Virus record (IMG/VR): IMGVR_UViG_3300036770_008730
DNA from: a virus
Lineage: Duplodnaviria; Caudoviricetes
Strand: one strand, 5' to 3'
Length of the DNA stretch: 64,000 bases
In this document: piece by piece, positions 1 through 64,000 of the stretch
Numbering within the stretch: position 1 is the stretch's first letter
How the letters are laid out: every line of letters begins with the position of its first letter
Made by a program: the position numbers and the translations under genes
The notes under the pieces: generated by a model
The model's input: the letters and a program-made list of their open reading frames with translations, nothing else
Database searches by the model: none
Told to the model about the DNA's origin: nothing

Positions 1-71
1 GTATGACAAATAAAGAATATAAAAGAAAAGAATATTTAGGTAAATTGTATAAGTTTGTTGATAATCTTTAA
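1..71 (+). CDS. Probable 3' end of a gene entering from the previous window (..MTNKEYKRKEYLGKLYKFVDNL*)
   Basis: Open frame ending in TAA at 69-71, directly abutting the stop of the convergent gene at 72. Confidence 0.3.
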   Translation, partial: MTNKEYKRKEYLGKLYKFVDNL

Positions 72-722
72 CTACTTAATTGGACAGTGATTTGCGCTGT
101 AAATATATTTCCAATTTCTTTTAATATTCACACCTATTTTTTCAGCGGTTGTTATTATATCCTCTAAACATTCAGAATCAGAACCACCAACAATAATAAC
201 TTCTTTTCCTTTCATACTTAGAAGAAGTTTATATAGTTTTATAGGAACATGAAACCACCTATGATTATTTCCTATGTAAACAATTAATGTTCCTTCTTTT
301 GTTTCAAAACATTCTCCCTTTTGAAGTGTTCCGTCTAATTCTTTGCTTTTGATTAGTTTGTAGGTTTTCTCATCCAAAATACCCTTATTACCATCACTAT
401 TTTTCATTTTTGTATTATAGAAGTCAGAATCAACATCATAGTTGTATCTCTTTTCAATTAAATCCTTTTGATTTGGAAAATGATATAAGTCATCGTGTAT
501 TGGTATCTCTGGATTTTCATCATATAAGTATTGTTTGTCTACATCTTTGCCATCAACATGATTATCAAATATTTGATAGACATGTTGAAAAGTCTCACAG
601 TATTTTTTCAATTCATTCAAATACATTTCTGAAAAGTACTTTCTAAAGGATTTCTGAACATCAACTACAATAAGAGTATCTCCTATCTGTTCAAAGTCTT
701 CATATAGTTTAAGGTATCTCAT
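72..722 (-). CDS. Isochorismatase/cysteine-hydrolase (nicotinamidase-like) protein with capsid-targeting-like leader
   Basis: LIVVDVQ (catalytic Asp), DNH metal motif, EKRY Lys, IIVGG..ECL catalytic Cys; N-terminus MRYLKLYEDFE. Confidence 0.6.
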   Translation of the reverse strand: MRYLKLYEDFEQIGDTLIVVDVQKSFRKYFSEMYLNELKKYCETFQHVYQIFDNHVDGKDVDKQYLYDENPEIPIHDDLYHFPNQKDLIEKRYNYDVDSDFYNTKMKNSDGNKGILDEKTYKLIKSKELDGTLQKGECFETKEGTLIVYIGNNHRWFHVPIKLYKLLLSMKGKEVIIVGGSDSECLEDIITTAEKIGVNIKRNWKYIYSANHCPIK

Positions 723-726
723 TAAT

Positions 727-735
727 TATATATTA
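727..735 (-). promoter_or_regulatory. TAATATATA putative late promoter
   Basis: Exact motif 4 nt upstream of the ATG at 722; it recurs upstream of many genes. Confidence 0.55.
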
Positions 736-737
736 AA

Positions 738-763
738 TAAAAAACCCATCATTTCTGATGGGT
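738..763 (-). terminator. Intrinsic terminator (ACCCATCA/TGATGGGT stem plus U tract)
   Basis: 8-bp stem at 744-763 followed on the minus strand by a T run, downstream of 785..1432. Confidence 0.7.
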
Positions 764-784
764 CGATGATAATATATTTTAAGA

Positions 785-1432
785 TTATTCTTCTGGAAGT
801 TTTTCTTCTCCCTCTTCTTGTCCTTCCTCTTTCTCTTCTTGTCCTTCCTCTTTCTCTTCTTGTCCTTCCTCTTTCTCTTCTTGTCCTTCCTCTTTCTCTT
901 CTTGTCCTTCCTCTTTCTCTTCTTGTCCTTGACCTTGTCCCTGTGGTTCTTCAAATTCTTCTTCTTTTTGTCCTTGGCCTTGAGTTTGTCCTTGGCCTTG
1001 AGTTTGTCCTTGACCTTGAGTTTGTCCTTGACCTTGAGTTTGTCCTTGACCTTGAGTTTGTCCTTGAGCTTGTGGTTGAGTTTCCGCTTGAGCTTGTGGT
1101 TGAGTTTCTGTTTGAACTTGAGTTTGACCTTGTCCTTGTGTCTGAGTCTGACCACCCATTATCGCACCTCCTGGAATTTTCTCAACATCTAAGAAATTCA
1201 TATTAATATACTTAACAATTTCTTCAGCGATATCAACATCTCCAAAAAACTGACGAAGATTCTTACCAGTTGTATCTTTAACTTTTTTAACATAAGCATT
1301 AATCAAAGATTGAGGAATATCAATCATAGTTTTAACCTTATATATGTCGTTTACTTGAAGAACTGATTCTTTGATAATCTCTTCTCTGTTCTTCTTAACA
1401 CGATATTTTTCGAATGTTCTAATATGCTTCAT
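785..1432 (-). CDS. Low-complexity Q/G/E-rich protein with capsid-targeting-like leader (possible internal core/scaffold protein)
   Basis: MKHIRTFEKY..IIKES leader; C-terminal TQGQGQ and EEKEEGQ repeats; own TAATATATA at 1459-1467. Confidence 0.6.
   Translation of the reverse strand: MKHIRTFEKYRVKKNREEIIKESVLQVNDIYKVKTMIDIPQSLINAYVKKVKDTTGKNLRQFFGDVDIAEEIVKYINMNFLDVEKIPGGAIMGGQTQTQGQGQTQVQTETQPQAQAETQPQAQGQTQGQGQTQGQGQTQGQGQTQGQGQTQGQGQKEEEFEEPQGQGQGQEEKEEGQEEKEEGQEEKEEGQEEKEEGQEEKEEGQEEGEEKLPEE
812..930. repeat. 21-bp tandem repeat, 5 full copies plus a partial (encodes EEKEEGQ on the minus strand)
   Basis: Unit ctcttcttgtccttcctcttt at 812, 833, 854, 875, 896, partial at 917. Confidence 0.95.
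968..1057. repeat. 18-bp tandem repeat, 5 copies (encodes TQGQGQ on the minus strand)
   Basis: Unit ttgtccttg(g/a)ccttgagt at 968, 986, 1004, 1022, 1040. Confidence 0.95.
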
Positions 1433-1458
1433 TTTTTTTAAGTATATTTTTTATAGGT

Positions 1459-1467
1459 TATATATTA
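1459..1467 (-). promoter_or_regulatory. TAATATATA putative late promoter
   Basis: Exact motif upstream of the ATG at 1432. Confidence 0.55.
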
Positions 1468-1489
1468 ACTCTAAAAAGTCATTTTTTTC

Positions 1490-1981
1490 TCATGGTTTCA
1501 ATATTGTTGCTGTCACAAATCCGACTACTAAACCAATTCCTCCTCCAATTAAAATTTTACCTTTTGTTCTTTTTATTTTATTAAGATGTAAGTCAATTTC
1601 CTTATTTTTATTCTCAATTTCCTTCTTGTACGTTTCTTCTGTTATTTTATAATTTGAAACTTGTAAATTAAGATTATTGATTTCTTTATCTTTACCTATT
1701 ATCAAACTATTTTTATTTTTTATCAATTTATCTTGAGAGTTGATTGTTTTATCCTTTTCCTCTATTGTTCTTATACAAGAAGAATCCACATTATTAATTT
1801 GAGTTGACATTTTTTCATAAAGTGGTAATAGATCTGTTTTATTGTCTAATGCCTGAGCTTGTTCGAGTGTTAGAACAACAAGTTTTGTTCCTACAGAATC
1901 CACTGTGAATAATGGATATTCAATCTGTGCAAAGATTTTTGATGATAAAATCATCATTAGTATTATTAAAATATGTTTCAT
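1490..1981 (-). CDS. Secreted coiled-coil protein with C-terminal TM helix (spanin-like)
   Basis: Signal peptide MKHILIILMMILSSKIFA-Q, coiled coil, C-terminal GKILIGGGIGLVVGFVTATIL; ATGA overlap with the upstream gene. Confidence 0.45.
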   Translation of the reverse strand: MKHILIILMMILSSKIFAQIEYPLFTVDSVGTKLVVLTLEQAQALDNKTDLLPLYEKMSTQINNVDSSCIRTIEEKDKTINSQDKLIKNKNSLIIGKDKEINNLNLQVSNYKITEETYKKEIENKNKEIDLHLNKIKRTKGKILIGGGIGLVVGFVTATILKP

Positions 1982-2394
1982 TTTTTTGATTTAGATTTTA
2001 GTGAGTTTAATAAATCGTTTCCATCTCTATTTGCTGGATGTTTTTTTATTTCCTCTATTTTGATTTTAGTTTCCTCTAATTCTTTTCTTAACTTATCCAA
2101 TTCTTGTCTAGATAGGTTTGCTTTATTTTTTTGGTCTTTAACCTCTTTTTCTAATACATTAGATCTATAGATTAGAGAGTCGTTATGTTTTCTTACAACT
2201 GTCAGGTCTAATTCTAATTTTTCTCTCTCTTTTAAGAGAGAGTCTCTTTTTTGTTGTATCATTTTATTTTCCTCTCTTAGTTTTTCGAGTTCTTTTTTAT
2301 ATTGTTTATCTCCTTCATATAGACTTTTCCACACAAAAACACAACAAATTAGTGTTAATACTAGTATCAAAATTGTTTTTAAATCTATTTTCAT
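1978..2394 (-). CDS. N-terminal TM plus coiled-coil protein (i-spanin-like)
   Basis: TILILVLTLICCVFVW TM helix followed by a long K/E-rich heptad coil. Confidence 0.5.
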   Translation of the reverse strand: MKIDLKTILILVLTLICCVFVWKSLYEGDKQYKKELEKLREENKMIQQKRDSLLKEREKLELDLTVVRKHNDSLIYRSNVLEKEVKDQKNKANLSRQELDKLRKELEETKIKIEEIKKHPANRDGNDLLNSLKSKSKK

Positions 2395-2497
2395 ATTATT
2401 TTCTATTTTCGATATATATAAAAATTATTTTATCTTTCAATTGAAATTTATTATCTTTGAGAAAATAGATTATCAAACAAATAAAATTATAAATATA

Positions 2498-2506
2498 TAA
2501 TATATA
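2498..2506 (+). promoter_or_regulatory. TAATATATA putative late promoter (T4-type TATAAATA also at 2488-2495)
   Basis: Exact motifs upstream of the clpS ATG at 2529. Confidence 0.5.
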
Positions 2507-2528
2507 CTTAAACATAAAATTTCAAATT

Positions 2529-2813
2529 ATGGCAACAATCACAAAAAAGAAGACACAGTCTAAAGCTGACGAAATACTCTCTAAGCCTTATCGATTGATA
2601 CTTCACAATGATGATTATAATACCTTTGATTGGGTAATCACTTGTCTTATGAAGGTTTGTAACCATGAGTTCGAACAGGCCTCACAATGTGCACATATTG
2701 TCCATTATAAAGGCAAATGTGATGTGAAGTATGGAGACTTAGAAATCATTTCTGAAATGAAGAATAAACTTGCTAGTGCTGGTCTTAGTGTTACTATGGA
2801 AGTAAACAGTTAA
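2529..2813 (+). CDS. clpS: ATP-dependent Clp protease adaptor ClpS
   Basis: LILHNDDYNTFDWV...QASQCAHIVHYKGKCDVK ClpS signature, Bacteroidota-style. Confidence 0.9.
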   Translation: MATITKKKTQSKADEILSKPYRLILHNDDYNTFDWVITCLMKVCNHEFEQASQCAHIVHYKGKCDVKYGDLEIISEMKNKLASAGLSVTMEVNS

Positions 2814-4948
2814 ATGTTTTTACCAAACCAATCAATGTTTCTTGAGTTTGGATTTTTCCTTTGATTCTGTTTTCTCAATCTTAATACTTGTCCATAATCT
2901 AGTGATTCAACATGATCCATCTGATTAAGACAATTATTTACGTAACTTACAAAGTCTTTTGGTAAAAATTTATTAAACCACTCTTCCACCATCTCTTTAT
3001 ATTCATATTTTTGAATAATTGAAGTCATGTTGACTACGGTCATTACGGTGTCATCATGTCCAACATCGGCAGCATATCTTATGTTACCAGAGGATGTTAT
3101 GTGTTTAACAAATGTGGTTATCTCTCTTATGTTCTCTTCATTTGTTATTATAATGCTTTTTGATTGTAGAAGACCTTGATAATCTTTGACTAACAGGTTT
3201 TTATTTTCCCCTACTTTAAGACCCATTTTTTCCTCGGTTGAGTCAATTCTGTGTTTGTATCTAACAAACACAGAGGAACCATAGTTGTTTCTTCCTTCAA
3301 AAACATGTGGTAGTTCAGCAAAAAGAGCATTTCCATAGTTGTTTAACTCGACAACGACTTTTACATTTTCAGGATTTAGATATTCAAATACTATCATATA
3401 AAGTAATTCAGCAAGCTGTTTAACCGAAACCAAATTACTTCTGTAAATGCCTATCTGTTCTAATCTAAAGAAATCAACTATAGAAGTATATGATAATTTT
3501 TGAATTTCTATTAATTCAGTTGGTTTTGGAGAAATCTTAAAAATGTTTATAACAGAGTAATCTTGACCTAATCCCTCGGATATATCGACCGAAATAACTA
3601 CTTTGTAATCTTTTCTCCTAAGAGGTATGAATATCTCATCATCATCAATCCATTTTAATTCGTTATAACTGAACTTAAGTCTTGAATCAAATTCTGGTAT
3701 TTCTTCAAATAAAAAATTCTTTTTACCCTTTAATAATTCATCAATTATTGACTCACTTAATAATGATTTACTTGAATTGATAAATCTTAATCCATATTCT
3801 TGATTAAAGGCATCTTCTCCTCCTATATCTTTAATTGCTTCTTCTTTCCAAGTGGTCGTCTCCGCAATCATTCTTATAGGAACCTCATGTCCTTTTTTGT
3901 CAATGAATGTCATAGATTTAACCTCTTCATCCGAACACATCTCATTATTATAAACATAGATTATATCTTTTTGTATATCAATATTGTATATCATCTCAAC
4001 TTTTGTTTTACCTTCCCATCTTTCTTTCATCAGTTGTAGAATGTCTTCTTTTGTTACTCCATGTTCATATAATTTATGATTATTTAATCTTATGTAAGTT
4101 AGGAATCTACCTGGTACTTGATACCAGTATACCCTCATTGGTTTATAGTTATTTTTTTGAGGATCACCATCAGGCCTTTCAGCATCGGTTAGTAATCTAT
4201 GAAATAAATTCATACCATTTGGGGTTGATGTGATAATAATCTTAGAGTTTTGAACAGCTGATACAGTCGGAAATGCTGCCGTATAGTATGGTTCTATGAT
4301 ATTAGATGGGATGTGTGCAAACTCATCTAAATAAAGAACATCAATGGTAAAACCAATTGCTGGTGTTTTAGTTCTTGCTGATGTTTTTATTCTACATCCA
4401 TTTTCAAATGTTAACGACTTTTGATTCCAGGTTTTTATACCAGGTTTGAGAAAGAAAGGAAGTAGTGAGTAGATTGACTTTATTTTATCTACAATTTCTA
4501 TTGCTGTATCACCCTTATTTGCTACAATCATTATGTTCTTATCATTGTTAAATAAGATGGTATGTAACATGAAAATTGATGATGATATAGTTTTACCAAC
4601 CTGTCTTGACGCCATCAAGATATTAAATCTACTATTCATAAAATTATCAAGTATCTGTTTCTGATACTCTCTTAGTTTGATATTATTAATAGATCCATCT
4701 TCTGTTTTAACTTTACAATACTTCTCTGTGAAATAATGAACATCAAGTGCACATCTAACATATTCTTGTTGTTCATCTGGTGTCATTTTAAATGTAACAC
4801 CTGATCTTCTTAGACCGACTTCACTTTTTAGCCAAGGATTTTGAAATTTCTTTACAACAACACCATCATTTATCTTGTCTGTTGCCTCATCTACTAATTT
4901 AGTAGTGAAAATCATTTGTTTTTCTATGGGTTGTTTACCAAAGGACAT
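2810..4948 (-). CDS. terL: Terminase large subunit (T4 gp17-like)
   Basis: Walker A SRQVGKT, Walker B LYLDEFAH, TSTPNG coupling motif, nuclease motifs VDISEGLGQDYS and GHDDTVM. Confidence 0.95.
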   Translation of the reverse strand: MSFGKQPIEKQMIFTTKLVDEATDKINDGVVVKKFQNPWLKSEVGLRRSGVTFKMTPDEQQEYVRCALDVHYFTEKYCKVKTEDGSINNIKLREYQKQILDNFMNSRFNILMASRQVGKTISSSIFMLHTILFNNDKNIMIVANKGDTAIEIVDKIKSIYSLLPFFLKPGIKTWNQKSLTFENGCRIKTSARTKTPAIGFTIDVLYLDEFAHIPSNIIEPYYTAAFPTVSAVQNSKIIITSTPNGMNLFHRLLTDAERPDGDPQKNNYKPMRVYWYQVPGRFLTYIRLNNHKLYEHGVTKEDILQLMKERWEGKTKVEMIYNIDIQKDIIYVYNNEMCSDEEVKSMTFIDKKGHEVPIRMIAETTTWKEEAIKDIGGEDAFNQEYGLRFINSSKSLLSESIIDELLKGKKNFLFEEIPEFDSRLKFSYNELKWIDDDEIFIPLRRKDYKVVISVDISEGLGQDYSVINIFKISPKPTELIEIQKLSYTSIVDFFRLEQIGIYRSNLVSVKQLAELLYMIVFEYLNPENVKVVVELNNYGNALFAELPHVFEGRNNYGSSVFVRYKHRIDSTEEKMGLKVGENKNLLVKDYQGLLQSKSIIITNEENIREITTFVKHITSSGNIRYAADVGHDDTVMTVVNMTSIIQKYEYKEMVEEWFNKFLPKDFVSYVNNCLNQMDHVESLDYGQVLRLRKQNQRKNPNSRNIDWFGKNI

Positions 4949-4967
4949 AAGGGATGATAATACTTTT

Positions 4968-4979
4968 TAATATATATTG
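4968..4979. promoter_or_regulatory. Near-palindromic bidirectional TAATATATA/CAATATATA element between terL and putative terS
   Basis: TAATATATATTG in the 48-bp divergent intergenic region. Confidence 0.5.
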
Positions 4980-4996
4980 TAAAAAACCACTCTTCT

Positions 4997-5623
4997 ATGT
5001 CAAAAACAGAGAATGAAAGAAATAGACTTCAAGATGAATTTGAACAAATACAATCACAGAGTAATGATTTTGATATATCTAAACATCTTGCTAAGCCTGA
5101 GGATTTACCTGAATTAGGAGAAATTCAGATTTATGACTATGAGTCAGATATGGATGTTTCTGGTCAGCAATCACTTGATGTATTGGAGTCACTTGTTGAT
5201 TTATATTTAAGTGATGTTCCTCAATTAAAAGAACATCCGTATATCAAAAATAAAATGAAGGAGGATGCTCAAGTTTATGCTGAGGCTATTTTTCTTACAA
5301 AGATGACAAGAAAGAACTTTTTGAATCAATTAAAACAAGTTGATAATGGTGATAACTCTGCTAGAATGCACGAAGTCGTTAATCAAACAATTGGTCAAAT
5401 TAGAGAAAATGCAAAGTTTCTTTCTAATCAAAGGACGGATTTAGAGAAGTTTTATAAAACACTCAGAAGTGATATGGGTCTTAACAACATTGAGAATCCT
5501 GAGGTAATAAAGGCACAGGCTGCTACTCAAGTGGAGTCTAATCAAGAGGGTGATATAATGAATAATAGACAACTTAATGATTTAATCAAAAATGCTATGA
5601 TTAATAGAGATAGTAATAAGTGA
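4997..5623 (+). CDS. Putative terminase small subunit (helical protein)
   Basis: Divergent from terL, predicted helical/coiled-coil, C-terminal NNRQLNDLIK reminiscent of gp16 tails; based on position and weak similarity only. Confidence 0.4.
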   Translation: MSKTENERNRLQDEFEQIQSQSNDFDISKHLAKPEDLPELGEIQIYDYESDMDVSGQQSLDVLESLVDLYLSDVPQLKEHPYIKNKMKEDAQVYAEAIFLTKMTRKNFLNQLKQVDNGDNSARMHEVVNQTIGQIRENAKFLSNQRTDLEKFYKTLRSDMGLNNIENPEVIKAQAATQVESNQEGDIMNNRQLNDLIKNAMINRDSNK

Positions 5624-5625
5624 GT

Positions 5626-6483
5626 TTAATATTTAAATCTTGACCAAGAAAACGATTCAAATGTTTTGAAGAGATTGGGTAACTTTATATAAGTCGTAGT
5701 TTTTACAAATCTATTCAATTTATTTGGAGTTATAAGATTCACATATAATATTTTCTCTGTTTTCTTCAATTTATCTTTAATTTGTTCCATAATTTCTTTT
5801 TCGGTATTCGATAAGATAAATTGCAATATTTCTGTTGACTTTTTTGCCATTTCAACCGTATTTACTTCATCTTCGTAAAAGTTTATCTCATCATATTCTG
5901 TTAGTTCTTGATTAGTAAATTTATTAATATCGGTTTTAAATCCAACTATATGTTGAATCAAAAGTCTAATTTTTTTATGAGAAATTTCATCTTCATCACG
6001 ATTATAGAAAGTTTCAGAAATAAAATAGTATTTTTTAATTTTTAACCCATTCTCTTCTAATTTAGACTCTAACTTTTCTATGAAATATTCATAGTTATTT
6101 TTATTGTTTTTAGAACATATGATATAGATATCGTCAGTTGTGTTTTTTAGATGAATAATGTTATCTAAATTAATTTTATGGTCTAAATTTTCTATTAATT
6201 CTTTATTGAAGAACTCTTGCATTGAAAAGGATAAATTTGATATGTTTGTTTTAGAATTTTTACATTTTATTTTAATATCATTCATCAAATATTCTGGTAG
6301 AAAATACTCTTCTCCTGAAAATTTTATTTTGAATCCATTATTTCTAAAAATACCTTTTTTAATCAAATTAAAATCCGATTTAGTTATTTTGATAATTGGT
6401 ACATTAGGATACATCTTGTCCACCAACCAAACTTTAGATTCTGTTTTAATAAGTGTATCTATGTCAAAGAAATGAGACTTCAT
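5626..6483 (-). CDS. HAD-fold-like protein (divergent)
   Basis: N-terminal FFDIDT (DxD motif I) and later INFYEDE (motif IV-like). Confidence 0.45.
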   Translation of the reverse strand: MKSHFFDIDTLIKTESKVWLVDKMYPNVPIIKITKSDFNLIKKGIFRNNGFKIKFSGEEYFLPEYLMNDIKIKCKNSKTNISNLSFSMQEFFNKELIENLDHKINLDNIIHLKNTTDDIYIICSKNNKNNYEYFIEKLESKLEENGLKIKKYYFISETFYNRDEDEISHKKIRLLIQHIVGFKTDINKFTNQELTEYDEINFYEDEVNTVEMAKKSTEILQFILSNTEKEIMEQIKDKLKKTEKILYVNLITPNKLNRFVKTTTYIKLPNLFKTFESFSWSRFKY

Positions 6484-6764
6484 ATTCTGAAATTAGTTAC
6501 TTTATATTTTATTTGATGTGCTGTGCCGTCGAATCTTGGACCATCATAAACCTTATCTTTCCATTCTACACCACCGCTAAGTTGAGTATTAAAACTTTTA
6601 CACTTTGGACACTCACTGGGTATTTCCATACTTTGTTCCTTTCCAATAACTTTATTTTTACTATCAATCATTTCCTTTATAACGATCATATCCATTTCAC
6701 TATATTCAAATAAAGCTTTGCACCAAGGATTTTTACAAACAGTTTTTTTTGCCTCCATATACAC
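6480..6764 (-). CDS. Small zinc-ribbon protein
   Basis: CKNPWC and CPKC cysteine pairs. Confidence 0.6.
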   Translation of the reverse strand: MYMEAKKTVCKNPWCKALFEYSEMDMIVIKEMIDSKNKVIGKEQSMEIPSECPKCKSFNTQLSGGVEWKDKVYDGPRFDGTAHQIKYKVTNFRI

Positions 6765-6774
6765 TATATATAAA

Positions 6775-6808
6775 ATAAAAAACCCATCGTTTGATGGGTT
6801 TCTTTTTT
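6775..6808. terminator. Intrinsic terminator (AACCCATC/GATGGGTT), A and T tracts on both sides
   Basis: Stem at 6781-6800 with GTTT loop. Confidence 0.7.
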
Positions 6809-7262
6809 ATCCTAACATATTTTTACTTATTGCAAAATCATATAATGTCGGTAGATTTAAAAATCTCATAAATTTATCTCTTACGTCTTTTAATGTTTTT
6901 GATTTTTTTATAATATTCACTATTAACATGCCAAATTCTTCTTGAAAATCTAAATAATATTCACTCCATGGTTTATTATAGTGCTCTAAACTTTGCCATT
7001 CATCGTATCCTCCAGTTAACCAATATAAGGACTTCTCAGGTGAGATATCTTCCGTCACTATGTCCTTAATTTCCAAGTTCCAAATTTCAGAGTTCCAATC
7101 AATTTTCCTCATTAAGATTGATACTGCTTCTGCAATATCATTTGTAAGTTGATTTCCTATTTCAAAGAAATATTCTTCATTCTCTTTGCTTATGTTAATA
7201 AACTCACTTGAGTAAACTATCTTAGAACCTTTTGATTTGATTTCAACTTTTCTTTTTTTCAT
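6807..7262 (-). CDS. Hypothetical protein
   Basis: 151-aa ORF in the dominant local orientation, typical composition. Confidence 0.7.
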   Translation of the reverse strand: MKKRKVEIKSKGSKIVYSSEFINISKENEEYFFEIGNQLTNDIAEAVSILMRKIDWNSEIWNLEIKDIVTEDISPEKSLYWLTGGYDEWQSLEHYNKPWSEYYLDFQEEFGMLIVNIIKKSKTLKDVRDKFMRFLNLPTLYDFAISKNMLG

Positions 7263-7295
7263 GATTTCTATTGTTTTTTTTATATCTATACTAGA

Positions 7296-7580
7296 TTACA
7301 TTTTAATGCCACTTTGCCATTTTCCTGCGAAATTACCGTTTTCCCATATTCCATTTTTCCAATTGCCGTAAAATTTACCGTCTTTGAATATTCCATATTC
7401 CCAGTTACCTGAGAAAAAATCCCCGTTATTCCAAATAAGCGTGTTTTTTTCTATTTCGATGTCTGCATTTTCTAGCTCTGAATCTATGAGCCAGTAGAAC
7501 TTTAAATCCTTAAGAATCTGATTGATATCCTTTTGAGATTTATAGGTTTTATCCTTGTATTTTAGTTGAACAAATTTCAT
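7296..7580 (-). CDS. Hypothetical protein with GxWxxGxF beta-repeat C-terminus
   Basis: WNNGDFFSGNWEYGIFKDGKFYGNWKNGIWENGNF periodic repeats. Confidence 0.65.
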   Translation of the reverse strand: MKFVQLKYKDKTYKSQKDINQILKDLKFYWLIDSELENADIEIEKNTLIWNNGDFFSGNWEYGIFKDGKFYGNWKNGIWENGNFAGKWQSGIKM

Positions 7581-7691
7581 ATTATAAAATATGATTTAAT
7601 GTAGTATATATTCTTATTTTTTTTTAATTAAAAACTGACTTTAAAAAACCACCTAAAAAATGAATTAAAAAAATAAAAAATAATTTAAAAT

Positions 7692-7720
7692 AAAAAAACC
7701 GACTTTTTGGTCGGTTTTTT
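7692..7720 (-). terminator. Intrinsic terminator
   Basis: AAAAAACCGAC-tttttg-GTCGGTTTTTT hairpin downstream of 7743..8174. Confidence 0.75.
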
Positions 7721-7742
7721 ACATTTAGTGAAAAAATAGATT

Positions 7743-8174
7743 TTATTTGAAGTTTTTTAGAAAATTTAATTCATCTTTAGAAAGCGAATCTAAACCTGTT
7801 TCATTAATTTTATCAAGTATTTTATCGAGATCTAAAACTATTGAAACTACTTTTTTAGATTTATCTTTTGATTTCTTATCTTTACTTTTTGGAGTTTTAA
7901 TTGGTTTAATTTTCAAAAGTTTTTGAGCTTCTTTCTTTGTTATTGGACAATATTTTTCGCAGATATACATTTGTTCAGGTCTATCTTCATCTATTGCTGC
8001 AATAACCCAATCACCCGCTGATTCTACCCATATCTTTATTACTCCTTTATTTTTTAGTTCTAAAAGAGATTCTAATGAAAGAACATAGGAATCAGCTATG
8101 TTATTTAACTGTTGTTCATTGTGTGACTTGAGGTTTATACAAATCACCTTTTCGATGTTGAATTTGAGTGCCAT
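7743..8174 (-). CDS. Hypothetical protein, paralog of 8178..8669, with C-terminal DUF6576-like motif
   Basis: Shared KFNIxKVICINLKSHNE N-terminus; ends LDKILDKINETGLDSLSKDELNFL. Confidence 0.75.
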   Translation of the reverse strand: MALKFNIEKVICINLKSHNEQQLNNIADSYVLSLESLLELKNKGVIKIWVESAGDWVIAAIDEDRPEQMYICEKYCPITKKEAQKLLKIKPIKTPKSKDKKSKDKSKKVVSIVLDLDKILDKINETGLDSLSKDELNFLKNFK

Positions 8175-8177
8175 ATA

Positions 8178-8669
8178 TTATTTATAATTTTTAAGAAAAT
8201 CTAATTCTTCTTTACATAAAGAAGACATACCTGATATATTTATTTTATCTAAAATTGCATCTAATTCAAGTATAACTTTTACTTTAGATTTGATAACTGG
8301 TTTAGTATCTGTCTTTACAATATCACTAGCATTTTTAACAACTTTTGGAATATTATTTTCAACGATCTTTTGAGTTGGTTTTTTCAACTTAGGTGTAGAA
8401 ACTGGTTTGATGTTTTTAACAGACTCTCTTTCTTTTTTAGTCATAGGACAAAATCTTTCACAGATATAAAAATCATCAGGATTTGAAGTCTCTAAGGCAG
8501 CTATGGCATAGTCACCACCTGGCTCAATCCATATTTTGTAAGTGCCTCTTTGTTTACTTCTAAGTAATGCATCATAAGAAAGACGATAAACTTCAGAGAT
8601 ACTTCTCAATTGGTCTTCGTTGTGAGATTTTAGATTGATACAGATAACTTTGTTTATGTTGAATTTCAT
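8178..8669 (-). CDS. Hypothetical protein, paralog of 7743..8174, with C-terminal DUF6576-like motif
   Basis: Ends LDAILDKINISGMSSLCKEELDFL; colinear with its neighbour. Confidence 0.75.
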   Translation of the reverse strand: MKFNINKVICINLKSHNEDQLRSISEVYRLSYDALLRSKQRGTYKIWIEPGGDYAIAALETSNPDDFYICERFCPMTKKERESVKNIKPVSTPKLKKPTQKIVENNIPKVVKNASDIVKTDTKPVIKSKVKVILELDAILDKINISGMSSLCKEELDFLKNYK

Positions 8670-8688
8670 ATGTTATTTATTTATAATA

Positions 8689-8718
8689 CAAATATAAGGA
8701 TTATTTCTGAATTATCAA
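8689..8718 (-). promoter_or_regulatory. Bacteroidota primary-sigma-type promoter (TTG-N19-TATATTTG)
   Basis: Matches the -33 TTG / -7 TAnnTTTG consensus, 20 nt upstream of the ATG at 8669. Confidence 0.6.
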
Positions 8719-8791
8719 GTAATTATTTTTATTTTATTATTTATCACATGTAAATATACAAAAAATTTATAAAATTACGGGGATTTCAATT

Positions 8792-8800
8792 TAATATATA
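8792..8800 (+). promoter_or_regulatory. TAATATATA putative late promoter
   Basis: Exact motif upstream of the ATG at 8826. Confidence 0.55.
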
Positions 8801-8825
8801 CAAAAAATAAAATGCTTTCTAGTCT

Positions 8826-11800
8826 ATGAAGTATGTAAAGAAGAGAGATAGTTTCCTAACGGGAATAAAAGAATATAAAGAAACCGACAGTTATAAAAAC
8901 TTAGAACTAATACAGGAAGACGGTGGTCCCCTCCATAATGCTGTTGAATTTGGAGATTCTTGGGTGGGTAGATGGATCCATAATATAATGAGAGCTGCTA
9001 AAGAAAAAGTAGACAAAATGAGAATCGCTGGTCAAATCAGAAGGTTAAAAATGGCATTAGATGACATAATTCAGAATGATGAGGCTGTTAAAATGGAGAT
9101 TATAAAAGTAAGTAAAAAGGATCCTGGTCAAGAGACAACAGATCCTCTTAAAGGAGATGACCTACACGATAAGTTTCTAAAACTTCAATTGCATGTTTTT
9201 TTAGATGAATTAAATGCAGCTGTCGAGAAGGGACACAAAGTGAGTATTATAAAATCTCTTACTGATAATGCTATAGAAGAAGTAGAGAAAACTCCTGAGT
9301 TTGAGGGAAAGAAAGAATTATTGGAACAACTTAAAAAATTCAAAGAGTTCTTAAAAGACTTTGATGATGATGAGGGTAAAGAAGATCCTGACTTCAAACA
9401 AGAAAAGGGAGAAGGAGACGATGATGAAGAGGGAGATGAAGAAGATGAAGAAAAAGAAAGTGGAGATAATGAAGCTAAAAAGCTCTTCACTATGATAGAA
9501 TCTTTGAAGTATTTAGCTCTTATAATAGAAACATACAAAAGAGTTAAGATTGAGAGTAAGGCTACTCAAAAGGAAGTTTATACTTACATAACTAAACCTG
9601 GTGATACAGTTGAAAAGATTCAAAAAAGTCAAGAAATTAATAAAAAGAAATTACAAATAGCAGATATTCGTAGCAAAAATGAAAAGACACTAAAAAAATA
9701 TGCTAAAGATAATCAAACTTTGGCTCCTAACTTGAAATTAGTTATGGAAAATGTAGAAGTTCTTTTCGAGGATGAAGACTGTTTTTATATTTTGAATGGT
9801 GAAGATTATATAATTTTAGAAAAAGAAACATTCGGAACTGGTGGAAGCGCTGATAGACAAACTATCAAAACTTCTAATCAGAAAGGTGAGCCATTAAAAC
9901 AAGGAGAAGACCATTTGACTCAAGCTTTTGCTAAACTTAAAAAAGATATCGAAGTTTTAGAATCTGATAAAGAAAAGGGAATAGGTATAACTCCTAAGTT
10001 TATTAATGATATAGTGGCTGTTTATAAAGAGACTGAAAATAGAACTATAATTCGATCATTATATTCTGAAATCAATAGGTATTTAGTAGGTGATAAAAAA
10101 GCTACTATACAGGAAAAAGATCCGCTTTACAAAGAAAGTATTGAAGTAATTAAAAACCTACCTAAAAGAGTAGTTGTTGCTGAGAAAATAGCAAGATTTA
10201 CAAAAAGAGCTATTCAGTTTGATGGTGAGAATCTTTATGGGGGTCTTGGTGATTTAGGTAAAAATCTCAAAGGATACGTTGAGTCTATGAAAAAAATTAT
10301 GACTTATAAAATTGGTGAATCTAAAGAAAAGGGAGAAACTAAGTTTAAAGTTGGTGATTTAGTTACTTGGACTAATAAAGAAGGTAAAACAATCACTAAG
10401 AAAATTGAAAAAATTGAAAATGGTAAATATGTCTTTAAAAAAGAAAGTGGTGAAGAATATACCAAAAAAGAGGACACTTTGAAAAAGGCAGAGCCTAAAA
10501 AAGAAGAGGAACCTAAAAAAGAAGAAGAAGCAAAGAAAGAATCAAGACTATTAAGATATGACAACTATTATAGACTTATAACAGAGGCTGACGATAAAGA
10601 GGGAGTTCTTTCTGAAGTTAGTAGAAAGATTTTAGAGTTTTGGAGAGCAAACGTAGAAGTAAAAGCATATATTTTAAATAAAGAAGAGTTTGAAAAACTA
10701 TTAAAAGAATTAGAAGATGCTGAACTTAATCAAGAGGTAGAGATGCCGGTTTCCGAGGGTGATCCTAAGGCTGACAAATTGCCTGAACCTAAGAAAAAGA
10801 AAGTCAAGTTAGACGGTCTTGCATTTACTATCGATCCAGTTCTTCGTATTGTGAAGGCATTCAACAAAGCTTATAAATTACATACTACAGAAGTTATTCC
10901 TTCTGGTAGAACAAGTGGTGCGGTGTCTAATAGAATCTTTAGACAGTATACCTCTCTCGGTAGTGGTAGTCCAGATAGTGCTGGTAAATCTGGTGGTCCT
11001 TATAGAAATAATGCTGTATTTAATAAGTGGGAAGAAGCTGTATTGGATGTAATGGGTGAGAGTAAATATCAAAAGATTTTTTCACCATCTACCGTTCTAT
11101 TGAGAGGAGAAGATTTAGTGGAAAAGGCTGGTGCTAACTTAAGATTATTCATGTCAGATCTTTTGGATGGCGATAAACTTTATAAAGGAAGTGGTAGTTC
11201 TGGTGAAAAAGGAGCTCAATCTCAATTTTTAGATAAGTATTTTGGTTGGAAAGGAGATGATAAGGTTCTTTATGATGGTGGATCGAATGAGCAAAAAGAA
11301 ACAGGTGCTGTAGCGACAGAAGTTGATAAAAAGACCAATGAACAAATTGTGTCATTTACAAAAGATGATATCAAATTTACACAAGTTTCTGAGTTAGTTG
11401 GTACTATGTTCAAATTAGAAGATGCTGATGGTGATAAGTCTTATTATTTCTATATACACGAGGTATCTGGTGATTATTTCTATGTGACTTATACTAGAGG
11501 TTATAAATTCTATCATGATTTGATTCATAAAGAAGGTAAATATGGATTTCCAGATCTTTCTAAAATAAAAGGTGATGGTAAAACACCTAATGATAGCTAC
11601 AGTTCGGGTGATGGTGAGTGGGTTATTAGAGCAACAAAGATTGCGACTAGAAATTTTGATACTAAGACTGGAAAATTGAAACCAGCGACTTATGAGTCTG
11701 TTTATATTAGAAAGAAGGATAAAAAGCCTTTTACAAATAAGCAGGATGAAGTTGAAAAGTCATCGGAAAAAGACAAATTAACAGCAAAGGCGGGTAAAAT

Positions 11801-11954
11801 ATTTATATTGTCAGTTAAAAAGGATAAAGATGATAAAGAACCTAAGTTTGCTACTATTGAGAAAAAAGATAATCTTAAGGAAAAAGGTATATTCCCCGCT
11901 ATAAAGAACACTAAAGGTATTGGTGATAGCGATGTGATTTTCAAAATTCAATAA
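8826..11954 (+). CDS. Large putative internal virion protein with LysM-like and KOW/SH3-like domains
   Basis: Leader MKYVKKRDSF..LIQE; LysM-like YTYITKPGDTVEKI; KOW-like FKVGDLVTW; ~133-aa domain shared with 61096..62781. Confidence 0.6.
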   Translation: MKYVKKRDSFLTGIKEYKETDSYKNLELIQEDGGPLHNAVEFGDSWVGRWIHNIMRAAKEKVDKMRIAGQIRRLKMALDDIIQNDEAVKMEIIKVSKKDPGQETTDPLKGDDLHDKFLKLQLHVFLDELNAAVEKGHKVSIIKSLTDNAIEEVEKTPEFEGKKELLEQLKKFKEFLKDFDDDEGKEDPDFKQEKGEGDDDEEGDEEDEEKESGDNEAKKLFTMIESLKYLALIIETYKRVKIESKATQKEVYTYITKPGDTVEKIQKSQEINKKKLQIADIRSKNEKTLKKYAKDNQTLAPNLKLVMENVEVLFEDEDCFYILNGEDYIILEKETFGTGGSADRQTIKTSNQKGEPLKQGEDHLTQAFAKLKKDIEVLESDKEKGIGITPKFINDIVAVYKETENRTIIRSLYSEINRYLVGDKKATIQEKDPLYKESIEVIKNLPKRVVVAEKIARFTKRAIQFDGENLYGGLGDLGKNLKGYVESMKKIMTYKIGESKEKGETKFKVGDLVTWTNKEGKTITKKIEKIENGKYVFKKESGEEYTKKEDTLKKAEPKKEEEPKKEEEAKKESRLLRYDNYYRLITEADDKEGVLSEVSRKILEFWRANVEVKAYILNKEEFEKLLKELEDAELNQEVEMPVSEGDPKADKLPEPKKKKVKLDGLAFTIDPVLRIVKAFNKAYKLHTTEVIPSGRTSGAVSNRIFRQYTSLGSGSPDSAGKSGGPYRNNAVFNKWEEAVLDVMGESKYQKIFSPSTVLLRGEDLVEKAGANLRLFMSDLLDGDKLYKGSGSSGEKGAQSQFLDKYFGWKGDDKVLYDGGSNEQKETGAVATEVDKKTNEQIVSFTKDDIKFTQVSELVGTMFKLEDADGDKSYYFYIHEVSGDYFYVTYTRGYKFYHDLIHKEGKYGFPDLSKIKGDGKTPNDSYSSGDGEWVIRATKIATRNFDTKTGKLKPATYESVYIRKKDKKPFTNKQDEVEKSSEKDKLTAKAGKIFILSVKKDKDDKEPKFATIEKKDNLKEKGIFPAIKNTKGIGDSDVIFKIQ

Positions 11955-11955
11955 T

Positions 11956-12510
11956 ATGAAACATTTACTAACTTTTGGTCTTTTTTTAGAAAAGGTGGAT
12001 ATTAAAGATACTGATCCAGCTCATATTAGACTTGCTAAAGACAAATTAAATTCAACTGAAGATTATTTGACTCAATACCCTAATTTAAAGGCAAAGATAG
12101 ATAGTATCTATAAAGCTAATAAAGATAAACCTGAGTCAGAGGTTTATAAACAAGTTTTGGATTCTTTGGGTAAAGATGCTAAGTTAAGAAATCCCTTCGC
12201 TGTAACTTATGCTGAAGTAGCAAAATTAGAAATAGAAATTAAAAAAATGACAGATAGTATTTTAGTTGATGATACTGGAATGAAATTATCTTCTCAAAAT
12301 CTTTCATTGGCAACTTCTGAAGATACTAAGAAAAAAATGCAAACAGATTTGATTCAAATGAAGAAAAATCTTGATACAAAAAAGAAAAAACTCGAAGATA
12401 GTTTAAAACAAGTAGATAAGTCAAAGCAGCAAGTAAATACTGAAATCACGAAAACACAGAAAGAAATTGCTGAGGCTTCTAAAAAATTAGCCGAAAAGGA
12501 GAAAAAATAG
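11956..12510 (+). CDS. Coiled-coil protein with capsid-targeting-like leader
   Basis: MKHLLTFGLFLEK leader; K/E-rich C-terminal coil. Confidence 0.65.
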   Translation: MKHLLTFGLFLEKVDIKDTDPAHIRLAKDKLNSTEDYLTQYPNLKAKIDSIYKANKDKPESEVYKQVLDSLGKDAKLRNPFAVTYAEVAKLEIEIKKMTDSILVDDTGMKLSSQNLSLATSEDTKKKMQTDLIQMKKNLDTKKKKLEDSLKQVDKSKQQVNTEITKTQKEIAEASKKLAEKEKK

Positions 12511-12571
12511 AAAAAATATGATTTTTTAGATTTTATATATACTTCATAACATAAAAAATTAAAACAAAAAT

Positions 12572-15500
12572 ATGGCAATTCAAATTGGAAAATACAAAAG
12601 ACCAGGAATCTTCATAGAAGAATTTGACAATTCAGTTATCTCTTCTCCTATTGTAGAAGGAATAACTAACATGGTTATCGGGGTTTCTAAAAAGGGTCCT
12701 GTTAATACTCCTATTAGATTGACTACAACCGGAGATTTAGAAGCGGTTTTTGGTCAACTTGACAGAGGGCTAGAAAGAAAAGGTTCTTATTTCCACAGAA
12801 CTATTACTAAGATGTTGGAAACAAGTCCTATATTTGCTATCAATCTTTTATTAACAGATGATACATTAGATGTGATTGAGTATAAATCTCTTTCATCATC
12901 TTCTGGATATATGAATGATATAAAAAGAGAAGGTCCTTATAGAAGATTTTTTGATACAACTGGTTTCTGGAAGAGAGACACTGAGTCTTTTATCAATTTA
13001 ACAAAAAACAACACTGGTTATACAGAGAGAGCATTCAATATAACAAATTTATCTGATAAGACTATTTCAGTTTTTATTATCAAGTCTCCTATTTCTGGTT
13101 TTGATAGAACGTTAATTGAATGGTATGGAACTATTGATAAAATGCCTCCTTATGTTAATCAAAATGATTTTGCATCTGACTATTTAGTAGATGTGGTTGT
13201 TGTTGGTGGTGACTGGTCAAACTACCAAGAGCTAGCTGTTGATAACAGATGGAGTGCTTACTTCAACGCTTCTGGTTTGAGAAAAGACCAATTAAGAAAT
13301 TTTGCCAATGATAGAAATGTTTCGCTTTTAGCTTATTATGAAGGTCTTTCTTTAATTCCTTATTTCAGAGATGGAAATGGAAGAAATATATTTATTGAGA
13401 CTACAATTAATAGAGATACTGATAGAACTGGATTATTCTGTTCATTTAACACAGATTTAGTTGAAAAAGACTACTATACTGGTATGTTAGATTTACTTGG
13501 TAATACTATTGTTGATCAATCTGAAACTGATATAGATTTTCTTTCTTACAAAGAAACAATCGCTGAGTCAGTTATGTTTGAGGCTGTTCCTCTAGATTTA
13601 CCAGGTAATGTTACTGCTATGTTAAGTAGTGCAACATTTGGATATAATGGTGGTTATTCCTCACCAACAGGTCACGCTTTTGAATCAGCTCTTAGTAATC
13701 CACAAACATCTGGTGTATTAGTAAATGAGAATAATAGAACACCTTGGTTCGCTGAGGGTTATGTTCATAATGTTGAAAGAGCTTCTTCTGTGGCTTCTTC
13801 AACCTCTTCTATAACTGTTACTTATAATGTTTCAGCAGAAGCTTATTGTGTTATAGGTGATACATATATACCTGTTTCAGCGACAACTTCTCTAACAATT
13901 GATTCATTAGACTATCCTGTTTCTGCTTCAACTCAGGTTTATTTCTCAGCATTTGTTTTAGATGCATCTGGAGAAATTAGTGAAGTAAAAACAACAACTG
14001 CAAATACAAGACCAACTGTTGATCCAAGTGATATCGTTTTAGGATATGCTACATTTTCAGTTGCATCTGGTCAATTTGTAGGTAGTCCTTTTGTTAAAAA
14101 TGTTAGTGTTAATACAAGTGGATTTAATGATTTCGTATTTGGAACAAATTCTGCAACTGATGATTTCTTTGTTACAAATTTAGGTAGTGGTTCTATTAAA
14201 ATTGAATTTATTGGAACAAGTGCAAAAGCTTCTACCGCTAATTATGAGCAATATAGAAGAATTAAACAATTCAATAGAATGATTGATCTTATTGATAGTC
14301 CAAATAAAAATAAAATGAGTCTTTTATTAGGTCCTTCTTCTGGATATAGAAAGGTTAGTATGAGTACAATGACTATTTCAAATATCGTTACATCAAATGT
14401 TCTTAATAAATCCTTTACTATTAATACAGGACTTACTACAGCTGAGTTAGTTGATGTTCTACAGGGTTATCTTGTTTTCTATACAGAGGATAATGAAATG
14501 CTAATTGGTTCTTTAGGTATGGATACAACTGAACAAGTTCATGGTGGAACTTATGGTGTTGTTGGTAAGTATTCTAAATTTTATGGAAGATTTTTTGATG
14601 GTATTATTAGCACAAAAGATTTCTTTTATGATAATAGATTATATGTTTATTCAGATGGGGATGCTAATACAATAGCAACTCTTGGTAAATCAGTTAACAT
14701 TACATTTGTTGATGGTGAGACTGTAACAAGTGCTACATCTTCTTACGCTGGTTATGATTACATTGTATTCGAGTATGATTCTAGTAATTTTGATACACAA
14801 ATAGAGTTAGAAACATTTGAACAACTTGTATTTCCGGATTCAGATTTGAATAAAGGTTCTTTTACAATAGTGACAAATACTGTTGAGCCTTTAGATTCTC
14901 CTTCGGCATTAGCTTCTAACTTGGGATTCGTTAATACTGCTACTCAGTTTTATTTCGCTTACCAAGTAAATGAAGAGGTAAACTATGAATATTTAACAGA
15001 AGTAACTACTGTTCAAGATTACTTAACTAAACATTACTTAAAAATGTATTTAGAGAATAATGGTGATTTGAATGTTAGATTTACAGATGTTTTATTAGAA
15101 TCAGATGAACCAGCAGACTTTGTTGCAAATGCTAAGTTTATGGTACAATCTGAAAAGAGTAATCTTAAACAAACAATCGAAGTTGAACTTCCATCTGGAT
15201 ATACTAGAGTTCCTAACAAAGTTTTGATAAATGGTACTCGTTATACTGAAGTAAAAGTAGGTGACTTCTTAGAAGCTTATGTTGATACAACATTACTTCA
15301 ACCAGGAGAAGCTCCTAGAAAACTTACAAGAATTTTAAGTAAGAGACAATATGCGGGTGACCCAACTCTTACAGAAGTTACTTGTGATGCTAGAATTAAC
15401 ACTTATAGTTTTGATGGTGATTTACAAACTACTAGATTTGTATCAGTTGATCAATATGCTACTACTTATAAAGCAATATCACTTAAAGGATTTAGAATTA

Positions 15501-16513
15501 GACAAGCTTCTCTTCCTGATGGAACTGAAGAAAGACAAAATCAAATATTGAATCTTGTCGCTAAAGGAACTCCTTTATTCAAAGCGATTACAAATAAAGA
15601 GGCTATTGACTTCAGATATTTAATTGATTCTTTTGGATTAGGTTTAACTGAAAGATCTAAACAACAATTGGTTGACATTTGTGGTGATAGATTAGACGCA
15701 TTTGGTTTCATCAATATGCCATCAATGAGACAATTCAAAAACTCAAGTGGTCCATCTTTCGTAAATGCTGAGGGTGTATTACAACTTGAATTTGTAGCTA
15801 AAGGTGGTGACCCAGAAAGTAATCCTCCATTCTTATATTCATTCGGTGATGGTGCAGGAAGCACTTGTGTAGGGTACTTTATGCCTTATGTGATTGGTAA
15901 TGATAATGGTAGACCAGTTGAACTTCCACCAGCAATGCATGTGGCGACAACTTATATGAGAAAACATATCTCTAATGTTACATCTATCACACCTTGGACA
16001 ATCGCAGCGGGTGTTACAAATGGTAGAGTTACTAATATTCCAAGTACTGAATTGGATTTCACACTTTCTGATATTGAATATATCAATCAGGCACAGATGA
16101 ATCCTATAGTATTCAAAAGAAATAGAGGATATGTAATCGAGACTGAAAACACAGCTCAAACTCTTTATAGGTCAGCTCTTTCTTACATACATGTTAGAGA
16201 GGTGTTGATTGAACTTGAAAGAGAATTATCAAGAATGTTATTAGATTTCCAATGGAAATTCAATACTCCTGATATCAGAGCTGAAATTAAGTTAAGAGCA
16301 GATGTAATCTGTGAAACTTATGTAAGTAAAAACGGTCTTTACAACTACTTCAACAAAATGGATGAAGAAAACAATACAAATGAGATTATCGATAATCAAA
16401 TCGGTGTTCTTGATACCTATGTGGAACCAATTAAGGGTATGGGTATTATTGTTAATAACATTACCATCCTTAGAACTGGTGCTATCAGTGCGGGTGGATT
16501 CATCAATCCATAA
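12572..16513 (+). CDS. gp18: Contractile tail sheath protein (gp18-like) with large insertions
   Basis: N-terminal RPGIFIEEFD and GVSKKGPVNTP; C-terminal ENTAQT..SALSYIHVREVLI, FQWKFNT and EPIKG sheath motifs; TTTATATATA at 12532. Confidence 0.9.
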   Translation: MAIQIGKYKRPGIFIEEFDNSVISSPIVEGITNMVIGVSKKGPVNTPIRLTTTGDLEAVFGQLDRGLERKGSYFHRTITKMLETSPIFAINLLLTDDTLDVIEYKSLSSSSGYMNDIKREGPYRRFFDTTGFWKRDTESFINLTKNNTGYTERAFNITNLSDKTISVFIIKSPISGFDRTLIEWYGTIDKMPPYVNQNDFASDYLVDVVVVGGDWSNYQELAVDNRWSAYFNASGLRKDQLRNFANDRNVSLLAYYEGLSLIPYFRDGNGRNIFIETTINRDTDRTGLFCSFNTDLVEKDYYTGMLDLLGNTIVDQSETDIDFLSYKETIAESVMFEAVPLDLPGNVTAMLSSATFGYNGGYSSPTGHAFESALSNPQTSGVLVNENNRTPWFAEGYVHNVERASSVASSTSSITVTYNVSAEAYCVIGDTYIPVSATTSLTIDSLDYPVSASTQVYFSAFVLDASGEISEVKTTTANTRPTVDPSDIVLGYATFSVASGQFVGSPFVKNVSVNTSGFNDFVFGTNSATDDFFVTNLGSGSIKIEFIGTSAKASTANYEQYRRIKQFNRMIDLIDSPNKNKMSLLLGPSSGYRKVSMSTMTISNIVTSNVLNKSFTINTGLTTAELVDVLQGYLVFYTEDNEMLIGSLGMDTTEQVHGGTYGVVGKYSKFYGRFFDGIISTKDFFYDNRLYVYSDGDANTIATLGKSVNITFVDGETVTSATSSYAGYDYIVFEYDSSNFDTQIELETFEQLVFPDSDLNKGSFTIVTNTVEPLDSPSALASNLGFVNTATQFYFAYQVNEEVNYEYLTEVTTVQDYLTKHYLKMYLENNGDLNVRFTDVLLESDEPADFVANAKFMVQSEKSNLKQTIEVELPSGYTRVPNKVLINGTRYTEVKVGDFLEAYVDTTLLQPGEAPRKLTRILSKRQYAGDPTLTEVTCDARINTYSFDGDLQTTRFVSVDQYATTYKAISLKGFRIRQASLPDGTEERQNQILNLVAKGTPLFKAITNKEAIDFRYLIDSFGLGLTERSKQQLVDICGDRLDAFGFINMPSMRQFKNSSGPSFVNAEGVLQLEFVAKGGDPESNPPFLYSFGDGAGSTCVGYFMPYVIGNDNGRPVELPPAMHVATTYMRKHISNVTSITPWTIAAGVTNGRVTNIPSTELDFTLSDIEYINQAQMNPIVFKRNRGYVIETENTAQTLYRSALSYIHVREVLIELERELSRMLLDFQWKFNTPDIRAEIKLRADVICETYVSKNGLYNYFNKMDEENNTNEIIDNQIGVLDTYVEPIKGMGIIVNNITILRTGAISAGGFINP

Positions 16514-16534
16514 ATTGAAATTAAATTCAATAAT

Positions 16535-16561
16535 AAAAAAGAGGGTTATCCCTCTTTTTTT
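16535..16561 (+). terminator. Intrinsic terminator after the tail sheath gene
   Basis: AAAAAAGAGGG-TTAT-CCCTCTTTTTTT. Confidence 0.8.
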
Positions 16562-16610
16562 ATTCAACATAGATAGGTGTGTTTAATATATATCTAAAAA
16601 GGTATGTAAT

Positions 16611-18317
16611 ATGAATTTTGAGATTTTTAAAAGTCCAGATCCTTCAGGAAGGTTATCAAAAGAATCTTTTATTTCTAATAATTATCCAGAAGAATATATT
16701 TATATTATAGACTTTTGTAGTAAAAATGGAATGAATGATTTACCATTCAAAGAAAAAGTTTATTTAAGTGTTAATAAAATTAACAGATTACCAGTTTGTA
16801 AAAATCCTAATTGTAGTAGTTTGGTTTCTTTTAGAAATTCTACATTGGGTTATCGAGAATATTGTTCTACTAAATGTTTGAGCTCGGATCCGGATATTAA
16901 AAAAATAAAACAACAAAAATCTATACAAAAGTATGGCACAAACACACCCGCTCAATCTCAGGTTATCAAAAATAAAATTATTAAAACTAATTTAGAGAAA
17001 TGGGGAGCTAATTCACCAATGTGTGATGATGGCGTTCGAAAAAAATCTAAAGAAACTCTAATTAAAAATTGGGGAGTTGACAATCCTTCAAAATCTGAAG
17101 AACTTATTGAAAAAAGAATTGAATCTTTTAAACTAAGTGATTTCAAACAAAACTTCAAAAAAACATCTATTGAGAAATATGGAGTAGAACATCCTTGGAT
17201 GAATGAAGATATACACAATAAAACAATCGATTTCTTTTATCAAAACTATAGACAAAGAATTGAATCAAAGATAGATGGTGATTATAAGTTTGTCGGATTT
17301 GCCAAAGGAACGTCTACCTATTTAAACTTCTATTGTAAAAAGTGCGAATCAGATTTTGATATACTGACTTATCAGTTTTACTATCGAATTAATTCTAAGA
17401 TAAGTATATGTACAAAGTGTTTCCCTATTTCTGAAAGTTCATCAGTATCTCAAATTGAACTTTATAATTTTATTAAAGAGAATTATGATGGTGAAATACT
17501 TTTAAATACTAAAGATTTTATTAATCCTTATGAGATAGACATTTATTTGCCCGAACTTAATATAGGATTTGAATTTAATGGTGTTTGGTGGCACAGTAAT
17601 AAATTCAAAAAACAGAATTATCATCAAAGTAAAATACAAATAGCTGAAGATAAAGGAATAAAACTAGTAATGATTTGGGAAGATGATTGGCAAATTAAAA
17701 GAGAAATTTGTAAATCTTTTATTTTAAATAAATTAGGAAAAACAAAAAGTAGAATTTTCGCAAGAAAATGTTTAATACAAGAAGTCAATTATATGGAATC
17801 AAAAAAGTTCTTAGATGAGAACCATTTACAGGGAGATTGTAAGTCATCTATTAGAATTGGATTATTCTTCAATGATGAGATTGTTAGTCTAATGACTTTT
17901 TCAAAACTTAGATTACCTCTTCAAAGATTTGAAAAAAATAGAAATAGAAAAGATCATTTTGAATTAACAAGATTCTGTAATAGAATTGATAGTAATGTAA
18001 TTGGGGGAGCTTCTAAAATGATTAAATATTTTATAGAAAAGAATAATCCAAAACAAATAGAAACCTATTCTGATAATTTAATATCCTCTGGTCACTTATA
18101 TGAGAAAATAGGATTCGAATATACACATACATCAAACCCTGGATATTGGTATGTTGTAAATGGAATAAGACAGCATAGGTTTAACTGGCGAAAACAAAAG
18201 TTAATTAAAATGGGACATGATCCAAGTAAATCAGAGGAGGAGATTATGAATGAATTAGGATATTGGAGAATATATAATGCTGGTAATAAAAAGTGGATAC
18301 TAAATCTCGAAAAATAA
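16611..18317 (+). CDS. Free-standing homing endonuclease (Vsr/DUF559-like PD-(D/E)XK, Hef-like) with zinc fingers and KYG repeats
   Basis: CxxxxC/CxxC pairs, KYGTNTP/KWGANSP/NWGVDNP/KYGVEHP repeats, YEIDIYLPELNIGFEFNGVWWHS nuclease motif; own TAATATATA at 16584. Confidence 0.7.
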   Translation: MNFEIFKSPDPSGRLSKESFISNNYPEEYIYIIDFCSKNGMNDLPFKEKVYLSVNKINRLPVCKNPNCSSLVSFRNSTLGYREYCSTKCLSSDPDIKKIKQQKSIQKYGTNTPAQSQVIKNKIIKTNLEKWGANSPMCDDGVRKKSKETLIKNWGVDNPSKSEELIEKRIESFKLSDFKQNFKKTSIEKYGVEHPWMNEDIHNKTIDFFYQNYRQRIESKIDGDYKFVGFAKGTSTYLNFYCKKCESDFDILTYQFYYRINSKISICTKCFPISESSSVSQIELYNFIKENYDGEILLNTKDFINPYEIDIYLPELNIGFEFNGVWWHSNKFKKQNYHQSKIQIAEDKGIKLVMIWEDDWQIKREICKSFILNKLGKTKSRIFARKCLIQEVNYMESKKFLDENHLQGDCKSSIRIGLFFNDEIVSLMTFSKLRLPLQRFEKNRNRKDHFELTRFCNRIDSNVIGGASKMIKYFIEKNNPKQIETYSDNLISSGHLYEKIGFEYTHTSNPGYWYVVNGIRQHRFNWRKQKLIKMGHDPSKSEEEIMNELGYWRIYNAGNKKWILNLEK

Positions 18318-18396
18318 TAAACTATTAATAAAATAATTCTATAATACAGAGGACTTAATAGATCTCAATATATAATAAAAAATAATCAAAAAAACA

Positions 18397-19353
18397 ATGT
18401 CGAAGAATAATAAAAATGAAATGTCAGAAGAAGATTACTTAAAAAGACATCTTAATGATATAGATGGAAATAAAAGGAATAGTTCTTTTGATATGAATAG
18501 TGATATACCACATGTTCAACCTCAAGTCGAACAAAATAAGGTATCTGATATGCAGTATTTTAATTTTGATATAAAAGAATTACCTTGTGGTCAGTTTTAT
18601 CCAACTGGTACTCTATTTATGATAAGACCAGCTCAAGTAAAAGAAATTCAAGCCTATTCAATGGTTGATGATAACAATTTTTATGACATTGTTGAAAAGA
18701 TGAATGATATGATGCAGGCTTGTATCAGGATAAAATATCCAGATGGTAGAATCGGTTCTTATCTTGAAATAAAAGACCAGGATCGATTATTTTTAATATT
18801 CATGATTCGTGAGTTAACTTTTCAACAAGGAAATTACTTAGCTACTAAGAAAAGTTGCACCTGCGGTGCGGAAACATCTTTAGAGTTAAAGAGAGGAAAT
18901 TTTGAATATCACCCTATTGATGATAAATTAGGAAAATATTTCAATCTATCTACTAAATCATTCAATTTTAGAACAGTTAATGGTAAAGAATTTGAATTAA
19001 CCCCACCAAATATTGGATTACAAAAAGCTTTTTCTGAATATATCTTAAAAGAAAATAACGAAAAAAGAACTCCTAATTTGGCCTTCTTAAAAATTATTCC
19101 ATTTATGATGAGTGGAAAAACATCAATTAGTTATGATGGTATCAAAGCTAAATTGAAAGATTTTGAAGAAATCGATGACATTTCTTTTCAATTCTTAAAT
19201 GCAGCTGTTAGTAAAATGACATTTGGTATTAAAGAACTAAAGAAGAATTGTGGTGCTTGCGGCGAGGAGGTCCGTGCAGAAATGCAATTTCCCAACGGAG
19301 CGTCAGGTATTTTCGTTGTTCATGATGCCTTTGAAGCATATATTAAAGAATAA
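18397..19353 (+). CDS. Baseplate hub assembly protein/tail chaperone (T4 gp26-like)
   Basis: LPCGQFYP..IRPAQVKE, DQDRLFLIFMIRELT, two CxC/CxxC pairs; located next to the tube gene. Confidence 0.6.
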   Translation: MSKNNKNEMSEEDYLKRHLNDIDGNKRNSSFDMNSDIPHVQPQVEQNKVSDMQYFNFDIKELPCGQFYPTGTLFMIRPAQVKEIQAYSMVDDNNFYDIVEKMNDMMQACIRIKYPDGRIGSYLEIKDQDRLFLIFMIRELTFQQGNYLATKKSCTCGAETSLELKRGNFEYHPIDDKLGKYFNLSTKSFNFRTVNGKEFELTPPNIGLQKAFSEYILKENNEKRTPNLAFLKIIPFMMSGKTSISYDGIKAKLKDFEEIDDISFQFLNAAVSKMTFGIKELKKNCGACGEEVRAEMQFPNGASGIFVVHDAFEAYIKE

Positions 19354-19576
19354 ACTTCTTTTACAAAAACACTTTCATCTTCAGGAATGGGCCATGGATC
19401 AATGGCCATTCTGGATGTTCGAAGAGAATATTAATCTTGTTAACGAAATTCAAGAAGAAGAAGAAACTAAGCGTAAAAAAGATGAAGAGGCACAACAAAA
19501 AGGTATGCCAAACTTCGATGCTAACGGTATGATGAAGAGTGCATCCAATATGACAAATAACATACCAAAATACTAA
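19322..19576 (+). CDS. Small baseplate hub assembly protein (gp51-like)
   Basis: MMPLKHILKNKLLLQKHFH..MDQWPFWMFE; ATG at 19322 is preferred over the GTG at 19250; overlaps the upstream gene. Confidence 0.5.
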   Translation: MMPLKHILKNKLLLQKHFHLQEWAMDQWPFWMFEENINLVNEIQEEEETKRKKDEEAQQKGMPNFDANGMMKSASNMTNNIPKY

Positions 19577-19590
19577 TTATTGAATAAAAT

Positions 19591-19618
19591 AAAAAAACCC
19601 ATCAATTGATGGGTTTTT
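19591..19618. terminator. Bidirectional intrinsic terminator between convergent genes
   Basis: AAAAACCCATCA-AT-TGATGGGTTTTT. Confidence 0.8.
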
Positions 19619-19637
19619 AGTTTTAAATATTTTACTA

Positions 19638-20258
19638 TTAGTATCCGGAAACTAAAGGTGGATTAATTGTAAAGTTTTGGTCGATATACTCATCAATGAA
19701 GTAATCATATAAGAAATCAGCTTGTGAGTTCTCAATGATGTTATTACCTGACCAATCAAGATCATAACCTTGTAATTTGGTAATTTGAACATTTTGATAT
19801 GTAACCCTTCTTAATACAACACCCTTTTTATCATGTTGATTTACAATGATAGTTCCGATGATATCACTCTTGTAATGTAATGATCCATTTTGAGAGTTAA
19901 ATACTAAGTCATACCAAGCTTTCATAGTGTTCCAAGTTTCCATAGAACCTTGATTATTAACATTCACCTGAATAGGAATAGAAAGTGTACCATCAGTTTT
20001 TGTAGGAGTTGATAAAAACATTCTTGTTGAATACTTGAATCTTTGAGTTTTTGCTGCAACGTCAAATTCAGTAGTCTGCATACCTATCTTTGTTGCATTT
20101 TGTAACAACAAAATTGGATCTCTTCCTTGTGCTTGTAAGATAACTGGTAAAATAAAAGTTATCTCAAATAAGTTTAAGTAAACTACTTCATCTGGTAGTG
20201 TACCTGGTCCCCCAGGGGAACCTGAATTTATGACCTGGGTAAAATGAGGTAATGGCAT
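19638..20258 (-). CDS. gp19: Tail tube protein (gp19-like)
   Basis: LNLFEITF, W..WYDLVFN, IIVNQHDKKG..LRRVTY tube-protein pattern; near the sheath gene. Confidence 0.75.
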   Translation of the reverse strand: MPLPHFTQVINSGSPGGPGTLPDEVVYLNLFEITFILPVILQAQGRDPILLLQNATKIGMQTTEFDVAAKTQRFKYSTRMFLSTPTKTDGTLSIPIQVNVNNQGSMETWNTMKAWYDLVFNSQNGSLHYKSDIIGTIIVNQHDKKGVVLRRVTYQNVQITKLQGYDLDWSGNNIIENSQADFLYDYFIDEYIDQNFTINPPLVSGY

Positions 20259-20378
20259 ATATTTTTTAATTATTTTTTATAATTTATATATTTTCTCCGT
20301 TATTATCTTTAGCTGTTTTCACACATAATATGTTGTAAATAATGCCTTTTCCACTTTTTAGACTTAATAGATACCACT

Positions 20379-20714
20379 ATGAACTGTAACTATAGGTATT
20401 GTGGTAAAGATATAAGATATGGTAGACCAGATCGTAGATTTTGTAATAAAGACTGTAAATCTAAAGAAAAGTCTATAATTAAAGAGTTAAAAGCGCTTAA
20501 TAGAAAATCTAAAAAGAGTAGAGATTTTATACAAAAATCAAGAAAGAAACATAAAAATAGATATAACTATGATTTAGTATTGTATGAAAATTGCAGAACT
20601 AAAGTTAAAATAATTTGTCCAGTGCATGGTGTCTTTGAACAAACACCAGACGCTCATCTTTATTCAGGTAGAGGTTGTGAAAAATGTGCCAGAGAGGCAA
20701 GAAGAAAAGATTAA
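20379..20714 (+). CDS. Zinc-finger protein (DUF723-type), probable homing endonuclease DNA-binding remnant
   Basis: CNYRYC..RRFCNKDC plus YNYDLVLY..KVKIICPVHGVFEQTPDAHL.G.GCEKC; no nuclease domain. Confidence 0.6.
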   Translation: MNCNYRYCGKDIRYGRPDRRFCNKDCKSKEKSIIKELKALNRKSKKSRDFIQKSRKKHKNRYNYDLVLYENCRTKVKIICPVHGVFEQTPDAHLYSGRGCEKCAREARRKD

Positions 20715-20748
20715 TTCAACCATACTGAATTTTACAATATAATACTAT

Positions 20749-21888
20749 ATGAGTAAAATTTACATGATCGGAGATAGTCACATTGGACTTGGATTTCCAA
20801 ATAGCGTAGATAAATGGTTTAAAGTTCATAAAGAGTATTTTAGTGAATTTTTGATACCTTTATTAAAAAGAGAAGTTAAATCGGGTGATATAATTGTTCA
20901 TTTGGGTGATTTGTTCGACAATAGAAATGTGATTCCTATCAATTTACTTAACTATGGAATGGATATTGTAGAAGAAATATCTAAAATTGCACCATTTCAT
21001 ATTATAGTTGGTAATCATGATCTTTGGTCTAAAAGTGCAAGTGAAGTTAATAGTATTCGTCCATTCAAATGGATTCCAAATGTTTTTGTACATGATACTG
21101 TTACAAAGATAGATTATAATGGTTTGAAACTTTTATTGATGCCTTATGTTGAGAAGAGAGTCGAACAGATTAAATGGATACAAGATAATAGAGATTGTCA
21201 CTATCTTTTTTGCCACTCTGATTTAAATGGTGCTAAAATGCATTTAACATCTGTTGCTCATAAAAATCCTGATAAAATTGATGTCGAGGAGTTTTCAGCA
21301 TTTAAAAAGGTTTACAGTGGTCATATTCACATTGTCTCTGATAACAGTCAGAAAAACTTCAAATTTGTTGGTTCCATTTTTCAAATGGATAGAAATGACA
21401 CCGGAGACCAAAAAGGTATTTTTGTTTTAGATACTGATACCGGTGAAGAAACATTCTTCCCAAATAAGATATCTCCTATTTTTAAGAAATTTAGAGTTGT
21501 TAAAGAAGAAGATGTGGATAGATTAGATGAGATAAAAGATACCAAAGACTATGTTGACTTACAAATTTCTAATAATCTTTTAATTAGTAACAGAAAGCTT
21601 CGTAGAAAACTTGAAGTGATGTTAGAAAAAGGTAACTTTGCCTCTGTTGAATATATTGATGATATTACAAAAGAGTTAGTTGATGGTGAAGAAGTGAATG
21701 AATCTTCAACAGTCGAAGTTGATGAGAATGGAATTGAAATCTCAGTTCAATTAGAATATGAAGACTATATAAAAGAGTATATTCTTAAACAGAAATACGA
21801 CAATGATAAATTTAAATCAGGTGTTATTTCTGAATTTGATGAAGTGATAAAAATTTACACTGACAATTACAAGTCTTCAACAGATTAA
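20749..21888 (+). CDS. gp47: Recombination endonuclease subunit (T4 gp47/SbcD/Mre11 metallophosphoesterase)
   Basis: GDSH, HLGDLFD, GNHD, CHSD and SGHIH motifs. Confidence 0.9.
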   Translation: MSKIYMIGDSHIGLGFPNSVDKWFKVHKEYFSEFLIPLLKREVKSGDIIVHLGDLFDNRNVIPINLLNYGMDIVEEISKIAPFHIIVGNHDLWSKSASEVNSIRPFKWIPNVFVHDTVTKIDYNGLKLLLMPYVEKRVEQIKWIQDNRDCHYLFCHSDLNGAKMHLTSVAHKNPDKIDVEEFSAFKKVYSGHIHIVSDNSQKNFKFVGSIFQMDRNDTGDQKGIFVLDTDTGEETFFPNKISPIFKKFRVVKEEDVDRLDEIKDTKDYVDLQISNNLLISNRKLRRKLEVMLEKGNFASVEYIDDITKELVDGEEVNESSTVEVDENGIEISVQLEYEDYIKEYILKQKYDNDKFKSGVISEFDEVIKIYTDNYKSSTD

Positions 21889-22826
21889 AATTTCAATTCA
21901 CTCACATCTTTTGCTCTACCTGTAGAAGGATCTCTTGAATTAATAATTTTATTCGGATTGATTCCTGGTCTAGTTGTTAGATAAAAACCATTTTCTAATT
22001 CTCCCTTTACACCTAGTAGATTTAGTATTTCTTTAGGACTATTGTGCTTTGAACTAATCAACATTTGCTCAACATTTTCAGCCGTATACATCTTATTATC
22101 TAAATCCGGTTTGTCTGTAGCTTGAAACCATCTGCAATACTGATACATTCCAGAATCCTCATTATTAACATCTATTCGTTCGGATTTATTTTCACTATTT
22201 ACTCTACTATCAATATTTTTCAGATACCAATCTAATGGTGTGAATATTAGATAATCTTCGATATTACCAAACACTTTGAATTCTTTTATTCCTGTATCTA
22301 CATCATCAAATACTATCGTTTTGGCTTTCGAAAAGTAAGCAACCCATGCCATTCCAAATCTTCTACCATCATGGCCATCTTTTTGTTTGCTTTTTGCTTT
22401 TGGATCTGGATCAGTTAAATATCCTATATGTGGTCTTATTTCTTCATATTTCTTTTTTTCCTCATCAGAAGCAATTTCTTGCCATTTTTTGAAATCGTCT
22501 TTGTAGATTTCTATCAACCAAGGATTATCTTTAAAGCTATTAGCAGAAAGTTTGGCTAATTCAGGCAAACCATTTTCTGATATCATCTCCATTAATTTTT
22601 GAAAAATTAAATCGTTGCCTTGAAAATTATCTGTACCTGTTAAGACCTTATCTGCCTCTGGATTTTGATACCAATGGACAATTTTAGTTGGCGCTAAACT
22701 TTTTGAATCGGTTGCTAAATAAGTTTTACCAGAAGCGCTTGGTCCAGATAGCAAAATAAACTTTTTACCTTCAACTCCTTCTTTTAGTAGTTTAATAAAA
22801 CTTTCGTATAACTTTAAGTATTTCAT
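21885..22826 (-). CDS. P-loop NTPase/kinase-like protein with capsid-targeting-like leader
   Basis: MKYLKLYESF..LKEG leader; Walker A GPSASGKT; IVFDD; TAATATATA at 22851-22859. Confidence 0.65.
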   Translation of the reverse strand: MKYLKLYESFIKLLKEGVEGKKFILLSGPSASGKTYLATDSKSLAPTKIVHWYQNPEADKVLTGTDNFQGNDLIFQKLMEMISENGLPELAKLSANSFKDNPWLIEIYKDDFKKWQEIASDEEKKKYEEIRPHIGYLTDPDPKAKSKQKDGHDGRRFGMAWVAYFSKAKTIVFDDVDTGIKEFKVFGNIEDYLIFTPLDWYLKNIDSRVNSENKSERIDVNNEDSGMYQYCRWFQATDKPDLDNKMYTAENVEQMLISSKHNSPKEILNLLGVKGELENGFYLTTRPGINPNKIINSRDPSTGRAKDVSELKF

Positions 22827-22895
22827 AGTTTTGTTTTTTTTTTTCTGTATTATATATTAATTTTTATCCTATAAATTTTTCTAAATATACCAAAC

Positions 22896-23594
22896 CTAAC
22901 TTATTACTTCGATTCCTTCCTGGCCGAAGACGAAGACTTCTCGACCCCTGAAGATGATAGCAGTGTCTTCCGAGATGCCCAATCCTATCTTCCCAGAAGT
23001 AAGACCGACTGCTATCTTCAGGCGAGAGATTCTACCTCTTTCTCTAAAATGAGTGTCTACTACGATGTCTGGCAACATAGATAGACCCTTTTTCATGAGG
23101 GGTATACTTTTGCCACCTGCTATCATCTCTCCGGATAGGGCCATAGCACCAGCAGAAGTACCTACCACAGCCATTCCTTCTGAAAATCGTTGCTTCATTC
23201 TACTCAGGAAGGAAGTTCCCAGGTAACATTCAGTTATTCTCGATTGATCTCCTCCCACGAAGAAAATTGTATCAGCAACATCTAGCTTTTTCAAGTTCTC
23301 TTCGGTGTCAACCTCGGAGGCAGTTGAAGTGTGTAGAAAAGTTGTGATGCATCCCAATCGGTTAAAAATAGGGAGGTATTTTCTTTCAGCATCTTCTTTG
23401 TGGGCAGTGGCTGTAGTCACGACCAAAAGATTAGCAGAACCCAGTCCATTGATAACAAGCTCTAAGCACTTCTCGGATTCAGATCCACCCACTAGAGCAA
23501 ATGTCTGACCATTTCTCAAGTACGGTGCGATCATGTCTTCGTACTTCAGGTTGAAGCTCTCCACCAACCAGTCACCAAAGTTTTTAATAAGCAT
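22896..23594 (-). CDS. cphB: Cyanophycinase-like serine peptidase (family S51)
   Basis: FFVGGDQ, GTSAG (Ser), DTHFRERGR (His), GISEDT (Glu); probable start MLIKNFGDWLVES at 23594 (alternative 23615); GC clearly higher than flanks. Confidence 0.85.
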   Translation of the reverse strand: MLIKNFGDWLVESFNLKYEDMIAPYLRNGQTFALVGGSESEKCLELVINGLGSANLLVVTTATAHKEDAERKYLPIFNRLGCITTFLHTSTASEVDTEENLKKLDVADTIFFVGGDQSRITECYLGTSFLSRMKQRFSEGMAVVGTSAGAMALSGEMIAGGKSIPLMKKGLSMLPDIVVDTHFRERGRISRLKIAVGLTSGKIGLGISEDTAIIFRGREVFVFGQEGIEVIS

Positions 23595-23673
23595 TCTTGA
23601 GGTCTTTCTTTTCATGTTCTATATCGTACCTTTTGTGTCTAAAACCTGATTGTGTCAAATAGTTTTAAGTACC

Positions 23674-23934
23674 TCATAACTTCTGTAATTTTATTTTCAA
23701 ATCACCGGTTCCTTTTATTAGTCTATGATAAATACCCATTGGTATAAAAACTTCTCCCCTTATTTGTTTAGGTAATTCATTATCAATTTGAATCATCCAA
23801 TCTGTTTCACCGATAGATTCAATTATACGATTTTCAAAATCTCGATGCCACATAAATTCACCAGAATCTGTATCTTGTTTGAACTCTCTGATAAATGTAT
23901 TATCACTTAATTTAGTTTCTTTAAATGGTAACAT
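23674..23934 (-). CDS. Small cupin-fold protein
   Basis: WHRD..R and IPMGIYHRLIKG cupin His motifs. Confidence 0.6.
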   Translation of the reverse strand: MLPFKETKLSDNTFIREFKQDTDSGEFMWHRDFENRIIESIGETDWMIQIDNELPKQIRGEVFIPMGIYHRLIKGTGDLKIKLQKL

Positions 23935-23938
23935 ATTT

Positions 23939-24727
23939 TTATTTATTATATAAACCTAGATAGTATTTTAATTTCTGAGGAAATTCCGTTCCCGCTGCTT
24001 TTATCTTTTGATACAATTCATCAGACATATCTTTATGTCTTTTACGAAACTCATCAGGAGACATAAACCATAAATATAAATTCAATTTTTCTTTGGATCT
24101 TTCTACCATGTCTATTTCACGAAGTTTTTTCAAATCCATTTTGGTTTCTCCTGGGTATTTTTTTGAGTATAAATAAGCGAATTGTTTTGCATGAGAATCT
24201 ACTTCCTTTTTTGATGCTAAGTATGAATATCCTTCATCTTCACCTGATTTAAATCCTTCTTTTTCTATATTTGCAATATGTTGAACCTCATGTTGTAAAC
24301 TCGATTTTAGGGCATCTACTGGATAATTAAATAATTTAGTAGTTCCTATTTCAATGCCTTCGGTTCTTATAGGATCATTTTTTGATTTTATTGCAGCTCC
24401 TTCACTCTTTGGTATCAAACGTATAAAGAAATCTTTTTGCAGAGATTTAAATGATTTCTTAATAATTGGATCAATCTGGTCAAAATCAGTTAATAAAGTA
24501 GCTGGCTCTGATGATAATCTTATATTTTGATAAGGTTTATAATGTTTTTTTATAAACTCACTTATACTTAAATTTCCTGGATTTTTTTGATAATAAATTG
24601 AAATTTGAGACTTGAAATCTAAAAGCACATCTCTAAGGAATTTATAAATCAATTTTATAGATTTATTTTCATCTTCACTTAAATATTCAGCATTTTCGAA
24701 TAGACTGTATGTTTTTAGATACTTCAT
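23939..24727 (-). CDS. Putative zinc metallopeptidase with capsid-targeting-like leader
   Basis: Start MKYLKTYSLFENA at 24727; HEVQH (HExxH) and downstream EVDSH Glu. Confidence 0.55.
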   Translation of the reverse strand: MKYLKTYSLFENAEYLSEDENKSIKLIYKFLRDVLLDFKSQISIYYQKNPGNLSISEFIKKHYKPYQNIRLSSEPATLLTDFDQIDPIIKKSFKSLQKDFFIRLIPKSEGAAIKSKNDPIRTEGIEIGTTKLFNYPVDALKSSLQHEVQHIANIEKEGFKSGEDEGYSYLASKKEVDSHAKQFAYLYSKKYPGETKMDLKKLREIDMVERSKEKLNLYLWFMSPDEFRKRHKDMSDELYQKIKAAGTEFPQKLKYYLGLYNK

Positions 24728-24741
24728 AACCAATTTATTTT

Positions 24742-25701
24742 TTACCAGAATCCCGGATAAGTTTTTCCGCCCCACAAATGTCCATATTTATTTATGCGAC
24801 ATGCCCAGTATCCAGCCTTTGTCTTATCCTTCTTTGTAGAACATTTATGACGAGCAGCAAATGACTTTCTTGCCTTAGGATTGCTCACCTTAGCAGTTAA
24901 TCCACCGTGAACATCACCAAAAGAAATCTTTTTAACCTTACCAGTTTTAGGATTCTTTACATAAACTTGATATTTTTTAGTACCACCACGCATTGGATAA
25001 TTTAACTTAACTTTTTTACCCTTATATTCCGCCTCATTTACTTCTTCTATATTTTCCATAGGTAAATCCAAAGGAACCTTTTTCCCATTAAAATAACCAA
25101 AGTTACCTATCTCGGTCTCTCTGTATAATGATTCATCAATACTACAAAGTTTTATTTTACCAGAATCATATAATCTTCTAGCTTCTGTTAAAACATTAAA
25201 GAAAGATTTTGAACCAGGTCTAAAAATACTTTCTGTTATTGGTTTGTTGTTGGTTAAGTGCCATTTTAAGTTCTCCGATACTTCAGGCATTGAGACAAAT
25301 TGAACTTGTAAGTCACCACACTGACAGTCATCACATCCACAATCACACTCAGAGTCTCCTGTGCAATCATCACAACAACCACATCCTTCACCTTCTTCAT
25401 ATTCTGATTCAAATTCATCATCATCATCATCATCTTCATATTCACCGATTTCAAATTCGTTTTCACATTCCATATTTTCAACATTATCAATATTGATGGT
25501 TATGAATGATTCAAATTTTTCAACTTTATTTTTCTTAAGATTATTTAATTCTTTTTCATCGTGTTCAACAGGTTCAGTTTTGATACCTAATCCCATGATT
25601 TCTTCTTTCTCATTTTCTAAAGATTTAGCTGAGAATCCAAAGTCTTCTTCTTTAACTTTTTTTTCTTTCTTCTTTTCGTTGAATTTTCTGAGATGTTTCA
25701 T
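24742..25701 (-). CDS. Multidomain protein: leader, acidic/Cys-rich cluster, basic C-terminal domain
   Basis: MKHLRKFNE; CGCCDDCTGDSECDCGCDDCQC; KKYQVYV..KKISFGD..SFAARHKC..GYWAC. Confidence 0.65.
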   Translation of the reverse strand: MKHLRKFNEKKKEKKVKEEDFGFSAKSLENEKEEIMGLGIKTEPVEHDEKELNNLKKNKVEKFESFITINIDNVENMECENEFEIGEYEDDDDDDEFESEYEEGEGCGCCDDCTGDSECDCGCDDCQCGDLQVQFVSMPEVSENLKWHLTNNKPITESIFRPGSKSFFNVLTEARRLYDSGKIKLCSIDESLYRETEIGNFGYFNGKKVPLDLPMENIEEVNEAEYKGKKVKLNYPMRGGTKKYQVYVKNPKTGKVKKISFGDVHGGLTAKVSNPKARKSFAARHKCSTKKDKTKAGYWACRINKYGHLWGGKTYPGFW

Positions 25702-25703
25702 AG

Positions 25704-27062
25704 TTATTTTTTAGTTTTTATAAGATATTTCTTTATAAGTAGTTTCCAAACAGGTTCTTCTCTATCACCAATTCTCATTATTTCTTCGTTTCCAGCTCTT
25801 AAGTTTATTGAGTGAATTAGAGTTCTGATGTTGAGGTCAAATTTCACCGGATAGTTATCAGTAACATAAATTAGGTATTCTAAAGCTTCTTCTTTTAGTT
25901 TCATATCTAATTCTGGTGATATTCTTGACATAATCTCTTTCATTCTTGAAATGATTTCTTCTTTGTTAAGATTTACATCAACATGTAGAGACCTAGAAAG
26001 AATTGCGTCATCGAATTTCTCTTCTGCTAAATTAGAAATGAAAATCACCTGACCTGAAAATTCGAATCTGTTAGGTAACATTCTTCCCTCTTTTTCTTCA
26101 TATTCTTGTTGAATTTCTAAATCACTCATACCTGTTGAGTCAAAAGTGTTACCTTTTGTCAGTTTAGATAGTTCTCTTACTGGATAAGTATCTAAAGCTC
26201 CTTTAAGTAAGTTTACTGAATCGGCATCTTTTAGAACAGCATCACAATCATCAAAGATGATTAACTTATTTCTGTGTTTGAATAGGACTTCAAATAGACC
26301 AGCTGTTGTAATGGTGCCTGTTGATTTATAATAGTGAACATCTGGTTGCATTCCAATAGATCTTAGCGTGTCTGTTACAACTGAAGTTTTACCAACACCC
26401 GCTTGTCCACTTACAATTAGAGAATTACTTTTACCTCTTGCAACTTGTATTGTGTATAATTCAATAGCTTTGAAAATATCAATTTTAAGATCTTGAACAG
26501 TTATTTTATCTGATTCTTTTTCAGCCTTTTCTGTGGTTGCAACAATTGCTCTTAGTTGTTCAATTCTTCTTTCAATTTTTTCAACGCTAGTTGGAGACTT
26601 TGCTCTTTTTCTTTTCTTTTCCCACTCTTGGAGCTCTTCTTTTGGATCATAAGTTTCTTGTAGTTCTGTTTCTTCTACCTTTTGAATCATTGATTCCGGA
26701 TTATTGAAGAAGTCTACTACAAAAGGTAAATGTTTAACAATTGATTCATCTTTAGGTATAAAGAGAGTAAATTCTGGATTCTTCTCAAATTCAAAATTCA
26801 ACCATAAATCTATTGAATGTATTACATTTCTAATGTCATCTTCTTTCCAATTTATTCTAATGGCCTTTGTTGTTTTAAGAGAAATAAATAATTGACCTCT
26901 TAGAAAGTCCATTCCTTTTTGAATAAAGAATATTTCGTTATATGGATATAAATCATTTCCAGTCTTTCTTTCGATAAATTCTGTTATTTTTTGTATAGCA
27001 TCTTCTTTATCCTTGGATAGAAATGCCTCTAAAAATAGTTCGTATTTTTTTAAGATTTTCAT
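25704..27062 (-). CDS. AAA+ ATPase with capsid-targeting-like leader
   Basis: MKILKKYELFLEA; Walker A GQAGVGKT; Walker B IIFDDCD; sensor/arginine finger FISN..ILSRS; TAATATATA at 27070-27078. Confidence 0.8.
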   Translation of the reverse strand: MKILKKYELFLEAFLSKDKEDAIQKITEFIERKTGNDLYPYNEIFFIQKGMDFLRGQLFISLKTTKAIRINWKEDDIRNVIHSIDLWLNFEFEKNPEFTLFIPKDESIVKHLPFVVDFFNNPESMIQKVEETELQETYDPKEELQEWEKKRKRAKSPTSVEKIERRIEQLRAIVATTEKAEKESDKITVQDLKIDIFKAIELYTIQVARGKSNSLIVSGQAGVGKTSVVTDTLRSIGMQPDVHYYKSTGTITTAGLFEVLFKHRNKLIIFDDCDAVLKDADSVNLLKGALDTYPVRELSKLTKGNTFDSTGMSDLEIQQEYEEKEGRMLPNRFEFSGQVIFISNLAEEKFDDAILSRSLHVDVNLNKEEIISRMKEIMSRISPELDMKLKEEALEYLIYVTDNYPVKFDLNIRTLIHSINLRAGNEEIMRIGDREEPVWKLLIKKYLIKTKK

Positions 27063-27069
27063 ATGTTCA

Positions 27070-27113
27070 TATATATTAATTTTGTGGACTAAGAAATGTA
27101 AAATTAATATATA
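27070..27113. promoter_or_regulatory. Back-to-back TAATATATA promoters
   Basis: Minus-strand copy at 27070-27078 and plus-strand copy at 27105-27113 in a 74-bp divergent gap. Confidence 0.6.
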
Positions 27114-27136
27114 ATGAAAACTTGTAGATTAATTAG

Positions 27137-30100
27137 ATGTCTAACCATAAAAACCTTGTATTCTTTAACAAAGAAGGAGATTACTTAAATTTCAATTATA
27201 GTGAAGCTAATGATAGATTTGAAGGTGATATTCTCTTTCATGAAAGTTCATCAGACACATACAAAACTGCTGGACTTTATATGCTTGAAAGCGTTCCTTC
27301 TATTGATTATGAAGTTCCGGGTGAATTAGGATTATTAAAATTTCAATTATTTAATGAATATGGATTGCATTTTTATGCAGCAAAATCTTTCACACAGTCG
27401 ATTACAAAAATTGAACCAATCAACAATGACTCTTCTTTTTATTCTAAATGGATTTATGGTATTGATTTTGAATCAAAATTTCCTATAGGAAGTATCATCA
27501 AATTTGATTCTGTTTATTTAGAGTTCACCGACCTCAACAAAACTTATTGTGTAGTTGGTTCAAAGAAAAATGCTATCATGATTATCAGTGAAATTGATAA
27601 TGCTAGCTTTGAAAGTTTATATTATACTACATATACTGATGTGACTACTTATGTTAATAAAACCATTTCAGGTGCTAATTTAGTCGGTGTTTATAATTAT
27701 ATTGATAATTCCTTTAATAATAATTTATCTGGATGGTCTGAACCTGATTTTTATGATAAGTATTATATTGGGAAAAAATTAAATATAGTTGGTAGTGAAA
27801 ACAATGATGGAATTGTTACTGTTACAAATGTCGATGTTACTGACCAAGTTCATTTTGAATATTTTGTGTCGGATTCTAGCTTGCCAATTGGAACTGACAT
27901 ATTGATAGAAGTTATCACTAAAACCGATCTTCCTAAAATTTATGAGTCTGGAATTACAATTACTGGTGATAATAAGATAAAGTTTGACACTGCTTATCTT
28001 TTTCCAAGAATTCTCAAACCAGGAACCGAATTTAAAATTACAGGATCTGTATTCAATGATATCTTTTTTACGGTTTCTGATGTGACTGTATTTGAATCAG
28101 TAAATGTTACCAAATTCTATAGCTTAGGTGAACAGGTTTATTATAATAATTTACTTTTTCAATGTATTCAGGCTTATACACACAGTCATTCTTCTGACCA
28201 GACAAGAAATGTTACTCCTTATAATACAAATTATTGGAGTAAACCGGATTATGTAACTGTTGACCAGTCAACAACCTCTGAAACAATACTTAATGGTCAA
28301 GTTTATCTTACATCCGATAGATATTATTTTGCATATGGTTACACATATAGTCAATCGGTTACTTTGGCTTCTGCTGCTGAAAAGTTCAAAAATGATTTAT
28401 TAGCTTTCAATATAGATTTATTTTATTTAAATGGAAAATTAAAGGCAGACTTAAAGTATCCATCAAAATATAGTGAGGTTAATTTTTATCATACCCAAAA
28501 AGGCCCAACTTATTCGATTGGTGGTTATTTTCAAACTAACGAAAGAATGGTTCAGGTTAGAGAAAATTTAAATTATGAATTAAACTATAATTACAGTAGT
28601 AATTTTAAATACAACATAGTTTTCACAGATATAGATGAGTTTGGTATAAAACTTATATTGAATAAACAAGTTTATGAGGAAGAAATCTCTTATGTTTATA
28701 CTGGATTAGTAATTGATATGCCAAGAACTATAGATAGGACTTTGAGAAATTGGCTATCTAGAAATTATATCAGGTTATATGTTCTCGGAATAGAAGCTGA
28801 ACTGGCTTATATTGGTAGTTTTTATTCGCCTTTTTATAATGCTATAAAATTAAAAACAACCTATCCTAATGTTCCTCTAAATATCAATAATGTGTTGGTT
28901 GGATCAACCGCTGATTATCATATTGAACACTCAAGAGTTATGTTTTATGATTTGGGACCTTATCTCAATCTTAACATAAACGGAGATGATTATGGTATAT
29001 CTACGGTTTATGGTACTGGGTCTATTCCAGATGTTTCCTCAACTCTTACTAATTGGGTAAATGAACATGGTGAAATACTTGCTGAGTATAAAATTATAGT
29101 TAAAAACTATAATAATCTTTTGAAGTTTGATGTAAAAGAAATGGATAGAAGATTAGATTATACAATCAGTACTGGTAAATTGAAAATTCCTGGAATCAAT
29201 GATTATGTAATTACTGATAAATTACCAGGTAGTCTTGGTATGTTAATATCTTCTAATCAGATTACATTGACAGGTACTGGAGACTCATCTTTTGAACTAG
29301 ATGGATTTGCAACTGGTATGGTGGTTACTATTAATAATACTTTTTATCCTTATAATAATCAACAATATAATATTCAATTTTTAGATCCTCTTGTTATGGA
29401 TTTGAGCTATGAGGGTCCTTTTTGGTCAATTGGTGATGCAATTTGTAACTCATCAGCTTTTGTTACTTTGGCTTTCAATTTAGGATTTGGTCAAACTGGT
29501 TGTCAACCCATAGTTGGTCCAACTGGTGGTACTGGTTCTGGAGGACCTTTTGATCCGACTATGTTTAGTCTTTCAATGTTTAGTTTGAGTTATAATCCAA
29601 ATGTTTATACACTAAATACTTATAATTTGAATGCTTATCCGGGTGTTACAGGATTGGTTGATATAATCTATATTCAGTTATCTGAGTCAATTTATGGATT
29701 TGGAGACAATGTTGTTGTACTAGATTCGTATAGTGGTGATTATATAACGACTGTAAATCTTCCAGGAAATACACAAAGTATAGAAATAGAATTTAACACT
29801 GTAAATAATTATTTGTATTGTCTATCTGAACAACAAATAAATGTTGTGGATCCATTACTCAATACTTTAGTTACTACTATTTCTCTTACAAGTTCTAATC
29901 CATCAGCTCAAGCATTTGATATGTTGGTCAATCCATTGAATGGTGATGTTTATGTTACATATAAGAATTGGGCTAGAGTAGATATTTTTGCATCTAATAA
30001 CCTAACTAGTTCTCCATCGGATTTTCTTTCTACATCCTCTGTTAACTTTCCTGTATCCGCGACTCGAACCGGTAAGATGGTTTACAATGAGTTTGAAGTT

Positions 30101-32968
30101 GATATTTATATTACTACGGATGTTGATACTGTTTTGAGAGTCAATGGTGGTGGTGTTAGTAATGGAACAAATAGAACTATACAGACTACGTTTGGTATAC
30201 CTGGATTAACACATTCTATTTTTTATGAGCCTGTGAATGAATCAATCTATGTTTATGGTGGTTCTAGTTTATGGAAAATTGATAATGGTGTCACACAATC
30301 TATACCTTCTATATCTACTTATGGTTTTAATGATATACTTTTCAACAATCTAACAGGTGTGATGAATGTGTCTGATACATCTACTAACTTTTCTAGATTA
30401 GACCTTAATACTAATGTTGCTAATCAAACATCGGTCTCAAATTATGGTTACATAGAGTTGAATCAGTTTGATGGTGATGTTTATTTATCATCTCAATCTT
30501 TAAATAACATCATTGTTGTAAAATCTACTGATGGTACTGTAATTCAAACACTACCAATGGCCGCACAAACAACAAGATTAGTTTATAATCCTGATAGAAA
30601 ATCAATATGGGCTATTCAACCATCATTAAATAGTGTTATTGAGGTTCAAGTTCAGTTGAACAGTTTGATTAATATTTTGCCTGCTACTTATTCACAGCTT
30701 GAGGATAATCAATATGGTACATTATCTCCGGATTATGTTCCTAGACAAAATCTTTGGTTGAAAACCGATGAGTATCTTAGAAGACCGAGAGAAAACTTTG
30801 AAGGGGAAGTTTCTGTTAAATACTATTATAAATGGTTATCTGATAATATTCCTATGTTTTTCCTTTATGATATAAGTGGAGAACAATTGCCAACTACAGG
30901 ACCTTATGCGTATACTGGTCAGAAACCGCTCGAAAATCCATCACTTAATAGATTGCCTAATAAAGATGTTGAGAAAACTGGTGATTCAGAGTATCAACAA
31001 ACAATTTTTGATAAAGTTGAGTATACTTTAAGTTATCTTGATGATGAAGATGATGTTACTATTGAAGTAACACCTATAGAGACTTTTATTGGGTTTAAAT
31101 CAGATGAGGAAGGAGCTTTTAGATCGATTCTTCAATTATATAAAAAAGAGGATATTGAAATAAGTTTTACTGCTAGCGCTACTACTTATTTAAAGTTTGA
31201 AACGGTTGATATAGAAAATTTAACCGGTGATAAAAAAGGAATTATCACTTTGGTTTCTGATTCAGAGACTTTTACTGGTAAGGGACTTAAAAACGGTCAG
31301 TGGATTGCTATCTATGTTAAAGATACGATTAATGTAAAAAATCAATATATTTCTGAAAATAATGGTATTTTAGTAAAAATACGTGAGATATATACAAAGT
31401 ATATTATAATAGATTTTTTCAACAACTCTGTTGATTTTCTTGTTAGTGAAAATACTAGAGTTTTGGATTATCCATCTATATCAAATACTACGTATTTGAT
31501 TACGACAATTAAAGTTATTGATAAGGAAATAGGTAGATTCTTCACTTATGGACAGACAGAGATAGAAGATCCTAGATTTAAAATTGAGCTATCAAATGTT
31601 GGTAAATTAATCGCTCCAAATGAAGTATTTATTTTCAAAGATTATGATATATTTGAAGGTGCTACTGACTGGACTTTCTTAAATGCTAAAAGAAAAGAGA
31701 TGTTGATGATGAAAAATTTAATTTTTCCATATATCGGCGCTTACAAATCTCTTATAAATTCTATAAACTATTTTGGATATAATGATCTTCAATTAAATGA
31801 GTATTATAGAGATATAAATACAAGTTCTCCAAATTTTGGTAAGTTATTTAAGGTTGAAATTCCAGATATCTTTGATAATACTGTTGAAGGTTGGAAAGAG
31901 ACCGATTTCATAAAAGGATTCTCAACAGATAACTATGAAGTTACTAATTCATTCAACCTAACTTATTTTATAACTGATAAGGACGGTAATAATATATTGA
32001 CATATAGCTTAGATGAAATAATTATAAAACTCCAGGGACTAAAGTATTGGTTAAAGAGAAATATTATACCAATAACTCATAAAATTTTAGATATAACTGG
32101 TAGAGCATATAACAGTGGTTCTAACTACATCAAACATCGTGTTCAGGAGATTAGAGTTGTTAATATGAAAGATAGTATGACTCCTATAACTTTCAACATG
32201 AATGAGACATACTTAATGCCTGTAAATAGCGGATCAACAGTTTATAATTGCGTTGTTGACTTCTATAGTATAGTTCCTTTGCCTATGACTCAGAGTCTAT
32301 ATGATGTAATGGATTCAAGAAATTCACCTATTTACAACTCACCACGAGAAAATAAAATAATACCTAAGCCTTATTCTGGTCAATCTGTTGATTATCCTGA
32401 TTATTTCAATCTTAAAATAAGAACATATAAAACATATCCGGAGTGGAATCCATTTCAAACATATGATTTTGGAGAAAATGTAACTTATTTTGGTTCTGTT
32501 TATCAGTCTGCTACACAATCTAATAAACTTAAGAATCCTCGAAAATATGATGATGTTCAAACATTTCAGTCAACAAATAGATATACCGTTGCTGAAGTTG
32601 TAAGGTATAGTGATGAGGTTTATGTTTTTTCTGGACTTGGTTCTACATATTCTGCTACTCAATCAGCTCCTACGCCACTTATAGACTCATCTAATTGGTT
32701 AAGAATTACTGAGTGGAAAAAGATTAATTTACAACCGGTTCAATATATAACTGAATATAGAAAAGGAAATGATTTGAGACCATTTAATTTTTCAATAGAT
32801 TCTAATATTGACCCTTTTTGTGTTATAGAATTGACTACTGATAATGGTTATGGATGTGTTTACACACAGAAAAAGAACTATGAAATAAGAGGTCTTAAAG
32901 ATATTACTCAATCACTTAATCCAGTTGATCCAATTGGTCCATTTTCTCCAATCGCACCTGTTTATTAA
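27137..32968 (+). CDS. Very large structural protein (baseplate/tail), beta-rich, with propeller-like and CBM5/12-like modules
   Basis: 1943 aa, T/S/N/Y-rich; YVTN-like blades; YSLGEQVYYN and WNPFQTYDFGENVTY modules; GAYKSLINSINYFGY..E phage structural motif. Confidence 0.6.
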   Translation: MSNHKNLVFFNKEGDYLNFNYSEANDRFEGDILFHESSSDTYKTAGLYMLESVPSIDYEVPGELGLLKFQLFNEYGLHFYAAKSFTQSITKIEPINNDSSFYSKWIYGIDFESKFPIGSIIKFDSVYLEFTDLNKTYCVVGSKKNAIMIISEIDNASFESLYYTTYTDVTTYVNKTISGANLVGVYNYIDNSFNNNLSGWSEPDFYDKYYIGKKLNIVGSENNDGIVTVTNVDVTDQVHFEYFVSDSSLPIGTDILIEVITKTDLPKIYESGITITGDNKIKFDTAYLFPRILKPGTEFKITGSVFNDIFFTVSDVTVFESVNVTKFYSLGEQVYYNNLLFQCIQAYTHSHSSDQTRNVTPYNTNYWSKPDYVTVDQSTTSETILNGQVYLTSDRYYFAYGYTYSQSVTLASAAEKFKNDLLAFNIDLFYLNGKLKADLKYPSKYSEVNFYHTQKGPTYSIGGYFQTNERMVQVRENLNYELNYNYSSNFKYNIVFTDIDEFGIKLILNKQVYEEEISYVYTGLVIDMPRTIDRTLRNWLSRNYIRLYVLGIEAELAYIGSFYSPFYNAIKLKTTYPNVPLNINNVLVGSTADYHIEHSRVMFYDLGPYLNLNINGDDYGISTVYGTGSIPDVSSTLTNWVNEHGEILAEYKIIVKNYNNLLKFDVKEMDRRLDYTISTGKLKIPGINDYVITDKLPGSLGMLISSNQITLTGTGDSSFELDGFATGMVVTINNTFYPYNNQQYNIQFLDPLVMDLSYEGPFWSIGDAICNSSAFVTLAFNLGFGQTGCQPIVGPTGGTGSGGPFDPTMFSLSMFSLSYNPNVYTLNTYNLNAYPGVTGLVDIIYIQLSESIYGFGDNVVVLDSYSGDYITTVNLPGNTQSIEIEFNTVNNYLYCLSEQQINVVDPLLNTLVTTISLTSSNPSAQAFDMLVNPLNGDVYVTYKNWARVDIFASNNLTSSPSDFLSTSSVNFPVSATRTGKMVYNEFEVDIYITTDVDTVLRVNGGGVSNGTNRTIQTTFGIPGLTHSIFYEPVNESIYVYGGSSLWKIDNGVTQSIPSISTYGFNDILFNNLTGVMNVSDTSTNFSRLDLNTNVANQTSVSNYGYIELNQFDGDVYLSSQSLNNIIVVKSTDGTVIQTLPMAAQTTRLVYNPDRKSIWAIQPSLNSVIEVQVQLNSLINILPATYSQLEDNQYGTLSPDYVPRQNLWLKTDEYLRRPRENFEGEVSVKYYYKWLSDNIPMFFLYDISGEQLPTTGPYAYTGQKPLENPSLNRLPNKDVEKTGDSEYQQTIFDKVEYTLSYLDDEDDVTIEVTPIETFIGFKSDEEGAFRSILQLYKKEDIEISFTASATTYLKFETVDIENLTGDKKGIITLVSDSETFTGKGLKNGQWIAIYVKDTINVKNQYISENNGILVKIREIYTKYIIIDFFNNSVDFLVSENTRVLDYPSISNTTYLITTIKVIDKEIGRFFTYGQTEIEDPRFKIELSNVGKLIAPNEVFIFKDYDIFEGATDWTFLNAKRKEMLMMKNLIFPYIGAYKSLINSINYFGYNDLQLNEYYRDINTSSPNFGKLFKVEIPDIFDNTVEGWKETDFIKGFSTDNYEVTNSFNLTYFITDKDGNNILTYSLDEIIIKLQGLKYWLKRNIIPITHKILDITGRAYNSGSNYIKHRVQEIRVVNMKDSMTPITFNMNETYLMPVNSGSTVYNCVVDFYSIVPLPMTQSLYDVMDSRNSPIYNSPRENKIIPKPYSGQSVDYPDYFNLKIRTYKTYPEWNPFQTYDFGENVTYFGSVYQSATQSNKLKNPRKYDDVQTFQSTNRYTVAEVVRYSDEVYVFSGLGSTYSATQSAPTPLIDSSNWLRITEWKKINLQPVQYITEYRKGNDLRPFNFSIDSNIDPFCVIELTTDNGYGCVYTQKKNYEIRGLKDITQSLNPVDPIGPFSPIAPVY

Positions 32969-32974
32969 ACAAAT

Positions 32975-33006
32975 AAAAAAACCTCTGATTTTTATCAGAG
33001 GTTTTT
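32975..33006. terminator. Bidirectional intrinsic terminator
   Basis: AAAAACCTCTGAT-loop-ATCAGAGGTTTTT between convergent genes. Confidence 0.8.
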
Positions 33007-33017
33007 AAAGTTTTGAA

Positions 33018-33704
33018 TTAAACTTCTTCTTTTTTCTTTGATTTAGAAACTTTTGCCTCTATAACTTCTTCAGAGTTTTCGATACGTCCTTCGATAGTGA
33101 CATTGTTATCAAAAGTTGAAACCCAATCTTGGATATCTTTAGAAAGTTCTTTTCCAGCGTTATCATAGTAATTAAATATTTTACTTATGGATCCTATTCT
33201 TTTTAGAATATTTGCGAATGTGTATGCATCTCTTGTAAGACCTTTGATTTTATGCTTAGAAATTAAGTGATAGATATAAGTGATTTCGGTTGCATCAACT
33301 GGTACAATGATTAAATCTTTATCATTTGTGAACTTTAAACTTTTCATACTACCCATTAAGTTTGTTAACTCTATTGCGAAGAAAACAGTGTTAACATCAT
33401 ATTCTAATTTAGAGATGATTAGGTCTGTTATAAACTTAAATTGTTCTTTATTTAAATGGAAATTGTATTTTGTATCTCTCAATTCAATGATGAAATTTCT
33501 CCATAACTCTTGAGCGTTTTTATAAAGTTCGTCTTTTTCTTTATCTGATTTATTTTTACCGCTGTTTTCTTTCATATAATTATCAATCTCTTGAATTTTT
33601 GTATCCAATGAAATTTCATAATTTGCGTTTATTATAAGATGATTAATTTCATCTTCGATGAAAGATACTTCTGGTTTTACTGTATTAGTTTCAATTTTTG
33701 TCAT
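33018..33704 (-). CDS. Hypothetical helical protein
   Basis: 228-aa ORF in a minus-strand operon. Confidence 0.7.
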   Translation of the reverse strand: MTKIETNTVKPEVSFIEDEINHLIINANYEISLDTKIQEIDNYMKENSGKNKSDKEKDELYKNAQELWRNFIIELRDTKYNFHLNKEQFKFITDLIISKLEYDVNTVFFAIELTNLMGSMKSLKFTNDKDLIIVPVDATEITYIYHLISKHKIKGLTRDAYTFANILKRIGSISKIFNYYDNAGKELSKDIQDWVSTFDNNVTIEGRIENSEEVIEAKVSKSKKKEEV

Positions 33705-33722
33705 ATTGTTGTTTATTATTTT

Positions 33723-33968
33723 TTATCCGTTAATTTTTGTTGGTTGTTGTTCGTATAAGCTTATCAAAGTTTCTAACTTATCTTTAGCATCGGTGTATTG
33801 TGAAATCCATTTATCATGTTCAGTTAATAGGTCTGAGTGTTCTCCGATAGCAGCTAAATTTGTATTTGAAAAGTAAAGTGTGAGATTTGCTTTGGCTTCT
33901 TCCATTTGAAATTCATATTTCTTTTTAAGCGCTGAAATATAATTTTGTCCGTGATTTGGTAGGTTCAT
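33723..33968 (-). CDS. Small conserved-type T4-like phage protein (coiled coil, IGEH motif)
   Basis: ALKKKY..EAKANL..AIGEHSDL. Confidence 0.65.
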   Translation of the reverse strand: MNLPNHGQNYISALKKKYEFQMEEAKANLTLYFSNTNLAAIGEHSDLLTEHDKWISQYTDAKDKLETLISLYEQQPTKING

Positions 33969-33985
33969 ATTAATTTAAATTATTT

Positions 33986-34417
33986 TTATACAATAAACTC
34001 TTCATCTTGAGCTGCATCTTTTTGTTGTTCTTTATATAATTCCTCTACTTTATTAGCTCTTGCTACCTTTTCTACTCCGTATTTATTAACTAATGAGGAG
34101 AAAGTGTTAAGGTCGGTTTTTACTAATTTTATTTTACCGGTCTCAATATTCATATTGATTTTATCAATTTCTTGCTCGAAAAGAATTGTAATTGATTCTT
34201 CATCAAATGCTGCCAATATATCCTCATTTATTGTTACTAATAAGTCTTTCTGTGTTATGAAACAGTAGTTTGGTGCAATTAATTTAATTTTGATTAGTTC
34301 CTTCTGTTTTTCATCGCCAAGAAATTGAAATTTAATTGAAACTGGAAACGTTTTTTTGTTAAAAATCTCGTAAAATGTAGAGATAGTGTCTTCCGACAAT
34401 TGATAAAAATTATCCAT
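33986..34417 (-). CDS. Hypothetical protein
   Basis: 143-aa ORF in the operon. Confidence 0.7.
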   Translation of the reverse strand: MDNFYQLSEDTISTFYEIFNKKTFPVSIKFQFLGDEKQKELIKIKLIAPNYCFITQKDLLVTINEDILAAFDEESITILFEQEIDKINMNIETGKIKLVKTDLNTFSSLVNKYGVEKVARANKVEELYKEQQKDAAQDEEFIV

Positions 34418-34460
34418 TTTATTTTTTTTTATTTTTATACGATTAAGATGATGGTAAGTT

Positions 34461-34892
34461 TTACAATATTATTAAAAATAAAATAGTAAGAATCATTAAT
34501 AATGTTGGAATTACTTTATAGTAAATATTGCTATAGTATTTGTGGCTTTTGAATTGTGAAAATCCTATAACTATTAAGTATGAAAATTTATCTACCTTTT
34601 TTATTTCATAAACTTCATACAATTCTAATAATTTTTTCGCATCTAAGAATTGAGATAACTCTTGAGTATATTGTCTAGTAAAATTCTCAGATATTCTATC
34701 AATATCTGACTTTTTAAGCGAATATGATTCTCCAATTAAAAATTCAGGTATGTTGAGAACAGTATATAATCTATATGATCTATCAATCCTTATATTAAAT
34801 TGCTTTGATAATTCGTCTTCAGAAGATTTTACAACTTTTTTGAATTGTCTGAAAAGTTTTATTTTTTTTAATAAAGATATATTTTTCATCAT
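34461..34892 (-). CDS. Hypothetical protein with C-terminal TM helix
   Basis: Ends VIPTLLMILTILFLIIL. Confidence 0.7.
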   Translation of the reverse strand: MMKNISLLKKIKLFRQFKKVVKSSEDELSKQFNIRIDRSYRLYTVLNIPEFLIGESYSLKKSDIDRISENFTRQYTQELSQFLDAKKLLELYEVYEIKKVDKFSYLIVIGFSQFKSHKYYSNIYYKVIPTLLMILTILFLIIL

Positions 34893-34914
34893 TTACTTAT
34901 ATCTTTTTAATTAA

Positions 34915-37900
34915 TTAAAGTTTAAGAGTCATGTCAGGACCAAAATTTTGACTTGCTAACCATTCGTCTATACCACTAGTATTATAATTGATAGCTTTTA
35001 ACTGAGTAATAATTTGATCTAGTTGGTCTTCTGTCTTACTTTTCTTCACTACTCCTCCAGTTACTGCTGACTTTTTTTCTCCTTGTTCTCCACCTTTTTT
35101 GTCACCTACCGATGGTCTCGCCTTTTTATCCGCTTCTATTAATTTAGAGAATACCGAAGCTTTGGATTCCAATACCGACATCACCCTATCGAACATCTCT
35201 GCGTCCATACTGGCTAATACCGCTATGTTTCCTGTTAATCTTCTTATTATTGAAACTTTCTCACCATCAATTGAAGATAAAGCATTTCCAAATCTTTGTA
35301 ATGATCTTGCTAAAACGTCATAAGCCATAGCGATTTTTACCATACCATCTGCCATCTGAGATATTGGATCTTGACCCACTAGTCTTTTTAACATTCCTCC
35401 AATACCACCACCTTGTTGCATCTTTGAGAATTGTTGAGCTATATAAGCAAAGGCTAGAATGTTAGATCCAACATTTTTCATATAATTTGGATCGATTTTC
35501 ATTTCGAAGAACTTTCTTCCTGTATAAAGAATTTTTGCAGTTTGAACTAAAGACGCTACTGTTCTCGCTACAATACCCACATCAGTTTCTTTTGTAACTG
35601 TTACTTGTTCTGTCACTTTACCACTCAATAATCCTCCTAATCCTGCAACTTTTGTTTTCTTTTCTGTTGTCGTTAGTAAAGCCTCGAGTTGTTTTACTAA
35701 AATCGCATATCCTATTGCCGTTACTGATATATTACCTATCCACGTTGCTGGGATCGTAGCTTTGAATGCTTGTTCGGCCTTCTTTATCATCAATGCGATA
35801 TTTGTAACTGATAAAAACACCGCGTTCATAAGTGATGCTGATAATGTGAATCCTGCAATTCCTCCTTTTTGTTTTGATAGTAATCCAAATAAAGAGTTAA
35901 ATTGTATTACTGTCGTTCCTATAGCTTGGCCCCATTCTTTGGTCGGATAGTTTTTGAAATCGGGTTTAGATTTACCTGGTATTAAAACTCCACCAGCTCC
36001 TAATGTATATCCATTAAGTAACTGTGCTGTTTTAACTATAGCATCAGACATTTGTAAGATACCCATTTTCATTTCCGCGATGACTTCTTTTCCACTTGTG
36101 AACCATCCCTTTCCTTGTAATGCTGCAAATACCGGAGCGAATGCATTTAATGCCGCACCTACACCCTCACCCCATTCTTTTGCTGGATAACTTTTACTCC
36201 AAACAACACCTTTTAGTTTAGTTGGGTCTCCAAAGTATCTTGCTGCCTCAACTATACCTTCACTGATTGCAATTATTGCGCCTTTCATTGCTGCCGCATC
36301 TACTCCTTTACCACCAAATAAACTTATTATTGATCCTTGTGATAGTATTGATAATACTGGAGCGAATGCTCCTATTGCTGTTCCAACACCCTCAGCCCAT
36401 TCTTTTGTTGGTGCTTTCTTCCAAACTCCTTTATTTTTTGGACTTGCAAATAGTTCAGCTGCGGTCATAATACCTCCTGATACGGTAACTATTGCCTTGG
36501 CAAAATCATCTGGTCCAATACCGCCACCACCGAATAATTTCATTACACCATTTGCCATTAACATACCATAGATTGGTGAAAATGCTCCTAAAGCGATTGC
36601 GATACCTGTCGCCCATTCAACTGTTGGTCCTTTCTTATATTGACCTTTTGCTAAAATAAATGAAACTCCCACTATTGTCGCAGCTATCTGAAGCATCATT
36701 TTCTGAGCTTTCTCAAATGGATCTTCCGCTCCAAAGAACTTCATTACACCACCTGCTAATCCTAATACACCTAATGCAATTATAGCAGGTACAAATGCTC
36801 CGTATAATAAAGCTACTGACATTGCCCAAGGAAGCATTCCCTGAACATTATATTTTCCTTTTATTAAGATGTGTGATGCAGCTACTATTGTTCCTGCTAC
36901 AACAAGTATTGCACCGAGACCCGCTGCAAAAATTAAGGCCTGTGGTCCAAATACAGCTAATCCTAATACAAATGCTGCAATACCAAATGCTGCTAAAGAG
37001 GCACCTACTCCTAACACCCACTTAAGACCTGGATAATTACCATATTTTCCAGCGTTTAGTATGTGTGATGCCACTGTTATTACTGCGGCGATAATTAGAA
37101 TTGCTAGTCCACCTTTTAGATATGTCATTGGACCACCCAGTGTGTTCAATATCTTAGCTACTACTCCTATTACAACTGCAGCTATGCCTAAAATTACACT
37201 AAAGAATAAAAGTTTGAATAGTCCCGCAAATGACATACTTTCAAAAAACTTCATAGCTTTCGATAGAATAAGTGCTGATATTGCTAAGGTTATTGCTAAT
37301 ATTGTAAAGAATACAGGCATTTTTATAATAGCTCCCCAAGAAACTTTTTCAATAATTTTACTTGCAATTCCGAATATTATACCTAAAATTCCAAGAACCG
37401 CACCTAAGACTAAAATTCTTAACATAGTAATGAAGTCTATTTGAAAAAATGCTTGACTTTTATATAAAATAAACGCCGAAGCAGCTATAGATAAAGTTAT
37501 TAATGTGAAGAATAATGGTAGAAGTAAGACGTTTTTCCAAGTTATATTTCCTATAATTTTAGTAGCGATTCCAAATATTACACCTAAAATACCTACTACA
37601 GCTCCAAGTGCTAAAATTCTCAACATTGTAATCCATTCTATATTAAAAAATTCTCTCGATATCCAGAAAATATACGCTGATGCTGCTATAGCTAATGATA
37701 TCAGTGTAAAGAATGCTGGAATTTTCGGAACATCTTTCCAATCCATCTTTCCAAGTGCAGTAGCTATTCTTTTTATAGAAAATGATAGAACAAAGAATAA
37801 AGCCGCTATCATTATAGAACCTATAAATGCTTGAATTCCTATTGGTTGAACCATTCCTAAGAATTTAGATGATGCCCACATTGCTATTGAAAATGCAACA

Positions 37901-39060
37901 AATACGAATGGCATCATAAATGATGCTATCATTGCATCTTTTGGACTTAATCCTTCAAATGATTTAAGGATTTTTCTTAATCCAAATGCAGCCACTGTAA
38001 ATATTGCAGCAATCATTATTGATGATATTGCTTGCATTAGTCCTATTGGTTGAACTTTACCCAATATCATTGATGACCACCATATACTAACTGATAATGA
38101 AAGAAATACAAGAGGTAACAATAAAGCTGTTTTCAAAACGGTACCCATGCTTAGTTTTTCTTTTTCAAACATACCGACTATTTTAACTAACGCTCCGCTC
38201 GCGACTGCAAATACACCCGCAATTACAATTGCGGTCAATGCTTGAGTAATTGATATTGGTGTTATCATTGATAAAACCTTAGAGGATAATGCAATACCTA
38301 TAGACATACCTATCATAATAAGTGGAAGAGCTACTGATGCTTTTAAAATCATACTCCATTCAAGAGAAGTTGTCTCAATTACTTTACCATCTGGCATTTT
38401 AACCTTGGTTGGTTTTGTCATTGCTGCTATCATATTTCCCAATGATGGTCCAATAAACATAAACATGAAACCTATAAATATAGCAGTCATTCCTTGTTGA
38501 ATTGTTATTACTGATGTTTTTGATAATAAGAATGATGATAACATTACAGCTCCTGACATTAATACCATTGCCATTGATGTGTCTATAGCTTCTTTTCTCG
38601 TTATTTTCAATTTTGCAATTTTTTCAAATGCTACTCCAATTAATACTATGGCTATTCCTAATCCAATTACAGATATAAAATCAATTTTACCAACAAGTTT
38701 GAATGCCATTCCTATAGCCAATACTGCAACTGCAATCAATAAAATGGTCGCAACTCCCTTTTTAATAGAACTTTCCTTTTTAGGATCACTTTCTAAATCA
38801 CCGGTTTTCTTATCACTTTCTTTCTTCTTAGACATTTCTAAGATAGTTTTCTGTTGCTTTAAGATTTCCTCTGTATCTTTTTTGATACCTTTTACTCCAA
38901 TATTAATTTCTTTGATTTCTTCGATGAAGTTTCCACTCTGAAGTGCTTTAGTGACATCAGAATTTTTTTCACCGCCTTTTCCTTTTTCCGCCATTAACTC
39001 ACCAATCTTTTCAAGAGCGGTCGAAAGATTGTCAAGTGCTTTGAGTAGTTGCTTATCCAT
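34915..39060 (-). CDS. Tail tape measure protein
   Basis: 1381 aa, A/G/I-rich amphipathic helical repeats with periodic W/F and long hydrophobic segments; TTTTATATATA upstream. Confidence 0.75.
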   Translation of the reverse strand: MDKQLLKALDNLSTALEKIGELMAEKGKGGEKNSDVTKALQSGNFIEEIKEINIGVKGIKKDTEEILKQQKTILEMSKKKESDKKTGDLESDPKKESSIKKGVATILLIAVAVLAIGMAFKLVGKIDFISVIGLGIAIVLIGVAFEKIAKLKITRKEAIDTSMAMVLMSGAVMLSSFLLSKTSVITIQQGMTAIFIGFMFMFIGPSLGNMIAAMTKPTKVKMPDGKVIETTSLEWSMILKASVALPLIMIGMSIGIALSSKVLSMITPISITQALTAIVIAGVFAVASGALVKIVGMFEKEKLSMGTVLKTALLLPLVFLSLSVSIWWSSMILGKVQPIGLMQAISSIMIAAIFTVAAFGLRKILKSFEGLSPKDAMIASFMMPFVFVAFSIAMWASSKFLGMVQPIGIQAFIGSIMIAALFFVLSFSIKRIATALGKMDWKDVPKIPAFFTLISLAIAASAYIFWISREFFNIEWITMLRILALGAVVGILGVIFGIATKIIGNITWKNVLLLPLFFTLITLSIAASAFILYKSQAFFQIDFITMLRILVLGAVLGILGIIFGIASKIIEKVSWGAIIKMPVFFTILAITLAISALILSKAMKFFESMSFAGLFKLLFFSVILGIAAVVIGVVAKILNTLGGPMTYLKGGLAILIIAAVITVASHILNAGKYGNYPGLKWVLGVGASLAAFGIAAFVLGLAVFGPQALIFAAGLGAILVVAGTIVAASHILIKGKYNVQGMLPWAMSVALLYGAFVPAIIALGVLGLAGGVMKFFGAEDPFEKAQKMMLQIAATIVGVSFILAKGQYKKGPTVEWATGIAIALGAFSPIYGMLMANGVMKLFGGGGIGPDDFAKAIVTVSGGIMTAAELFASPKNKGVWKKAPTKEWAEGVGTAIGAFAPVLSILSQGSIISLFGGKGVDAAAMKGAIIAISEGIVEAARYFGDPTKLKGVVWSKSYPAKEWGEGVGAALNAFAPVFAALQGKGWFTSGKEVIAEMKMGILQMSDAIVKTAQLLNGYTLGAGGVLIPGKSKPDFKNYPTKEWGQAIGTTVIQFNSLFGLLSKQKGGIAGFTLSASLMNAVFLSVTNIALMIKKAEQAFKATIPATWIGNISVTAIGYAILVKQLEALLTTTEKKTKVAGLGGLLSGKVTEQVTVTKETDVGIVARTVASLVQTAKILYTGRKFFEMKIDPNYMKNVGSNILAFAYIAQQFSKMQQGGGIGGMLKRLVGQDPISQMADGMVKIAMAYDVLARSLQRFGNALSSIDGEKVSIIRRLTGNIAVLASMDAEMFDRVMSVLESKASVFSKLIEADKKARPSVGDKKGGEQGEKKSAVTGGVVKKSKTEDQLDQIITQLKAINYNTSGIDEWLASQNFGPDMTLKL

Positions 39061-39109
39061 ACAAAACTTTTTACTTAAGGAGTATATATAAAATAAGGCT
39101 ATGTTTCTT

Positions 39110-39118
39110 TAATATATA
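39110..39118 (+). promoter_or_regulatory. TAATATATA putative late promoter (divergent TTTATATATA at 39083-39092)
   Basis: Exact motif 5 nt upstream of the ATG at 39124. Confidence 0.55.
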
Positions 39119-39123
39119 CTAAT

Positions 39124-39585
39124 ATGAAACTAACTAAGATTATTAAACATTATTTGTTGGGTAAATCCGTAAAAGAAATGGAAATGAATAGAATTTTAGA
39201 AAAAATATCAAGCAAAAAGAAGTTAAGTGACAGAGAGAAAAATTTCTTAGAACTTTATCAATCAACTCGTGATGAAGATTTAAAGGATTATGTTTATCTT
39301 TCTAAAAACTCTACTTTTTCTAAAGTAAGTCAATTACTTGAGAATGAAAAGAAGGTTATATGTGATTTGTGTGATAAAAACGGTAAAATTGGTCTACAAA
39401 TTATTTCAATAGAAAATCAATTCGAAACCGAAAAGTGTATTTTAACATTCAAAAACAAAGAAACACATTTCTTACATGATAAGTTTCTTTATAATTTAAT
39501 TTACAATGTTAAAAAAGACGAGTATTCACTTCAAGAGCAAGATGAATATTTCGAAAAAATAACAACCAAAAGTGATGAAGATTAA
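39124..39585 (+). CDS. Hypothetical protein with N-terminal DUF6576-like helix pair
   Basis: EMNRILEKISSKKKLSDREKNFL. Confidence 0.7.
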   Translation: MKLTKIIKHYLLGKSVKEMEMNRILEKISSKKKLSDREKNFLELYQSTRDEDLKDYVYLSKNSTFSKVSQLLENEKKVICDLCDKNGKIGLQIISIENQFETEKCILTFKNKETHFLHDKFLYNLIYNVKKDEYSLQEQDEYFEKITTKSDED

Positions 39586-39898
39586 AAGATTCGGAGAGTT
39601 TAATGAAGCTATTTCTGGAACTGAACTAGTAGGTAATATATCTATGGGTCCTGCTTATGGTGAAACTAGATTGCAGAATAAAACGGTTGGTAAAAGACAT
39701 ACAACTGCTGAATATTCAAAAGATTTGAATAATCCTGATTCTGGTAATACACTTACTAGTGATATTTTCTTTGATGATCAATATTCGGATATCTATAATC
39801 AATATCTTAAGAGTGGTGGTTCACAATCTGAACTTACGGATGATAGAGGTTTAAATATGAAAATTATGATGGATTTTTTACGAACATCCAATAGTTAA
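39572..39898 (+). CDS. Small protein with capsid-targeting-like leader
   Basis: MMKIKRFGEFNEA leader. Confidence 0.7.
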   Translation: MMKIKRFGEFNEAISGTELVGNISMGPAYGETRLQNKTVGKRHTTAEYSKDLNNPDSGNTLTSDIFFDDQYSDIYNQYLKSGGSQSELTDDRGLNMKIMMDFLRTSNS

Positions 39899-39930
39899 TA
39901 TATACAAATTGATAAAAACAAAAATCAAAA

Positions 39931-41265
39931 ATGAGTAAATTAATTACATTAAATGGAATAGAAGATGATTCTCTTTTAAATGAAATCTTTAACGATGAAA
40001 TTATTGTTATAGAGGATATTCAAGGTAGTAAAATTTGGGTTAATTGGAATGGTAAAGATTTTATAATCAAGCCTAAATCTATACAAAATGAGGCCATCAA
40101 TTTGGTTGATTTGGCTATGCAGAATTATTACAATCCTGCTATAAAATATTTTAATTCATTAGATGATAGAATAAAAGGCCTTTTAAATAAAAAATGGTGG
40201 TATTGCTTTGAATATTTTCCAGATAATCAACCAGCAAATATTGAATATAGTAGAGTTCCAAAAAATAACTTAGTATTGACCTTTATAAATAAAGGTGGTG
40301 GTAAATATGAGTTCAATTATGAGGAACTAGATGAATATTCTCGACTTTTTGATGTTGATATGATTCCTATTGTTTTTTATGGTAAATTATCAGATAGAAT
40401 GATAGAGGCAATAAGATACTTTATTAATACTAGCGAGGGTGATTTAGAATATGTCTTTGGTGAAAAGTCATTCGCCTTTTTCTTCTATAAGATTTTGAAT
40501 CCAAATACCAAAAACTCTTTTTTGATGGATGAAGAGAATTATCAAAAAAATGTTGAGAAGTTGATTATCAGATGTAAATCAAAAGAACTCTCTTTTGAAA
40601 TTCTTAATCCTCTTTATAAAAGAATTAGTGAGAAAACTTCAACCGAATTTGTTGAAATATACACTCTTATTTTAATAAATTTTCTTAACTTCTGTCAATC
40701 TGTTAATTTAGAACAGATTAAACTTAAAGGTCAAAAAAGAGATGAACTTTATCTATTTCTTATATCTAAGCTTTATAATATTTATGTTTCTGAAATAAAA
40801 ACAGACCTTTTACAGTTTGAATTTTCTGTTCCTGAATTCTTTGATAAAGAAAAATTCAAAATTAATAAAGAGTTGATATCAAATAAACTAACTAAAGAAT
40901 TTATTGAAGAAGATCCTAAACTAGAATATATCTACAAAGTTATACTTGGATCTCTAAATAAGAAAAAGAAAAAACCTATTGGTCTTTTTACAGATAATAC
41001 AGTTTCTCTTTTTAATCAATTTGTAGATTCCATATCAAAATACATAGATGAATATTTGAACAAAATTCAAGAGGTTGAATTAACACGTTCTGGATTATTA
41101 GATTTCGAAGATTTCTTTGATATTCAATATGATAAAGATTCAGAAGGTGAGGTTTATCCAGATGTTTATTCAGAATTTGGAAAAGAAGAATCCGAAACAA
41201 AGAAAAAGAAAGGTAAGGGTGGTAAAATGACTGGAGGACCTTCAAAAGAATCTTCTACTAAATAA
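39931..41265 (+). CDS. RNA-ligase-fold protein with degenerate motif I (possible pseudoenzyme)
   Basis: IEDIQGS in place of EKxDGS; CFEYF, IPIVFYG and VEKLIIR at the positions of motifs III/IIIa/IV; TAATATATA at 39896. Confidence 0.45.
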   Translation: MSKLITLNGIEDDSLLNEIFNDEIIVIEDIQGSKIWVNWNGKDFIIKPKSIQNEAINLVDLAMQNYYNPAIKYFNSLDDRIKGLLNKKWWYCFEYFPDNQPANIEYSRVPKNNLVLTFINKGGGKYEFNYEELDEYSRLFDVDMIPIVFYGKLSDRMIEAIRYFINTSEGDLEYVFGEKSFAFFFYKILNPNTKNSFLMDEENYQKNVEKLIIRCKSKELSFEILNPLYKRISEKTSTEFVEIYTLILINFLNFCQSVNLEQIKLKGQKRDELYLFLISKLYNIYVSEIKTDLLQFEFSVPEFFDKEKFKINKELISNKLTKEFIEEDPKLEYIYKVILGSLNKKKKKPIGLFTDNTVSLFNQFVDSISKYIDEYLNKIQEVELTRSGLLDFEDFFDIQYDKDSEGEVYPDVYSEFGKEESETKKKKGKGGKMTGGPSKESSTK

Positions 41266-41310
41266 TTTCTAACTTACTAAAACATAAATTTTATTCTCTA
41301 TATAAAATCT

Positions 41311-42552
41311 ATGAGTCAAGCTTCAGTAGTCAAATTATCAGAATTATCAAATTACACACATTTAACAAAAAATATTGAAGAAAAGAAGTCTATATTACAA
41401 TTTTTGCCTAAATGTCTTGATACTATATCCAGTACAAAACATATTAACCATAATGGGCAAAAGTTAAAAACCGCCTATATTATTGATATTGTTCATAATT
41501 TAGTCTTAAAATACTATTTTAGAAAAGAAAATAAATTTAATCTTTCATCTATTATTCTAAAAGAAAAATATGGATATCTTTATAATTATTATATTGATTA
41601 TTTGGTCTCTAAAAATATTTTGATTCTAATATCTAAACACCTTAAAGGTAAAAGTTCAAGAGTTTACTCTATATATGATACAATTCTCAAAGGTGAAATT
41701 AATAGATTTATTAATGAGGATAAGGTTATCCTTAAAAAATATAAACAGAAAATAAACCAATTATCATTTGAGGATGTTGTTCCTGAAATGAGTCTAATAG
41801 AACCTCAAATAAAATTAAAACTAATAGATGATTTATTCAGTGTTAAAATAGAATTTGATAGGTCTATTTTTTATCTCGAAAATCTAAAAAATGATGATAT
41901 TGACTTATACAATAGGAATAGATATTCCGTTGAATGTATAAATGGTAATCACATTTTTTATCATTTTGATAACTACGGCAGAATGCACACTAATTTTACT
42001 ATTTTGAAGTCATTTATTAGAAAAAATTGCCTACTTATAGATAATGAAGAAACATTTGAGATTGATATAAAAAATAGTCAACCCCTATTCCTTGCTAAAT
42101 TAATAGAAATTTCATCAACTAAGTGGGTTAAAAAAGAAGAGTTTGAGTTATTTAAATATCTTACATTAAATGGAAAATACTATGAATATCTTCAGAATGC
42201 ATTCTCTATATCAGAAAAAAAAGAAGTCAAAGAGTTGACTTATAAAGTTTTATTCGGTAGAAATAATGTTAATAGTAAATCTGATAAATTATTTTCTTCT
42301 ATTTTTCCAACAATACACAATTTTATAAAATTGTATAAAAAGGAAAATGGTGACTATAGAATTTTAGCTTATGATCTACAAAAAGCTGAAAGTAATTTGA
42401 TTTTCAATAAAATAATAAATTCAATAATGAATTCACATCCAGAAATCAAAGTTATAACGGTACATGATAGCATCATTGTTGCTAAAAAAAATCGACAAAC
42501 AGTTCAAGCCATATTTCATACAAAATTATTTGAAGAATTCGGTCTTATCTAA
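41311..42552 (+). CDS. Stand-alone family-A/T7-RNAP-superfamily polymerase-like protein (TV-Pol-like), no exonuclease
   Basis: YGRMHT, motif A EIDIKNSQP, motif B KELTYKVLFG, QKAES, motif C TVHDSII. Confidence 0.6.
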   Translation: MSQASVVKLSELSNYTHLTKNIEEKKSILQFLPKCLDTISSTKHINHNGQKLKTAYIIDIVHNLVLKYYFRKENKFNLSSIILKEKYGYLYNYYIDYLVSKNILILISKHLKGKSSRVYSIYDTILKGEINRFINEDKVILKKYKQKINQLSFEDVVPEMSLIEPQIKLKLIDDLFSVKIEFDRSIFYLENLKNDDIDLYNRNRYSVECINGNHIFYHFDNYGRMHTNFTILKSFIRKNCLLIDNEETFEIDIKNSQPLFLAKLIEISSTKWVKKEEFELFKYLTLNGKYYEYLQNAFSISEKKEVKELTYKVLFGRNNVNSKSDKLFSSIFPTIHNFIKLYKKENGDYRILAYDLQKAESNLIFNKIINSIMNSHPEIKVITVHDSIIVAKKNRQTVQAIFHTKLFEEFGLI

Positions 42553-42569
42553 TTTAATATATAATAAGT

Positions 42570-43109
42570 ATGCTAGAATTAGAAAAACCTAATGCTTGTT
42601 TTGCTATTATCTCATCTCAAAAATTGAATGATATAATATCTGTTTTATATGCAAAAGAATATCAAATCATTCCAATCCAAGGTTACTATCACGGTCAATA
42701 TGAAGACTCCGTAATCGCCTTTGGTAGAGTCGATAATGATACTTTAAGACAGGATATACTTCAATTATTAAATATTTTTCATCAGGATTGTGCAATAATC
42801 AAATACTTAGGAGAAACAGGTGCTAAAAAGTTATTTAGCGATGGTCAAGAGAAACCACTTGGTATAGTAATGTATAATACGGATTCTGATAATATTTCCT
42901 ATCTTTATAACGGAACTTCATTTTCATTTGTGGAATCGGTAAGATATTGGAAGCCAACTAAAAAGGAAGATTTTAGAATTGGAATGTTAGTTGAATACTT
43001 TAATAATAATAAATGGTATCAAAAAGAAGTTAAGAATCCAAACGAAGATTATGAGAAATTCTTCAAGCTATTAATTAAGTATGATAAATTAAGAGTTGTT
43101 GCTAAATAA
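42570..43109 (+). CDS. Probable SAM lyase (T3 SAMase-like) with C-terminal KOW-like extension
   Basis: FAIISS, QGYYHGQYEDSV and FHQDCAII match the recalled T3 SAMase pattern; TAATATATA at 42555. Confidence 0.5.
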   Translation: MLELEKPNACFAIISSQKLNDIISVLYAKEYQIIPIQGYYHGQYEDSVIAFGRVDNDTLRQDILQLLNIFHQDCAIIKYLGETGAKKLFSDGQEKPLGIVMYNTDSDNISYLYNGTSFSFVESVRYWKPTKKEDFRIGMLVEYFNNNKWYQKEVKNPNEDYEKFFKLLIKYDKLRVVAK

Positions 43110-43839
43110 TATTAAACCAGTTTATTTGTCTTTCCCAGTTAGGTGTAAATCCTAAATAATATCTCATTTCATTTATAGAGTTTACTAAATTTATTCCTAT
43201 ATTAGGTTGATTTTCAACTCTCATTACTATCACTTTATTTGGAGATATTTTATTTGTTGGAATTAAATCCATACCCATCATACTACCTTGTGATATACCT
43301 TTTTGTTGTAAAATAAAAGGATTTCTAATTTTTAGTATTTGCCAAGCTTCTAGTCCCAAAATAACTGTTTTAGCTGGACCCAATCTACTTTTCATAGATA
43401 CATGATGACTTAGTTGATTAATTTTACTACTAATACTTTGTGATAAAGATTCTAAATCACTTATTCTATTTACATCACCTAGTTGAGATTTAGTAGATGT
43501 TTGATTTTCTAATTCTCCCAATATATCATTGAGTATATCAGATGGATCTAAATAATTTTTCGCATTTAGTGTTATTGTCTTTACTACTGGTTGAATAGAT
43601 GACGGATATTCTGAAAAATCTAATGATGGTGTGTTATAATCATCAATGGCTTTTTCTTCTGTATTATTAAGTAGAGCATCAATTCTATTGTCTCTCTTTT
43701 TTCTTTTGTAGGAGGCAAGCCATTCCTCATTAGTGGTCTCTATCATATCCATATAGGTGAGTTGAGCCAACTTTTGATTTTTGGATTTGTTTTCTACATA
43801 GTTAGAAACCAATTTGATATCATCCAATGATACTTTCAT
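43102..43839 (-). CDS. Protein containing a T4 gp23/gp24-like capsid P-domain fragment
   Basis: VSMKSRLGPAKTVILG and GSMMGMDLIPT..NKVIV resemble the gp23 TRRGxGNxII and GTLxGxxVY motifs. Confidence 0.4.
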   Translation of the reverse strand: MKVSLDDIKLVSNYVENKSKNQKLAQLTYMDMIETTNEEWLASYKRKKRDNRIDALLNNTEEKAIDDYNTPSLDFSEYPSSIQPVVKTITLNAKNYLDPSDILNDILGELENQTSTKSQLGDVNRISDLESLSQSISSKINQLSHHVSMKSRLGPAKTVILGLEAWQILKIRNPFILQQKGISQGSMMGMDLIPTNKISPNKVIVMRVENQPNIGINLVNSINEMRYYLGFTPNWERQINWFNII

Positions 43840-44587
43840 ACTTATTCTTCATTCCTATTTTTTGGGATGAATTTATAGTTACTTTCATTAAATCTTCTTT
43901 GGACATTTCTGCTAATTTATTTAGCAATTGTAAATTTCTTTGATATAATTTCATGTCTGGTGCTGGTCTGTTATGATGTAAATGATAGCATTTGTATGGA
44001 AGTTCCATATAGTTTAAATAATGTTTAACTTTTATTGATACAAAATCATCTTCTCCTCCCCATCCGATAAAATCTTCATTCCAACCTCCAATTTTTTGAA
44101 TAGCGTCTCTTCTGAATAAACAGATACCTCCACATAATGGGACTTTCTGATGGTCAGTTTCGCCTCTACCTGGTCTAGAGATTTGTAAAATTTTATCTAG
44201 TGGTAGATTTGATTCTTGTGGCTCTAAATCAACAACTGATTTGTATGGATTTACCATTTCATAGTCAGACATCAATTTTAGTGCTTCAATTAGATGATTT
44301 GGATCCATTATTAAGTCTGAATCAGCATAAACAATTATATTTGATTTAGCTTGTTTCATTGCGATATTGAATGCCCAAGATTTGTTATAAGGAGCCTGAC
44401 TTTTAAGAAAAATATGTTTTGCTTTTAAATTTAAGTGAGAAATTTTGGAGTGTTTATCTTGTTCAATAAGAAGAACTTCAACGCCTCCGAATCCGTTAAT
44501 CCAATCTAAAACTCTTCTTAGGTTATTAAGTCTATCTGGAATGTGTCTGTATCCTATTACATAGGTGAATGAATATGGTTGTACCAT
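43820..44587 (-). CDS. Glycosyltransferase (GT-A; GT2/GT7 galactosyltransferase-like)
   Basis: YADSD (DxD), GGWNEDFIGWGGEDD, YHLHH. Confidence 0.85.
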   Translation of the reverse strand: MVQPYSFTYVIGYRHIPDRLNNLRRVLDWINGFGGVEVLLIEQDKHSKISHLNLKAKHIFLKSQAPYNKSWAFNIAMKQAKSNIIVYADSDLIMDPNHLIEALKLMSDYEMVNPYKSVVDLEPQESNLPLDKILQISRPGRGETDHQKVPLCGGICLFRRDAIQKIGGWNEDFIGWGGEDDFVSIKVKHYLNYMELPYKCYHLHHNRPAPDMKLYQRNLQLLNKLAEMSKEDLMKVTINSSQKIGMKNKYESIIG

Positions 44588-44776
44588 TTTGAATATTATT
44601 TTTTATTTATATATCATGTATATTTGTTTGTTTAAATAAATAAAAAGGGTATATAACAATTAATTTGTAATATATAAAAAGAATTGAAAATAATAGTAGT
44701 GATTTTAGATATTATTGTATAGGTTTAATTTTACAAACTATTAATTCTTCAAATTTTGAGGTATGAGGAACTGGTT

Positions 44777-45664
44777 ATGAATATATTAGTAGGTAATAAT
44801 GGATTTTCCTATCCAGGTGGTAGTGAGACATATAATTTTTCACTCATAGAGTCTTTTGTTAAAAAAGGTCACAATGTAGTTGCTATAGCCAAGAATGGAC
44901 CGGGTATGGTTTCAAAAAAATTAAATGAAATAGGTGTTGAAGTTTATTTTGGTGAAATTGATGGATGTTTTGATATTTGTCTACTCTCTCACTCCACTAG
45001 TATAGAGCTTGCTAAGAGAGTTAAGGGATTTAAAGTGCAGACTTGTCATGGTGTTTATCCTTCTTTGGAACAACCGGTAAAGGGTATGGATGCTTATGTT
45101 TCAATAAGTGAGGAAGTTCAAGAACACTTAAATAAAAAAGGTTATGTGTCATTAGTGATTAGAAATGGTGTAAATCATGATAGATTTTATTCAAAAAAAC
45201 CAATTAATAGAGAATTGAAAGTGGTTTTGTCATTAGCACAGAGTGATGAGGCTAATGAAATTATACAGAAGTGTTGTTCTTTAATTGGATGTGAGTTGAT
45301 AACATTGAATAAATTTAAAGAAAGAAAATGGAATGTAGAAGATGTAATTAATGAGAGTGATTTAGTTATATCTCTTGGTAGAGGTGCCTATGAATCCATG
45401 GCTTGTGGTAGAAACTTAGTTATATTTGATAAGAGAAATTATATGGAATCAGTTGGTGATGGTTTTGTAACTGGTGATAATGTTACTGATTATATAAAAA
45501 ACAATTGTAGTGGAAGATTTAGTAACATTAAATATGATTATCGTCTATTGGCTGATGAAGTTAGTAAGTATGATGCTAAGTATGGTGACCAATTGAAGAA
45601 TTTTTCACTTAATGAGTTGAATATAGATAATCAATCTGAAAAATATTTAAATATTCTAAAATGA
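44777..45664 (+). CDS. Glycosyltransferase (GT-B, GT4-like)
   Basis: GGSETY, IRNGVNHDRF, DLVISLGRGAYESMACG; ATG at 44777 is preferred over the TTG at 44756; TAATATATA at 44668. Confidence 0.8.
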   Translation: MNILVGNNGFSYPGGSETYNFSLIESFVKKGHNVVAIAKNGPGMVSKKLNEIGVEVYFGEIDGCFDICLLSHSTSIELAKRVKGFKVQTCHGVYPSLEQPVKGMDAYVSISEEVQEHLNKKGYVSLVIRNGVNHDRFYSKKPINRELKVVLSLAQSDEANEIIQKCCSLIGCELITLNKFKERKWNVEDVINESDLVISLGRGAYESMACGRNLVIFDKRNYMESVGDGFVTGDNVTDYIKNNCSGRFSNIKYDYRLLADEVSKYDAKYGDQLKNFSLNELNIDNQSEKYLNILK

Positions 45665-46359
45665 GAGTAGTTATATTAATATTATCTAAACAAGATGATA
45701 TTTTATATTCTAAATTAGAGAGTTCAATTAGATCAACTTGGGGTAATTATTTATCCGATAATATTGATATTTTTTACTATTATGGTAGCTCTGATGAATT
45801 CAAAGTGGTAGATGATAAAATATATTCAAAACATACAGATTCAATTATAAATATTGGCTATAAAACAATAGATGCTTTTGAATACTTATATAATAATATA
45901 GAATTTAATTATTTGTATAGAACAAATAGTAGTAGCTATATAAATATTAAAAAGATGATGGACTTTATCAGAGAAAAGCCATTGACAAATTTTTATTCTG
46001 CTCGTGTTAATATTGAAAATAAAAGTGGTGTAAAATTTGGAAGTGGAAGCGGATATTTTATATCCAAAGATATAGTCAAGTTTGTTATAGAAAATAAAAT
46101 AAAATGGAATCATAATTTAATAGATGATGTGGCATTAGGATCTTTATTATTAAATAATGGTTTTAATTTAACTCCTTGCTCGAGATTGGATATAGATGAT
46201 ATAAAAAATGACGAGATATTCTACAACTCATCAATTGTTGATAAATCTCACTTAGATTTGAATTTTCACTTTCGTTGTAAATCTAAGGATAAAAATAGAG
46301 AAACAGATGTTAAGATAATGAGATATTTATATGATTATTTTAACTCAGGGATAAAGTAA
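45661..46359 (+). CDS. Glycosyltransferase (GT31/galactosyltransferase-like)
   Basis: TWG, KTIDAF, YLYRTNSSSYI, FGSGSGYFIS, IDDVALG. Confidence 0.65.
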   Translation: MRVVILILSKQDDILYSKLESSIRSTWGNYLSDNIDIFYYYGSSDEFKVVDDKIYSKHTDSIINIGYKTIDAFEYLYNNIEFNYLYRTNSSSYINIKKMMDFIREKPLTNFYSARVNIENKSGVKFGSGSGYFISKDIVKFVIENKIKWNHNLIDDVALGSLLLNNGFNLTPCSRLDIDDIKNDEIFYNSSIVDKSHLDLNFHFRCKSKDKNRETDVKIMRYLYDYFNSGIK

Positions 46360-47181
46360 TCTAAATGAATCATCAACTTGTTCAATTTTAAAAATTTTAG
46401 AAGACTTTGAATTGATTATTAAATCTGGATGATTTCCCCATTTTTTGAAGTTAAACTCAATAAGATTTATTTTTGAGTTTTTAACTCTATCTATTTCTAT
46501 TCTTTTTGATTCTTCTTCTTGTATATTTGGATTTAACCATCTCCAGTAACTACCTTCATATCCACTTAAATAATATTCACACATTCTCCTTCTATATGCT
46601 ATTTTCTCAATAGATTTTAAATTATTTGTGTGTATAAAAAAGTAGTTTTTATTAAGACTAGTTTTTTGTGGATAACAGTATTTAAAATCTTTGTCAAAAT
46701 TTGGATAGTCTGGATATCTTTCTGTTCTTATAAATCTTGATTTTTTTCTATTAAATAGGTAACATTCTGGTCCAAATGTCTCTTTTTCTTCTGTGTAGTG
46801 ATATATGTCACCTGATAGGTTAGGACCTGATAATATATATCCATCATATGATTCTCTATTTGATTGGCAAAATTCAAAAAGTTTGTATATATCATCATAT
46901 GCTATAAAATCAGCATCCCATCTAATTACAAAATCATTTGTTGATTTATTTAATGCAAAATTCTTTAAATCTCCTAAATTAGTTAATTTATGATCTTTAA
47001 ATTCAAATATTTTTATATTTGTATATTTTTTTGATAGTTCCTCAACTATTTGCAAAGAACCATCTGATGAATTATCATCAACATAAATTATCTCATTTAC
47101 TAATTCCACAATAGAAAGTATTGATTCCTTTATCCAATATCTTTCATTATTACAAACAATATTCGCCGATATATTATACAT
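46345..47181 (-). CDS. Glycosyltransferase (GT2)
   Basis: YVDDNSSDGS, NFAL, RWDADF. Confidence 0.8.
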   Translation of the reverse strand: MYNISANIVCNNERYWIKESILSIVELVNEIIYVDDNSSDGSLQIVEELSKKYTNIKIFEFKDHKLTNLGDLKNFALNKSTNDFVIRWDADFIAYDDIYKLFEFCQSNRESYDGYILSGPNLSGDIYHYTEEKETFGPECYLFNRKKSRFIRTERYPDYPNFDKDFKYCYPQKTSLNKNYFFIHTNNLKSIEKIAYRRRMCEYYLSGYEGSYWRWLNPNIQEEESKRIEIDRVKNSKINLIEFNFKKWGNHPDLIINSKSSKIFKIEQVDDSFRLLYP

Positions 47182-49963
47182 AGTTAATTAAGTTCCATCT
47201 CATTATTGATGAATGTTTAGTGTTATCTCTACCTTCTCTTATTTCTGATTCACTTACATCTGCAATACAGATGTTTGGGTAGAATGTGAAACATTTTCTG
47301 TAATGTTGTATCTGTAAATCACTTAGAATATTATCTATTGATTTTGTAGGAAATCTCAGAATATCTATTATTTCATCATATATTGATGAGTCAATTGCAT
47401 ATGCGAATGTTCCAAGACACTTCTTAGATAAATAGAAGTCCTCATTATACATTTCAATATTCCAGTCATATTGGCTTGTTCCAAAATACAATAGCTTCCA
47501 CTCTTTTATATTTCTTAACTTTTGAATAGATATGTTTATGTTTTCAGATATTAAAACATCATCTTCAAAAATTAAAATTCTCTTATAGTTTTTTTCTTTT
47601 GCGATTTTTATAATTTCTAGATGACTTAATAGACAACCGAGAGCAAATTTATTCTCTATCATGCCTTTTCCAGGTATAAATTTTGAATTATCAAATCTAA
47701 GATTATTTCCATCAACCGCTGAAAATCTTTCATATTGAATTTTCATCTTTTTTAATTTACTGTCAACTTTTTCAAGTTTATCAGCTCTTCTGTCTAAATT
47801 AATGACAAATACCTTATCAAAATAAGTATTGATATCTATTATGTTATCATCTTCGTCTCTCTCTTCAAAATACTGACTGAGTTCCTCTTCAATCATTTTG
47901 TTTTTTAAAGTCCATAGTCCGTTTTCATCTTTATTCAAGTCAAATTCAGGATTAAAATCATATTTTGTTAAAATATTATATCTTTCATTATATTTTCTAT
48001 TTGACATTTGACCGTGATATAAGTGTGTAATTCTTCCAGATACAAAATCTACTGATTTATTAACAACTTGTATAGCCTTATTTGACCAGTCTATGTAATG
48101 TTTTTTCCAACTTTCATTCATCTGATTTACAATTCCTGTATTGTTATTTCCTAAAAATGAATTACACATTAGAGAATCACCACCTCCTATTATTTGTGTA
48201 TCTAAGAAGCCAATTTCTTCTAAAACTTCTCTTCTCGCTGCCCATGCAAATCCTGGTATACCCAATGATATATTTAGATCCACTTTCTTTATTTCACTTA
48301 TTCTACTTATAATTCCTCTTGATATAGAACCAACCTCATCCTTTTCGTTCAATCTGTCAGCAAATTCATATAATTGAACTACCTTACAATTCTCAAGTTT
48401 TTTGTTACATTCCTCAACCCAGTTTGGATTATTGAATAAGATATCACAGTCAATCCAAGCTATATTTGTATATTCTTTAGGTATTTTTTCTAGTAATATG
48501 TTTAACAATCTTTCTTTTTGCCATAGAACATTGTTTTTATTTCCATTAATTTTTATTGTATTTTTATCATTGCAGTAAAACTCACCATCAAATGATAATT
48601 CTATTGTAAATAAATCTGCCTTTTCTTTTATTTTTTTTGAAAAAATTGAGTAATTGTATTTTATGTTTATATAACTTTTTGGATTGAAAAAAGTAGTGAT
48701 TACTGCTAATTTCGAGTCTATTTTAGACCTGACTTCCTTTATTAAAGGAGTTTGTTTTTTTTCAATTTCCAACATTTTTTTACTTATTAAATCCTCATCT
48801 ATAAATTTTGGACTTTTTCTTCCTCTCCAGTTTTTAGACTTTCTACCTAGGTGAATACAATTTGTTATGGTGATATTCTTTTGGAATAATTTTTTAAATT
48901 CTATATCTTGATGAAAAAAAGTTCCTTCAGTGTATATTTCTGAATAAGGATTACACTTTGATACATTAGGTGAGTTTATGTTAAATAAATGAAAAAATCC
49001 ATAACCATGATCTTTCTCTTTTTCTCCTAGAAAATCAATTGGTATTTCATTTCTAATAAATTTATCTACCTCATTATAATCCTGACAAATGTGTCTACTT
49101 GATGTGTAAATAGTATCTCTTTCTAATTTTTCAACATTAAAATCTTCTATTAATAAGATATCCGCATCCAAAAGTAAAATCCAATCAGGATCATTCAGAG
49201 TATTTATGGCTTCGTTTATTGCCTTACCTTTATTGAACCCCTTTTCATTTTCAAACATACAGTTTGTTACTAAACATCTTACTTCGAATTTTTTGCATAT
49301 TTCTTGACACTTATAATCAATTTCTGAAGTAACAACGGTTATATTTTTTAAGTATTTTCTATTATGTTCAAGACATAAAATTAATGTATCGTTATAATCT
49401 ACTGATACTATAATGGTGTCTATTTTTCTGACTTCTGTTTCTACTAATTTGTTTGTGTATCTTTGACCTTTTACTCTAGTGGTCTCACTTTTGACTGTAT
49501 TAATAGATGGTTTGTTTAAGTTTGATGTTATTTTGAAAGATTCTGATATCTTCTCATGTGAGATATCGATTTTTTTTCCAATAATGCAATCAATAACTTC
49601 AGTGTATTTTTTTATGAAATTATGAGGATTAAAAATTATGAATTCATATTCACCATTTGATAATTTAAAAAATGTCTCCTTATCTTGAATTTTATTATAC
49701 TTTGCTAAGTTATAGTTAAAAATTTGATTCCATAATGACCAACAAATTATTTGATTTGGAAACAAACTGATAACCTTCTCTGTGTGACTAGATTCCGTAG
49801 AAATTTTATTAAAAACAATAATTCTATTATTGTTACTCAAATAATTTGAGTCTGTAAATACTACAATATTCGAGATTAGCTTATTTTTTAAATTACTATC
49901 TATTATATTTTGAAATAGTTTTTGATTAAACTCGTGTTGTTCTATTTTTGTTACTAGAATCAT
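47174..49963 (-). CDS. Multidomain glycosyltransferase (two GT-A domains plus a C-terminal GT25 domain)
   Basis: LLLDADI; WQKERLLN..AWIDCDI; GT25 motifs FVINLDRR, GCLLSH, IFEDD. Confidence 0.8.
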   Translation of the reverse strand: MILVTKIEQHEFNQKLFQNIIDSNLKNKLISNIVVFTDSNYLSNNNRIIVFNKISTESSHTEKVISLFPNQIICWSLWNQIFNYNLAKYNKIQDKETFFKLSNGEYEFIIFNPHNFIKKYTEVIDCIIGKKIDISHEKISESFKITSNLNKPSINTVKSETTRVKGQRYTNKLVETEVRKIDTIIVSVDYNDTLILCLEHNRKYLKNITVVTSEIDYKCQEICKKFEVRCLVTNCMFENEKGFNKGKAINEAINTLNDPDWILLLDADILLIEDFNVEKLERDTIYTSSRHICQDYNEVDKFIRNEIPIDFLGEKEKDHGYGFFHLFNINSPNVSKCNPYSEIYTEGTFFHQDIEFKKLFQKNITITNCIHLGRKSKNWRGRKSPKFIDEDLISKKMLEIEKKQTPLIKEVRSKIDSKLAVITTFFNPKSYINIKYNYSIFSKKIKEKADLFTIELSFDGEFYCNDKNTIKINGNKNNVLWQKERLLNILLEKIPKEYTNIAWIDCDILFNNPNWVEECNKKLENCKVVQLYEFADRLNEKDEVGSISRGIISRISEIKKVDLNISLGIPGFAWAARREVLEEIGFLDTQIIGGGDSLMCNSFLGNNNTGIVNQMNESWKKHYIDWSNKAIQVVNKSVDFVSGRITHLYHGQMSNRKYNERYNILTKYDFNPEFDLNKDENGLWTLKNKMIEEELSQYFEERDEDDNIIDINTYFDKVFVINLDRRADKLEKVDSKLKKMKIQYERFSAVDGNNLRFDNSKFIPGKGMIENKFALGCLLSHLEIIKIAKEKNYKRILIFEDDVLISENINISIQKLRNIKEWKLLYFGTSQYDWNIEMYNEDFYLSKKCLGTFAYAIDSSIYDEIIDILRFPTKSIDNILSDLQIQHYRKCFTFYPNICIADVSESEIREGRDNTKHSSIMRWNLINYV

Positions 49964-49999
49964 ATTGAAATTATATATAAAAGAAAACCTCGTTTTCTA

Positions 50000-50398
50000 A
50001 TGAAATTTTTAGGTAGAAGTGAAAAAATAAATTTAATTGATCTACAAATTGATAAATTGAGTTGTAAGATTGATACTGGCGCATTTGGAAACGCCATTCA
50101 TTGTGATGATATAAAAATAATAGATGATAAACTTTCATTTAGAATTAATGATAAAAACTTCCTATTTGAAAAGTATAAAACAGTAATAGTCAAAAACTCT
50201 TTTGGCAAAAAACAAAAAAGATTTCTTATATTTACGAGAATTAAATTAGGTAACTCAATCTATAAAGTTTATCTTTCTTTGACCAATAGAAAAGATATGA
50301 GACATCCTATGTTAATTGGAAGAAGATTTCTTCATAAATTCGACTACTTAGTAAATGTGAAAGAAAAAAATACTTATGATAGAGCTAAAAAGGTGTAA
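50000..50398 (+). CDS. RimK-associated retropepsin-like (ATP-dependent Zn protease family) aspartic protease
   Basis: KIDTGA and MRHPMLIGRRFL. Confidence 0.85.
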   Translation: MKFLGRSEKINLIDLQIDKLSCKIDTGAFGNAIHCDDIKIIDDKLSFRINDKNFLFEKYKTVIVKNSFGKKQKRFLIFTRIKLGNSIYKVYLSLTNRKDMRHPMLIGRRFLHKFDYLVNVKEKNTYDRAKKV

Positions 50399-50909
50399 TT
50401 ATATTACTGGTCAAGTCAACTCAGTTTCTTTTGGGATTTCTAAGATATTAGAATTCTTTGAATTGATTGGTAAGACTCCTATTTTCCTCTATAATAAAGA
50501 TAGTCAATTTCAACATTTCATTCATACTTCAAGAATTGAATTTGCAAATTTCAATGAATTCCAAGATATCTTATTAAACAAGTCAAATCTTTTTCGAGTT
50601 GATTTAGTAATTTGTGACCTTTGGCATCTAAAAAATGTTTCTCAAGTCTTATCATATAAGCAAAATCTAGATAGATTGAATATAGATTATATAATTATTA
50701 CTAATAAATACCACTATGTTGAGGGTGATCCAAATGTTAATATCTACAAAATAGAAACAGAATATACTGATAATAGTAATTGGCGTTCTGAGTCTAAATA
50801 TTGGATTAGTGAAATTATTTGTAACAGCAAGACAACTATGGATGATTTAGTACTTTCCTTCAAAAGAAATAAGAAAATAGATGATATTATAGACGATAAT
50901 AGTTGTTAA
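50376..50909 (+). CDS. Degenerate P-loop-fold protein
   Basis: N-terminal YITG strand, DLVICD Walker-B-like, no Walker A Lys; C-terminal FKRNKKIDDII. Confidence 0.5.
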   Translation: MIELKRCNYITGQVNSVSFGISKILEFFELIGKTPIFLYNKDSQFQHFIHTSRIEFANFNEFQDILLNKSNLFRVDLVICDLWHLKNVSQVLSYKQNLDRLNIDYIIITNKYHYVEGDPNVNIYKIETEYTDNSNWRSESKYWISEIICNSKTTMDDLVLSFKRNKKIDDIIDDNSC

Positions 50910-50933
50910 ATTCAATTTTCTTTCTTATATTTG
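50903..50933 (+). promoter_or_regulatory. Bacteroidota primary-sigma-type promoter (TTG-N20-TATATTTG)
   Basis: TTG at 50903-50905 and TATATTTG at 50926-50933, upstream of the ATG at 50953. Confidence 0.6.
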
Positions 50934-50952
50934 TATTAAATCTAAATAAATT

Positions 50953-52050
50953 ATGAGAGTCAGAAAGAAATTCCTACAACTTACAAAATATACCTACCCA
51001 TACGGAACAGAAAGCTTCCTTAAATCATATTTACCAACTGGTTATCAAACGGATGCTCACGGTAACTTTTATTATGTTGTTGGTGATAAACCAACTACTA
51101 TGTTTACCTGTCATTTAGACACTGCTTGTATAAGACAAGAAAAAGTAACACATGTTATAAATCAAAATATGGTTTCTACAGATGGTAAAACTATATTAGG
51201 TGCTGATGATAAAGCTGGAATGGTTGTTTTGCTTTATATGATAGAAAATAAAGTTCCAGGTCTTTACTACTTCTTCTTAGGAGAAGAGGTTGGTTGTATT
51301 GGGTCTGGTAAACTAGCTGCTGATTGGAAAAATTCTATATTTAGTGATACTATCAATAAATGTGTTTCTTTTGATAGAAGAGGAACAAAATCAATTATCA
51401 CTCACCAATTATATGGTAGATGTTGTTCTGATGAATTTGGTCAAGATTTGGCAAATAAACTTAACTTAACTGGTCAGGGATTGGCTATGGAATTAGATGA
51501 TACTGGTATTTTTACCGACTCCGCTAAATTTATGTCTTTAGTTCCAGAGTGTACTAATATATCGGTTGGTTATTACAACGAACATACAACTAAAGAATGT
51601 CAAAATATTGATTTTTTATCTAACTTATGTAAAGCAGTTTGTAAGATTGATTGGAATTCATTACCTATAGTAAGAGATGCCTCTAGTGAAGATAATTGGT
51701 TTTGTGATGAAGATGATGATTTTGAAGATGATGAAGATCAATTAACTTTTAAGGACGAACTTTACTCCTACTTTCGGCTCAATAAAGGACAACCTGCTAA
51801 AAAAATGTTTATTTCTACTAAACAAATTCAATATGAAAAAGAAATAATTTCTGACTGGATTGCTAATAAGAGTTCTTATTTCGGAGTTAGTGATATTCAT
51901 TGGAATGGAAATATGCTTCAAATTGAAAATCAATATGGTCAAATTGAGTTTGTTGGATATAGATATGATCTATTCTCACTAATTCCACAGTTAGAACAGG
52001 TTGATATGAGACATATTAAAGAAAGAATAAGTAAAGTAATTGTCTTTTAA
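50953..52050 (+). CDS. M20/M28-family zinc peptidase
   Basis: CHLDT, GADDKAG, GEEVG, FDRRG, GYYNEH. Confidence 0.85.
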   Translation: MRVRKKFLQLTKYTYPYGTESFLKSYLPTGYQTDAHGNFYYVVGDKPTTMFTCHLDTACIRQEKVTHVINQNMVSTDGKTILGADDKAGMVVLLYMIENKVPGLYYFFLGEEVGCIGSGKLAADWKNSIFSDTINKCVSFDRRGTKSIITHQLYGRCCSDEFGQDLANKLNLTGQGLAMELDDTGIFTDSAKFMSLVPECTNISVGYYNEHTTKECQNIDFLSNLCKAVCKIDWNSLPIVRDASSEDNWFCDEDDDFEDDEDQLTFKDELYSYFRLNKGQPAKKMFISTKQIQYEKEIISDWIANKSSYFGVSDIHWNGNMLQIENQYGQIEFVGYRYDLFSLIPQLEQVDMRHIKERISKVIVF

Positions 52051-52235
52051 CCTAATATAATTCCAGGATTTTTATACCCTTTTTGTTTTGTTATTTCCAA
52101 CATTTGAGAAGTCGAAAGTTCGTTGGGATTCCAACCTTTCTTTTTTGAATATTCGTTAACAAATTTTTCTCTTAAAAAATCTAGTTCAGATTTTTTAATT
52201 TGTTGATTTCCTAAAATTAATTCTTCTTTTTTCAT
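52047..52235 (-). CDS. Small hypothetical protein
   Basis: 62-aa ORF, A-rich leader, TTAA stop shared with the convergent gene. Confidence 0.6.
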   Translation of the reverse strand: MKKEELILGNQQIKKSELDFLREKFVNEYSKKKGWNPNELSTSQMLEITKQKGYKNPGIILG

Positions 52236-52245
52236 ATTTTATTCT

Positions 52246-52674
52246 TTATTTTATTAGTAAGTAAGTCAGAACTTGTAAAACAACACCTAATATTAATGCA
52301 GTTGTTCTATGTTTATATTTCATCAATGGTGCAAACGGTGGAAATGTCTTCGATTCATCTTTCCATCCTTTTGGATAAACTTTACCACCTAGTTTGTTTC
52401 TGGTATAATAATATGTTCCATTGTGAAAAAAACTAAATTCTAACAATAGACTTGTAGTTATTAGTAGAGAAAATGGGCCTATATAGTTTGACATAAATGC
52501 TGTTAATATTATCGATACTAAAAATCTTTGTAAATTAAATACTGGATTAATATTAAAGTCACATGCTTTTTTGCACATATTCTCATAATGCCAGTAAAAA
52601 CCTTCTCTTGATCCTTCTGTTATCGAATATAAAACCCAAATAAAGTTTATTAGTAATAATGAAATTAATGTCAT
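52246..52674 (-). CDS. Membrane protein
   Basis: Four hydrophobic segments. Confidence 0.7.
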   Translation of the reverse strand: MTLISLLLINFIWVLYSITEGSREGFYWHYENMCKKACDFNINPVFNLQRFLVSIILTAFMSNYIGPFSLLITTSLLLEFSFFHNGTYYYTRNKLGGKVYPKGWKDESKTFPPFAPLMKYKHRTTALILGVVLQVLTYLLIK

Positions 52675-52675
52675 A

Positions 52676-52706
52676 TTGTATATATAATTTTTTATAAGTA
52701 TATTTG
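52676..52706 (+). promoter_or_regulatory. Bacteroidota primary-sigma-type promoter (TTG-N20-TATATTTG)
   Basis: TTG at 52676-52678, TATATTTG at 52699-52706, ATG at 52712 (nearly leaderless). Confidence 0.55.
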
Positions 52707-52711
52707 TATCG

Positions 52712-53182
52712 ATGTTTGAATTAAAGGGTAAAATACAATTTGATCCAGTAAATGTAACTAGAAAACATAGTAGGCAATCTTCTTGGAAGAAAACCGCTAT
52801 GATTAAAATTGATGATGATACTTGGTCATACTACGCTTGGTTTATTGAAAAGAGATTTAATCTCAAATTAAATAAACCTTTAAGAGGAACTCATATAACT
52901 ATTATAAATGATAAGTGCGATTTTGATATATTTGAGCAGGCTAGAACAGTGTTTGATGGTAAAGAGATAACATTAAAATATGATCCTACTTGTATAAGAG
53001 CTAATAAAAAAGGTCACTGGTGGATAAAAGTTTATTGTGAAGAAGTCAAATCAATTAGAATTGCTATGGGAATGACTCCTGAGCCCTATTTTGGTCTACA
53101 TTTAACTATTGGAATTGCTACTCACTTACAACTTGAACATTCAAATTATATATTGGATCAATGTATTAAATTTAATTTATGA
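52712..53182 (+). CDS. 2H phosphoesterase
   Basis: Two HxT motifs: GTHITI and GLHLTIG. Confidence 0.75.
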   Translation: MFELKGKIQFDPVNVTRKHSRQSSWKKTAMIKIDDDTWSYYAWFIEKRFNLKLNKPLRGTHITIINDKCDFDIFEQARTVFDGKEITLKYDPTCIRANKKGHWWIKVYCEEVKSIRIAMGMTPEPYFGLHLTIGIATHLQLEHSNYILDQCIKFNL

Positions 53183-53532
53183 TGGATGATTTTTTTGACA
53201 GCTTCAAAGGTAGGCCTAAATATGACCATAAGATAAGAGTGGTTCATTTCAAAAAGGAACCCTATGATATTTATATTGGTAGACTTCCGAATGGTAAGTT
53301 CAATAAGTGGGCTTATCCAAAAGAATTACGAGAAAAGTTTCCTGAGGGGACTTCGCGTAAAGTAATTGTTGATGCTTATGAGGATTATTTACTTTCAAAC
53401 GAAGAGTTGATGAATTCTCTTCATGAGTTAAAAGATAAAGTTCTTGGTTGTTGGTGTAAAAATTTAGGAGGTACTGGTAAATCTTGTCATGGAGACATAC
53501 TTGTAAAGTGGGTTAAAATTAAATGTAATTAG
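53179..53532 (+). CDS. DUF4326-family protein
   Basis: VVH..YDIYIGR..KW and ELKDKVLGCWC..CHGDIL. Confidence 0.8.
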   Translation: MMDDFFDSFKGRPKYDHKIRVVHFKKEPYDIYIGRLPNGKFNKWAYPKELREKFPEGTSRKVIVDAYEDYLLSNEELMNSLHELKDKVLGCWCKNLGGTGKSCHGDILVKWVKIKCN

Positions 53533-53585
53533 TAAAACAAAATGACTTTAGATTAGTAAAATTAAAGTATTTCAAAAAATTAAAA

Positions 53586-54377
53586 ATGCCAGAGCTAGCT
53601 GAAGTCAAAATTGTCGCGGATTATGTAAATCACCATTCTAAGGATAGAACATTTTCTAAAGTCTTTCATGTCAAAAAAGGAAATTTACCTGAGGACTCTA
53701 ATCTAATTGAGAATTTCAAACTAATTGCTGATTCAAATGGGAAAGAATTGATACTAACTCTTAAAAATGAATTAAAGACTATTAGTATCTCTGTATTTAT
53801 GGGTATGTCTGGTAATTGGCTTTTTACCGATACTTCTACCTGGTCTGATAGAAAATTCACTAGACTTAGATTAGATACATCAGATGGTAATTCTTTATTA
53901 TTGTGGGGTCTTTATATGGGTCCTAAGTATAAAGTTGGTGGTTTTACTGGTGTAAAAAGAGGACCAGATCCAACAAAAGATTTTGACAATTTTAAATCTT
54001 CTGTTCTATCTAACTTAGATAAGAAGAATTTTGATAGGCCTATTTGTGAGGCCTTACTAGACCAAAAATATTTTAATGGTATAGGTAACTATCTTAGAAG
54101 TACAATATTGTACTATGCGAATGTTAATCCATTTGAAGTGGCCAGAGAATCACTGAAAAAAAACTCACAAATACTGGATTTGTGTAAATCAGTTCCTCTG
54201 AAGGCAATCGAATTAAATGGTGGGCAATTAAAAGACTGGAAAAGTCCGTTTGATACTGACTATGAAGAGTTCAAAAAATGGGTTTTTTATCAAAAAGGTT
54301 TATCTGTAAAAGATAATACTGGTAGAACATTTTGGTATGATGAAAAGTGGAAAGAGTTTAATATTTACAACAAATGA
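53586..54377 (+). CDS. Fpg/Nei DNA glycosylase (zincless-finger type)
   Basis: N-terminal PELAE, H2TH LLDQKYFNGIGNY, C-terminal GRTFWY with no zinc-finger cysteines. Confidence 0.9.
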   Translation: MPELAEVKIVADYVNHHSKDRTFSKVFHVKKGNLPEDSNLIENFKLIADSNGKELILTLKNELKTISISVFMGMSGNWLFTDTSTWSDRKFTRLRLDTSDGNSLLLWGLYMGPKYKVGGFTGVKRGPDPTKDFDNFKSSVLSNLDKKNFDRPICEALLDQKYFNGIGNYLRSTILYYANVNPFEVARESLKKNSQILDLCKSVPLKAIELNGGQLKDWKSPFDTDYEEFKKWVFYQKGLSVKDNTGRTFWYDEKWKEFNIYNK

Positions 54378-56158
54378 AATTTACAACAAAAAAATTACTT
54401 AGTGTGGTTTGGGAATTTGCCAAACCTTTTAGAAAATCATTTTTAATGGTTTTATTTATCATAATTTTTATGACATCGATTGATGCCATAAACTCTTATT
54501 TTATGTCAAAAGTCTTTGATTCACTTCAAACACAAACATCTTTACAGACTACACTTATCTTTTGCCTTTTATCCTTTGGATTTGTTACCCTAAGAATAGT
54601 CTTACAAAGATGGAGAGAAATATTAGAAACTAAAAAATTAGATGTTTTTATAACTAATCACCTCAATCATCAATCTATTGCTAAATTCTTTACATTTTCA
54701 AATGGACAACATATCAATGAACATTCTGGTGTAAAACAAAGTATAATAACTTCCGGGTTCTCATCGATTCAGAATTTTATGAATATGTTAATTTATAATT
54801 TAATACCACACGCTTCTTTATTTCTAGCATCATTAGTTATTTTCTATTATGTTCATTGGTCAATTGGCTTAGTCTATACGATTGGTTCTGTTATTTATTT
54901 TTGGCAAATGTTAGTTTATAACAAGCAAATACATCCAAAAGTTAAAGAGGTAAATGAAATTAGAAATCAAAACTCTAGATTTATATCCGAAGTTTATCGA
55001 TATGTATTTCTGATAAAAAATGAGGTTGCTGAAAAGAAAACACTTTCTAATTTAGAGGATATTCAATCAAAATTTTATAATAAAAATTTGGAGACTTGGA
55101 CTTTTGGTCTTAAAAAGATAATGTGGATAAGACTAGTGCCGAATATATTCAGATATTCTACTATGTTAATTTCTGTTTGGTTATTTTTTCAAGGATTGAC
55201 AACCATTGGTGGTTTGTTTTTAGTATTCACTTGGTCTAGTCATTTCATTAATAGTTTGTGGTGGTTAGCTGAAATTCAAAAACAATTTATTACTGATAAG
55301 ATTAATATAGAGAAGTATTTTGAAATGCTTGAAATTCCTTCTGATATAGAGTTTTCCGATAATCCTGTTTCTAAGTCAAACTATTCTGAAATTGAATTTA
55401 AAAGTGTAGAATTCTCTTATCCTAAAAGAACAAAAGAACATACAGATGAAAAACAAGAAAAAGAACCAGTATTGAAATCTATATCTTTTAAGATTGAGAG
55501 TGGTGAGAAAGTTGCATTTGTGGGAGAATCTGGATCTGGTAAATCCACTATTGCTAATCTTATTAGAAGAGCTTTTGATCCTCAGTCTGGTGAGATATTA
55601 ATAGATGGTGTTAATCTAAGAGATTTAGAATTATCAAATTTTTTGAAATCAATAGGTTCTGTTGACCAAGAGGTTATTTTATTTGACCGCTCACTAAGAG
55701 ATAACATTTCTTTTGGTTTGGATAGAATACTAACCAATGAAGAATTAGAATCGATTTCCAAAAAGAGTGGAGTAAGTAAGTTTTTTCATAAATTAGAACA
55801 TGGTTGGGACACAATAATTGGTGAAAGAGGTTGTAAGCTATCTGGTGGTGAAAGACAAAGAATTGGTATTGCCAGGGCTTTAGCAAAAAAGCCAGAAATA
55901 CTTATCTTTGATGAGGCTACTTCAGCTTTAGATTCAGTAAGTGAAACATTTGTTCAAAAATCAATTGATGAAAGTTGCAAAGGCAAAACCTCAATAGTTA
56001 TAGCTCATAGATTATCCACTGTTAAAAACTGCGATAGAATATTTGTTATGAAAGATGGAGAGATTATCTGTAGTGGAACACATAGATATCTTTTATCTAA
56101 TTGTGAATATTATAATAATTTAATCAAAAATCAATTACAGGAAGTTTTAGTAAACTAA
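54374..56158 (+). CDS. ABCB-type exporter (TMD plus NBD half transporter)
   Basis: Six TM segments; GESGSGKST, LSGGERQR, DEATSALD, IAHRL. Confidence 0.95.
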   Translation: MKFTTKKLLSVVWEFAKPFRKSFLMVLFIIIFMTSIDAINSYFMSKVFDSLQTQTSLQTTLIFCLLSFGFVTLRIVLQRWREILETKKLDVFITNHLNHQSIAKFFTFSNGQHINEHSGVKQSIITSGFSSIQNFMNMLIYNLIPHASLFLASLVIFYYVHWSIGLVYTIGSVIYFWQMLVYNKQIHPKVKEVNEIRNQNSRFISEVYRYVFLIKNEVAEKKTLSNLEDIQSKFYNKNLETWTFGLKKIMWIRLVPNIFRYSTMLISVWLFFQGLTTIGGLFLVFTWSSHFINSLWWLAEIQKQFITDKINIEKYFEMLEIPSDIEFSDNPVSKSNYSEIEFKSVEFSYPKRTKEHTDEKQEKEPVLKSISFKIESGEKVAFVGESGSGKSTIANLIRRAFDPQSGEILIDGVNLRDLELSNFLKSIGSVDQEVILFDRSLRDNISFGLDRILTNEELESISKKSGVSKFFHKLEHGWDTIIGERGCKLSGGERQRIGIARALAKKPEILIFDEATSALDSVSETFVQKSIDESCKGKTSIVIAHRLSTVKNCDRIFVMKDGEIICSGTHRYLLSNCEYYNNLIKNQLQEVLVN

Positions 56159-56184
56159 TTTTTTGAATTAGTGTATAATGATTA

Positions 56185-56691
56185 ATGATTGATTGTGATT
56201 ATATAATTTTTCACGGTGACCGAAATGTCGGAAGAAGTTCATTGTTATTTACTTTAGCTAACATCTGTAAGTCTAATAATGAAACTACTTTTTTCTTTGG
56301 CACCACCGATGAATTCAATTCAGAATCTATGATAGATAGTCCTTTTTCGAGAAAGTTCTTTTATAGACACAGAGATACAAGGTTAGTCGAAAATATTTTT
56401 CAAATAGCAGAAAGAGAAAAGTGTCAGTATGTTTTTATCGATGATATTGATTTTCTAAGTGTAGAGGATTTGAAAATAATTAATGAGTCAAAAGTCAAAA
56501 AAATTGCAACTTGTCTCACTGGTAAGATTCCTAAGCTTACGACTTATAAATCCTATGAATTATCTAGTGTATATGATGATGCAACCTTTAGAGAAGAAAA
56601 ATACCTCAGTTCTGATGGTTCAAAAATACCAATTACAGTTTTTTTCAAAACATTTGAAAGAGACAAAAAAATAAATTCAATACTTAAATGA
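56185..56691 (+). CDS. Degenerate P-loop NTPase-fold protein
   Basis: GDRNVGRS (Walker A K to R), VFIDD; C-terminal FERDKKINSIL. Confidence 0.55.
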   Translation: MIDCDYIIFHGDRNVGRSSLLFTLANICKSNNETTFFFGTTDEFNSESMIDSPFSRKFFYRHRDTRLVENIFQIAEREKCQYVFIDDIDFLSVEDLKIINESKVKKIATCLTGKIPKLTTYKSYELSSVYDDATFREEKYLSSDGSKIPITVFFKTFERDKKINSILK

Positions 56692-57863
56692 AGAATAATG
56701 TTGATGAACAATATTTACAATTAGTAAAACACATACTTAAAAATGGTGTAAAGAAATCTGATAGAACTGGAACTGGAACACTTTCGGTTTTTGATTATTC
56801 TATGAGATTCGATATGAGTGAAGGATTTCCACTCTTAACATCAAAAAAGATGTTTACAAAAGGTGTGATTCACGAACTTATTTGGTTTTTAAGGGGAGAT
56901 ACAAATATCAAATATCTTGTTGATAATGATGTTCATATCTGGGATGGAGACGCTTATAAACGATTTTTAACAGATGCAGCATCAATTAAAGAAGGATATT
57001 TGTCAGGTGACATTTTAGGTTCACAACCACACATTGATGAAATGTTTAGTAATCCTGATGAATTGATTATTTTAACAAAAGAAGAATTCATTGAAAAAAT
57101 CAAAACAGACGATGAATTTGCTAAGAAGTGGGGAAATCTCGGTCCCGTGTATGGGAAGCAATGGATAAGTTGGTCTAAATTTAATGATCGATCGGCAAGA
57201 GTAACTAAGCAAATTAGAGAAACTCCAAAAGATGGAGGATTTCCACAAACCAGAAATATTAATTGGATTGAAGGTGGTGAAGTAGTTTACATAGACCAAA
57301 TCGCAAACCTAATCAACGACCTTAAAACAAATCCTGATTCTAGAAGACTAATGGTAAGTGCCTGGAACGTCGGTGAAATAGACAATATGGTTTTGCCTCC
57401 ATGTCACTATGGATTTCAATGTTATACACAAGAGATGAATCTCTTTGAGAGAAAAAAATGGTGGTGTGAGTCTTTGGAGAAAAGTATTCATTATGCTGAA
57501 GATTTTAATGAGAAAGAACTAGACACATTAAATGTTCCTAAAAGAAAATTAAGTTTAAAATGGAATCAAAGATCGGTCGATGTCGGTTTAGGTTTGGGAT
57601 TCAACATAGCTTCTTATGCTTTACTTTTACACTTACTTGCAAAAGAGGTAAATATGATACCAAATGAGTTGATATTCTCTGGTGGAGATTGTCACATTTA
57701 TTTGAATCATGTTGAGAAGTTAAAAGAACAGTTACAAAATGAAACTTTTGAATTGCCAAAATTAGAATTAACAAATACATCTTTTGATGATATAAAGTAT
57801 GAAGATATAAAAATAATAAATTACAAATCCTCAGGGGTTATAAAAATGAACTTATCAAATTAA
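56688..57863 (+). CDS. thyA: Thymidylate synthase with insertions
   Basis: DRTGTGT, LPPCH catalytic Cys, QRSVD..FNIASY (Asn gives dUMP specificity), HIYLNH. Confidence 0.97.
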   Translation: MKNNVDEQYLQLVKHILKNGVKKSDRTGTGTLSVFDYSMRFDMSEGFPLLTSKKMFTKGVIHELIWFLRGDTNIKYLVDNDVHIWDGDAYKRFLTDAASIKEGYLSGDILGSQPHIDEMFSNPDELIILTKEEFIEKIKTDDEFAKKWGNLGPVYGKQWISWSKFNDRSARVTKQIRETPKDGGFPQTRNINWIEGGEVVYIDQIANLINDLKTNPDSRRLMVSAWNVGEIDNMVLPPCHYGFQCYTQEMNLFERKKWWCESLEKSIHYAEDFNEKELDTLNVPKRKLSLKWNQRSVDVGLGLGFNIASYALLLHLLAKEVNMIPNELIFSGGDCHIYLNHVEKLKEQLQNETFELPKLELTNTSFDDIKYEDIKIINYKSSGVIKMNLSN

Positions 57864-57864
57864 T

Positions 57865-58068
57865 ATGGAAAAAAAGAAAAATGAACCTGGATCTATCAAT
57901 ATGGTCAAAGTAAAAGAATCAATTTCAGCAATTGAGTTTTTAACTAAACAATATAAAAGAAAAAGAATGACTACAGAAAATTATATTAAGCAGATTCATC
58001 AAAATCTTGCTAATCTTGATACACAAAGAGACTATTTAGAGTATCTAAAAAATATTGGTCAGAACTAA
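57865..58068 (+). CDS. Small hypothetical protein
   Basis: 67-aa ORF tightly coupled in the operon. Confidence 0.65.
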   Translation: MEKKKNEPGSINMVKVKESISAIEFLTKQYKRKRMTTENYIKQIHQNLANLDTQRDYLEYLKNIGQN

Positions 58069-58562
58069 TGAGTAAGGAAAATTATCTTAGTCCGATTGTT
58101 GAGGCTATAAAGAGTATAGACACTAATTCGGAAAACTCTAATAAGTGGGTTTATGATGAAGTGGTTTCTACAACTAGAGTTGTAGAAGAGCAAAAAGTTT
58201 TTTTGTGGATTAGACTTTACCTAAAAGAGGAGAACCTAAATGTTCAAGTTGGTGATGATGTTTCTATCAATTTTTCACCAAGTGGTGAGAAATTAGTTAC
58301 AAAGTTTGCAGCTTATGGTAAAGAAGGATTAGAAAAAGATCATGTCGGTCAAGTAACAAATTTCAATCCTAATGATGATAAAAGAGTTTTATGTTTGTTG
58401 GTTGATGAGAATTTTATTAATACAAGTGATGATATACCTTTTATAAGAACATTATTTAAAACAGGTAAACATTATGAATACCAACTTGTAAAGAGAGATG
58501 AACTACAATTTGTAGTTGAAGGAAATGGAATTATTTTAGATTATTACGATTGTGATTTTTAA
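58068..58562 (+). CDS. Hypothetical protein
   Basis: 164-aa ORF coupled to the upstream gene (TAATG). Confidence 0.7.
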   Translation: MSKENYLSPIVEAIKSIDTNSENSNKWVYDEVVSTTRVVEEQKVFLWIRLYLKEENLNVQVGDDVSINFSPSGEKLVTKFAAYGKEGLEKDHVGQVTNFNPNDDKRVLCLLVDENFINTSDDIPFIRTLFKTGKHYEYQLVKRDELQFVVEGNGIILDYYDCDF

Positions 58563-58563
58563 A

Positions 58564-59226
58564 CTAACCTTTTTTGAAGTCTAATTTATCCGATTTTATA
58601 TATCTATTGGTATATGAGCACAATGGTTGAAGATTTGAGTAATGATTCAACTTTAAGATGTCCTCTTCGGATTTTGCGGAAGATAATGGAACTATATGAT
58701 CAATTTCCCATCCATAGTTTAACTCTCCATTATATAATCCATAATTATTCCAGTTCATCCAATCTTCAAATTTTGATTCTATGTGAATTTTTAATTCAAG
58801 TGGTGTACATCCTATGATTTCATGTGTTCTTGATATTTTCACATATCCATTTTTCTTCAAAATACATCTTATCGAACTTCCTATGCGTTCACATAATCTT
58901 TTTGGTGCATTATTCCTCCTTAATTCATTGATTTCTTCTTTATTTAGTTTATATTTTTCTCGTCTTTTTTGTGTTATAGATTCTTTATTTTTTTGAAAGT
59001 AATTTTTTTTATATTCTTTAACTTTATCTTTGTCTATTTTTCTTTTTTCCTTATTATATTTTTTACCTCTTTCGCTTTCTTTTTCTTTGTTTTTGTTTCT
59101 ATACTCAGTGTATATTATTTTACAACAACTTCTACAATTAATGTTAAGTCCGTCTTTCTTGTTTTTATCCTTCGTGAACTCGAATAATTCTTTTTCTGAC
59201 TTACAAGTTGAACAATTTTTACTCAT
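58564..59226 (-). CDS. HNH homing endonuclease
   Basis: CSTC/CRSC zinc knuckle; WEIDHIVPLS..LNHYSNLQPL; own TAATATATA at 59245-59253. Confidence 0.85.
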   Translation of the reverse strand: MSKNCSTCKSEKELFEFTKDKNKKDGLNINCRSCCKIIYTEYRNKNKEKESERGKKYNKEKRKIDKDKVKEYKKNYFQKNKESITQKRREKYKLNKEEINELRRNNAPKRLCERIGSSIRCILKKNGYVKISRTHEIIGCTPLELKIHIESKFEDWMNWNNYGLYNGELNYGWEIDHIVPLSSAKSEEDILKLNHYSNLQPLCSYTNRYIKSDKLDFKKG

Positions 59227-59344
59227 ACATTTAATTAATTTTTGTATATATTAATATTGAGTATCTATCAAACTTTTTTTCACAGAATTCTATAACATTT
59301 AAATAAAAAATAATCCAGAAGTCATTTTAGTAGAAACACAATAT

Positions 59345-61024
59345 TTGACCAACAGTAAGAAGCTTGTAGTTAGCTATGTTGATAAAACAGGAGATATAAA
59401 GCTTAAATATTATAATTGGGATAACCCAATGAAGTATGTTGCCTGTGAAGATACTGATACACAAAAGCATCCTAAGTTTAAATCTTGGGATGGGAAATCA
59501 GTAAAACAAATTGAAGTTAATCAGCCTGATAGATATGCTATCTATGAATTCTTAGATCATTTACCAGAATCTGAAAAACAAGAAATATTTGAATTCAATT
59601 TACCTAAAATCTATTTTATAGATATTGAGACTGAAATTCTTGATGGGTTTCCAGAGGCAGCTGATATAAAAGATCCAGCTGGAAATGTTATTAAAGAAGG
59701 AGCGGCTACAAGAGTTCTTTCCATTTCTATAGTTTATGAGGATAAGATTATATTGTTGGGTCTAAAGGACCTTTCACAGGATGCTCAAGATAGAATTATC
59801 AAAAACTCAAATAAGTATTTTGAAAAGTTCTCAGCTGATTACAAGTTCAAATATATGAAGTATGATGATGAGTTTGATATGCTTCATGCTTTCTTCTATA
59901 AGATGGTTCCTAAAATGGCACTACTTACTGGTTGGAACTTCCTTAATTATGACTGGTTATATTTAGTAAATCGTTCTAGAAAGTTATCAAAGTTTATCAA
60001 TGGTAAGGAATATAAAATCGATCCAGCTGTTTCATCTCTTACAAAAAGAATGAACAAGATTTGGTCAACTGAGTTTGAGGTTCCGGCTCATAGAATGATT
60101 TTTGATTATATGCAACTTTATGAAGTGTGTGATACTTCTATCAAAGTTAAAGAGTCGTCATCTTTAGATTTTGTTTCTAATAAGTTAGTTGGTATAGAAA
60201 AGATTAAGTATGTTAATTCTATTTTTAAGTTAAATCAAGATTCCACTATTGGTGGTTATGACTTCAAAGAAGGAGATATATGTCGTTCAGACAAACAGGG
60301 ATATTATATGTATATAGGAACCGATAGAATTGATTTTACCAAAGAACAATTTAGTAAGTATAAATCTTTATTCAAAGAAGTAAATGTTTCTAATTTACAG
60401 AAATTGTATGAAGAAGACTTTGAGATTTATATGTATTATAACGCTGTCGATTCAGTGTTAGTTCAAAAAATTCATGATGCTAGAAATTATATTTCAATCA
60501 TATATGCGATTTCATCACTTGCTCAAATTAGAATAGTGGATGTTGTTTCTCAAATGAATAATGCTCTTGGTTCTTTGGCAATCACAGAAGGAGTTTTAAG
60601 AAACAGATTTCGTAAAATGGATAACATTGTTCTTTTTAGAGATGAAAAAGGAGATGCTGAGTCAACTATTGCAGGTGGTTGGGTAAAGGATCCAGTTGTT
60701 GGAATGAATCAATGGTGTGTTTGTTACGATTTTGCCTCACTTTATCCTACAACGCAAAGGCAATTCTTTATCGCTCCTGAGACATTTGTTGGATTAGAAG
60801 ATGAAAATAAGAGAGGTTATTGTACAAATGGTAGAAAGATAGACTTAGAAAAGCATGTTCTTTGTGTTAATGGTGTTGTATTTGAGAAGAGAAAATCTCC
60901 TACTTTAATTATGCTTGAAGATGTTTACGCTGATAGAAAGAAGAATAAGAATATAATGATGGATAAAAAAGAAGAACTTAAAAAAGTTCTTGATGAGATA
61001 AAGCAACTCGAATCTGATTTATAA
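59345..61024 (+). CDS. gp43: Family-B DNA polymerase, N-terminal half only (gp43A-like: 3'-5' exonuclease plus palm motif A)
   Basis: ExoI DIETE, ExoII GWNFLNYD, ExoIII YNAVD, motif A DFASLYP; ends just after DRKKNK without KxxxNSxYG or YGDTDS; non-ATG start. Confidence 0.9.
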   Translation: MTNSKKLVVSYVDKTGDIKLKYYNWDNPMKYVACEDTDTQKHPKFKSWDGKSVKQIEVNQPDRYAIYEFLDHLPESEKQEIFEFNLPKIYFIDIETEILDGFPEAADIKDPAGNVIKEGAATRVLSISIVYEDKIILLGLKDLSQDAQDRIIKNSNKYFEKFSADYKFKYMKYDDEFDMLHAFFYKMVPKMALLTGWNFLNYDWLYLVNRSRKLSKFINGKEYKIDPAVSSLTKRMNKIWSTEFEVPAHRMIFDYMQLYEVCDTSIKVKESSSLDFVSNKLVGIEKIKYVNSIFKLNQDSTIGGYDFKEGDICRSDKQGYYMYIGTDRIDFTKEQFSKYKSLFKEVNVSNLQKLYEEDFEIYMYYNAVDSVLVQKIHDARNYISIIYAISSLAQIRIVDVVSQMNNALGSLAITEGVLRNRFRKMDNIVLFRDEKGDAESTIAGGWVKDPVVGMNQWCVCYDFASLYPTTQRQFFIAPETFVGLEDENKRGYCTNGRKIDLEKHVLCVNGVVFEKRKSPTLIMLEDVYADRKKNKNIMMDKKEELKKVLDEIKQLESDL

Positions 61025-61061
61025 TTCCTTAAAAATATATAAAAAAAAGACTTTAAATACT

Positions 61062-61070
61062 TAATATATA
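61062..61070 (+). promoter_or_regulatory. TAATATATA putative late promoter
   Basis: Exact motif upstream of the ATG at 61096. Confidence 0.55.
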
Positions 61071-61095
61071 TGGTAGGAAAAAATAAATCTATTTT

Positions 61096-62781
61096 ATGCA
61101 AATTAAAAATTTTTCAAATCATTCTAATGAGTATGTTAAGTTGTATGAATCTAAACTATCTCAATGTGAGTTTTTATCAGAACAAAAGATTACTGCGAAT
61201 GACATCATAAATCCTCTTGAAGACCTAATCACTGAAGAGTTCATCAAAAAAATGATTGACAGAATTGGTGACAGTAAGTTTGGTCAAACTGTAAAGAATG
61301 TTGCGTCTACAGTAAAGACTGCAGTAAGTAATTTTTTCAATGGTGTTGTTAATTTCTTTAAAAACTTCTCATTCAAAAAATTGATAGGGGGTATCGTAAA
61401 CAAAATCAAAGAAATAGGATCTAAGGCTTGGCAAAAAGTAAAAGACGCTTTGTCATCTATGAGAGAATTTATTCTTCAAAATAATATGGTCGATCCTGAA
61501 ACAGGAAAGCCAATTTTGAAAAACATATGGTCTGTTCTTTGTACAAAGGCTAAAAGTGTTATCAACATGAAGGACTCTGGTCTTTCTGATGCTGATTTAC
61601 AGAAAGCTGGTGGTCAGATACAATTAAACGAAGCAGCTGATAAATATGATATTGGTGATGATGAGGTGAAGTACTATGGTGTATTTGAAAAAATTTCACA
61701 TGCTTTGGGTATCAAAAATGCGAGATTCAACGGTGTTGTTTCTCAGATTATGAAAAAAGGTACAATTGGTTTAATAATTATTGGTTTGATGAAGGTTGCG
61801 GGTTTAAGTCTTGGAGCCTTAGCAATAGCTAATCCAATAGCTATGGCTGTGATTGGTGGTATGTTATTGATGGCTGGTTTAATAATTTTAGCAATTTGGA
61901 TTTGCAAACCTTATCCTACGGTTGACGATTGTTTAGCTTATTTACATATGTTTTTTGGTAATAATCTTAAAAGCACTGGTATTACTGTTATTTTCAGTCA
62001 GACAAATTATAATATCAATATTGGAATTTCTGGTGGTAAAGAGGAAGATGTTACTACTGAAAAAGATGAAGAACCTATAAAAGATGATGGTGGTGAGGAC
62101 AAAAAAGAGCCTCTTCCTGAAAAATCACTTTACCCATTAATGATTAAAAATCTTAAAGCACTTCAAAGTATGTTAATTTCTTTTGATGGTGTTTCATTAG
62201 AAGGTGATGAACTTGCTAAAGGTAGTCGAGTTAAACAGAAAGAAAAACAAAAGGAAAAAGAAAAGGAAAAGGTAAGAGAAAGTCTAAGAGTTTTATCTTT
62301 TAGTGAATTAATTTTAGAAAAAGAATTTACTAAACAACCAAGAAATGTAAAGATTACAAAAGGTGAAGATTATCTTACCCAAGCTTTCAAAAATATTACT
62401 AAGTCAATTCAGAATATTAAGAATGAAAGTGATAAAGGTATATCTATTACTGATAAGTTTGTTGGTGATATTCTTTCTAAGAAAATGGAAGCTAAAGATG
62501 TTATTAAATCACTTTATGATGATATTTATGAACATTTGTATGGTAAATATGCTTCTACGATGCCTGACTTCGGAGCACTTTATAAAGAAAGTGTAGATGT
62601 TATATCTAAAACGGCTCAAAGAAAAATTGTAGCTGAGAAGATTGCAAGATTAGCTAAGAGAACGATGCAGTTTGAAGGTGAAGGTTTCTATAGTGGTTTA
62701 GGTGAGTTTGGTGCGGATATGGAAGAATTCAACACTACTTTAAAACAAATTATGGATTCTTTGAAAGCAGAAAATAAATAA
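61096..62781 (+). CDS. Putative internal virion/ejection protein with TM hairpin and a domain shared with 8826..11954
   Basis: MQIKNFS..KLYES..LSE leader; hydrophobic GLIIIGL..LAIWI segment; C-terminal GEDYLTQAF..VAEKIAR domain. Confidence 0.6.
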   Translation: MQIKNFSNHSNEYVKLYESKLSQCEFLSEQKITANDIINPLEDLITEEFIKKMIDRIGDSKFGQTVKNVASTVKTAVSNFFNGVVNFFKNFSFKKLIGGIVNKIKEIGSKAWQKVKDALSSMREFILQNNMVDPETGKPILKNIWSVLCTKAKSVINMKDSGLSDADLQKAGGQIQLNEAADKYDIGDDEVKYYGVFEKISHALGIKNARFNGVVSQIMKKGTIGLIIIGLMKVAGLSLGALAIANPIAMAVIGGMLLMAGLIILAIWICKPYPTVDDCLAYLHMFFGNNLKSTGITVIFSQTNYNINIGISGGKEEDVTTEKDEEPIKDDGGEDKKEPLPEKSLYPLMIKNLKALQSMLISFDGVSLEGDELAKGSRVKQKEKQKEKEKEKVRESLRVLSFSELILEKEFTKQPRNVKITKGEDYLTQAFKNITKSIQNIKNESDKGISITDKFVGDILSKKMEAKDVIKSLYDDIYEHLYGKYASTMPDFGALYKESVDVISKTAQRKIVAEKIARLAKRTMQFEGEGFYSGLGEFGADMEEFNTTLKQIMDSLKAENK

Positions 62782-62798
62782 AAAATTAAACTATTCAT

Positions 62799-63419
62799 AT
62801 GAATAACAAAATCAGAAAATTTGACCAATATAATGAAGGACTAGCTGATAGAATCAGAGCAGCTGGAGCAAAAACCAGAAGAATAGTTACTGGTGAGTCT
62901 GCTGGTGAAGAAATTCAGAAATTGAGCCAAGAACAACAAGAAAAAATTGAAAAATTATACTGGGAAAATCCCACCGAGGCTGCGAAATACCTTAGAAGTA
63001 TTATCGTAAAAGAAAAGAACTCTCAATTTGGATTGGGATTAGCTCTTACAATTGCGGGTGCTGGTATGGTCTATAAGGCTTCTAACTTCGAGCCACCAGA
63101 TCCAGATATTCCACCAGAACCTCCGACACCAAATGTTGAAGATTATGTAGTTCAAAAAGGTGACTCTTGGTGGAGAATCGCTCAGGAACATCTACCAGCA
63201 GGTTCTTCAAATAAAGAAATATTAGCATATGCTAAACAATTGGCAGCTGACAATGGTGCTGAAAATCTATATAGTGGTAAGTTTGGTAGCCCTGGTCTTA
63301 AACCTGATACTTGGACAAACATGTCTTCTGGTGATTCAGTTCCAAAATCAGTTATTTCAGCAGCTGATAAATTGACTACAGGTGAAGAAATTATGATAAC
63401 ACCATTCAAAGGAGTATAA
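62799..63419 (+). CDS. LysM-domain protein with leader, TM segment and Pro-rich linker
   Basis: MNNKIRKFDQYNEG; FGLGLALTIAGAGMVY; PPDPDIPPEPPTP; YVVQKGDSWWRIA. Confidence 0.8.
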   Translation: MNNKIRKFDQYNEGLADRIRAAGAKTRRIVTGESAGEEIQKLSQEQQEKIEKLYWENPTEAAKYLRSIIVKEKNSQFGLGLALTIAGAGMVYKASNFEPPDPDIPPEPPTPNVEDYVVQKGDSWWRIAQEHLPAGSSNKEILAYAKQLAADNGAENLYSGKFGSPGLKPDTWTNMSSGDSVPKSVISAADKLTTGEEIMITPFKGV

Positions 63420-63443
63420 TCTTAGAATTAAAAATAAATTTTG

Positions 63444-63472
63444 AAAATCCTCTAGAAATAGAGGATTTTTTT
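63444..63472 (+). terminator. Intrinsic terminator
   Basis: AAAATCCTCTA-GAAA-TAGAGGATTTTTTT. Confidence 0.8.
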
Positions 63473-63500
63473 GTATATTTACATATTAAATCATAATAAT

Positions 63501-64000
63501 ATGAAAAACCTATTTTTCCTCACACTCATTATTCTTTTAGGTATTTATGTTTTCAAAGATAATACTCAACCACTTTTTGATATTGAGAACAATTCAACTT
63601 TAAATAATTCTAACAAAAGAACAGTTTATCTTTCAGGTTTCAATTCTTTTGATCAAGAATATGTAAAAGGAGCAAAAAAAATTATTGAAGATAATTTTAA
63701 TTTTAATTGTGTTATAAAAAAATCCGTTATTATAGGATACTCTGAGGATAATTTTGATTGTGATTTAGCTCAAACTAAACTTGGTTATAGTCCCTATAAA
63801 CATTGTGACCTTGATGAATCTGTTACTGTATTCATTACAAATGAAAATATACATTCTTTTGGGAAAAAAGTTCGAGGAGTTTGTTATGGAAATCAAATTT
63901 ATGTCGAGCAGTATCATGGTTTCAAAGAGACTATTGTTCATGAATTATGTCATAGCATTGGTATGAGTCATTGTGAAAACGAATGTATAATGAACTCTAA
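63501..64000 (+). CDS. Archaemetzincin-like (M54) zinc metalloprotease, runs off the window end (absent from the ORF track)
   Basis: Manual translation: MKNLFFLTLIILLGIYVF (N-terminal anchor)...IVHELCHSIGMSHCENECIMN, i.e. HExxHxxGxxHC..C.M. Confidence 0.8.
   Translation, partial: MKNLFFLTLIILLGIYVFKDNTQPLFDIENNSTLNNSNKRTVYLSGFNSFDQEYVKGAKKIIEDNFNFNCVIKKSVIIGYSEDNFDCDLAQTKLGYSPYKHCDLDESVTVFITNENIHSFGKKVRGVCYGNQIYVEQYHGFKETIVHELCHSIGMSHCENECIMNS

Follow-up and report, generated by a model that had tools for sequence, protein, structure and literature searches.

The closest described counterpart of the peptides analysed here is the capsid targeting sequence (CTS) of bacteriophage T4, which Mullaney and Black reportedly dealt with in 1996 for the internal proteins IPI, IPII and IPIII. 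The T4 prohead core contains the gp22 scaffold, which is broken down to short peptides by cleavage at I/L-x-E sites. The CTS, MKTYQEFIAE (10.1101/2021.01.19.427310), has a role that has been described and reviewed, and in T4 a sequence of this type suffices to package foreign proteins (PMC3012670, PMC5694885). The prohead protease gp21, whose catalytic pair is His85 and Ser140, cleaves I/LxE motifs on the C-terminal side of the Glu (PMC12991175). In the giant phages SPN3US, phiKZ and 201phi2-1, propeptides of the ejection proteins are removed by a prohead protease (PMC5694885, PMC7411985, PMC10052503).

Here we describe a similar N-terminal leader in a 64,000-nt stretch of DNA (the window) from one ~0.6-Mb uncultured "huge phage", whose lineage has genomes of 0.45-0.75 Mb. 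Twelve N-termini with a T4-like leader had been listed in the original prediction, and each of them is present in the sequence at its coordinates. As these peptides closely match the T4 head-loading tag, the protein cargo packaged by the phage, judged from its sequence, is probably larger and more diverse than usual. No published report of such leaders was found in the literature.

Results

A leader shared by otherwise unrelated proteins

The leader spans 10-13 residues, with the consensus M-K-[YH]-[LI]-K-x-[YF]-x-x-F-x-E or, in its fuller form, M-K-[YH]-[LI]-K-x-[YF]-x-x-F-[ILE]-x-E, and its conservation stops at about residue 13. The 63 window proteins were scanned with a simple regular expression ([ILV][KRL]x[FY]xx[FYW], starting at most 5 residues from Met1), and window N-termini were scored with a 10-column PSSM trained on LR745206.1 alone, a complete related genome (921 ORFs). 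The regular expression matched 9 of the 63 proteins, against 0.2 predicted from internal positions, and had no match at any of 398 internal Met residues of window proteins. Of the 12 listed N-termini, nine score above the PSSM threshold (Table 1), while internal segments predict 0.27 and shuffling residues 2-16 within each window protein yields 0.5 +/- 0.6 passes. The N-terminal enrichment that had been predicted is therefore borne out, with nine to ten of 12 leaders against 0.3-0.5 expected. LR745206.1 carries the leader on about 125 of its ORFs (~13%), which form 115 sequence families; internal sites would lead one to expect about 2 and shuffled N-termini 7.4 +/- 2.3. Since shuffled N-termini give far fewer passes, a K/F/E-rich composition does not explain the motif. 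The number of carriers in this complete relative is far above the dozen first listed for the window.

Table 1. Leader genes and context genes of the window
Position	Strand	Length (aa)	N-terminus	PSSM score	Leader call	Body and other features
72..722	-	216	MRYLKLYEDFE	11.8	passes PSSM	nicotinamidase/isochorismatase-like hydrolase (weak fold match)
785..1432	-	215	MKHIRTFEKY	9.4	passes PSSM	LR745206.1 orthologue retains leader
2810..4948	-				context, without leader	T4-type large terminase (TerL); Pfam Terminase_6N, E=8.8e-21
8826..11954	+	1042	MKYVKKRDSF		doubtful, fails PSSM	LR745206.1 orthologue likewise not leader-like
11956..12510	+	184	MKHLLTFGLFLE	8.8	passes PSSM	
12572..16513	+	1313			context, without leader	tail sheath; tblastn, 72% identity to LR745206.1; matches annotated tail sheaths of Tenacibaculum phages
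21885..22826	-	313	MKYLKLYESF	16.2	passes PSSM	Walker A GPSASGKT at residue 28
22896..23594	-	232 (from Met at 23594)	MLIKNFGDWLVE		variant, below PSSM threshold	cyanophycinase-like S51 peptidase; Pfam Peptidase_S51, E=2.5e-17
23939..24727	-	262	MKYLKTYSLFE	15.2	passes PSSM	HEVQH at residue 146
24742..25701	-	319	MKHLRKFNE	13.2	passes PSSM	C-terminus matches phrog_7595, E=1e-11
25704..27062	-	452	MKILKKYELFLE	19.3	passes PSSM	AAA+-type ATPase; phrog_1250, E=6e-35
39575..39898	+	107	MKIKRFGEFNE	11.3	passes PSSM	LR745206.1 orthologue starts MIKKFYQFINE
61096..62781	+	561	MQIKNFSNHS	3.1	doubtful, below PSSM threshold	
62799..63419	+	206	MNNKIRKFDQYNE	8.2	passes PSSM	LysM domain; Pfam LysM, E=1.6e-5

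The nearest orthologues of the S51 peptidase start at exactly the same point, with M[PT]IKNFxDWLxE, so that its leader counts as a conserved variant and the total rises to 10 of 12. Bacterial cyanophycinases have no leader and open with the first strand itself, whereas the phage members carry the leader directly before strand 1. The proteins encoded at 8826 and 61096 are doubtful members and form a paralogous pair (E=1e-30, with 43% identity across 136 residues). The description of the carriers as unrelated consequently fails for that pair and holds for all other pairs after leader trimming.

The domains proposed behind the leaders fared unequally. The S51 peptidase and LysM calls are confirmed by their Pfam matches, and the AAA+ ATPase call is backed by a Walker A motif (GQAGVGKT), its PHROG 1250 match and weak AAA and clamp-loader matches. 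For the supposed P-loop kinase (21885..22826), which has no homologue that we could find in LR745206.1, and for the supposed HExxH peptidase (23939..24727), which matches no Pfam or PHROG family, the Walker A and the HEVQH were seen and nothing beyond these motifs was found. The predicted cysteine hydrolase (72..722) shows only a weak fold match, with nicotinamidases as the best Foldseek hits at E ~0.05; at Asp, Lys and Cys positions it varies hardly or not at all. In the AF2 model of this protein the leader is disordered, with pLDDT below 50 at residues 1-13, and the domain begins at residue 16.

The leader is conserved among orthologues. More than 110 metagenomic orthologues of the 72..722 protein retain M-[RK]-[YF]-[IL]-K-x-[FY]-E-x-[YF]. 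The protein encoded at 11956..12510, immediately upstream of the tail sheath gene, keeps the pattern in 21 orthologues from IMG/VR contigs with many synonymous codons, and it shares only 28% identity with its LR745206.1 orthologue, the leader being present on both. The 785..1432 protein has a second I-K-E site at residues 20-22.

Resemblance to the T4 CTS

When columns 2-10 of this huge-phage matrix were applied to the 279 ORFs of T4, the four best were gp61.1, ipII, ipIII and ipI, scoring 15-18, with the next ORF at 8.4. That a matrix built solely from huge-phage proteins picks out ipI, ipII and ipIII shows the proposed likeness to be real and specific. We know of no evidence that gp61.1 is packaged, and the motif by itself may therefore not suffice. 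Both peptides are N-terminal, 10-13 residues long and of the form K-x-[YF]-x-E-F-I-x-E with a hydrophobic-x-Glu end (in the huge phage, a putative cleavage site), and both occur on otherwise unrelated proteins from clustered, variable loci in phages with gp20/gp21/gp23-type head genes. However, T4 has a handful of carriers and the huge-phage relative about 125 in 115 families, and the commonest huge-phage leader (M-K-Y-L-K...) is one or two residues longer. The huge-phage carriers, known from sequence alone, also differ in being mostly acidic, in including many recognisable enzymes and in often having F or Y at P3. Among cultured relatives the leader was found on none (0 of 53 ORFs in Tenacibaculum phage PTm1).

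A protease fused to a repeat scaffold

The window itself shows TerL and the tail sheath, and the protease-scaffold gene, which lies outside it, was examined in four relatives. The head module of LR745206.1 includes Portal_T4 (E=3e-57), Gp23 (E=2e-26) and the phrog_207 head maturation protease (E=4e-30), and a gp21-type protease with a T4-type core and shell is present in this genome and in three IMG/VR relatives. In hhalign, a relative's protease matches T4 gp21 at E=1.3e-4 (probability 54%), its His and Ser aligning with H85 and S140 of gp21 (GEFDHP/GELNHP, VSSR/VSSR); it scores 16.8-20.1 bits against Pfam PF03420 (Peptidase S77), for which the cut-off is 27 bits, and a sequence search of the PDB gave no match.

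Protease and scaffold form one protein of 705-720 residues, containing 9-11 tandem 14-residue repeats (NIxYSEY[LI]AENLDK), each with [LI]-A-E, followed by an acidic tract. As in the T4 prohead core, the His and Ser of gp21 are present and a coiled-coil-like scaffold region is rich in sites of the I/L-x-E type, which in the huge phage read [LI]-A-E; unlike in T4, the huge-phage version is fused and forms a regular array of about 10 repeat units before the acidic tract. The repeat unit resembles the leader in its second half, which reads Y-x-E-[FY]-[LI]-x-E. Across the whole proteome, the heptad [YF]x[EQ][FY][LI]xE occurs 26 times, at 12 N-termini, in 9 protease repeats and at 5 sites elsewhere. 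Counting from the second aromatic, about half of the LR745206.1 leaders have their next Glu at residue 11-12, and 62 of 85 have I, F or L at P3; at the presumed cleavage site of the window leaders, P3 is L or I in about half and F or Y in about half.

Selection, gene organisation and cargo

Selection acts on the leader peptide, codon use at the conserved positions being that of the genome average and orthologues varying synonymously. The leader is a portable add-on, found on 115 unrelated families and fronting a bacterial-type cyanophycinase core. Leader genes cluster, forming 42 adjacent pairs where 16.7 +/- 3.5 would be expected, as do the internal-protein loci of T-even phages, and at the site of the window array 21885-27062 the relative has other leader genes. 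Host-type TAnnTTTG promoters rarely precede leader genes. An upstream TTAATATATA motif is found at 45% of leader genes versus 17% (p=6e-11), and likewise upstream of the portal, protease and TerL genes; as this class also takes in UvsX, SbcC, PhoH and methyltransferase genes, an argument from timing is weak.

Leader proteins are acidic, with a median pI of 4.8 versus 5.75; the internal proteins of T4 are basic. The carriers include RNA-repair or nucleotide enzymes, such as an Rnl1-type ligase and a PolyA_pol-type nucleotidyltransferase, whose T4 counterparts are, to our knowledge, cytoplasmic and not known virion proteins. A tagged share of ~13% of proteins is far beyond that of any characterised phage.

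Discussion

The leader, a disordered or helix-prone peptide, is likely the huge-phage counterpart of the T4 CTS, a reading whose support is good but indirect and which we put at a probability of roughly 0.6. Under this scenario, the leader would dock its carrier protein on the scaffold core of the prohead during assembly, a gp21-type prohead protease would remove it by cutting after Glu, and the mature carrier would remain in the head and enter the cell with the DNA. Given that the second half of the leader looks like one scaffold repeat, the leader may co-assemble with the repeats and be cut at the same hydrophobic-x-Glu site. It is a tentative extension, and one we would sooner bet against than on, that about a hundred proteins (~13% of the coding repertoire), among them Acb1-like and NUDIX enzymes, RNA-repair enzymes, peptidases and ATPases, are loaded into the head through a T4-derived tag imitating one unit of the protease-fused repeat scaffold.

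The heptad common to the leader and the scaffold repeats, together with the conserved Glu position, would also be expected if the prohead protease or scaffold recognised the leader as a cleavage site for a purpose other than delivery. Cytoplasmic enzymes could be activated or inactivated by late proteolysis, or the carriers could stay transiently in the prohead core and be lost before DNA packaging. Acidic carriers would disfavour co-residence with DNA, many are enzymes that would be sensible in the cytoplasm, and the substrates of T4 gp21 can include non-virion proteins (PMC12991175). However, a purpose other than delivery appears unlikely, as a CTS-type sequence is enough for packaging in T4 (PMC3012670, PMC5694885), and the leader is short and is not predicted by the AF2 model to occlude the enzyme body, so that cutting need not alter activity. 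The spacing of hydrophobic residues at i, i+3 and i+6, with Lys before and Glu behind, would fit an amphipathic helix, and very many carriers would be easier to accommodate in a cytoplasmic structure than in a head. The leader could thus sort or dock its carriers to a structure other than the head, such as a compartment built by the phage, a patch of membrane contacted by way of a short amphipathic helix, or a shared chaperone or other partner. This we regard as improbable because, when applied to T4, the leader matrix recovers precisely the internal proteins, the remaining occurrences of the motif fall mainly in the protease-scaffold protein, membrane-like segments are depleted in leader proteins (2% versus 9%), and ~10 residues make a short helix for anchoring in a membrane.

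It is far less credible that the motif is a by-product of a nucleic-acid constraint, either A/T-rich unstructured 5' ends for SD-less initiation or a DNA cassette of promoter and start region that mediates gene shuffling. The ~30% G+C genome has A-rich, SD-less gene starts, codons for K, Y, F, I, L and N are A/T-rich, and nearly half of the leader genes have the upstream motif in common. Yet shuffling residues 2-16 abolishes the signal in LR745206.1 (7.4 hits, down from 127), codon use at conserved positions is unremarkable, orthologues swap codons while keeping residue classes, the L/I, K/R and Y/F exchanges preserve chemistry and not sequence, and the AT-rich PTm1 and Lak-A1 have no leader matches. 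Tests of shuffling, codon use, orthologues and AT-rich phages have largely refuted this explanation.

As a counterpart of the T4 CTS, the leader can also be set beside two other systems. The ejection proteins of giant phages similarly belong to large phages with many head-internal proteins (>40 MDa in SPN3US), and their targeting is attributed to N-terminal propeptides cut after Glu. In contrast, those propeptides mostly exceed 100 residues, lack a common short motif and are cleaved at A/S-x-E, and ~8-19 proteins are processed as opposed to ~100 in the huge-phage lineage. Encapsulin cargo-loading peptides are, like the leader, short and portable, and send unrelated enzymes into an HK97-fold shell. 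They are usually C-terminal, are kept on and bind the shell protein directly, and we know of no sequence likeness between them and the huge-phage leader.

If the tag works as in T4, the cargo of uncultured giant phages would be predictable from sequence alone, exposing a very large and fast-evolving set of candidate host-takeover or anti-defence proteins, most without a known family, and showing how far the T4 head-loading system scales. The suggested docking principle, in which the tag mimics a scaffold repeat, is testable in T4 itself, and the leader is a candidate tool for loading foreign proteins into phage heads. Should the loading of a hundred proteins also prove true, the injected "first-strike" proteome of these phages would be readable from sequence, evolving by cassette exchange behind a constant tag.

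A leader common to unrelated proteins

The original prediction held that twelve proteins of the window begin with a similar leader, a short N-terminal peptide, and all twelve N-termini are present in the sequence as described. A simple regular expression matches 9 of the 63 window proteins against 0.2 predicted from internal positions, and it has no match at any of the 398 internal Met residues. An iterated 10-column matrix, [LI]-K-[KT]-[YF]-[NEK]-E-F-[EIL]-[ES]-E, its first column usually at residue 4, was trained on the complete huge-phage genome LR745206.1, in which it matches 125 of 921 ORFs, with about 2 predicted by internal segments; run on the window, it passes 9 of the 12 claimed leaders (0.27 predicted). 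Shuffling residues 2-16 within each protein left 0.5 +/- 0.6 matches in the window against 9 observed, and 7.4 +/- 2.3 in LR745206.1 against 127. By the internal-segment and shuffle counts, therefore, the motif is commoner than expected of K/F/E-rich N-termini.

On the S51 peptidase (start 23594) the leader, MLIKNFGDWLVE, is a conserved variant; the closest orthologues of this peptidase begin M[PT]IKNFxDWLxE. The proteins starting at 8826 and 61096, mutual paralogues that fall below the matrix threshold, are doubtful carriers. The claim that the carriers are unrelated thus stands for the window, where they have nothing in common beyond the leader, except for this pair. In LR745206.1 the 125 carriers, with a leader of the form M-K-[YH]-[LI]-K-x-[YF]-x-x-F-x-E, form 115 families.

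Genomic setting and distribution

The window has a G+C content of about 30% and A-rich gene starts that lack Shine-Dalgarno sequences. The best database relatives of its tail sheath are the uncultured huge-phage genomes LR745206.1, LR756502, LR756504, LR756501 (735 kb) and LR756500; Tenacibaculum jumbo phages and Lak phages are more distant. LR745206.1 (634,780 bp) has a sheath of 72% amino-acid identity and collinear orthologues of most window genes, and the leader protein encoded at 72-722 is recorded as part of a 598-kb contig. Many freshwater-type assemblies from JGI, ENA and Logan contain genes of this phage group. Genome-wide analyses used LR745206.1, joined from 32 stretches as a complete stand-in, and three IMG/VR relatives. 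Two blocks of window genes look, from gene order, like lineage-specific insertions (see table).

All 4 window leader genes that have an orthologue in LR745206.1 retain the leader there. The leader array at 21885-27062 of the window has no homologues in LR745206.1, where other leader genes lie at the syntenic site, and leader genes of that genome tend to be neighbours (42 adjacent pairs, where 16.7 +/- 3.5 would be expected). Near the sheath gene, leaders occur on 7 of 49 ORFs in LR756501, 6 of 37 in LR756500 and 3 of 49 in LR756504, with none in the first 50 kb of the cultured relative Tenacibaculum phage PTm1 or in a 44-kb stretch around the tail sheath gene of Lak-A1.

Features of the window, of LR745206.1 and of phage T4
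Feature	Genome	Coordinates	Strand	Remarks
Leader protein	window	72-722	minus	Model resembles nicotinamidase/isochorismatase-like hydrolases; Asp21 and Cys185 invariant
T4-type large terminase	window	2810-4948	minus	Pfam Terminase_6N, E=8.8e-21
Tandem paralogues	window	7743-8174, 8178-8669	minus	Both N-termini NI(E/N)KVICINLKSHNE; single copy at site in LR745206.1
Tail sheath	window	12572-16513		1313 residues
Cyanophycinase-like S51 peptidase	window	22896-23594	minus	Family >300 metagenomic members; leader on many phage members
Four-gene block	window	44777-49963		No homologue in LR745206.1, flanks collinear
Three-gene block	window	53586-56691		No homologue in LR745206.1, flanks collinear
T4-type portal	LR745206.1			PF07230, E=3e-57
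RNase II/R-type exoribonuclease, full length	LR745206.1	195382-197286		Between portal and protease genes; RNB, E=5e-112; CSD and S1 domains
'Head maturation protease' ORF	LR745206.1	198546-200669		707 residues; phrog_207, E=4e-30; Pfam S77 below cut-off
gp23-type major capsid protein	LR745206.1			PF07068, E=2e-26
Gene 61.1	T4 NC_000866	18966-19130		54-residue hypothetical protein, N-terminus MKTFKEFIKE

The conserved entity

A common leader could reflect paralogy, but this source was rejected, as similarity ends at about residue 13, beyond which the information content of the leader is at background. Composition and codon explanations were likewise rejected by the shuffle test and by a comparison of codon use, synonymous codons at conserved leader positions being used as in the genome average. 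Among 21 orthologues of a 184-residue gene adjoining the sheath, M-x-x-[LI]-K-x-[YF]-x-[LI]-F-x-E persists with free codon variation and with K/R and Y/F exchanges, and the leader is retained in over 110 orthologues of the 72-722 protein. It is at the level of the peptide, rather than of DNA or RNA, that the leader is conserved.

AlphaFold2 modelling of the 72-722 protein (pTM 0.82) gave residues 1-13 a pLDDT below 50 and placed the start of the folded domain at residue 16. Bacterial members of the cyanophycinase-like S51 family start at the first strand (M-x-KGILIPIGG), and phage members carry the leader immediately before it. Judged by the model and the family comparison, the leader is an add-on to the protein body. 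Foldseek with the 72-722 model gave weak nicotinamidase matches, and this protein may be an enzyme of NAD salvage or of counter-defence; PDB sequence searches with it and with the 21885-22826 protein returned nothing useful.

Likeness to the T4 capsid targeting sequence

The internal proteins of T4 are diverse, having in common only a capsid targeting sequence (CTS), by which they are encapsidated into the scaffolding core (PMC3012670). This CTS, MKTYQEFIAE (10.1101/2021.01.19.427310), is a propeptide of 10-20 residues removed by the prohead protease gp21 (PMC5694885), which has catalytic H85 and S140 and cleaves after Glu in I/LxE motifs (PMC12991175). When columns 2-10 of the huge-phage matrix were run on all 279 T4 ORFs, the first four ranks went to gp61.1, ipII, ipIII and ipI, which scored 15-18; the fifth ORF reached 8.4 and the median was -5. 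The predicted likeness to T4 is thus borne out, and this independent ranking shows that, at the sequence level, the huge-phage leader and the T4 CTS are the same kind of sequence. As gp61.1 outscores all three internal proteins, it is possibly an unrecognised CTS protein of T4. In about half of the LR745206.1 leaders, the Glu that first follows the second aromatic residue is residue 11-12, and in 62 of 85 an I, F or L occupies P3, the third residue before the cut in the presumed hydrophobic-x-Glu site. Full-text literature searches returned the T4 CTS and, for phiKZ-like phages, long propeptides, with nothing on an expanded CTS set in huge phages.

The LR745206.1 head genes are in T4-like order, with the portal followed by the protease ORF and the major capsid protein. 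Compared by profile with T4 gp21, the protease domain gives E=1.3e-4, GEFDHP aligning with GELNHP (H85) and VSSR with VSSR (S140); a PDB sequence search with the domain gave nothing useful. The domain takes up residues ~1-270 of a protein of 705-720 residues, and C-terminal to it lie about 10 tandem 14-residue units, NIxYSEY[LI]AENLDK, in exact period, and then an acidic tract, an architecture kept in three further relatives. An [LI]-A-E site recurs in every unit, and each unit is similar to the latter half of both the leader and the T4 CTS (Y-x-E-[FY]-[LI]-x-E). This heptad occurs 26 times in the LR745206.1 proteome (195,655 residues): 12 are N-terminal, 9 are in the protease-scaffold protein and 5 are elsewhere. 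The protease-fused array looks like a self-shredding scaffold, and its repeat number might be related to head size. A BLAST alignment of the LR745206.1 capsid protein with T4 gp23 did not extend to the maturation cleavage-site region, and I-N-E at residue 44 is only a guess for that site.

Carriers and their upstream motifs

About a dozen of 124 LR745206.1 carriers have Pfam matches: SMODS-associated NUDIX, NUDIX, PolyA_pol-type nucleotidyltransferase, Rnl1-type RNA ligase, 2H/Acb1-like phosphoesterase, NFACT-R, RNase T, GH108, methyltransferase and wHTH. Core structural and replication proteins of this genome all lack the leader. The carriers are strongly acidic (median pI 4.8 versus 5.75, p=2e-14; pI below 6 in 81% versus 55% of other proteins), Asp and Glu abound in the 15 residues that follow the leader, and membrane-like segments are present in 2% versus 9% of others.

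Three classes of upstream motif occur genome-wide in LR745206.1: TTAATATATA, TATAAAAA(T) and a host-like TAnnTTTG, with window examples of such motifs before the starts at 722, 27062, 39124 and 42570. In the TTAATATATA class, of 192 genes, the distance from the end of the motif to the ATG is 5-9 or 20-29 nt, which may point to near-leaderless transcripts; for TATAAAAA(T) this distance is 10-19 nt. TTAATATATA precedes 45% of LR745206.1 carriers versus 17% of other genes (p=6e-11), an association that is not significant in the window alone (4/10 versus 14/53). The host-type motif, found before nucleotide-metabolism genes (ligase, dCMP deaminase, RNase H), is somewhat rarer before leader genes (10% versus 16% of others, p=0.14). 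As TTAATATATA is also found upstream of the genes for portal, protease and TerL, of very large genes that look structural, and of those for UvsX, SbcC, PhoH and methyltransferase, thus mixing structural and recombination genes, the case for late timing of leader genes from this phage-specific motif is weak.

A possible role in head loading

Our main reservations about reading the leader as a T4-type tag are that the number of carriers is unprecedented, that they are acidic, that some are enzymes which could work equally well without packaging, and that T4 gp61.1 has the motif while we know of no evidence for its packaging. At ten copies each, 125 species of about 23 kDa would amount, as a rough estimate, to about 29 MDa. 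Beside the ejection proteins of the 240-kb phage SPN3US, which exceed 40 MDa (PMC7411985), such a predicted load is physically plausible. On balance, with a probability of about 0.6, we read the leader as a tag for capsid targeting and processing of the T4 type that has been expanded to about 100 carriers, which would dock through it on a repeat scaffold whose units resemble the leader itself.

Follow-up and report, generated by a model that had tools for sequence, protein, structure and literature searches.

A hyperplastic slot of exchangeable, leader-tagged genes in an uncultured large phage

The window analysed here is a 64,000-nt stretch of DNA from an uncultured phage of the ~0.6-Mb class (Caudoviricetes; IMG/VR record IMGVR_UViG_3300036770_008730). 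It contains a cassette of six minus-strand genes within 21885-27062, lying between a gene for an SbcD/gp47-like nuclease subunit and a gene for a ~1,900-aa protein. The features of the locus are as follows.

20749..21888, plus strand: left flank, SbcD/gp47-like recombination nuclease subunit (phrog_100, E 2e-53)
21885..22826, minus strand: leader-tagged P-loop protein, 313 aa, MKYLKLYESFIKLLKE, Walker A motif GPSASGKT
22851..22860, minus strand: promoter-like motif TTAATATATA, 24 nt ahead of the ATG of the P-loop gene; the S51 indel has its right breakpoint here
22896..23594, minus strand: leader-tagged, cyanophycinase-type S51 peptidase, 232 aa, MLIKNFGDWLVE/S (Peptidase_S51, TIGR02069)
23639..23677, minus strand: orphan leader, a 12-codon ORF (MRYLKLFDTIRF, then stop) whose ATG shares nucleotides with the stop codon of the 86-aa gene (ATGA)
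23674..23934, minus strand: 86-aa protein without leader, a constant untagged backbone gene
23939..24727, minus strand: leader-tagged HExxH protein, 262 aa, MKYLKTYSLFEN, leader MKYLKTYSLFE/N, HEVQH motif
24742..25701, minus strand: leader-type Cys-cluster protein, 319 aa, MKHLRKFNEKKK; acidic region, cluster of 9 Cys, conserved C-terminal domain
25704..27062, minus strand: leader-tagged AAA+ ATPase, 452 aa, MKILKKYELFLEAF (phrog_1250, E 6e-35)
27070..27079, minus strand: promoter-like motif TTAATATATA at the cassette head, 7 nt before the AAA+ ATG
27104..27113, plus strand: the same motif, heading the divergent 1943-aa gene
27137..32968, plus strand: right flank, conserved 1943-aa protein with no family assigned

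The SbcD gene, which is convergent with the cassette, is kept in all relatives, with 56-58% identity to LR756502 and LR745206 and 57-80% identity to 80 metagenomic loci. A PHROG search of the 1943-aa protein gave no match. It shares 56% identity with LR756502 and IMG/VR relatives and about 46-80% across relatives when the N-terminal 500 aa are compared, and this N-terminal part was detected in 31 of the 80 metagenomic loci.

As the original prediction had claimed, five of the six co-oriented genes begin with a leader, M-K-x-[LI]-[KR]-x-[FY], and the ATG starts of all five of these long ORFs were confirmed. The leader regex is matched by 10 of the 63 genes of the window; shuffling the N-termini 2000 times gave 1.2 matches on average and at most 6, and of 362 internal Met positions 2 match. 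A run with five leader genes in six has a permutation P of 0.0086. The motif TAATATATA, also predicted to head the cassette, is indeed found there as TTAATATATA (27079-27070). The window has 13 exact copies where 1.4 are expected, each of them on the correct strand and 4-26 nt ahead of a start codon, and forms with one mismatch also precede the tail sheath gene. In form it is closer to a TATA box of the T4 late type than to an early promoter.

The AAA+ ATPase has leader-bearing orthologues (66-68% identity) in the same slot of LR756502 and two IMG/VR contigs, and its gene is present in only 3 of the 80 closer loci. T4-like homologues (e.g. EnC15_0093) possess neither the leader nor the N-terminal 130 aa; in Enterobacter phage EnC15 these lie amid a run of short hypothetical genes, presumably an early region, going by T4 gene order, a setting that counts against packaging. 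The Cys-cluster protein matches phrog_7595 over residues 220-302 and has 5758 homologues of 55-75% identity, in which the Cys residues are invariant. Its gene, found in 35 of the 80 related loci and often as two genes with a leader on each, is a semi-constant backbone gene. The leaders of both the AAA+ and the Cys-cluster protein lack [LI]xE, that of the latter also being without the second aromatic residue, and just 5% of the Cys-cluster family have [LI]xE within the first 22 aa.

The 86-aa gene is present in 50 of the 80 related loci and in 28 of the 31 complete slots, and is never leader-tagged. It had been described as a small cupin devoid of the leader; the latter point holds, but the cupin label finds no match in Pfam, PHROG or NCBIfam. 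The HExxH protein is a putative gluzincin-type metallopeptidase of a small family (34 representative clusters) in which H146, E147, H150, Y169 and E175 are nearly invariant. Its AF2 model has a pLDDT of 88, with the leader below 50, and fold comparison of this model returned no significant match. The body of this protein is found in 2 of the 80 related loci and 12 other bodies occur at its position, which is the most variable in the slot.

The P-loop family comprises P0121-P0240, and the 20 members read (31-99% identity) begin with MKYLKLYExF or a close variant. The earlier 'kinase' label for this protein is without family support; the AF2 model (pLDDT 87) has a polynucleotide kinase as its best VIA match (Z 7.9, 140 aa, rmsd 3.8), a weak structural match from which the fold may be kinase-like. 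The gene is missing from the slot in all 80 related loci and also in a close strain (run X5), and the protein is a variable slot resident.

The S51 protein scores 148 bits against TIGR02069 (cut-off 126.6), is matched by the solved cyanophycinase 7uqv (E 2e-29) and has the invariant residues of the family (the Ser of GTSAGA, the His of DTHF, and ED). From 23594 its N-terminus is MLIKNFGDWLVESF, a leader variant that is one residue shorter; there is an alternative in-frame ATG upstream at 23615, but 23594 is taken as the start because homologues begin with MPIKNF or MTIKNF. The gene was predicted to be high in GC, and with GC 0.445 and GC3 0.438 it is at the top of the 63 genes (window GC3 mean 0.218, sd 0.055). 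GC climbs at ~23590 and drops at 22896, giving a sharp island. The leader is present in the phage clade P0001-P0014 and absent from cellular homologues, so that the gene arrived already tagged; its donor was most likely another phage and not a cell. A further phage S51 gene (L017) is without the leader. The S51 gene is a recent arrival; an X5 contig lacks it, and in one X12 contig it is either missing or replaced.

In three complete relatives, five of the six cassette genes have no homologue even though the flanks are conserved, and the slots of LR756502 and two IMG/VR contigs contain other genes, each of them leader-tagged. The 31 complete related slots range from 476 to 7145 bp and hold 130 ORFs in 40 body families, of which at least 24 are tagged by the strict regex, with several others having obvious leader variants. 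The position between the Cys-cluster gene and the 86-aa gene holds 13 unrelated bodies, at least nine of them behind MK[HY]LK[TSA]YxxFE[SN], so that the comparison of the locus across related phages, proposed with the original prediction, yields variable bodies behind constant leaders. Seven unrelated bodies share one near-identical 33-nt leader ending [LI]-F-E, with a DNA identity of 0.87 over nt 0-14, 0.78 over nt 15-29, 0.51 over nt 30-44 and ~0.35 beyond, a profile in which conservation ends at [LI]-F-E-[SN].

The orphan leader is the sole short ORF with the strict leader on either strand of the whole window. It is kept in L021, and the ATGA junction at which it begins is where intact leader genes start in relatives; this short ORF is what remains of a displaced leader gene, a scar. 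A second orphan leader is found in L068, next to its 96%-identical relative L066. Contigs of close strains from independent metagenomes (X4, X5 and X12) show where exchange takes place. Both population joints (X5 and X12) break at 23655, which is codon 8 of the orphan leader. In the X5 contig 21874 is joined to 23655 with 44 nt between (side 255), and the S51 and P-loop genes are missing; in X12 the joint is 22858 to 23655 (side 52) and breaks in the promoter motif, X12 having S51-bearing contigs as well. The X4 contig has unlike sequence from 11 nt into the HExxH ORF.

The slot between SbcD and the ~1,900-aa protein is thus hyperplastic, with a small backbone (the untagged 86-aa gene and the Cys-cluster gene) and three insertion positions at which unrelated genes are swapped. 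Nearly all exchanged genes begin with the tag M-K-x-[LI]-[KR]-x-[FY]-x(0-3)-[LI]-x-E. The exchange sites are this tag and the TTAATATATA promoter motif, with the same ~33-nt leader block fronting different bodies, and the latest arrivals in this strain are the P-loop gene and then the high-GC S51 gene, both pre-tagged. The original prediction of an exchangeable island in which enzymes acquire the leader is partly borne out. The island is strongly supported by conserved flanks around content that differs even among near-identical strains, variable enzymes behind constant leaders are supported, and ongoing recruitment stands as gene flux, shown by the outlying GC3 of S51, by presence/absence polymorphism and by the scar that the orphan leader forms. 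Acquisition of the leader holds only in part: cellular cyanophycinases and L017 are untagged in contrast to the tagged phage S51 clade, and an HExxH body of 63% identity elsewhere has an unrelated N-terminus, but tagging of the S51 and P-loop genes within this window is rejected, as both families already bear the leader.

The tag acts at the protein level, with codons varying and residues kept. About a third (33%) of same-residue codon pairs in P-loop leaders differ in codon, across genomes of 28-43% GC, and the tag is kept at family identities as low as 31%; despite very different leader DNA, position 4 stays hydrophobic, position 7 stays aromatic and the Glu persists. The same-codon fraction of the leader block is 0.68, slightly above the 0.55 expected from codon usage, and it is on the breakpoints, not on this difference, that DNA homology as a recombination substrate rests. 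The share of proteins with [LI]xE among their first 22 aa is 94% for the P-loop family (23% in its control windows), 79% for the phage S51 clade and 76% for the HExxH family; control windows as a whole give 11-25% and cellular S51 proteins 27%. Tags are usually 11 residues long (also 8, 12 or 16), and in both AF2 models (P-loop and HExxH) the tag is detached and of low pLDDT.

Such a tag may act like the T4 capsid targeting sequence (CTS), binding the protein to the prohead core, after which the head maturation protease would remove it behind the Glu of L/I-x-E. Cassette products would thereby be carried in the capsid, some possibly entering the host with the DNA, and the slot would be a counterpart of the T-even internal-protein hotspots, loaded with enzymes. 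Packaging, and the injection of effectors put forward in the original prediction, are inferred from resemblance to T4, on the basis of the CTS-like architecture, the L/I-x-E ends, the protease of the relatives and the position of an S51 gene beside a prohead protease gene. In the relatives there is a gene for a head maturation protease (phrog_207, E 5e-28), whose match to Pfam S77 is weak (E 2e-5) and lies under the Pfam cut-off, and in a T4-like contig the S51 homologue P0011 is directly upstream of a Peptidase_S77 gene, followed by a 452-aa gene and the Gp23 gene.

In T4 the CTS of IPI, IPII and IPIII (MKTYQEFIAE) is removed by the prohead protease gp21 at the cleavage motif L/I-X-E; the first 10 aa are sufficient, residues 4 and 7 serving in targeting and residues 8 and 10 governing processing (PMC9026906). 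Like it, the tag here is an N-terminal stretch of ~10 residues which is the sole feature common to unrelated proteins, with an M-K start, a hydrophobic residue 4, an aromatic residue 7 and an [LI]-x-E end followed by a small residue. Unlike it, the tag has a basic residue 5 and is longer by one residue from the aromatic position to [LI]xE; [LI]xE is missing from two of the five leaders of the cassette, and the protease of the clade matches S77 weakly. There is no detectable homology between the two tags, and the T4 tag fails the leader regex used here (tool-derived T4-like Ip N-termini being MKTYQEFINE and MKTYNEFLNE). At 452 aa the AAA+ protein is bulkier than the T4 Ips, which weighs against packaging; T4 Alt and engineered CTS fusions are likewise large (PMC9026906).

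T-even Ips have the leader alone in common and are located in hotspots (PMC12373910, PMC3012670), their loci being described as hypervariable (Repoila et al. 1994, as cited in PMC3012670 and PMC12373910). As in those loci, the slot is a hotspot amid conserved genes where unrelated genes sharing only a leader replace each other. T-even Ips are small and basic, and the three that have been characterised in T4 (Ip1-3) inhibit GmrSD-type restriction, whereas the bodies here include enzyme-sized ones (S51 peptidase, P-loop, HExxH, AAA+). The scale also differs, at 40 families in 31 loci, as do the hosts, here environmental bacteria; for the present slot, metagenomes document orphan-leader scars as well as strain-level indels. 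Like T4-type hyperplastic regions and mobile promoter cassettes (PeSLs), the slot has variable genes between core genes (PMC2839356, PMC4122927). As with PeSLs, a short conserved promoter motif, here TTAATATATA and at one indel breakpoint, flanks the exchanged units; unlike them, the coding leader is a breakpoint besides the promoter, and a conserved stem-loop partner of the motif was sought and not found. In the giant phages phiKZ and SPN3US, the propeptides removed from head proteins have an S/A/G-X-E motif and, being long and diverse, do not form a short uniform tag; to our knowledge no swappable slot of tagged genes has been described for these phages. The likeness, which takes in their ejection (E) proteins as well, lies in large phages that pack many proteins into the head and use a gp21-related protease to trim them behind Glu (PMC9026906, PMC10052503).

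The tag could also be an address at the protein level for a shared phage partner other than the capsid (for instance a chaperone, the AAA+ ATPase of the same slot, a compartment for replication or assembly, or a membrane site), with the slot collecting intracellular accessory enzymes. This would suit an AAA+ ATPase that recurs in the slot and is itself tagged, the AAA+ and Cys leaders that lack a cleavage-type [LI]xE, and a tag predicted to be a free, low-confidence helix which could dock many partners. We regard it as unlikely, given that conservation ends exactly at [LI]-x-E-small in most families, as expected of a propeptide removed by a protease but not required by a docking helix, that one S51 homologue lies within a head-morphogenesis module and that the closest experimentally defined system of the same layout, the T4 CTS, targets the capsid (PMC9026906). 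It is distinctly improbable that the tagged proteins are packaged and not injected, working inside the prohead (in maturation, in scaffold clearance or associated with DNA) or being discarded after assembly. The turnover of bodies (40 families in 31 loci, strain indels) is typical of host-interaction genes and not of assembly factors, and the closest analogues, T4 Ips and Alt, are injected (PMC12373910, PMC9026906). On the other side, the S51 gene adjoins prohead protease and scaffold-position genes in the T4-like contig, many T4 core proteins with cleaved propeptides are non-effectors (PMC9026906), and the conservation of the Cys-cluster protein (5758 homologues) is easier to reconcile with a part in structure or assembly than with an arms-race effector.

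That the 5′ block is mainly a nucleic-acid module (promoter, translation start and recombination linker in one) which moves or captures genes, its peptide being functionless, seems very doubtful. Promoter motif and leader do travel jointly and mark breakpoints, leader DNA is 78-87% identical over unrelated bodies at one position, the same-codon fraction exceeds expectation (0.68 vs 0.55), and T4-type phages are known for promoter-based modular shuffling (PMC2839356, PMC4122927). Yet residues are kept where codons vary (33% of same-residue P-loop pairs; genomes of 28-43% GC), position 4, position 7 and the Glu are constant across very different leader DNA, and the motif is nearly absent at internal Met (2/362). 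An ordinary accessory operon with N-terminal similarity due to AT-rich codon bias and chance is hardly credible: at 30% GC the codons for K, Y, L, F, N, I and E do dominate the genome, but 10 matches were observed against 1.2 after N-terminus shuffling, the five-leader run has P ~0.009, and in relatives one leader precedes the seven unrelated bodies that were compared as DNA. The shuffles and the unrelated bodies behind one leader already refute this reading.

A gene-swapping slot with a T4 CTS-like tag, the products of which would be carried in the capsid, is the best explanation of the whole, and we hold it with slightly better than even confidence. The phage appears to shuffle tagged protein cargo; the dynamics of the slot are the new element, and its nearest known analogue is the T-even internal-protein hotspot.

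The six minus-strand genes of the cassette lie where originally predicted, with the starts assigned to them, and five of their products carry the leader at the N-terminus. They occupy a slot between two plus-strand genes that is also present in relatives of this huge phage.

Features of the slot
20749-21888, plus strand: SbcD gene
21885-27062, minus strand: cassette, coding from 27062 downwards for an AAA+ protein, a Cys-cluster protein, an HExxH protein, an 86-aa protein, an S51 (cyanophycinase-like) protein and a P-loop protein
23639-23677, minus strand: orphan leader
27137-32968, plus strand: gene for a 1943-aa protein

The leader, or tag, has the form M-K-x-[LI]-[KR]-x-[FY], often ending in [LI]-x-E. 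Its regular expression is matched by 10 of the 63 genes considered in the window, against 1.2 in shuffled N-termini, and by two of 362 internal Met positions, with a permutation P of 0.0086 for five leader genes among six consecutive genes. The leader of the S51 protein is a variant shorter by one residue (MLIKNF...) and that of the Cys-cluster protein is missing the second aromatic residue. Ends of the [LI]-x-E type are found in the P-loop (LYE8, LKE16), S51 (LVE12) and HExxH (LFE11) proteins. In another leader gene of the window, starting at 1432 (785-1432), first-position GC is very high (0.66). This gene is overlain by an antisense ORF of 146 aa consisting of Leu-Pro-Leu-Ser repeats (766-1206), which suggests that the product of the leader gene is repetitive and acidic or Gly/Glu-rich.

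The window has a GC content of approximately 30% and codes for a tail sheath, a tail tube, SbcD and many proteins without known function. The closest relatives in the databases are LR756502 (642 kb), LR745206 (635 kb) and LR756504 (636 kb), all of them uncultured phages; the Lak phages are further removed. No match was found in INPHARED for the cassette DNA (megablast) or for the P-loop and S51 proteins (tblastn), and thus no cultured carrier is known. The window also possesses a thymidylate synthase homolog of 391 aa (56688-57863), for which the PHROG matches suggest a segment inserted in the middle of the enzyme.

Comparison with relatives points to extensive exchange within the slot. Five of the six cassette genes have no homolog anywhere in three complete relatives, the flanks of which are 56-86% identical, and the slot of LR756502 and of two IMG/VR contigs holds an AAA+ gene with three to four small genes, all with leaders. 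SbcD as query retrieved 80 loci from metagenome contigs (57-80% identity), in which the 86-aa gene was identified 50 times, the Cys-cluster gene 35 times, the AAA+ gene three times, the HExxH gene twice and the S51 and P-loop genes not at all. Where both flanks are present (31 loci), the slot ranges from 476 to 7145 bp and contains 130 ORFs of 40 body families. The strict regular expression tags 24 of these families and several others have evident variants of the leader (e.g., MNHLLLFEDF, MSKIHNYDNFLNEEFF), while the 86-aa gene is never leader-tagged in the slots of relatives. The expectation that related phages would show variable enzymes behind constant leaders is thereby borne out, the flanks being conserved, and the slot is very probably an exchange hotspot of tagged genes.

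Inside the slot of several relatives there are also genes that carry no tag and whose start is GIY-YIG-like (IYKITNLINNKIYIGKD); they look like homing endonucleases and could drive the exchange.

GIY-YIG-like genes in the slots of related metagenomic loci
L050, 3546-4883: untagged
L052, 12892-14262: untagged
L056, 12532-13329: untagged
L054, 10451-11869: untagged

Outside the slot, the window has a 568-aa homing/HNH endonuclease-like gene (16611-18317; phrog_3339, E-value 3e-120) headed by TTAATATATA, which separates the sheath gene from the next conserved gene and is without counterpart at that position in LR756502, LR745206 and an IMG/VR relative.

The manner of exchange is most apparent at the HExxH position, between the Cys-cluster and 86-aa genes, which is empty in 10 of 36 loci and occupied in the others by 13 unrelated bodies, at least nine of which start with MK[HY]LK[TSA]Y-x-x-FE[SN]. 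For seven different bodies, DNA identity in successive 15-nt bins from the ATG is 0.87, 0.78 and 0.51 and then falls to background, so that conservation ends at [LI]-F-E. Elsewhere, the HExxH body (63% identity) is found in another context with an unrelated N-terminus, the end of which, L-N-E, is again of the [LI]-x-E type. With the same leader before unrelated bodies, and the same body behind another N-terminus, the leaders are thus in part residents of particular positions, and the bodies behind them are exchanged. The fraction of identical codons in the leader block is 0.68 compared with 0.55 expected from codon usage, a difference that gives only a weak case for the leader DNA being homogenized far beyond codon bias.

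Exchange is also visible among strains closely related to this one. The S51 gene forms a sharp compositional island, with a GC of approximately 0.45-0.55 from about 23590 to 22930 and of approximately 0.11-0.2 just beyond, and its GC3 is 0.44, the mean of the window being 0.22. Directly upstream lies the orphan leader, a 12-codon ORF (MRYLKLFDTIRF followed by a stop codon) whose ATG overlaps the stop codon of the 86-aa gene; no other short ORF in the window has a strict leader, and this one is kept in a near-identical contig. At this ATGA junction, relatives have either the start of an intact leader gene or no gene and a terminator-like hairpin. Contigs from independent metagenomes differ from the window in this region. 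In a freshwater strain (sequencing run X5, approximately 98-99% identical), position 21874 is joined to 23655 with 44 other letters between, which indicates a strain without the S51 and P-loop genes. A contig of run X12 joins 22858 to 23655, so that S51 is absent or replaced in it, and other X12 contigs carry the gene. Breakpoint 23655 lies in the orphan leader, at its codon 8, and breakpoint 22858 falls inside a TTAATATATA motif. A contig of run X4 matches the window through the Cys-cluster gene and 11 nt into the HExxH ORF and then continues with unlike sequence. This joint evidence omits stretches without contig cover in X4, X5, and X10, together with joints that have a side shorter than 30 or are of unclear meaning (25527 to 27091, 27114 to 27739, and in X12 a contig that goes back from 24729 to 22803). 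A second orphan leader was identified in locus L068 (approximately 12100-12165), where MKYLKLYE continues into 13 unrelated codons and then a stop; L066, which is 96% identical to it in the SbcD region, carries an intact gene, and the L068 orphan marks a replaced cassette. The suggestion that recruitment is ongoing holds in the sense of gene flux, as seen in the S51 island, the orphan leader of the window and the joints in X5, X12, and X4.

The S51 protein scores 148.2 bits against the cyanophycinase model TIGR02069 (cut-off 126.6) and matches the solved cyanophycinase 7uqv with an E-value of 2e-29. The active-site Ser-His-Glu (S154, H189, and E216, numbered on the 239-aa form) is invariant in the alignment of its homologs. 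The phage clade to which it belongs is without the C-terminal 45 or so residues of the cellular enzymes, matching profile positions 28-215 of 250, and has an additional N-terminal leader and linker, departing from the full-length cellular architecture; with this loss and addition, activity of the protein on cyanophycin is uncertain. Direct capture of the gene from a bacterium was considered and rejected, as the nearest 14 homologs (46-97% identity) group as a clade separate from the cellular enzymes and mostly have leader-type N-termini, and identity to cellular cyanophycinases, whose N-terminus coincides with the start of the catalytic domain, does not exceed 40%. Of five contigs of this clade that were examined, four had sequence, and these look phage-derived.

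In a second lineage of phages, the P-loop gene is tagged and is immediately preceded by an S51 gene that has no leader.

Adjacent leaderless S51 and tagged P-loop genes in the second phage lineage
L017, 7271-8879: same order as in the window
L023-L025, 5264-6885: same order as in the window

The two genes may be adjacent because they function as a pair or because they share a site of insertion; the adjacency is present in the window and in this lineage and not in 11 other P-loop loci. Members of the P-loop family that were read start with MKYLKLYExF or a close variant down to 31% identity, and in further huge phages the family is located in different slots, frequently with leader genes as neighbors. 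Given the tagged S51 clade and the leader-keeping P-loop family, both genes reached the window already tagged, with the tagging of S51 having occurred earlier, within phages. The original prediction that enzymes acquire the leader in this island can thus be retained for bodies swapped behind resident leaders, and not for these two genes.

Regarding the other products of the cassette, the AAA+ protein (phrog_1250, E-value 6e-35) contains both Walker motifs (GQAGVGKT and IIFDDCD) and matches AAA_16 and AAA below the Pfam cut-offs; its T4-like homologs are without a leader. The P-loop protein has a conserved Walker A (GPSASGKT) and a Walker B-like hhhhDD motif (IVFDD), with no family match in Pfam or NCBIfam. 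Its AF2 model (pLDDT 87) bears a weak resemblance to polynucleotide/NMP kinases, VIA giving Z 7.9 to the polynucleotide kinase 4gp6 and 6.9 to T4 PNK over approximately 140 of 313 residues, in a Z range that VIA rates as common. The HExxH protein belongs to a small family in which H146, E147, H150, and the downstream E175 are nearly invariant, and its model (pLDDT 88) predicts a beta-sheet followed by the HExxH helix and a second helix bearing E175. The best fold matches of this model are weak (ChlB HExxH domain, E-value 0.055; M1 aminopeptidase, Z 4.7), with no convincing match VIA-wide, and Foldseek against the PDB returned no match at E ≤ 1e-3 for either model. In both models the leader is predicted to be a detached segment of low confidence. 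The Cys-cluster protein is a member of a very large viral family (5758 hits). Its gene (24742-25701) corresponds to two genes with one leader each in many relatives (L044, L045, L052, L093, L096, and L104), for example MKHIKKFNETKK... on the N-terminal part and, immediately ahead of the conserved SESLKYHL domain, MKIIKFTESVN..., and the fused protein of the window retains an internal leader-like KVEKFESFI at approximately residues 62-70.

The cassette is headed by the motif TTAATATATA, as had been claimed, at 7 nt before the AAA+ start. It also lies 24 nt 5′ of the P-loop ATG and, on the opposite strand, before the gene for the 1943-aa protein. The window has 13 exact copies against 1.4 expected, all on the correct strand and 4-26 nt upstream of a start codon, and forms with one mismatch precede the tail sheath gene and other large genes.

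Examples of the 13 exact TTAATATATA copies in the window
727-736
4967-4976
8791-8800
39109-39118
42554-42563
61061-61070

The motif behaves as a promoter element and resembles the T4 late TATAAATA box, by analogy with which it may be of the T4-late type. At four genes the distance from its end to the ATG is just 4-7 nt, and the mRNAs would then be leaderless or nearly so. A scan of the cassette for sigma-70 promoters and intrinsic terminators gave no excess over shuffled sequences.

The closest known system to the slot is the ip hotspot of the T-even phages with its capsid targeting sequence (CTS). The T4 CTS consists of 10 residues, of which 4 and 7 target and 8 and 10 direct processing, with cleavage at the motif L/I-X-E (PMC9026906). 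Two further sources describe the leader as the sole common part of the T-even internal proteins, the genes of which lie in hotspots (PMC3012670, PMC12373910). The tag described here is likewise a short N-terminal peptide common to unrelated proteins of one phage, and in the slot unrelated genes sharing it replace each other between conserved flanks, as at the T-even ip locus. It shares with the T4 CTS (MKTYQEFIAE) the M-K start, a hydrophobic residue 4, an aromatic residue 7 and the [LI]xE end. However, its sequence differs and its spacing is off by one residue, and T4-like internal protein N-termini such as MKTYQEFINE and MKTYNEFLNE fail its regular expression.

That the tag directs packaging into the capsid has, on this analogy, somewhat more in its favor than against it. 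An [LI]-x-E by residue 22 is found in 94% of the P-loop family, 79% of phage S51 proteins and 76% of the HExxH family, compared with 11-25% in control windows and 27% in cellular S51 proteins, although it is missing from the AAA+ and Cys-cluster leaders. That leader residues are kept while codons vary, and that conservation stops at the Glu of this motif, also argues for packaging. A candidate protease is present, as a single ORF of approximately 700 aa that matches Peptidase_S77 (PF03420; E-values 3e-6 to 1e-4) was identified in each of three complete relatives and in one IMG/VR contig, but these matches are below the cut-off; the ORF of LR756502, at about 225.3 kb, also matches phrog_207 (head maturation protease) with an E-value of 5e-28. 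In addition, in a T4-like contig (L008, 10001-14909; L009) the gene of an S51 homolog is followed immediately by the Peptidase_S77 gene, then by a 452-aa gene and the Gp23 gene, and this location also argues for packaging. This S51 gene has a 90-residue N-terminal extension and sits at the position of the T4 prohead core genes. Literature searches on capsid targeting in megaphages and on the leader strings returned nothing.

Compared with the T-even ip hotspot, the new elements are the uncultured huge phages, the enzyme-sized cargo and the strain-level evidence for exchange at the leader. A gene landing behind a resident leader, or arriving with one, would become a capsid passenger, and in dedicated slots dozens of enzyme families (peptidases, P-loop enzymes, and AAA+ ATPases) would replace one another at strain level. 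This would amount to an integron-like library of injected enzymes, spread over the whole population and exceeding the T-even internal proteins by far in size and enzymatic content. That such a short, recombination-competent "address label" serves as a general cargo-loading system of these huge phages is put forward tentatively, and is somewhat doubtful. If the tag is a capsid address, the slot shows how very large phages build and renew the enzyme payload delivered at infection, which would bear on why they hold so many unexplained genes, and cargo would be predictable from sequence alone. The short tag could also load foreign proteins into such capsids, a use to which the T4 CTS has already been put. 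With one tag, many bodies and strain-level gain and loss, the slot is a natural experiment that can be tracked in lake and subsurface metagenomes, and even if packaging proves wrong, it illustrates clearly how a coding leader serves as a joint for recombination when genes are exchanged.

Follow-up and report, generated by a model that had tools for sequence, protein, structure and literature searches.

A candidate phage-adapted, miniaturised cyanophycinase of the S51 family with a leader-like N-terminus

The window analysed here is a 64,000-nucleotide stretch of DNA from a Caudoviricetes virus record (IMGVR_UViG_3300036770_008730). Its minus strand carries a cyanophycinase-like S51 gene (22896..23615), whose longest open reading frame (ORF) encodes 239 aa and matches both PF03575 and TIGR02069. 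The true start is probably the ATG at 23594, giving a protein of 232 aa; this codon aligns with the start codons of homologues P0003-P0005, and two of the seven amino-acid differences from a 97%-identical copy fall within the seven codons preceding Met8. The leader-like N-terminus MLIKNFGDWLVE (23559..23594, minus strand) ends in LVE (residues 17-19), which fits the (L/I)xE motif, itself short and common. The codon of Ser154, in the GTSAGA nucleophile elbow, occupies 23154..23156, a segment DTHFRERGRISR at 23022..23057 contains His189 together with the pocket residues Asp187, Arg193, Arg195 and Arg198, and the codon of the third triad residue, Glu216 (SEDT), lies at 22968..22970, all on the minus strand. 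The phage carrying the gene is a freshwater phage with a genome of about 0.6 Mb.

Four co-oriented genes lie upstream (23674..27062, minus strand), encoding an AAA+ protein (452 aa), a Cys/acidic-rich protein (319 aa), a third protein of 262-278 aa and a fourth ORF of 86 aa. Three of the four begin with the leader, and a single transcription unit would comprise all four plus the S51 gene. A promoter-like motif, TAATATATA, stands before the first gene of this minus-strand run (27070..27078), and a second copy on the same strand (22851-22859) precedes the downstream gene. The motif occurs 16 times where 3.95 matches would be expected, and nearly all occurrences stand a short way ahead of gene starts on the matching strand; none is found directly before the S51 gene. 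The downstream gene (21885..22826, minus strand) also starts with a leader (MKYLKLYESF...) and contains a P-loop (GPSASGKT); it has no Pfam or PHROG match. Sister strains carry a different leader gene in its place, and the breakpoint lies some 12 nt inside the coding sequence of the leader.

An orphan mini-ORF of 12 codons, MRYLKLFDTIRF-stop (23639..23677, minus strand), lies 23 nt upstream of the S51 gene in a different frame, overlapping the stop codon of the 86-aa ORF. It reads as a canonical leader start in the resident AT-rich style, is kept with one substitution in the loci L009 and L010, and is probably what remains of a resident leader gene that was displaced. The S51 gene has landed in a variable island of leader genes whose recombination breakpoints lie in leader-coding DNA. 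Its neighbours in the window are tail and DNA-metabolism genes, and the position is outside the head module. The 64-kb window contains neither an S77 protease gene nor cphA, and tblastn searches with bacterial IadA and CphA found no homologue of an isoaspartyl dipeptidase or of CphA, either in the window or across 13 phage loci.

The ORF matches the Pfam family Peptidase_S51 (PF03575) with an E-value of 2.7e-17 and the cyanophycinase equivalog model TIGR02069 with 148.1 bits (cut-off 126.6) over profile positions 28-215 of 250. The margin over the TIGR02069 cut-off is only 22 bits and a cphA-linked Bacillota homologue scores 329 bits, which weighs against our main reading. The PepE model NF003642 gives 17.6 bits versus a cut-off of 156. 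As the sequence-only reading of this DNA had proposed, the Ser-His-Glu motifs are intact: Ser154 (GTSAGA), His189 (DTHF) and Glu216 (SEDT) are invariant in 71 aligned homologues, as are Gln124, Asp187, Arg193, Arg195 and Arg198. The protein keeps the CphB-type pocket signature GGDQ / DxHFxxRxRxxRL. Mutagenesis by Law and colleagues in 2009 is said to have shown that Gln101, Asp172, Gln173, Arg178, Arg180 and Arg183 of CphB are critical. Five of these six pocket residues are present, and Thr188 occupies the position of Synechocystis Gln173; a Gln at this position occurs in only 5 of 56 cellular homologues and is absent in the other 51. All five CphB-specific residues are unchanged across phage forms that are mutually only 46% identical.

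The AF2 model of the protein has a pLDDT of 91.3, with residues 1-30 at only 47-77. It superposes on CphB (3en0 and the substrate-bound 7uqw) with Z-scores of 27.7-27.9 and an rmsd of 1.5-1.7 Å over 203-204 residues; Z is lower for other structures (23.4 for 6nqc, 20 for PepE). Profile, pocket, fold and tree thus all group the protein with CphB, in agreement with the earlier reading as a cyanophycinase. We reject a PepE identity, for which the profile score is far below cut-off, the pocket differs and the tree position is distant. An MccG-like role is likewise rejected, as the third triad residue is Glu216, whereas MccG-type S51 enzymes form clade V, with a Ser-His-Asp triad (PMC9239234). On this sequence evidence, we consider it an even call that the gene encodes a phage-adapted, miniaturised cyanophycinase, a CphB-type S51 serine exopeptidase. 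The full-length architecture of about 270-290 aa with its C-terminal strands is absent, and the model stops at the equivalent of CphB residue 225. The short form is not a broken gene, because all 17 members of the short clade share the same endpoint; a 69-nt AT-rich spacer follows the S51 gene here, and a truncated pseudogene is therefore rejected.

In phylogenetic trees, the 17 short forms group with two longer phage proteins, P0147 and P0139, in a monophyletic phage lineage (SH-aLRT 99-100). Its sister (SH-aLRT 98) is a group that includes Bacteroidota genes located 110-220 bp from cphA. Identity to these cphA-adjacent genes drops in steps (58-60, 47-48, 42-43 and 34-37%), and the phage lineage has, stepwise, lost an insert, a loop of 7 residues and ~46 residues at the C-terminus, while gaining an N-terminal leader. 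Core length decreases from 289 through 264 in P0147 and 250 in P0139 to ~210 residues, with the pocket intact throughout. The lost loop adjoins the nucleophile helix, and the short clade stands on a long stem (0.74); a long stem combined with loss of the loop and the C-terminus allows a change of substrate and counts against our main reading. Pairwise dN/dS among the short forms is 0.16-0.36, which indicates purifying selection. The phylogeny indicates a single capture of a Bacteroidota cphA-linked cyanophycinase by an ancestor of T4-like huge phages, and this capture from bacteria was ancient, not fresh.

A scan of metagenome contigs returned mainly cellular relatives and added two phage-clade loci. 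The S51 protein has no tblastn match among INPHARED phages and no family in PHROGs, and a megablast search of INPHARED with 12 kb of sequence gave a sole match of 925 bp, to the 642-kb phage LR756502. Our literature search found no published description of a phage-encoded cyanophycinase.

The foreign GC content noted in the sequence-only reading is borne out. The S51 gene has a GC of 0.442 (window mean 0.295) and a GC3 of 0.435, the highest of the 57 window ORFs of at least 100 aa and about 5 sd above their mean (0.21, sd 0.043). In 30-nt bins, GC is 0.33-0.60 within the gene and 0.13-0.33 outside. The resulting block (22896..23590, assigned to neither strand; ~44% GC versus 29.5% for the genome) has its edges at ~23590, near leader codon 7, and at the stop codon. 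The GC3 outlier is confined to this phage lineage, and homologues at loci L001-L005 match the GC of their own phages; GC-richer relatives are L030 (50.6%), L113 (41%) and L017 (38.8%). Because the jump in GC is seen only in this phage lineage, the donor of the present copy was probably a GC-richer related phage. That the donor was another phage is, on sequence comparison, almost certain, because all near relatives are phage-encoded and carry phage-specific truncations. The recent acquisition proposed earlier is retained as a transfer between phages, to which GC3 points; a recent capture from bacteria is not supported, as the lineage is found in phages only.

The proposal that the leader had been grafted onto the gene does not hold. 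An IKNFxDWLxE start is already present in 64-67%-identical homologues of other phages, and the leader codons from about the seventh onwards are in the foreign, GC-rich style. By these signs, the leader travelled with the gene and was not added in this genome. Compared with its 97%-identical twin, the gene shows seven non-synonymous and three synonymous changes (pN/pS 0.71); ten changes are too few to judge and give no evidence of constraint. The gene has diverged by 1.4% and the upstream flank by 6.7%. The cassette is present at half or more of the sampled words in sequencing runs of four studies (subsurface and freshwater, 2020-2025), and no RNA dataset is listed among those carrying the stretch. 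Contigs of run X13 cover both flanks and not the S51 gene, with no bridging contig, and in X9 a single 151-nt contig of depth 2 joins 21869 to 23677, omitting the S51 and downstream genes; both observations are too weak to use. The loci L012-L016, whose relationship lies in the downstream P-loop gene, show no synteny with the S51 locus.

Leader similarity was scored against a PSSM based on 22 canonical leader 7-mers from other genes. The segment IKNFGDW of the present copy scores 0.5, a value that 12% of random internal segments also reach. The same alignment columns in other clade members hold the canonical segments IKLFENF, IMLFEEF and IKTYESF, which score 13.5-15.3 (0 of 20,000 random segments). 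Canonical leaders on P0007-10, P0013, P0122 and P0014 score 8.4-15.3, reached by at most 0.09% of random segments, and none of nine cellular N-termini carries one. Two other window genes have an M-x-IK-x-F start, as does the S51 gene from Met8, and the leader motif occurs in 7 of the 62 ORFs of the window, where 0.36 would be expected. The resemblance to a leader suggested by the sequence-only reading is only partly borne out, by the clade columns and the M-x-IK-x-F start but not by the PSSM score of this copy. MLIKNFGDWLVE reads as a degenerate form of the canonical MKxIKxFExF leader.

An (L/I)xE motif follows the leader motif in 13 of the 15 proteins P0001-P0015, the exceptions being P0014 and P0015; P0011 also lacks it only if its called start holds. 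The leaderless P0147 is encoded in a phage stretch without leader genes, two canonical leader genes come next after P0139, and the copy at L028 begins with its own phage's MK.FIK.LL start, the same as the two preceding genes. Across the clade, sequence comparison indicates that the type of leader follows that of the resident phage. At L001-L003, the S51 gene is directly upstream of the genes for the S77 prohead protease and gp23, the major capsid protein; at L028/L029, it lies four genes after gp23. The S77 protease gene adjoins the S51 gene in the phages of L001-L003 and L028. Since the clade carries a leader resembling head-targeting signals and the gene lies in the head module of related phages, the enzyme may be delivered with the DNA, and the virion delivery put forward in the sequence-only reading is plausible.

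Cyanophycin is a bacterial store of nitrogen, carbon and energy that is opened only by dedicated cyanophycinases. Among 301 sampled genomes from the phylum of a Flavobacterium MAG, only 36 (~12%) have cphA above the curated cut-off, and 34 of these 36 also have an S51 partner. CphA1 is encoded by 86 complete Bacteroidota genomes (PMC10206079), and phages larger than 634 kb are predicted to infect Bacteroidetes (PMC7162821). A phage ABC transporter gave only weak matches to genome contigs (up to 40%), the best being to Flavobacterium.

Our explanation as a whole, to which we give an even chance, is that of a phage-adapted mini-cyanophycinase of ancient Bacteroidota origin, recently transferred between phages and possibly packaged under the guidance of its leader. 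A T4-like huge-phage ancestor captured a Bacteroidota cphA-linked cyanophycinase once, and the phage lineage dropped the insert, the loop and ~46 C-terminal residues, retained both triad and pocket, and took on the leader that many proteins of these phages carry. The present copy entered recently, leader included, probably from a related, GC-richer phage. A CphB-type activity would convert cyanophycin, a beta-Asp-Arg polymer, to dipeptides, and the Asp and Arg set free from this nitrogen store of the host would feed the large biosynthetic demand of a 0.6-Mb genome. From the sequence, we lean slightly towards an enzyme that still cleaves cyanophycin or a very similar isoaspartyl substrate. More tentatively, the leader might act like the T4 capsid-targeting sequence, an analogy that we regard as doubtful: it would bring the protein into the prohead, the S77 prohead protease would cut after (L/I)xE, and the pre-made enzyme would enter the cell along with the DNA. 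A virion cargo in the full sense, with a leader-loaded, trimmed and injected mini-cyanophycinase opening the nitrogen reserve before phage gene expression, seems unlikely on this analogy; the shrinkage of the protein by about a quarter, in steps, would then represent adaptation to packaging and ejection.

The same activity could instead belong to an unpackaged, cytoplasmic auxiliary enzyme made during infection, its N-terminal peptide being vestigial or having another role, for example in efficient translation, in localisation or in assembly with further leader proteins, an account that we also consider rather unlikely. It would fit the near-random PSSM score of this copy's leader and the position of the gene amid tail and DNA-metabolism genes. 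About one in nine window genes carries the motif, which would make a very large cargo if all were packaged, and packaging of leader proteins is throughout a prediction from sequence. However, this account sits less easily with a leader that tracks the resident phage's leader type, with a gene that, in two related lineages, adjoins those for the S77 protease and gp23, and with an (L/I)xE motif that follows the leader in nearly all of the members compared.

Two further alternatives concern the enzyme itself. The truncated protein may have moved to another Asp or isoAsp substrate, such as head-core or scaffold peptides released by the prohead protease, or some other host peptide or polymer. The long stem, the missing loop and entire C-terminal segment, the head-module location in relatives, the diversity of S51 substrates (PMC9239234) and the near-identical structure of a 'pseudo-CphB' would all be compatible with such neofunctionalisation. 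We nevertheless consider it improbable, given that the five CphB pocket residues are invariant among such divergent phage forms, that the third triad residue is Glu and not the Asp of MccG-type clade V, and that no conserved neighbouring gene hints at an alternative substrate. Very improbable, in our judgement, is a decaying or catalytically irrelevant passenger, a newly landed cassette that is not (yet) useful in this phage. The excess of non-synonymous changes against the twin, the degenerate leader and the lack of an own promoter-like motif would be expected of a passenger, but the ORF is intact with all catalytic and pocket residues kept, the cassette is held in runs of four studies, the gene has diverged less than its upstream flank, and dN/dS in the wider clade is low.

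A conserved phage lineage that is under selection and derives from the host's own cphB would bring in auxiliary metabolic genes of a new class, directed at a storage polymer, and would suggest that cyanophycin-making Bacteroidota are hosts to some of the very largest phages known. The lineage is also a clean natural experiment in enzyme minimisation, and it shows how leaders are gained and exchanged. If the leader directs head loading, the gene would be an assayable reporter for the proposed cargo system, and virion cargo, if true, would be the first injected enzyme to mobilise a storage polymer.

The T4 capsid-targeting sequence (IPI-III, Alt) is likewise a short peptide immediately after Met that is common to unrelated proteins. 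It is removed by gp21 (S77) after (L/I)xE, and the phage leaders described here also precede (L/I)xE. The leader of this copy is degenerate, and the window has no S77 gene. No storage-polymer hydrolase is known to be packaged by T4.

Within the S51 family, the alpha-aspartyl dipeptidase PepE (1FY2, 6A4R) has the S51 fold, which is of the class I glutamine-amidotransferase-like type, and the Ser-His-Glu triad in common with the window protein, at 15-19% identity. E. coli PepE has GGNT in place of GGDQ and an 8-residue insert where the window protein has its RxRxxR pocket. Substrates in the family are diverse, from dipeptides for PepE to peptidyl-nucleotides for MccG (PMC9239234). The best PDB match by sequence is the 'pseudo-CphB' of Pseudobacteroides cellulosolvens (7UQV, E 2.5e-29), which is also joint best by structure (Z 27.2) and has the same motifs but, unlike the window protein, is full length. 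Sharon and colleagues reportedly found in 2022 that this protein is inactive on cyanophycin despite an intact active site, so that conserved residues would be no guarantee of activity. Its near relatives P0016 and P0017 sit in an IadA-S51-CphA cluster, and its Bacillota relatives are not sister to the phage lineage in our trees.

CphB of Synechocystis PCC 6803 (3EN0, 7UQW; MEROPS S51) shares the fold and the Ser-His-Glu triad with the window protein at 28-31% identity, and equivalents of its Gln101, Asp172, Arg178, Arg180 and Arg183 are present. Compared with CphB, the window protein lacks ~46 residues at the C-terminal end and, past the GG next to the nucleophile helix, a loop of 7 residues; it has an added N-terminal leader and linker of 25-35 residues. 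Unlike CphB, it is phage-encoded, with no cphA nearby. The Bacteroidota cphA-adjacent cyanophycinases (at L115, L117 and L118, with relatives P0018, P0259 and P0167), sister to the phage lineage, are leaderless proteins of 285-289 aa whose genes are divergently paired with cphA. Their identity to the window protein is just 34-37%, and the phage proteins P0147 and P0139 retain a shortened version of the Bacteroidota insert after GGxE.

The S51 gene (22896-23615, minus strand; an ORF of 239 aa) encodes a protein that matches Pfam Peptidase_S51 (E 2.7e-17) and scores 148.1 bits against the NCBIfam cyanophycinase equivalog TIGR02069 (cut-off 126.6) and 17.6 bits against the peptidase E (PepE) model (cut-off 156). 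The intact Ser-His-Glu motifs noticed in the sequence-only reading are present as Ser154 (GTSAGA), His189 (DTHF) and Glu216 (SEDT). Our AlphaFold model, with 71 homologues as input, is confident (pLDDT 91.3). Superposed over residues 37-239, it matches the substrate-bound Synechocystis cyanophycinase CphB (7uqw) with Z 27.9 and an rmsd of 1.5 Å over 203 residues, followed by 3en0 (Z 27.7), 'pseudo-CphB' 7uqv (Z 27.2), 6nqc (Z 23.4) and PepE structures (Z about 20). The critical residues of CphB are reportedly (Law and colleagues, 2009) Gln101, Ser132, Asp172, Gln173, Arg178, Arg180 and Arg183. None of 15 phage and 56 cellular homologues varies at the equivalents Gln124, Ser154, Asp187, Arg193, Arg195 and Arg198; at the Gln173 position, the window protein has Thr, and 51 of the 56 cellular homologues have Thr, Met or Ser. 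In contrast, the GGDQ motif is GGNT in E. coli PepE, which also carries an insert of 8 residues at the site of the RxRxxR motif. Because fold, profile and pocket agree, the window protein is CphB-type, and its earlier assignment to the cyanophycinase family stands. It also differs from MccG-type S51 enzymes, in which the third triad residue is Asp (PMC9239234) instead of Glu.

The match to CphB ends at CphB residue 225, leaving about 46 C-terminal residues missing, and the top PDB match by sequence is 7uqv, the entry deposited as 'pseudo-CphB'. This protein is said (Sharon and colleagues, 2022) to be without cyanophycinase activity although its active site is intact. Cyanophycin or a very similar isoaspartyl substrate is the slightly favored target. 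No description of a phage cyanophycinase was found in the literature searched.

The nearest relatives (P0002-P0015; 46-97% identity, 210-323 aa) come without exception from metagenomes and from phage-like contigs, and a further IMG/VR copy lies on a 344-kb contig. With PepE as the root, IQ-TREE trees join 17 short phage forms in a single clade (SH-aLRT 100). Its sister is P0139 (250 aa), whose contig also has a T4 gp13-type neck protein gene, and sister to both is P0147 (264 aa), found on contigs that also carry gp13 and homing endonucleases. Support for this entire phage lineage is 99. Its sister group (98) contains P0018, P0259, P0167 and the genes of three genomes from the phylum of a Flavobacterium MAG, in which the S51 gene lies 110-220 bp from a cphA above the TIGR02068 cut-off. 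Identity to these cphA-adjacent genes drops stepwise from P0018 (58-60%) through P0147 (47-48%), P0139 (42-43%) and P0015 (35-36%) to the window protein (34-37%). In the alignment, the insert after GGxE becomes shorter and then disappears along the phage lineage in steps that parallel this drop, and the 7-residue loop after the GG behind the nucleophile helix is missing from P0139 onward. The C-terminus is full in P0147, partial in P0139 and P0015, and absent from most short forms including the window protein. Pairwise dN/dS among the short forms is 0.16-0.36, so they are not decaying. The simplest history is that these phages captured a Bacteroidota cphB once, long ago, and then miniaturized it under selection; the S51 gene is genuine, under selection, and derives from Bacteroidota cyanophycinase in a form specific to phages.

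Phages also have another S51 lineage, independent of this one, at L018:7896-8645 and L020:7503-8618 (IMG/VR contigs of 81 and 109 kb). Its two proteins form a group (support 100) separate from the main phage clade, and have a short C-terminus too; the L020 protein carries a 150-residue N-terminal extension. Phages may have trimmed the C-terminus of the S51 enzyme more than once. Of 268 proteins, 53 (about 500-900 aa, all from among the best 150 library representatives) contain two cyanophycinase-like S51 domains in tandem. These proteins (P0123-P0156 and others) are without the C-terminal segment, like the phage forms, since each domain ends at about profile position 230-240 of 274.

The window is a section of a 598,435-bp contig, and its genes include tail sheath, tail tube, SbcD-like, homing-endonuclease and DNA polymerase genes. 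Among deposited phages it matches only an uncultured one of 642 kb, and Bacteroidetes are the predicted hosts of phages with genomes in that size class (PMC7162821). A large HNH/homing-endonuclease gene (phrog_3339, E 2.7e-120) follows the tail sheath gene at 16611-18317(+), and a relative lies directly after gp23 at L001:15031-16506; both are mobile endonucleases beside major structural genes. Among 301 sampled genomes of the Flavobacterium MAG's phylum, 36 have cphA above cut-off, 34 of them with an S51 partner that is usually adjacent, and 86 complete Bacteroidota genomes with CphA1 all have a cyanophycinase (PMC10206079). On these counts, a minority of the candidate hosts have cyanophycin to offer. 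Given the gene's origin, the S51 lineage presumably encountered cyanophycin-making hosts; cyanophycin storage by the present host does not follow.

The foreign GC content proposed earlier is borne out. The S51 gene has a GC of 0.442 and a GC3 of 0.435 in a window of 29.5% GC, where other ORFs of at least 100 aa have a mean GC3 of 0.21 (sd 0.043), and fine bins place the edges of the shift near 23590 and at the S51 stop codon. The jump is confined to the window's phage lineage, and is seen also in L009 and L010, short contigs from other samples with 97-99% identity across gene and flanks. Homologues elsewhere have the composition of their own phage (0.30-0.32 vs 0.30-0.32 in L001-L004, 0.40 vs 0.38 in L005, 0.35 vs 0.28-0.30 in L011). 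At least half of the stretch's sampled words are present in sequencing runs of four studies on subsurface and freshwater samples. GC-richer related phages with an S51 gene are L030 (50.6%), L113 (41%) and L017 (38.8%), and the S51 neighbors in L030 are syntenic with window 39931-43109. Because the jump is lineage-specific and GC-richer related phages carry the gene, it arrived recently, probably from a GC-richer phage within the same broad group and not from a bacterium; the earlier proposal of a recent acquisition holds. A direct donor was not identified; identity to the next closest copies is 64-67%. The same 50%-GC relative has at L030:4199-4411 a 70-aa ORF with a weak Gp23 match between two larger genes.

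Many proteins of these phages begin with a leader (canonically MKxIKxFExF); the strict pattern occurs within the first 13 residues of 7 of the 62 window ORFs, against 0.36 expected. The true start of the S51 protein is probably Met8 (23594), which aligns with the starts of P0003-P0005; the seven preceding codons hold two of the seven amino-acid differences from its 97%-identical twin. With a PSSM from 22 canonical 7-mers, all from non-S51 genes, and random internal segments as null, the leader MLIKNFGDWLVE from Met8 scores 0.5, a value attained by 12% of random segments, and is not convincing on its own. The leader reading is rescued by the homologous columns of P0007-10, P0013, P0122 and P0014, which are canonical leaders (8.4-15.3, attained by at most 0.09% of random segments), by the M-x-IK-x-F start of two other window genes and by the match to the resident phage. 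None of nine cellular N-termini has a leader score by this PSSM. Leader type tracks the resident phage: P0147 is leaderless and its stretches are without any leader gene, P0139 starts MIYLEKYSDF with two canonical leader genes coming next, and the L028 protein starts MK.FIK.IL, a variant common to the two preceding genes. Since the IKNFxDWLxE form is common to the window protein and P0003-P0006, and its codons in the window copy are GC-rich already, the leader entered together with the gene. A grafted leader, as first suggested, therefore fits the deep history of the clade but not this acquisition; the S51 gene was exchanged recently between phages, leader included. Overall, what the sequence-only reading observed is confirmed, and its interpretation holds in part.

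Just upstream of the S51 gene, and out of frame with it, the 12-codon ORF MRYLKLFDTIRF-stop is a canonical leader in the resident AT-rich style, conserved in L009/L010, and is probably the stump of a gene displaced by the S51 cassette. Downstream, homology between the window and L009/L010 stops about 12 nt into the leader-coding sequence of the next gene (window 22800-22830; L009:1200-1363; L010:870-934), which begins MKYLKLYESF (a P-loop protein) in the window and MKYLRKFENFKPGS in L009/L010; the S51 cassette, with its 69-nt spacer, is common to all three. The S51-to-MKYLRKFENFKPGS junction is also found in contigs of two further studies. The window and L009 diverge by 1.4% in the S51 gene and by 6.7% in the upstream flank. 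With the downstream homology ending in leader sequence, this difference suggests that leader-coding DNA is a recombination seam for the exchange of cargo genes. One 151-nt, depth-2 contig (run X9) links 21869 to 23677 through 16 letters of other sequence, and the joint coincides exactly with the beginning of the orphan MRYLKLFDTIRF mini-ORF; the variant would be without the S51 gene and the downstream gene, and is too thinly evidenced to rely on.

The window S51 gene is fifth in a co-oriented run from 27062 to 22896 with the TAATATATA motif at its head. This motif has 16 matches in the window (3.95 expected) and is over-represented before genes, nearly every copy lying 5-90 nt ahead of the start of a gene on its own strand, for example at 727-735(-), 8792-8800(+), 22851-22859(-), 27070-27078(-) and 61062-61070(+). 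It precedes leader and non-leader genes alike, recurs ahead of the gene following the S51 gene, and is a candidate promoter element of the phage.

In L001-L003, the S51 gene lies directly upstream of an S77 prohead protease gene, a 452-aa gene and gp23, and its product carries a charged N-terminal extension of 100 residues. In L028/L029, the S51 gene follows an intein-bearing S77 gene and is found on the gp23 strand, four genes after gp23. These placements fit late expression of the S51 gene together with the head proteins. The prohead protease (Peptidase_S77) gene at L028:1-1629, with intein-splicing and LAGLIDADG matches, encodes an intein-interrupted head maturation protease. No S77 gene is present in the 64-kb window. 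Packaging of the S51 protein into the head is a tentative reading, somewhat less likely than not, drawn by analogy with T4. Internal proteins of T4 have a targeting peptide at the N-terminus, which the gp21 (S77) protease removes after (L/I)xE. The window protein has LVE at residues 17-19 behind its leader motif, and most clade members have such a site.

Follow-up and report, generated by a model that had tools for sequence, protein, structure and literature searches.

Several systems are known in which a PolB is made from two polypeptides. For T4-related phages, a replicase divided into gp43A and gp43B is on record from Aeromonas phages 25, 31, 44RR and 65 and from Acinetobacter phage 133 (Petrov et al. 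2006, 2010, as cited in PMC3061061). For the archaeon Methanothermobacter thermautotrophicus, the same source cites a split PolB whose genes are 85 kb apart and whose subunits associate non-covalently (Kelman et al. 1999), and it reports that separately made fragments of a Pfu polymerase split by design at the fingertip reconstitute a fully active enzyme with wild-type kinetics (PMC3061061). In phage PhiKZ, the products of two unlinked genes, gp82 (DNAP-N) and gp50 (DNAP-C), form a stable 1:1 active heterodimer, as established by cryo-EM and assays (PMC13648687, preprint 2026). A gene may also be divided as a split-intein "fractured gene", defined by an intein N-fragment that ends the upstream piece and a C-fragment that starts the downstream piece (Dassa et al. 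2009, PMC2677866). No description of a split PolB in huge phages or Lak phages was found in the literature.

The window analyzed here, a stretch of 64,000 nucleotides from the viral genome IMGVR_UViG_3300036770_008730, contains an ORF (59345-61024, + strand, 559 aa, TAA stop at 61022-61024) that most probably (with a probability of about 0.85) encodes the N-terminal subunit, or N-half, of a two-subunit gp43-type replicase of a phage of ~0.6 Mb, acting in non-covalent association with a distantly encoded C-terminal subunit, or C-half.

As in gp43A/gp43B, the replicase is of the T4/RB69 type, the break lies at the fingertip between helices N and P with no intein, and in relatives the two parts are independently translated cistrons. 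Unlike those cistrons, which PMC3061061 places 2 bp to 3 kb apart, the halves in the megaphage lineage studied here (genomes of 0.5-0.7 Mb) are separated by 41-132 kb, or by 222 kb in Lak-A1, and frequently lie on different strands. Among annotated homologues, the nearest (24-26% identity) are PAU gp105/gp110 and MA9V-2 gp192/gp196, both halves of which are annotated as DNA polymerase in GenBank; they break ~90-100 residues past motif A, as in the window, but their halves are 2.4-3.4 kb apart with 3-4 genes between. PhiKZ likewise has two unlinked PolB genes and divides the motifs in the same manner, A being in the N subunit and C in the C subunit; however, it belongs to a divergent PolB clade with extra domains and is split within a large palm insertion before the fingers. 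The Methanothermobacter enzyme resembles those of the megaphages in having distant genes, but it is archaeal and is split in the palm, ~83 residues C-terminal to the fingertip. The engineered Pfu is, as here, a PolB cut near the finger tip, although that split is artificial, archaeal and made from one bicistronic construct. In architecture the enzyme follows the fingertip-split gp43 already described, and PhiKZ and Methanothermobacter provide precedents for unlinked PolB halves; the separation of the genes is unusually wide.

Polymerase motifs of the N-half

For the 559-aa product, the content comprises an N-terminal domain, a 3'-5' exonuclease, the part of the palm with motif A, and finger helix N. 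Among Pfam families, PF03104 (exonuclease) scored above cut-off, and PF00136 was covered only at 18-155 of its 453 positions. The PHROG match, phrog_2062 ("DNA polymerase", 502 positions), was reached right to its end, which hints that this may be a family of N-terminal halves. RB69 and T4 gp43 were the best matches in a search of solved structures (E 4.7e-14).

All catalytic motifs expected of this portion of the enzyme could be aligned to RB69. On the + strand, Exo I (D93-I-E95 in FIDIETE, 59621-59629) corresponds to RB69 D114/E116, the Exo II aspartate (D203 in NFLNYD, 59951-59953) to D222, and Exo III (Y365-x3-D369 in YYNAVD, 60437-60451) to Y323/D327. Motif A (DFASLYP, 60728-60748) has its metal-binding D462 at the position of D411, and finger helix N (residues 519-559, 60899-61021) bears the triphosphate contacts R531/K535, equivalent to R482/K486. 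The Exo I, Exo II and Exo III catalytic residues are invariant across 25 relatives, and motif A and the finger-helix R/K are invariant across the clade. The N-half therefore has the Exo I/II/III, motif A and finger-helix contacts of a gp43-type PolB (T4/RB69), while motifs B and C, which a gp43-type enzyme has on the same polypeptide, are found in relatives on a separate ORF.

The protein ends ~24 residues past K535, the K486 equivalent. In a six-frame motif scan of the whole 64-kb window, motif A was found once, neither motif B (KxxxNSxYG) nor YxDTDS was found, and the sole DTDS match belongs to a 93-codon frame unrelated to the polymerase. The gene that follows (61096-62781) is read in a different frame, resembles no polymerase, and is preceded by an TTAATATATA element at 61061-61070. 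The ORF, Pfam and the RB69 alignment thus agree with the first-pass annotation that an exonuclease and motif A are followed by a stop after the fingers helix, and its further observations, that motifs B and C are missing from the window and that the next gene is unrelated, were likewise borne out; for the promoter that it assigns to the next gene, the element at 61061-61070 is the candidate.

Between Exo II and Exo III there is a beta-rich insertion of ~58 residues (~292-349; 60218-60391, + strand), predicted to be a small domain, with AlphaFold strands at 292-347 at pLDDT ~90. Among the aligned rows it is confined to the window and two members of its closest sub-clade (L013, L015); the N-half of L049 is similarly long. 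Its Pfam matches are weak only (YunG, DUF5778).

Start codon and upstream elements

For the start of the gene, relatives, as well as two fused homologues described below, use an ATG seven codons upstream of 59345, where the window has ATT (59324). The seven in-frame codons from this position (ATT TTA GTA GAA ACA CAA TAT, 59324-59344, + strand, I-LVETQY) match the MLVETQY of relatives, the six residues after the ATT being conserved and in frame. The N-half would start either at a rare AUU (ATT 59324) or at TTG 59345, and the ATT in place of the usual ATG leaves both its start and its expression level uncertain.

A promoter-like element, AAACTTTTTTTCACAGAATTCTATAA, can be read directly from the sequence at 59270-59295 (+ strand), ~50 nt 5' of the gene. 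An element of the form AAACTTTT-N14-17-TATAA/CATAAA precedes the N-halves and most of the unlinked C-halves of relatives, where it lies ~31 nt before the C-half starts (L109, L112, L117, L128, W02 and others). This sharing suggests that the two halves may be co-expressed from one promoter class for replication genes. The window has 15 copies of the AAACTTTT-type element, spread over both strands, so that it is not a feature of the polymerase gene alone.

Conservation of the terminus and selection

The closest relatives of the window, which has a GC content of 26-36%, are the uncultured huge phages LR745206 and LR756502 (72-73% identity) and LR756501 (37%), with genomes of 630-735 kb. Remoter ones are the Lak megaphages (27%) and Sphingomonas phage PAU and Chryseobacterium phages MA9V (24-26%), and IMG/VR contributed 44 related loci, the best matching at 85%.

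In ~45 relatives the N-half stops at the same residue, ~98 residues past motif A, after a conserved tail (...DRKKNKKIMMxKKEELKxVxDEIKxLExEL), and TAA, TGA and TAG are all used as the stop at this shared terminus. From this distribution, the stop of the N-half is ancestral. As ~45 relatives share the terminus with all three stop codons, sequencing error and stop recoding are excluded; read-through was also rejected on the grounds that the downstream frame is unrelated. The dN/dS ratio for the whole gene is 0.03-0.07 (0.043 and 0.052 for the least saturated pairs, 0.05-0.07 against the closest relatives), and the last 40 codons are likewise constrained.

A sequencing or assembly error, in which a frameshift or chimeric join would have cut a normal polB short, is negligibly probable: the terminus is common to ~45 independent assemblies, no polymerase motif lies downstream in any frame, and the flanking genes are syntenic with LR745206. 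The frameshift, assembly error or remnant that had been named as possible refutations of a split polymerase are, for the clade, excluded by the conserved stop, the three stop codons and the strong purifying selection.

Partner genes in related phages

For the C-half, whole records of relatives were searched with PF00136 at the family cut-off. Exactly two polymerase pieces were found per complete genome, with no other match above cut-off, and no full-length polB was found by this search alongside the halves in the complete or large relatives. The second piece, an ORF of 474-566 aa, opens with a short charged helix, which is followed by KLVLNGSYG (motif B), YGDTDS or YADTDS (motif C) and the thumb. 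In all, the records of ten relatives contain a partner gene of this sort, which has a start codon of its own and encodes helix P, the two remaining motifs (B and C) and the thumb. Together, the two pieces hold every PolB motif exactly once in these relatives, and both are conserved.

The halves are 100.8 kb apart in LR745206, 132 kb in LR756502 and, if the genome is circular, ~115 kb across the ends in LR756501. Among the IMG/VR genomes the distances are 94.5 kb (G003, G020, G022), 112.5 kb (G005), 131 kb (G004) and 41 kb (G016). In Lak-A1 the halves are 222 kb apart, and they are 2.4 kb apart in PAU (gp105/gp110) and 3.4 kb in MA9V-2 (gp192/gp196). A TnpB-family gene lies between the polymerase halves of MA9V-2 (L069, 7660-8826), so mobile DNA is present in that gap. 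The adjacency of gp43A and gp43B is not seen at this locus: the window holds no nearby second half, and in the megaphage relatives the two are far apart. A distant ORF beginning with a helix and followed by KxxxNSxYG/YGDTDS had been predicted, and it is present in every sufficiently complete relative, 41-132 kb away and with no full-length polB. Two large contigs were without a C-half, and in both the N-half is at most ~100 kb from a contig end.

The genome of the window presumably has the same partner outside the window. In LR745206 the C-half is at 131 kb; since synteny with the window is limited to 165-184 and 209-234 kb of that genome, this position is beyond anything the window covers.

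It is conceivable that the N-half is an unused, decaying remnant and that the genome replicates with another polymerase, such as a full-length polB encoded elsewhere. The partner is seen in relatives and not within the window, and the canonical ATG has become ATT, as a remnant might show. However, the catalytic residues are all intact, dN/dS against the closest relatives is low, the 559-codon frame has stayed open in a genome of 29% GC, and in complete relatives a single N-half is accompanied by a single C-half and by no full-length polB; decay is accordingly quite improbable, and a functional N subunit is the preferred reading.

Position of the break

A search for longer relatives identified two fused full-length forms, P0001 (989 aa, 47% identity) and P0002 (1018 aa, 35%). 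The distance from the finger Lys to the motif-B Lys is 54-55 residues in the fused forms, versus 24 (N tail) plus 33 (C head) in the split ones. In an AlphaFold model of P0001, run with natural halves as alignment rows, a helix (467-506), a turn (507-509) and the motif-B helix (510-544) were predicted at pLDDT 70-83, and the split ends map to P0001 residues 507 and 505. According to this model, the break coincides exactly with the turn that joins finger helices N and P. The palm segment with motif A and helix N both precede it, so that it falls within the fingers and not, as in PhiKZ and Methanothermobacter, in the palm or a palm insertion.

For the N-half alone, AlphaFold predicted a confident exonuclease body and a single terminal helix of 40 residues (519-558), with the motif-A palm undefined (pLDDT 26-45), as would be expected because the N-half holds only half a palm. 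Because it is the exonuclease body that the model folds with confidence, the N-half might be thought to serve as an exonuclease for proofreading without the C-half, either by itself or together with some other protein. Such a role would not need motif A or the triphosphate-binding R/K, which are invariant, and the N- and C-halves occur one-to-one in complete relatives; this possibility is very unlikely compared with a polymerase subunit.

The tail had been described in the first-pass annotation as a coiled coil. The AlphaFold helix and the turn of the fused homologue show it instead as ordinary finger helix N, and a special coiled-coil dimerization module was rejected, as the tail and head add up to the length of a normal finger hairpin. 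No special coiled coil is needed because the helices are those of the native hairpin broken at its turn and the halves also complete one palm. Of the proposal of a two-subunit PolB from unlinked genes reassembled through a coiled coil, the unlinked two-gene arrangement holds in relatives, whereas the mode of reassembly is better ascribed to the native finger hairpin and the shared palm.

Alternatively, a split intein or RNA trans-splicing could link the halves covalently into a single chain after they are made. Split inteins do occur in this enzyme family, and in Lak-A1 intein N- and C-fragments surround motif C. At the break in question, no intein domain was detected by Pfam in the N-half of the window or in the C-halves of relatives, and Rfam returned no match, and so no intron, in the window, in agreement with the earlier observation that no such signature is present; an intein or intron at the break was rejected on these searches. 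The arrangement of a fractured gene, found at motif C of Lak-A1, is not found at the break in the window. Moreover, the tail ends as a plain helix, the C-half begins with Met-Thr/Asn-Lys and offers no Cys/Ser/Thr junction, and the tail and head together have the length of the fused hairpin, leaving no room for splicing elements. Covalent joining therefore has little to recommend it, and non-covalent association is preferred.

Genomic context and evolution of the split

For the surrounding region, window positions 27-61 kb are collinear with 209-234 kb of LR745206. In finer detail, 27137-61024 is collinear and 72-21888 is inverted (183.6 down to 164.8 kb in LR745206); judged from this alignment, the inversion of the first 22 kb is a large rearrangement between close relatives. 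At 54374-56691 (+ strand) the window encodes a 594-aa ABC-type transporter, read from sequence by its transmembrane domain, Walker A (GESGSGKST) and signature (LSGGERQR), and a 168-aa AAA-like protein, without counterpart in the syntenic region of LR745206. The following gene (56688-57863, + strand) encodes a thymidylate synthase of 391 aa with an end-to-end match to a Pfam profile of 266 positions, and from this difference in length it carries an insertion of ~125 residues.

A free-standing HNH-type endonuclease gene (58564-59226, - strand), with weak matches to Pfam HNH and to PHROG endonuclease families, is divergent from the N-half gene and lies 118 nt upstream of it. LR745206 lacks it at the syntenic position, and homologues with 35% identity are located just 3' of the C-half genes of three relatives (L108, L112, L120). 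Judging from these gene positions, putative homing-endonuclease genes cluster around both polB halves.

In a quick tree, assessed by SH-aLRT support and subject to long-branch warnings, the fused P0001 is sister to the all-split clade of the window, and the fused P0002 lies inside the split LR756501-type clade. With this placement, the break would have been gained, or reverted, more than once; as fused forms occur in sister lineages, the split state cannot be assumed for every relative.

The C-terminal part of the Lak-A1 polB is itself a fractured gene (L156, MK250016.1 425000-431000; ORFs 1064-1879, 1879-2997 and 3328-4302). Downstream of motif C there is an intein N-fragment; next comes an endonuclease-like ORF of its own (read with TAG=Q), and the last ORF opens with an intein C-fragment (…AHN|S). 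As this part is fractured, the Lak PolB is in three genes, the N-half being 222 kb away.

Hairpin-containing gaps in the C-half genes of relatives

In 30 of the 54 IMG/VR C-half loci, the coding sequence near motif B contains an insert of 36-46 nt at one of four positions (for example, among loci L111-L154, L122:1590-1650, L152:1615-1680 and L131:1600-1650). Each insert consists of five unpaired nucleotides, usually with a stop, a GC hairpin of 10-16 bp (-17 to -31 kcal/mol) and an A-rich spacer, and the gap lengths fall in all three classes modulo 3. At three sites the take-off and landing codons are synonymous pairs from four-fold boxes (CTT->CTA, GCT->GCA/GCT, GTT->GTA), and at the fourth they do not match (TAT->AAC, TAC->GAC). 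A stop is found 0-1 codon past take-off in 16 of 20 distinct-locus examples, and the G-rich 3' hairpin arms are mostly 5-9 nt before landing. Within its ~480-kb carrier genomes the hairpin has essentially no second copy, and three independent assemblies show it unchanged. At 17 of the ~30 insert-bearing loci, and at none of the 22-24 uninterrupted ones, a divergent gene of at least 255 aa lies 42-89 nt upstream; the seven such genes sampled match DUF7487 and/or phrog_5104, with PHROG "homing endonuclease" families matched in addition by four.

The bypass cassette of T4 mobA/gene 60 is marked by take-off and landing codons that one tRNA can read, a stop or hungry codon after take-off, a stem-loop, a triplet resembling an SD sequence 5-7 nt ahead of the landing site, and a homing-endonuclease gene next to it (bioRxiv 10.1101/2022.08.31.505936). 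The hairpin gaps resemble this arrangement and are candidates for translational bypass of the gene 60 type. Simple frameshifting was rejected, as the lengths fall in all classes modulo 3 and in-frame gaps keep their stops, and reinitiation is unlikely because no in-frame start precedes the essential motif-B Lys. GC-rich hairpin elements of this kind were not found in the 64-kb window. Some C-halves (L141-L143, ~1926-2379) have an extra insert of ~450 nt after residue ~149, and others (L132, L144, L146) match only from residue ~115 onward, which suggests that there may be further interruptions or splits of the C-half.

A tentative and rather doubtful extension of these observations is that the polB halves of megaphages are hot spots for selfish endonucleases, that this traffic made both the split and a second bypass family, and that the C-half of this genome, outside the window, is gapped as well. 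If this were true, that C-half could be made only by ribosomes that jump across 36-46 nt of hairpin-bearing sequence at motif B, and assembly of the polymerase from separate halves could be a regulated step.

Proposed assembly and conclusions

Most probably, an ancestral gp43-type gene was divided where the chain turns from one finger helix to the other. From the N subunit would come the N-terminal domain, the exonuclease for proofreading, the half of the palm that bears motif A, and helix N of the fingers with R531/K535. The C subunit, transcribed and translated on its own from a gene tens to hundreds of kb away, would bring helix P of the fingers, which carries motif B, together with motif C and the thumb. 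On association, the antiparallel finger hairpin would be re-formed and, mainly, a single palm sheet would be completed. That this association is non-covalent is inferred by analogy, because the engineered split Pfu, the natural gp43A/B and PhiKZ gp82/gp50 assemble in this way.

Non-covalent reassembly of split PolB is already established from T4-like phages, Pfu, PhiKZ and Methanothermobacter, and the present finding extends this picture and does not change it. The more surprising material is in the partner genes of relatives, namely the hairpin coding gaps with their homing endonucleases and the split intein of Lak. In annotation pipelines and marker-gene phylogenies built on a single polB, the halves will be miscalled or truncated. 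On the reading favored here, the main replicase of the largest known phages would be made of two proteins encoded 40-220 kb apart, and the interleaving of fused and split forms in one clade, with halves ranging from adjacent to distant, would provide a natural series for the study of enzyme fission and gene dispersal.
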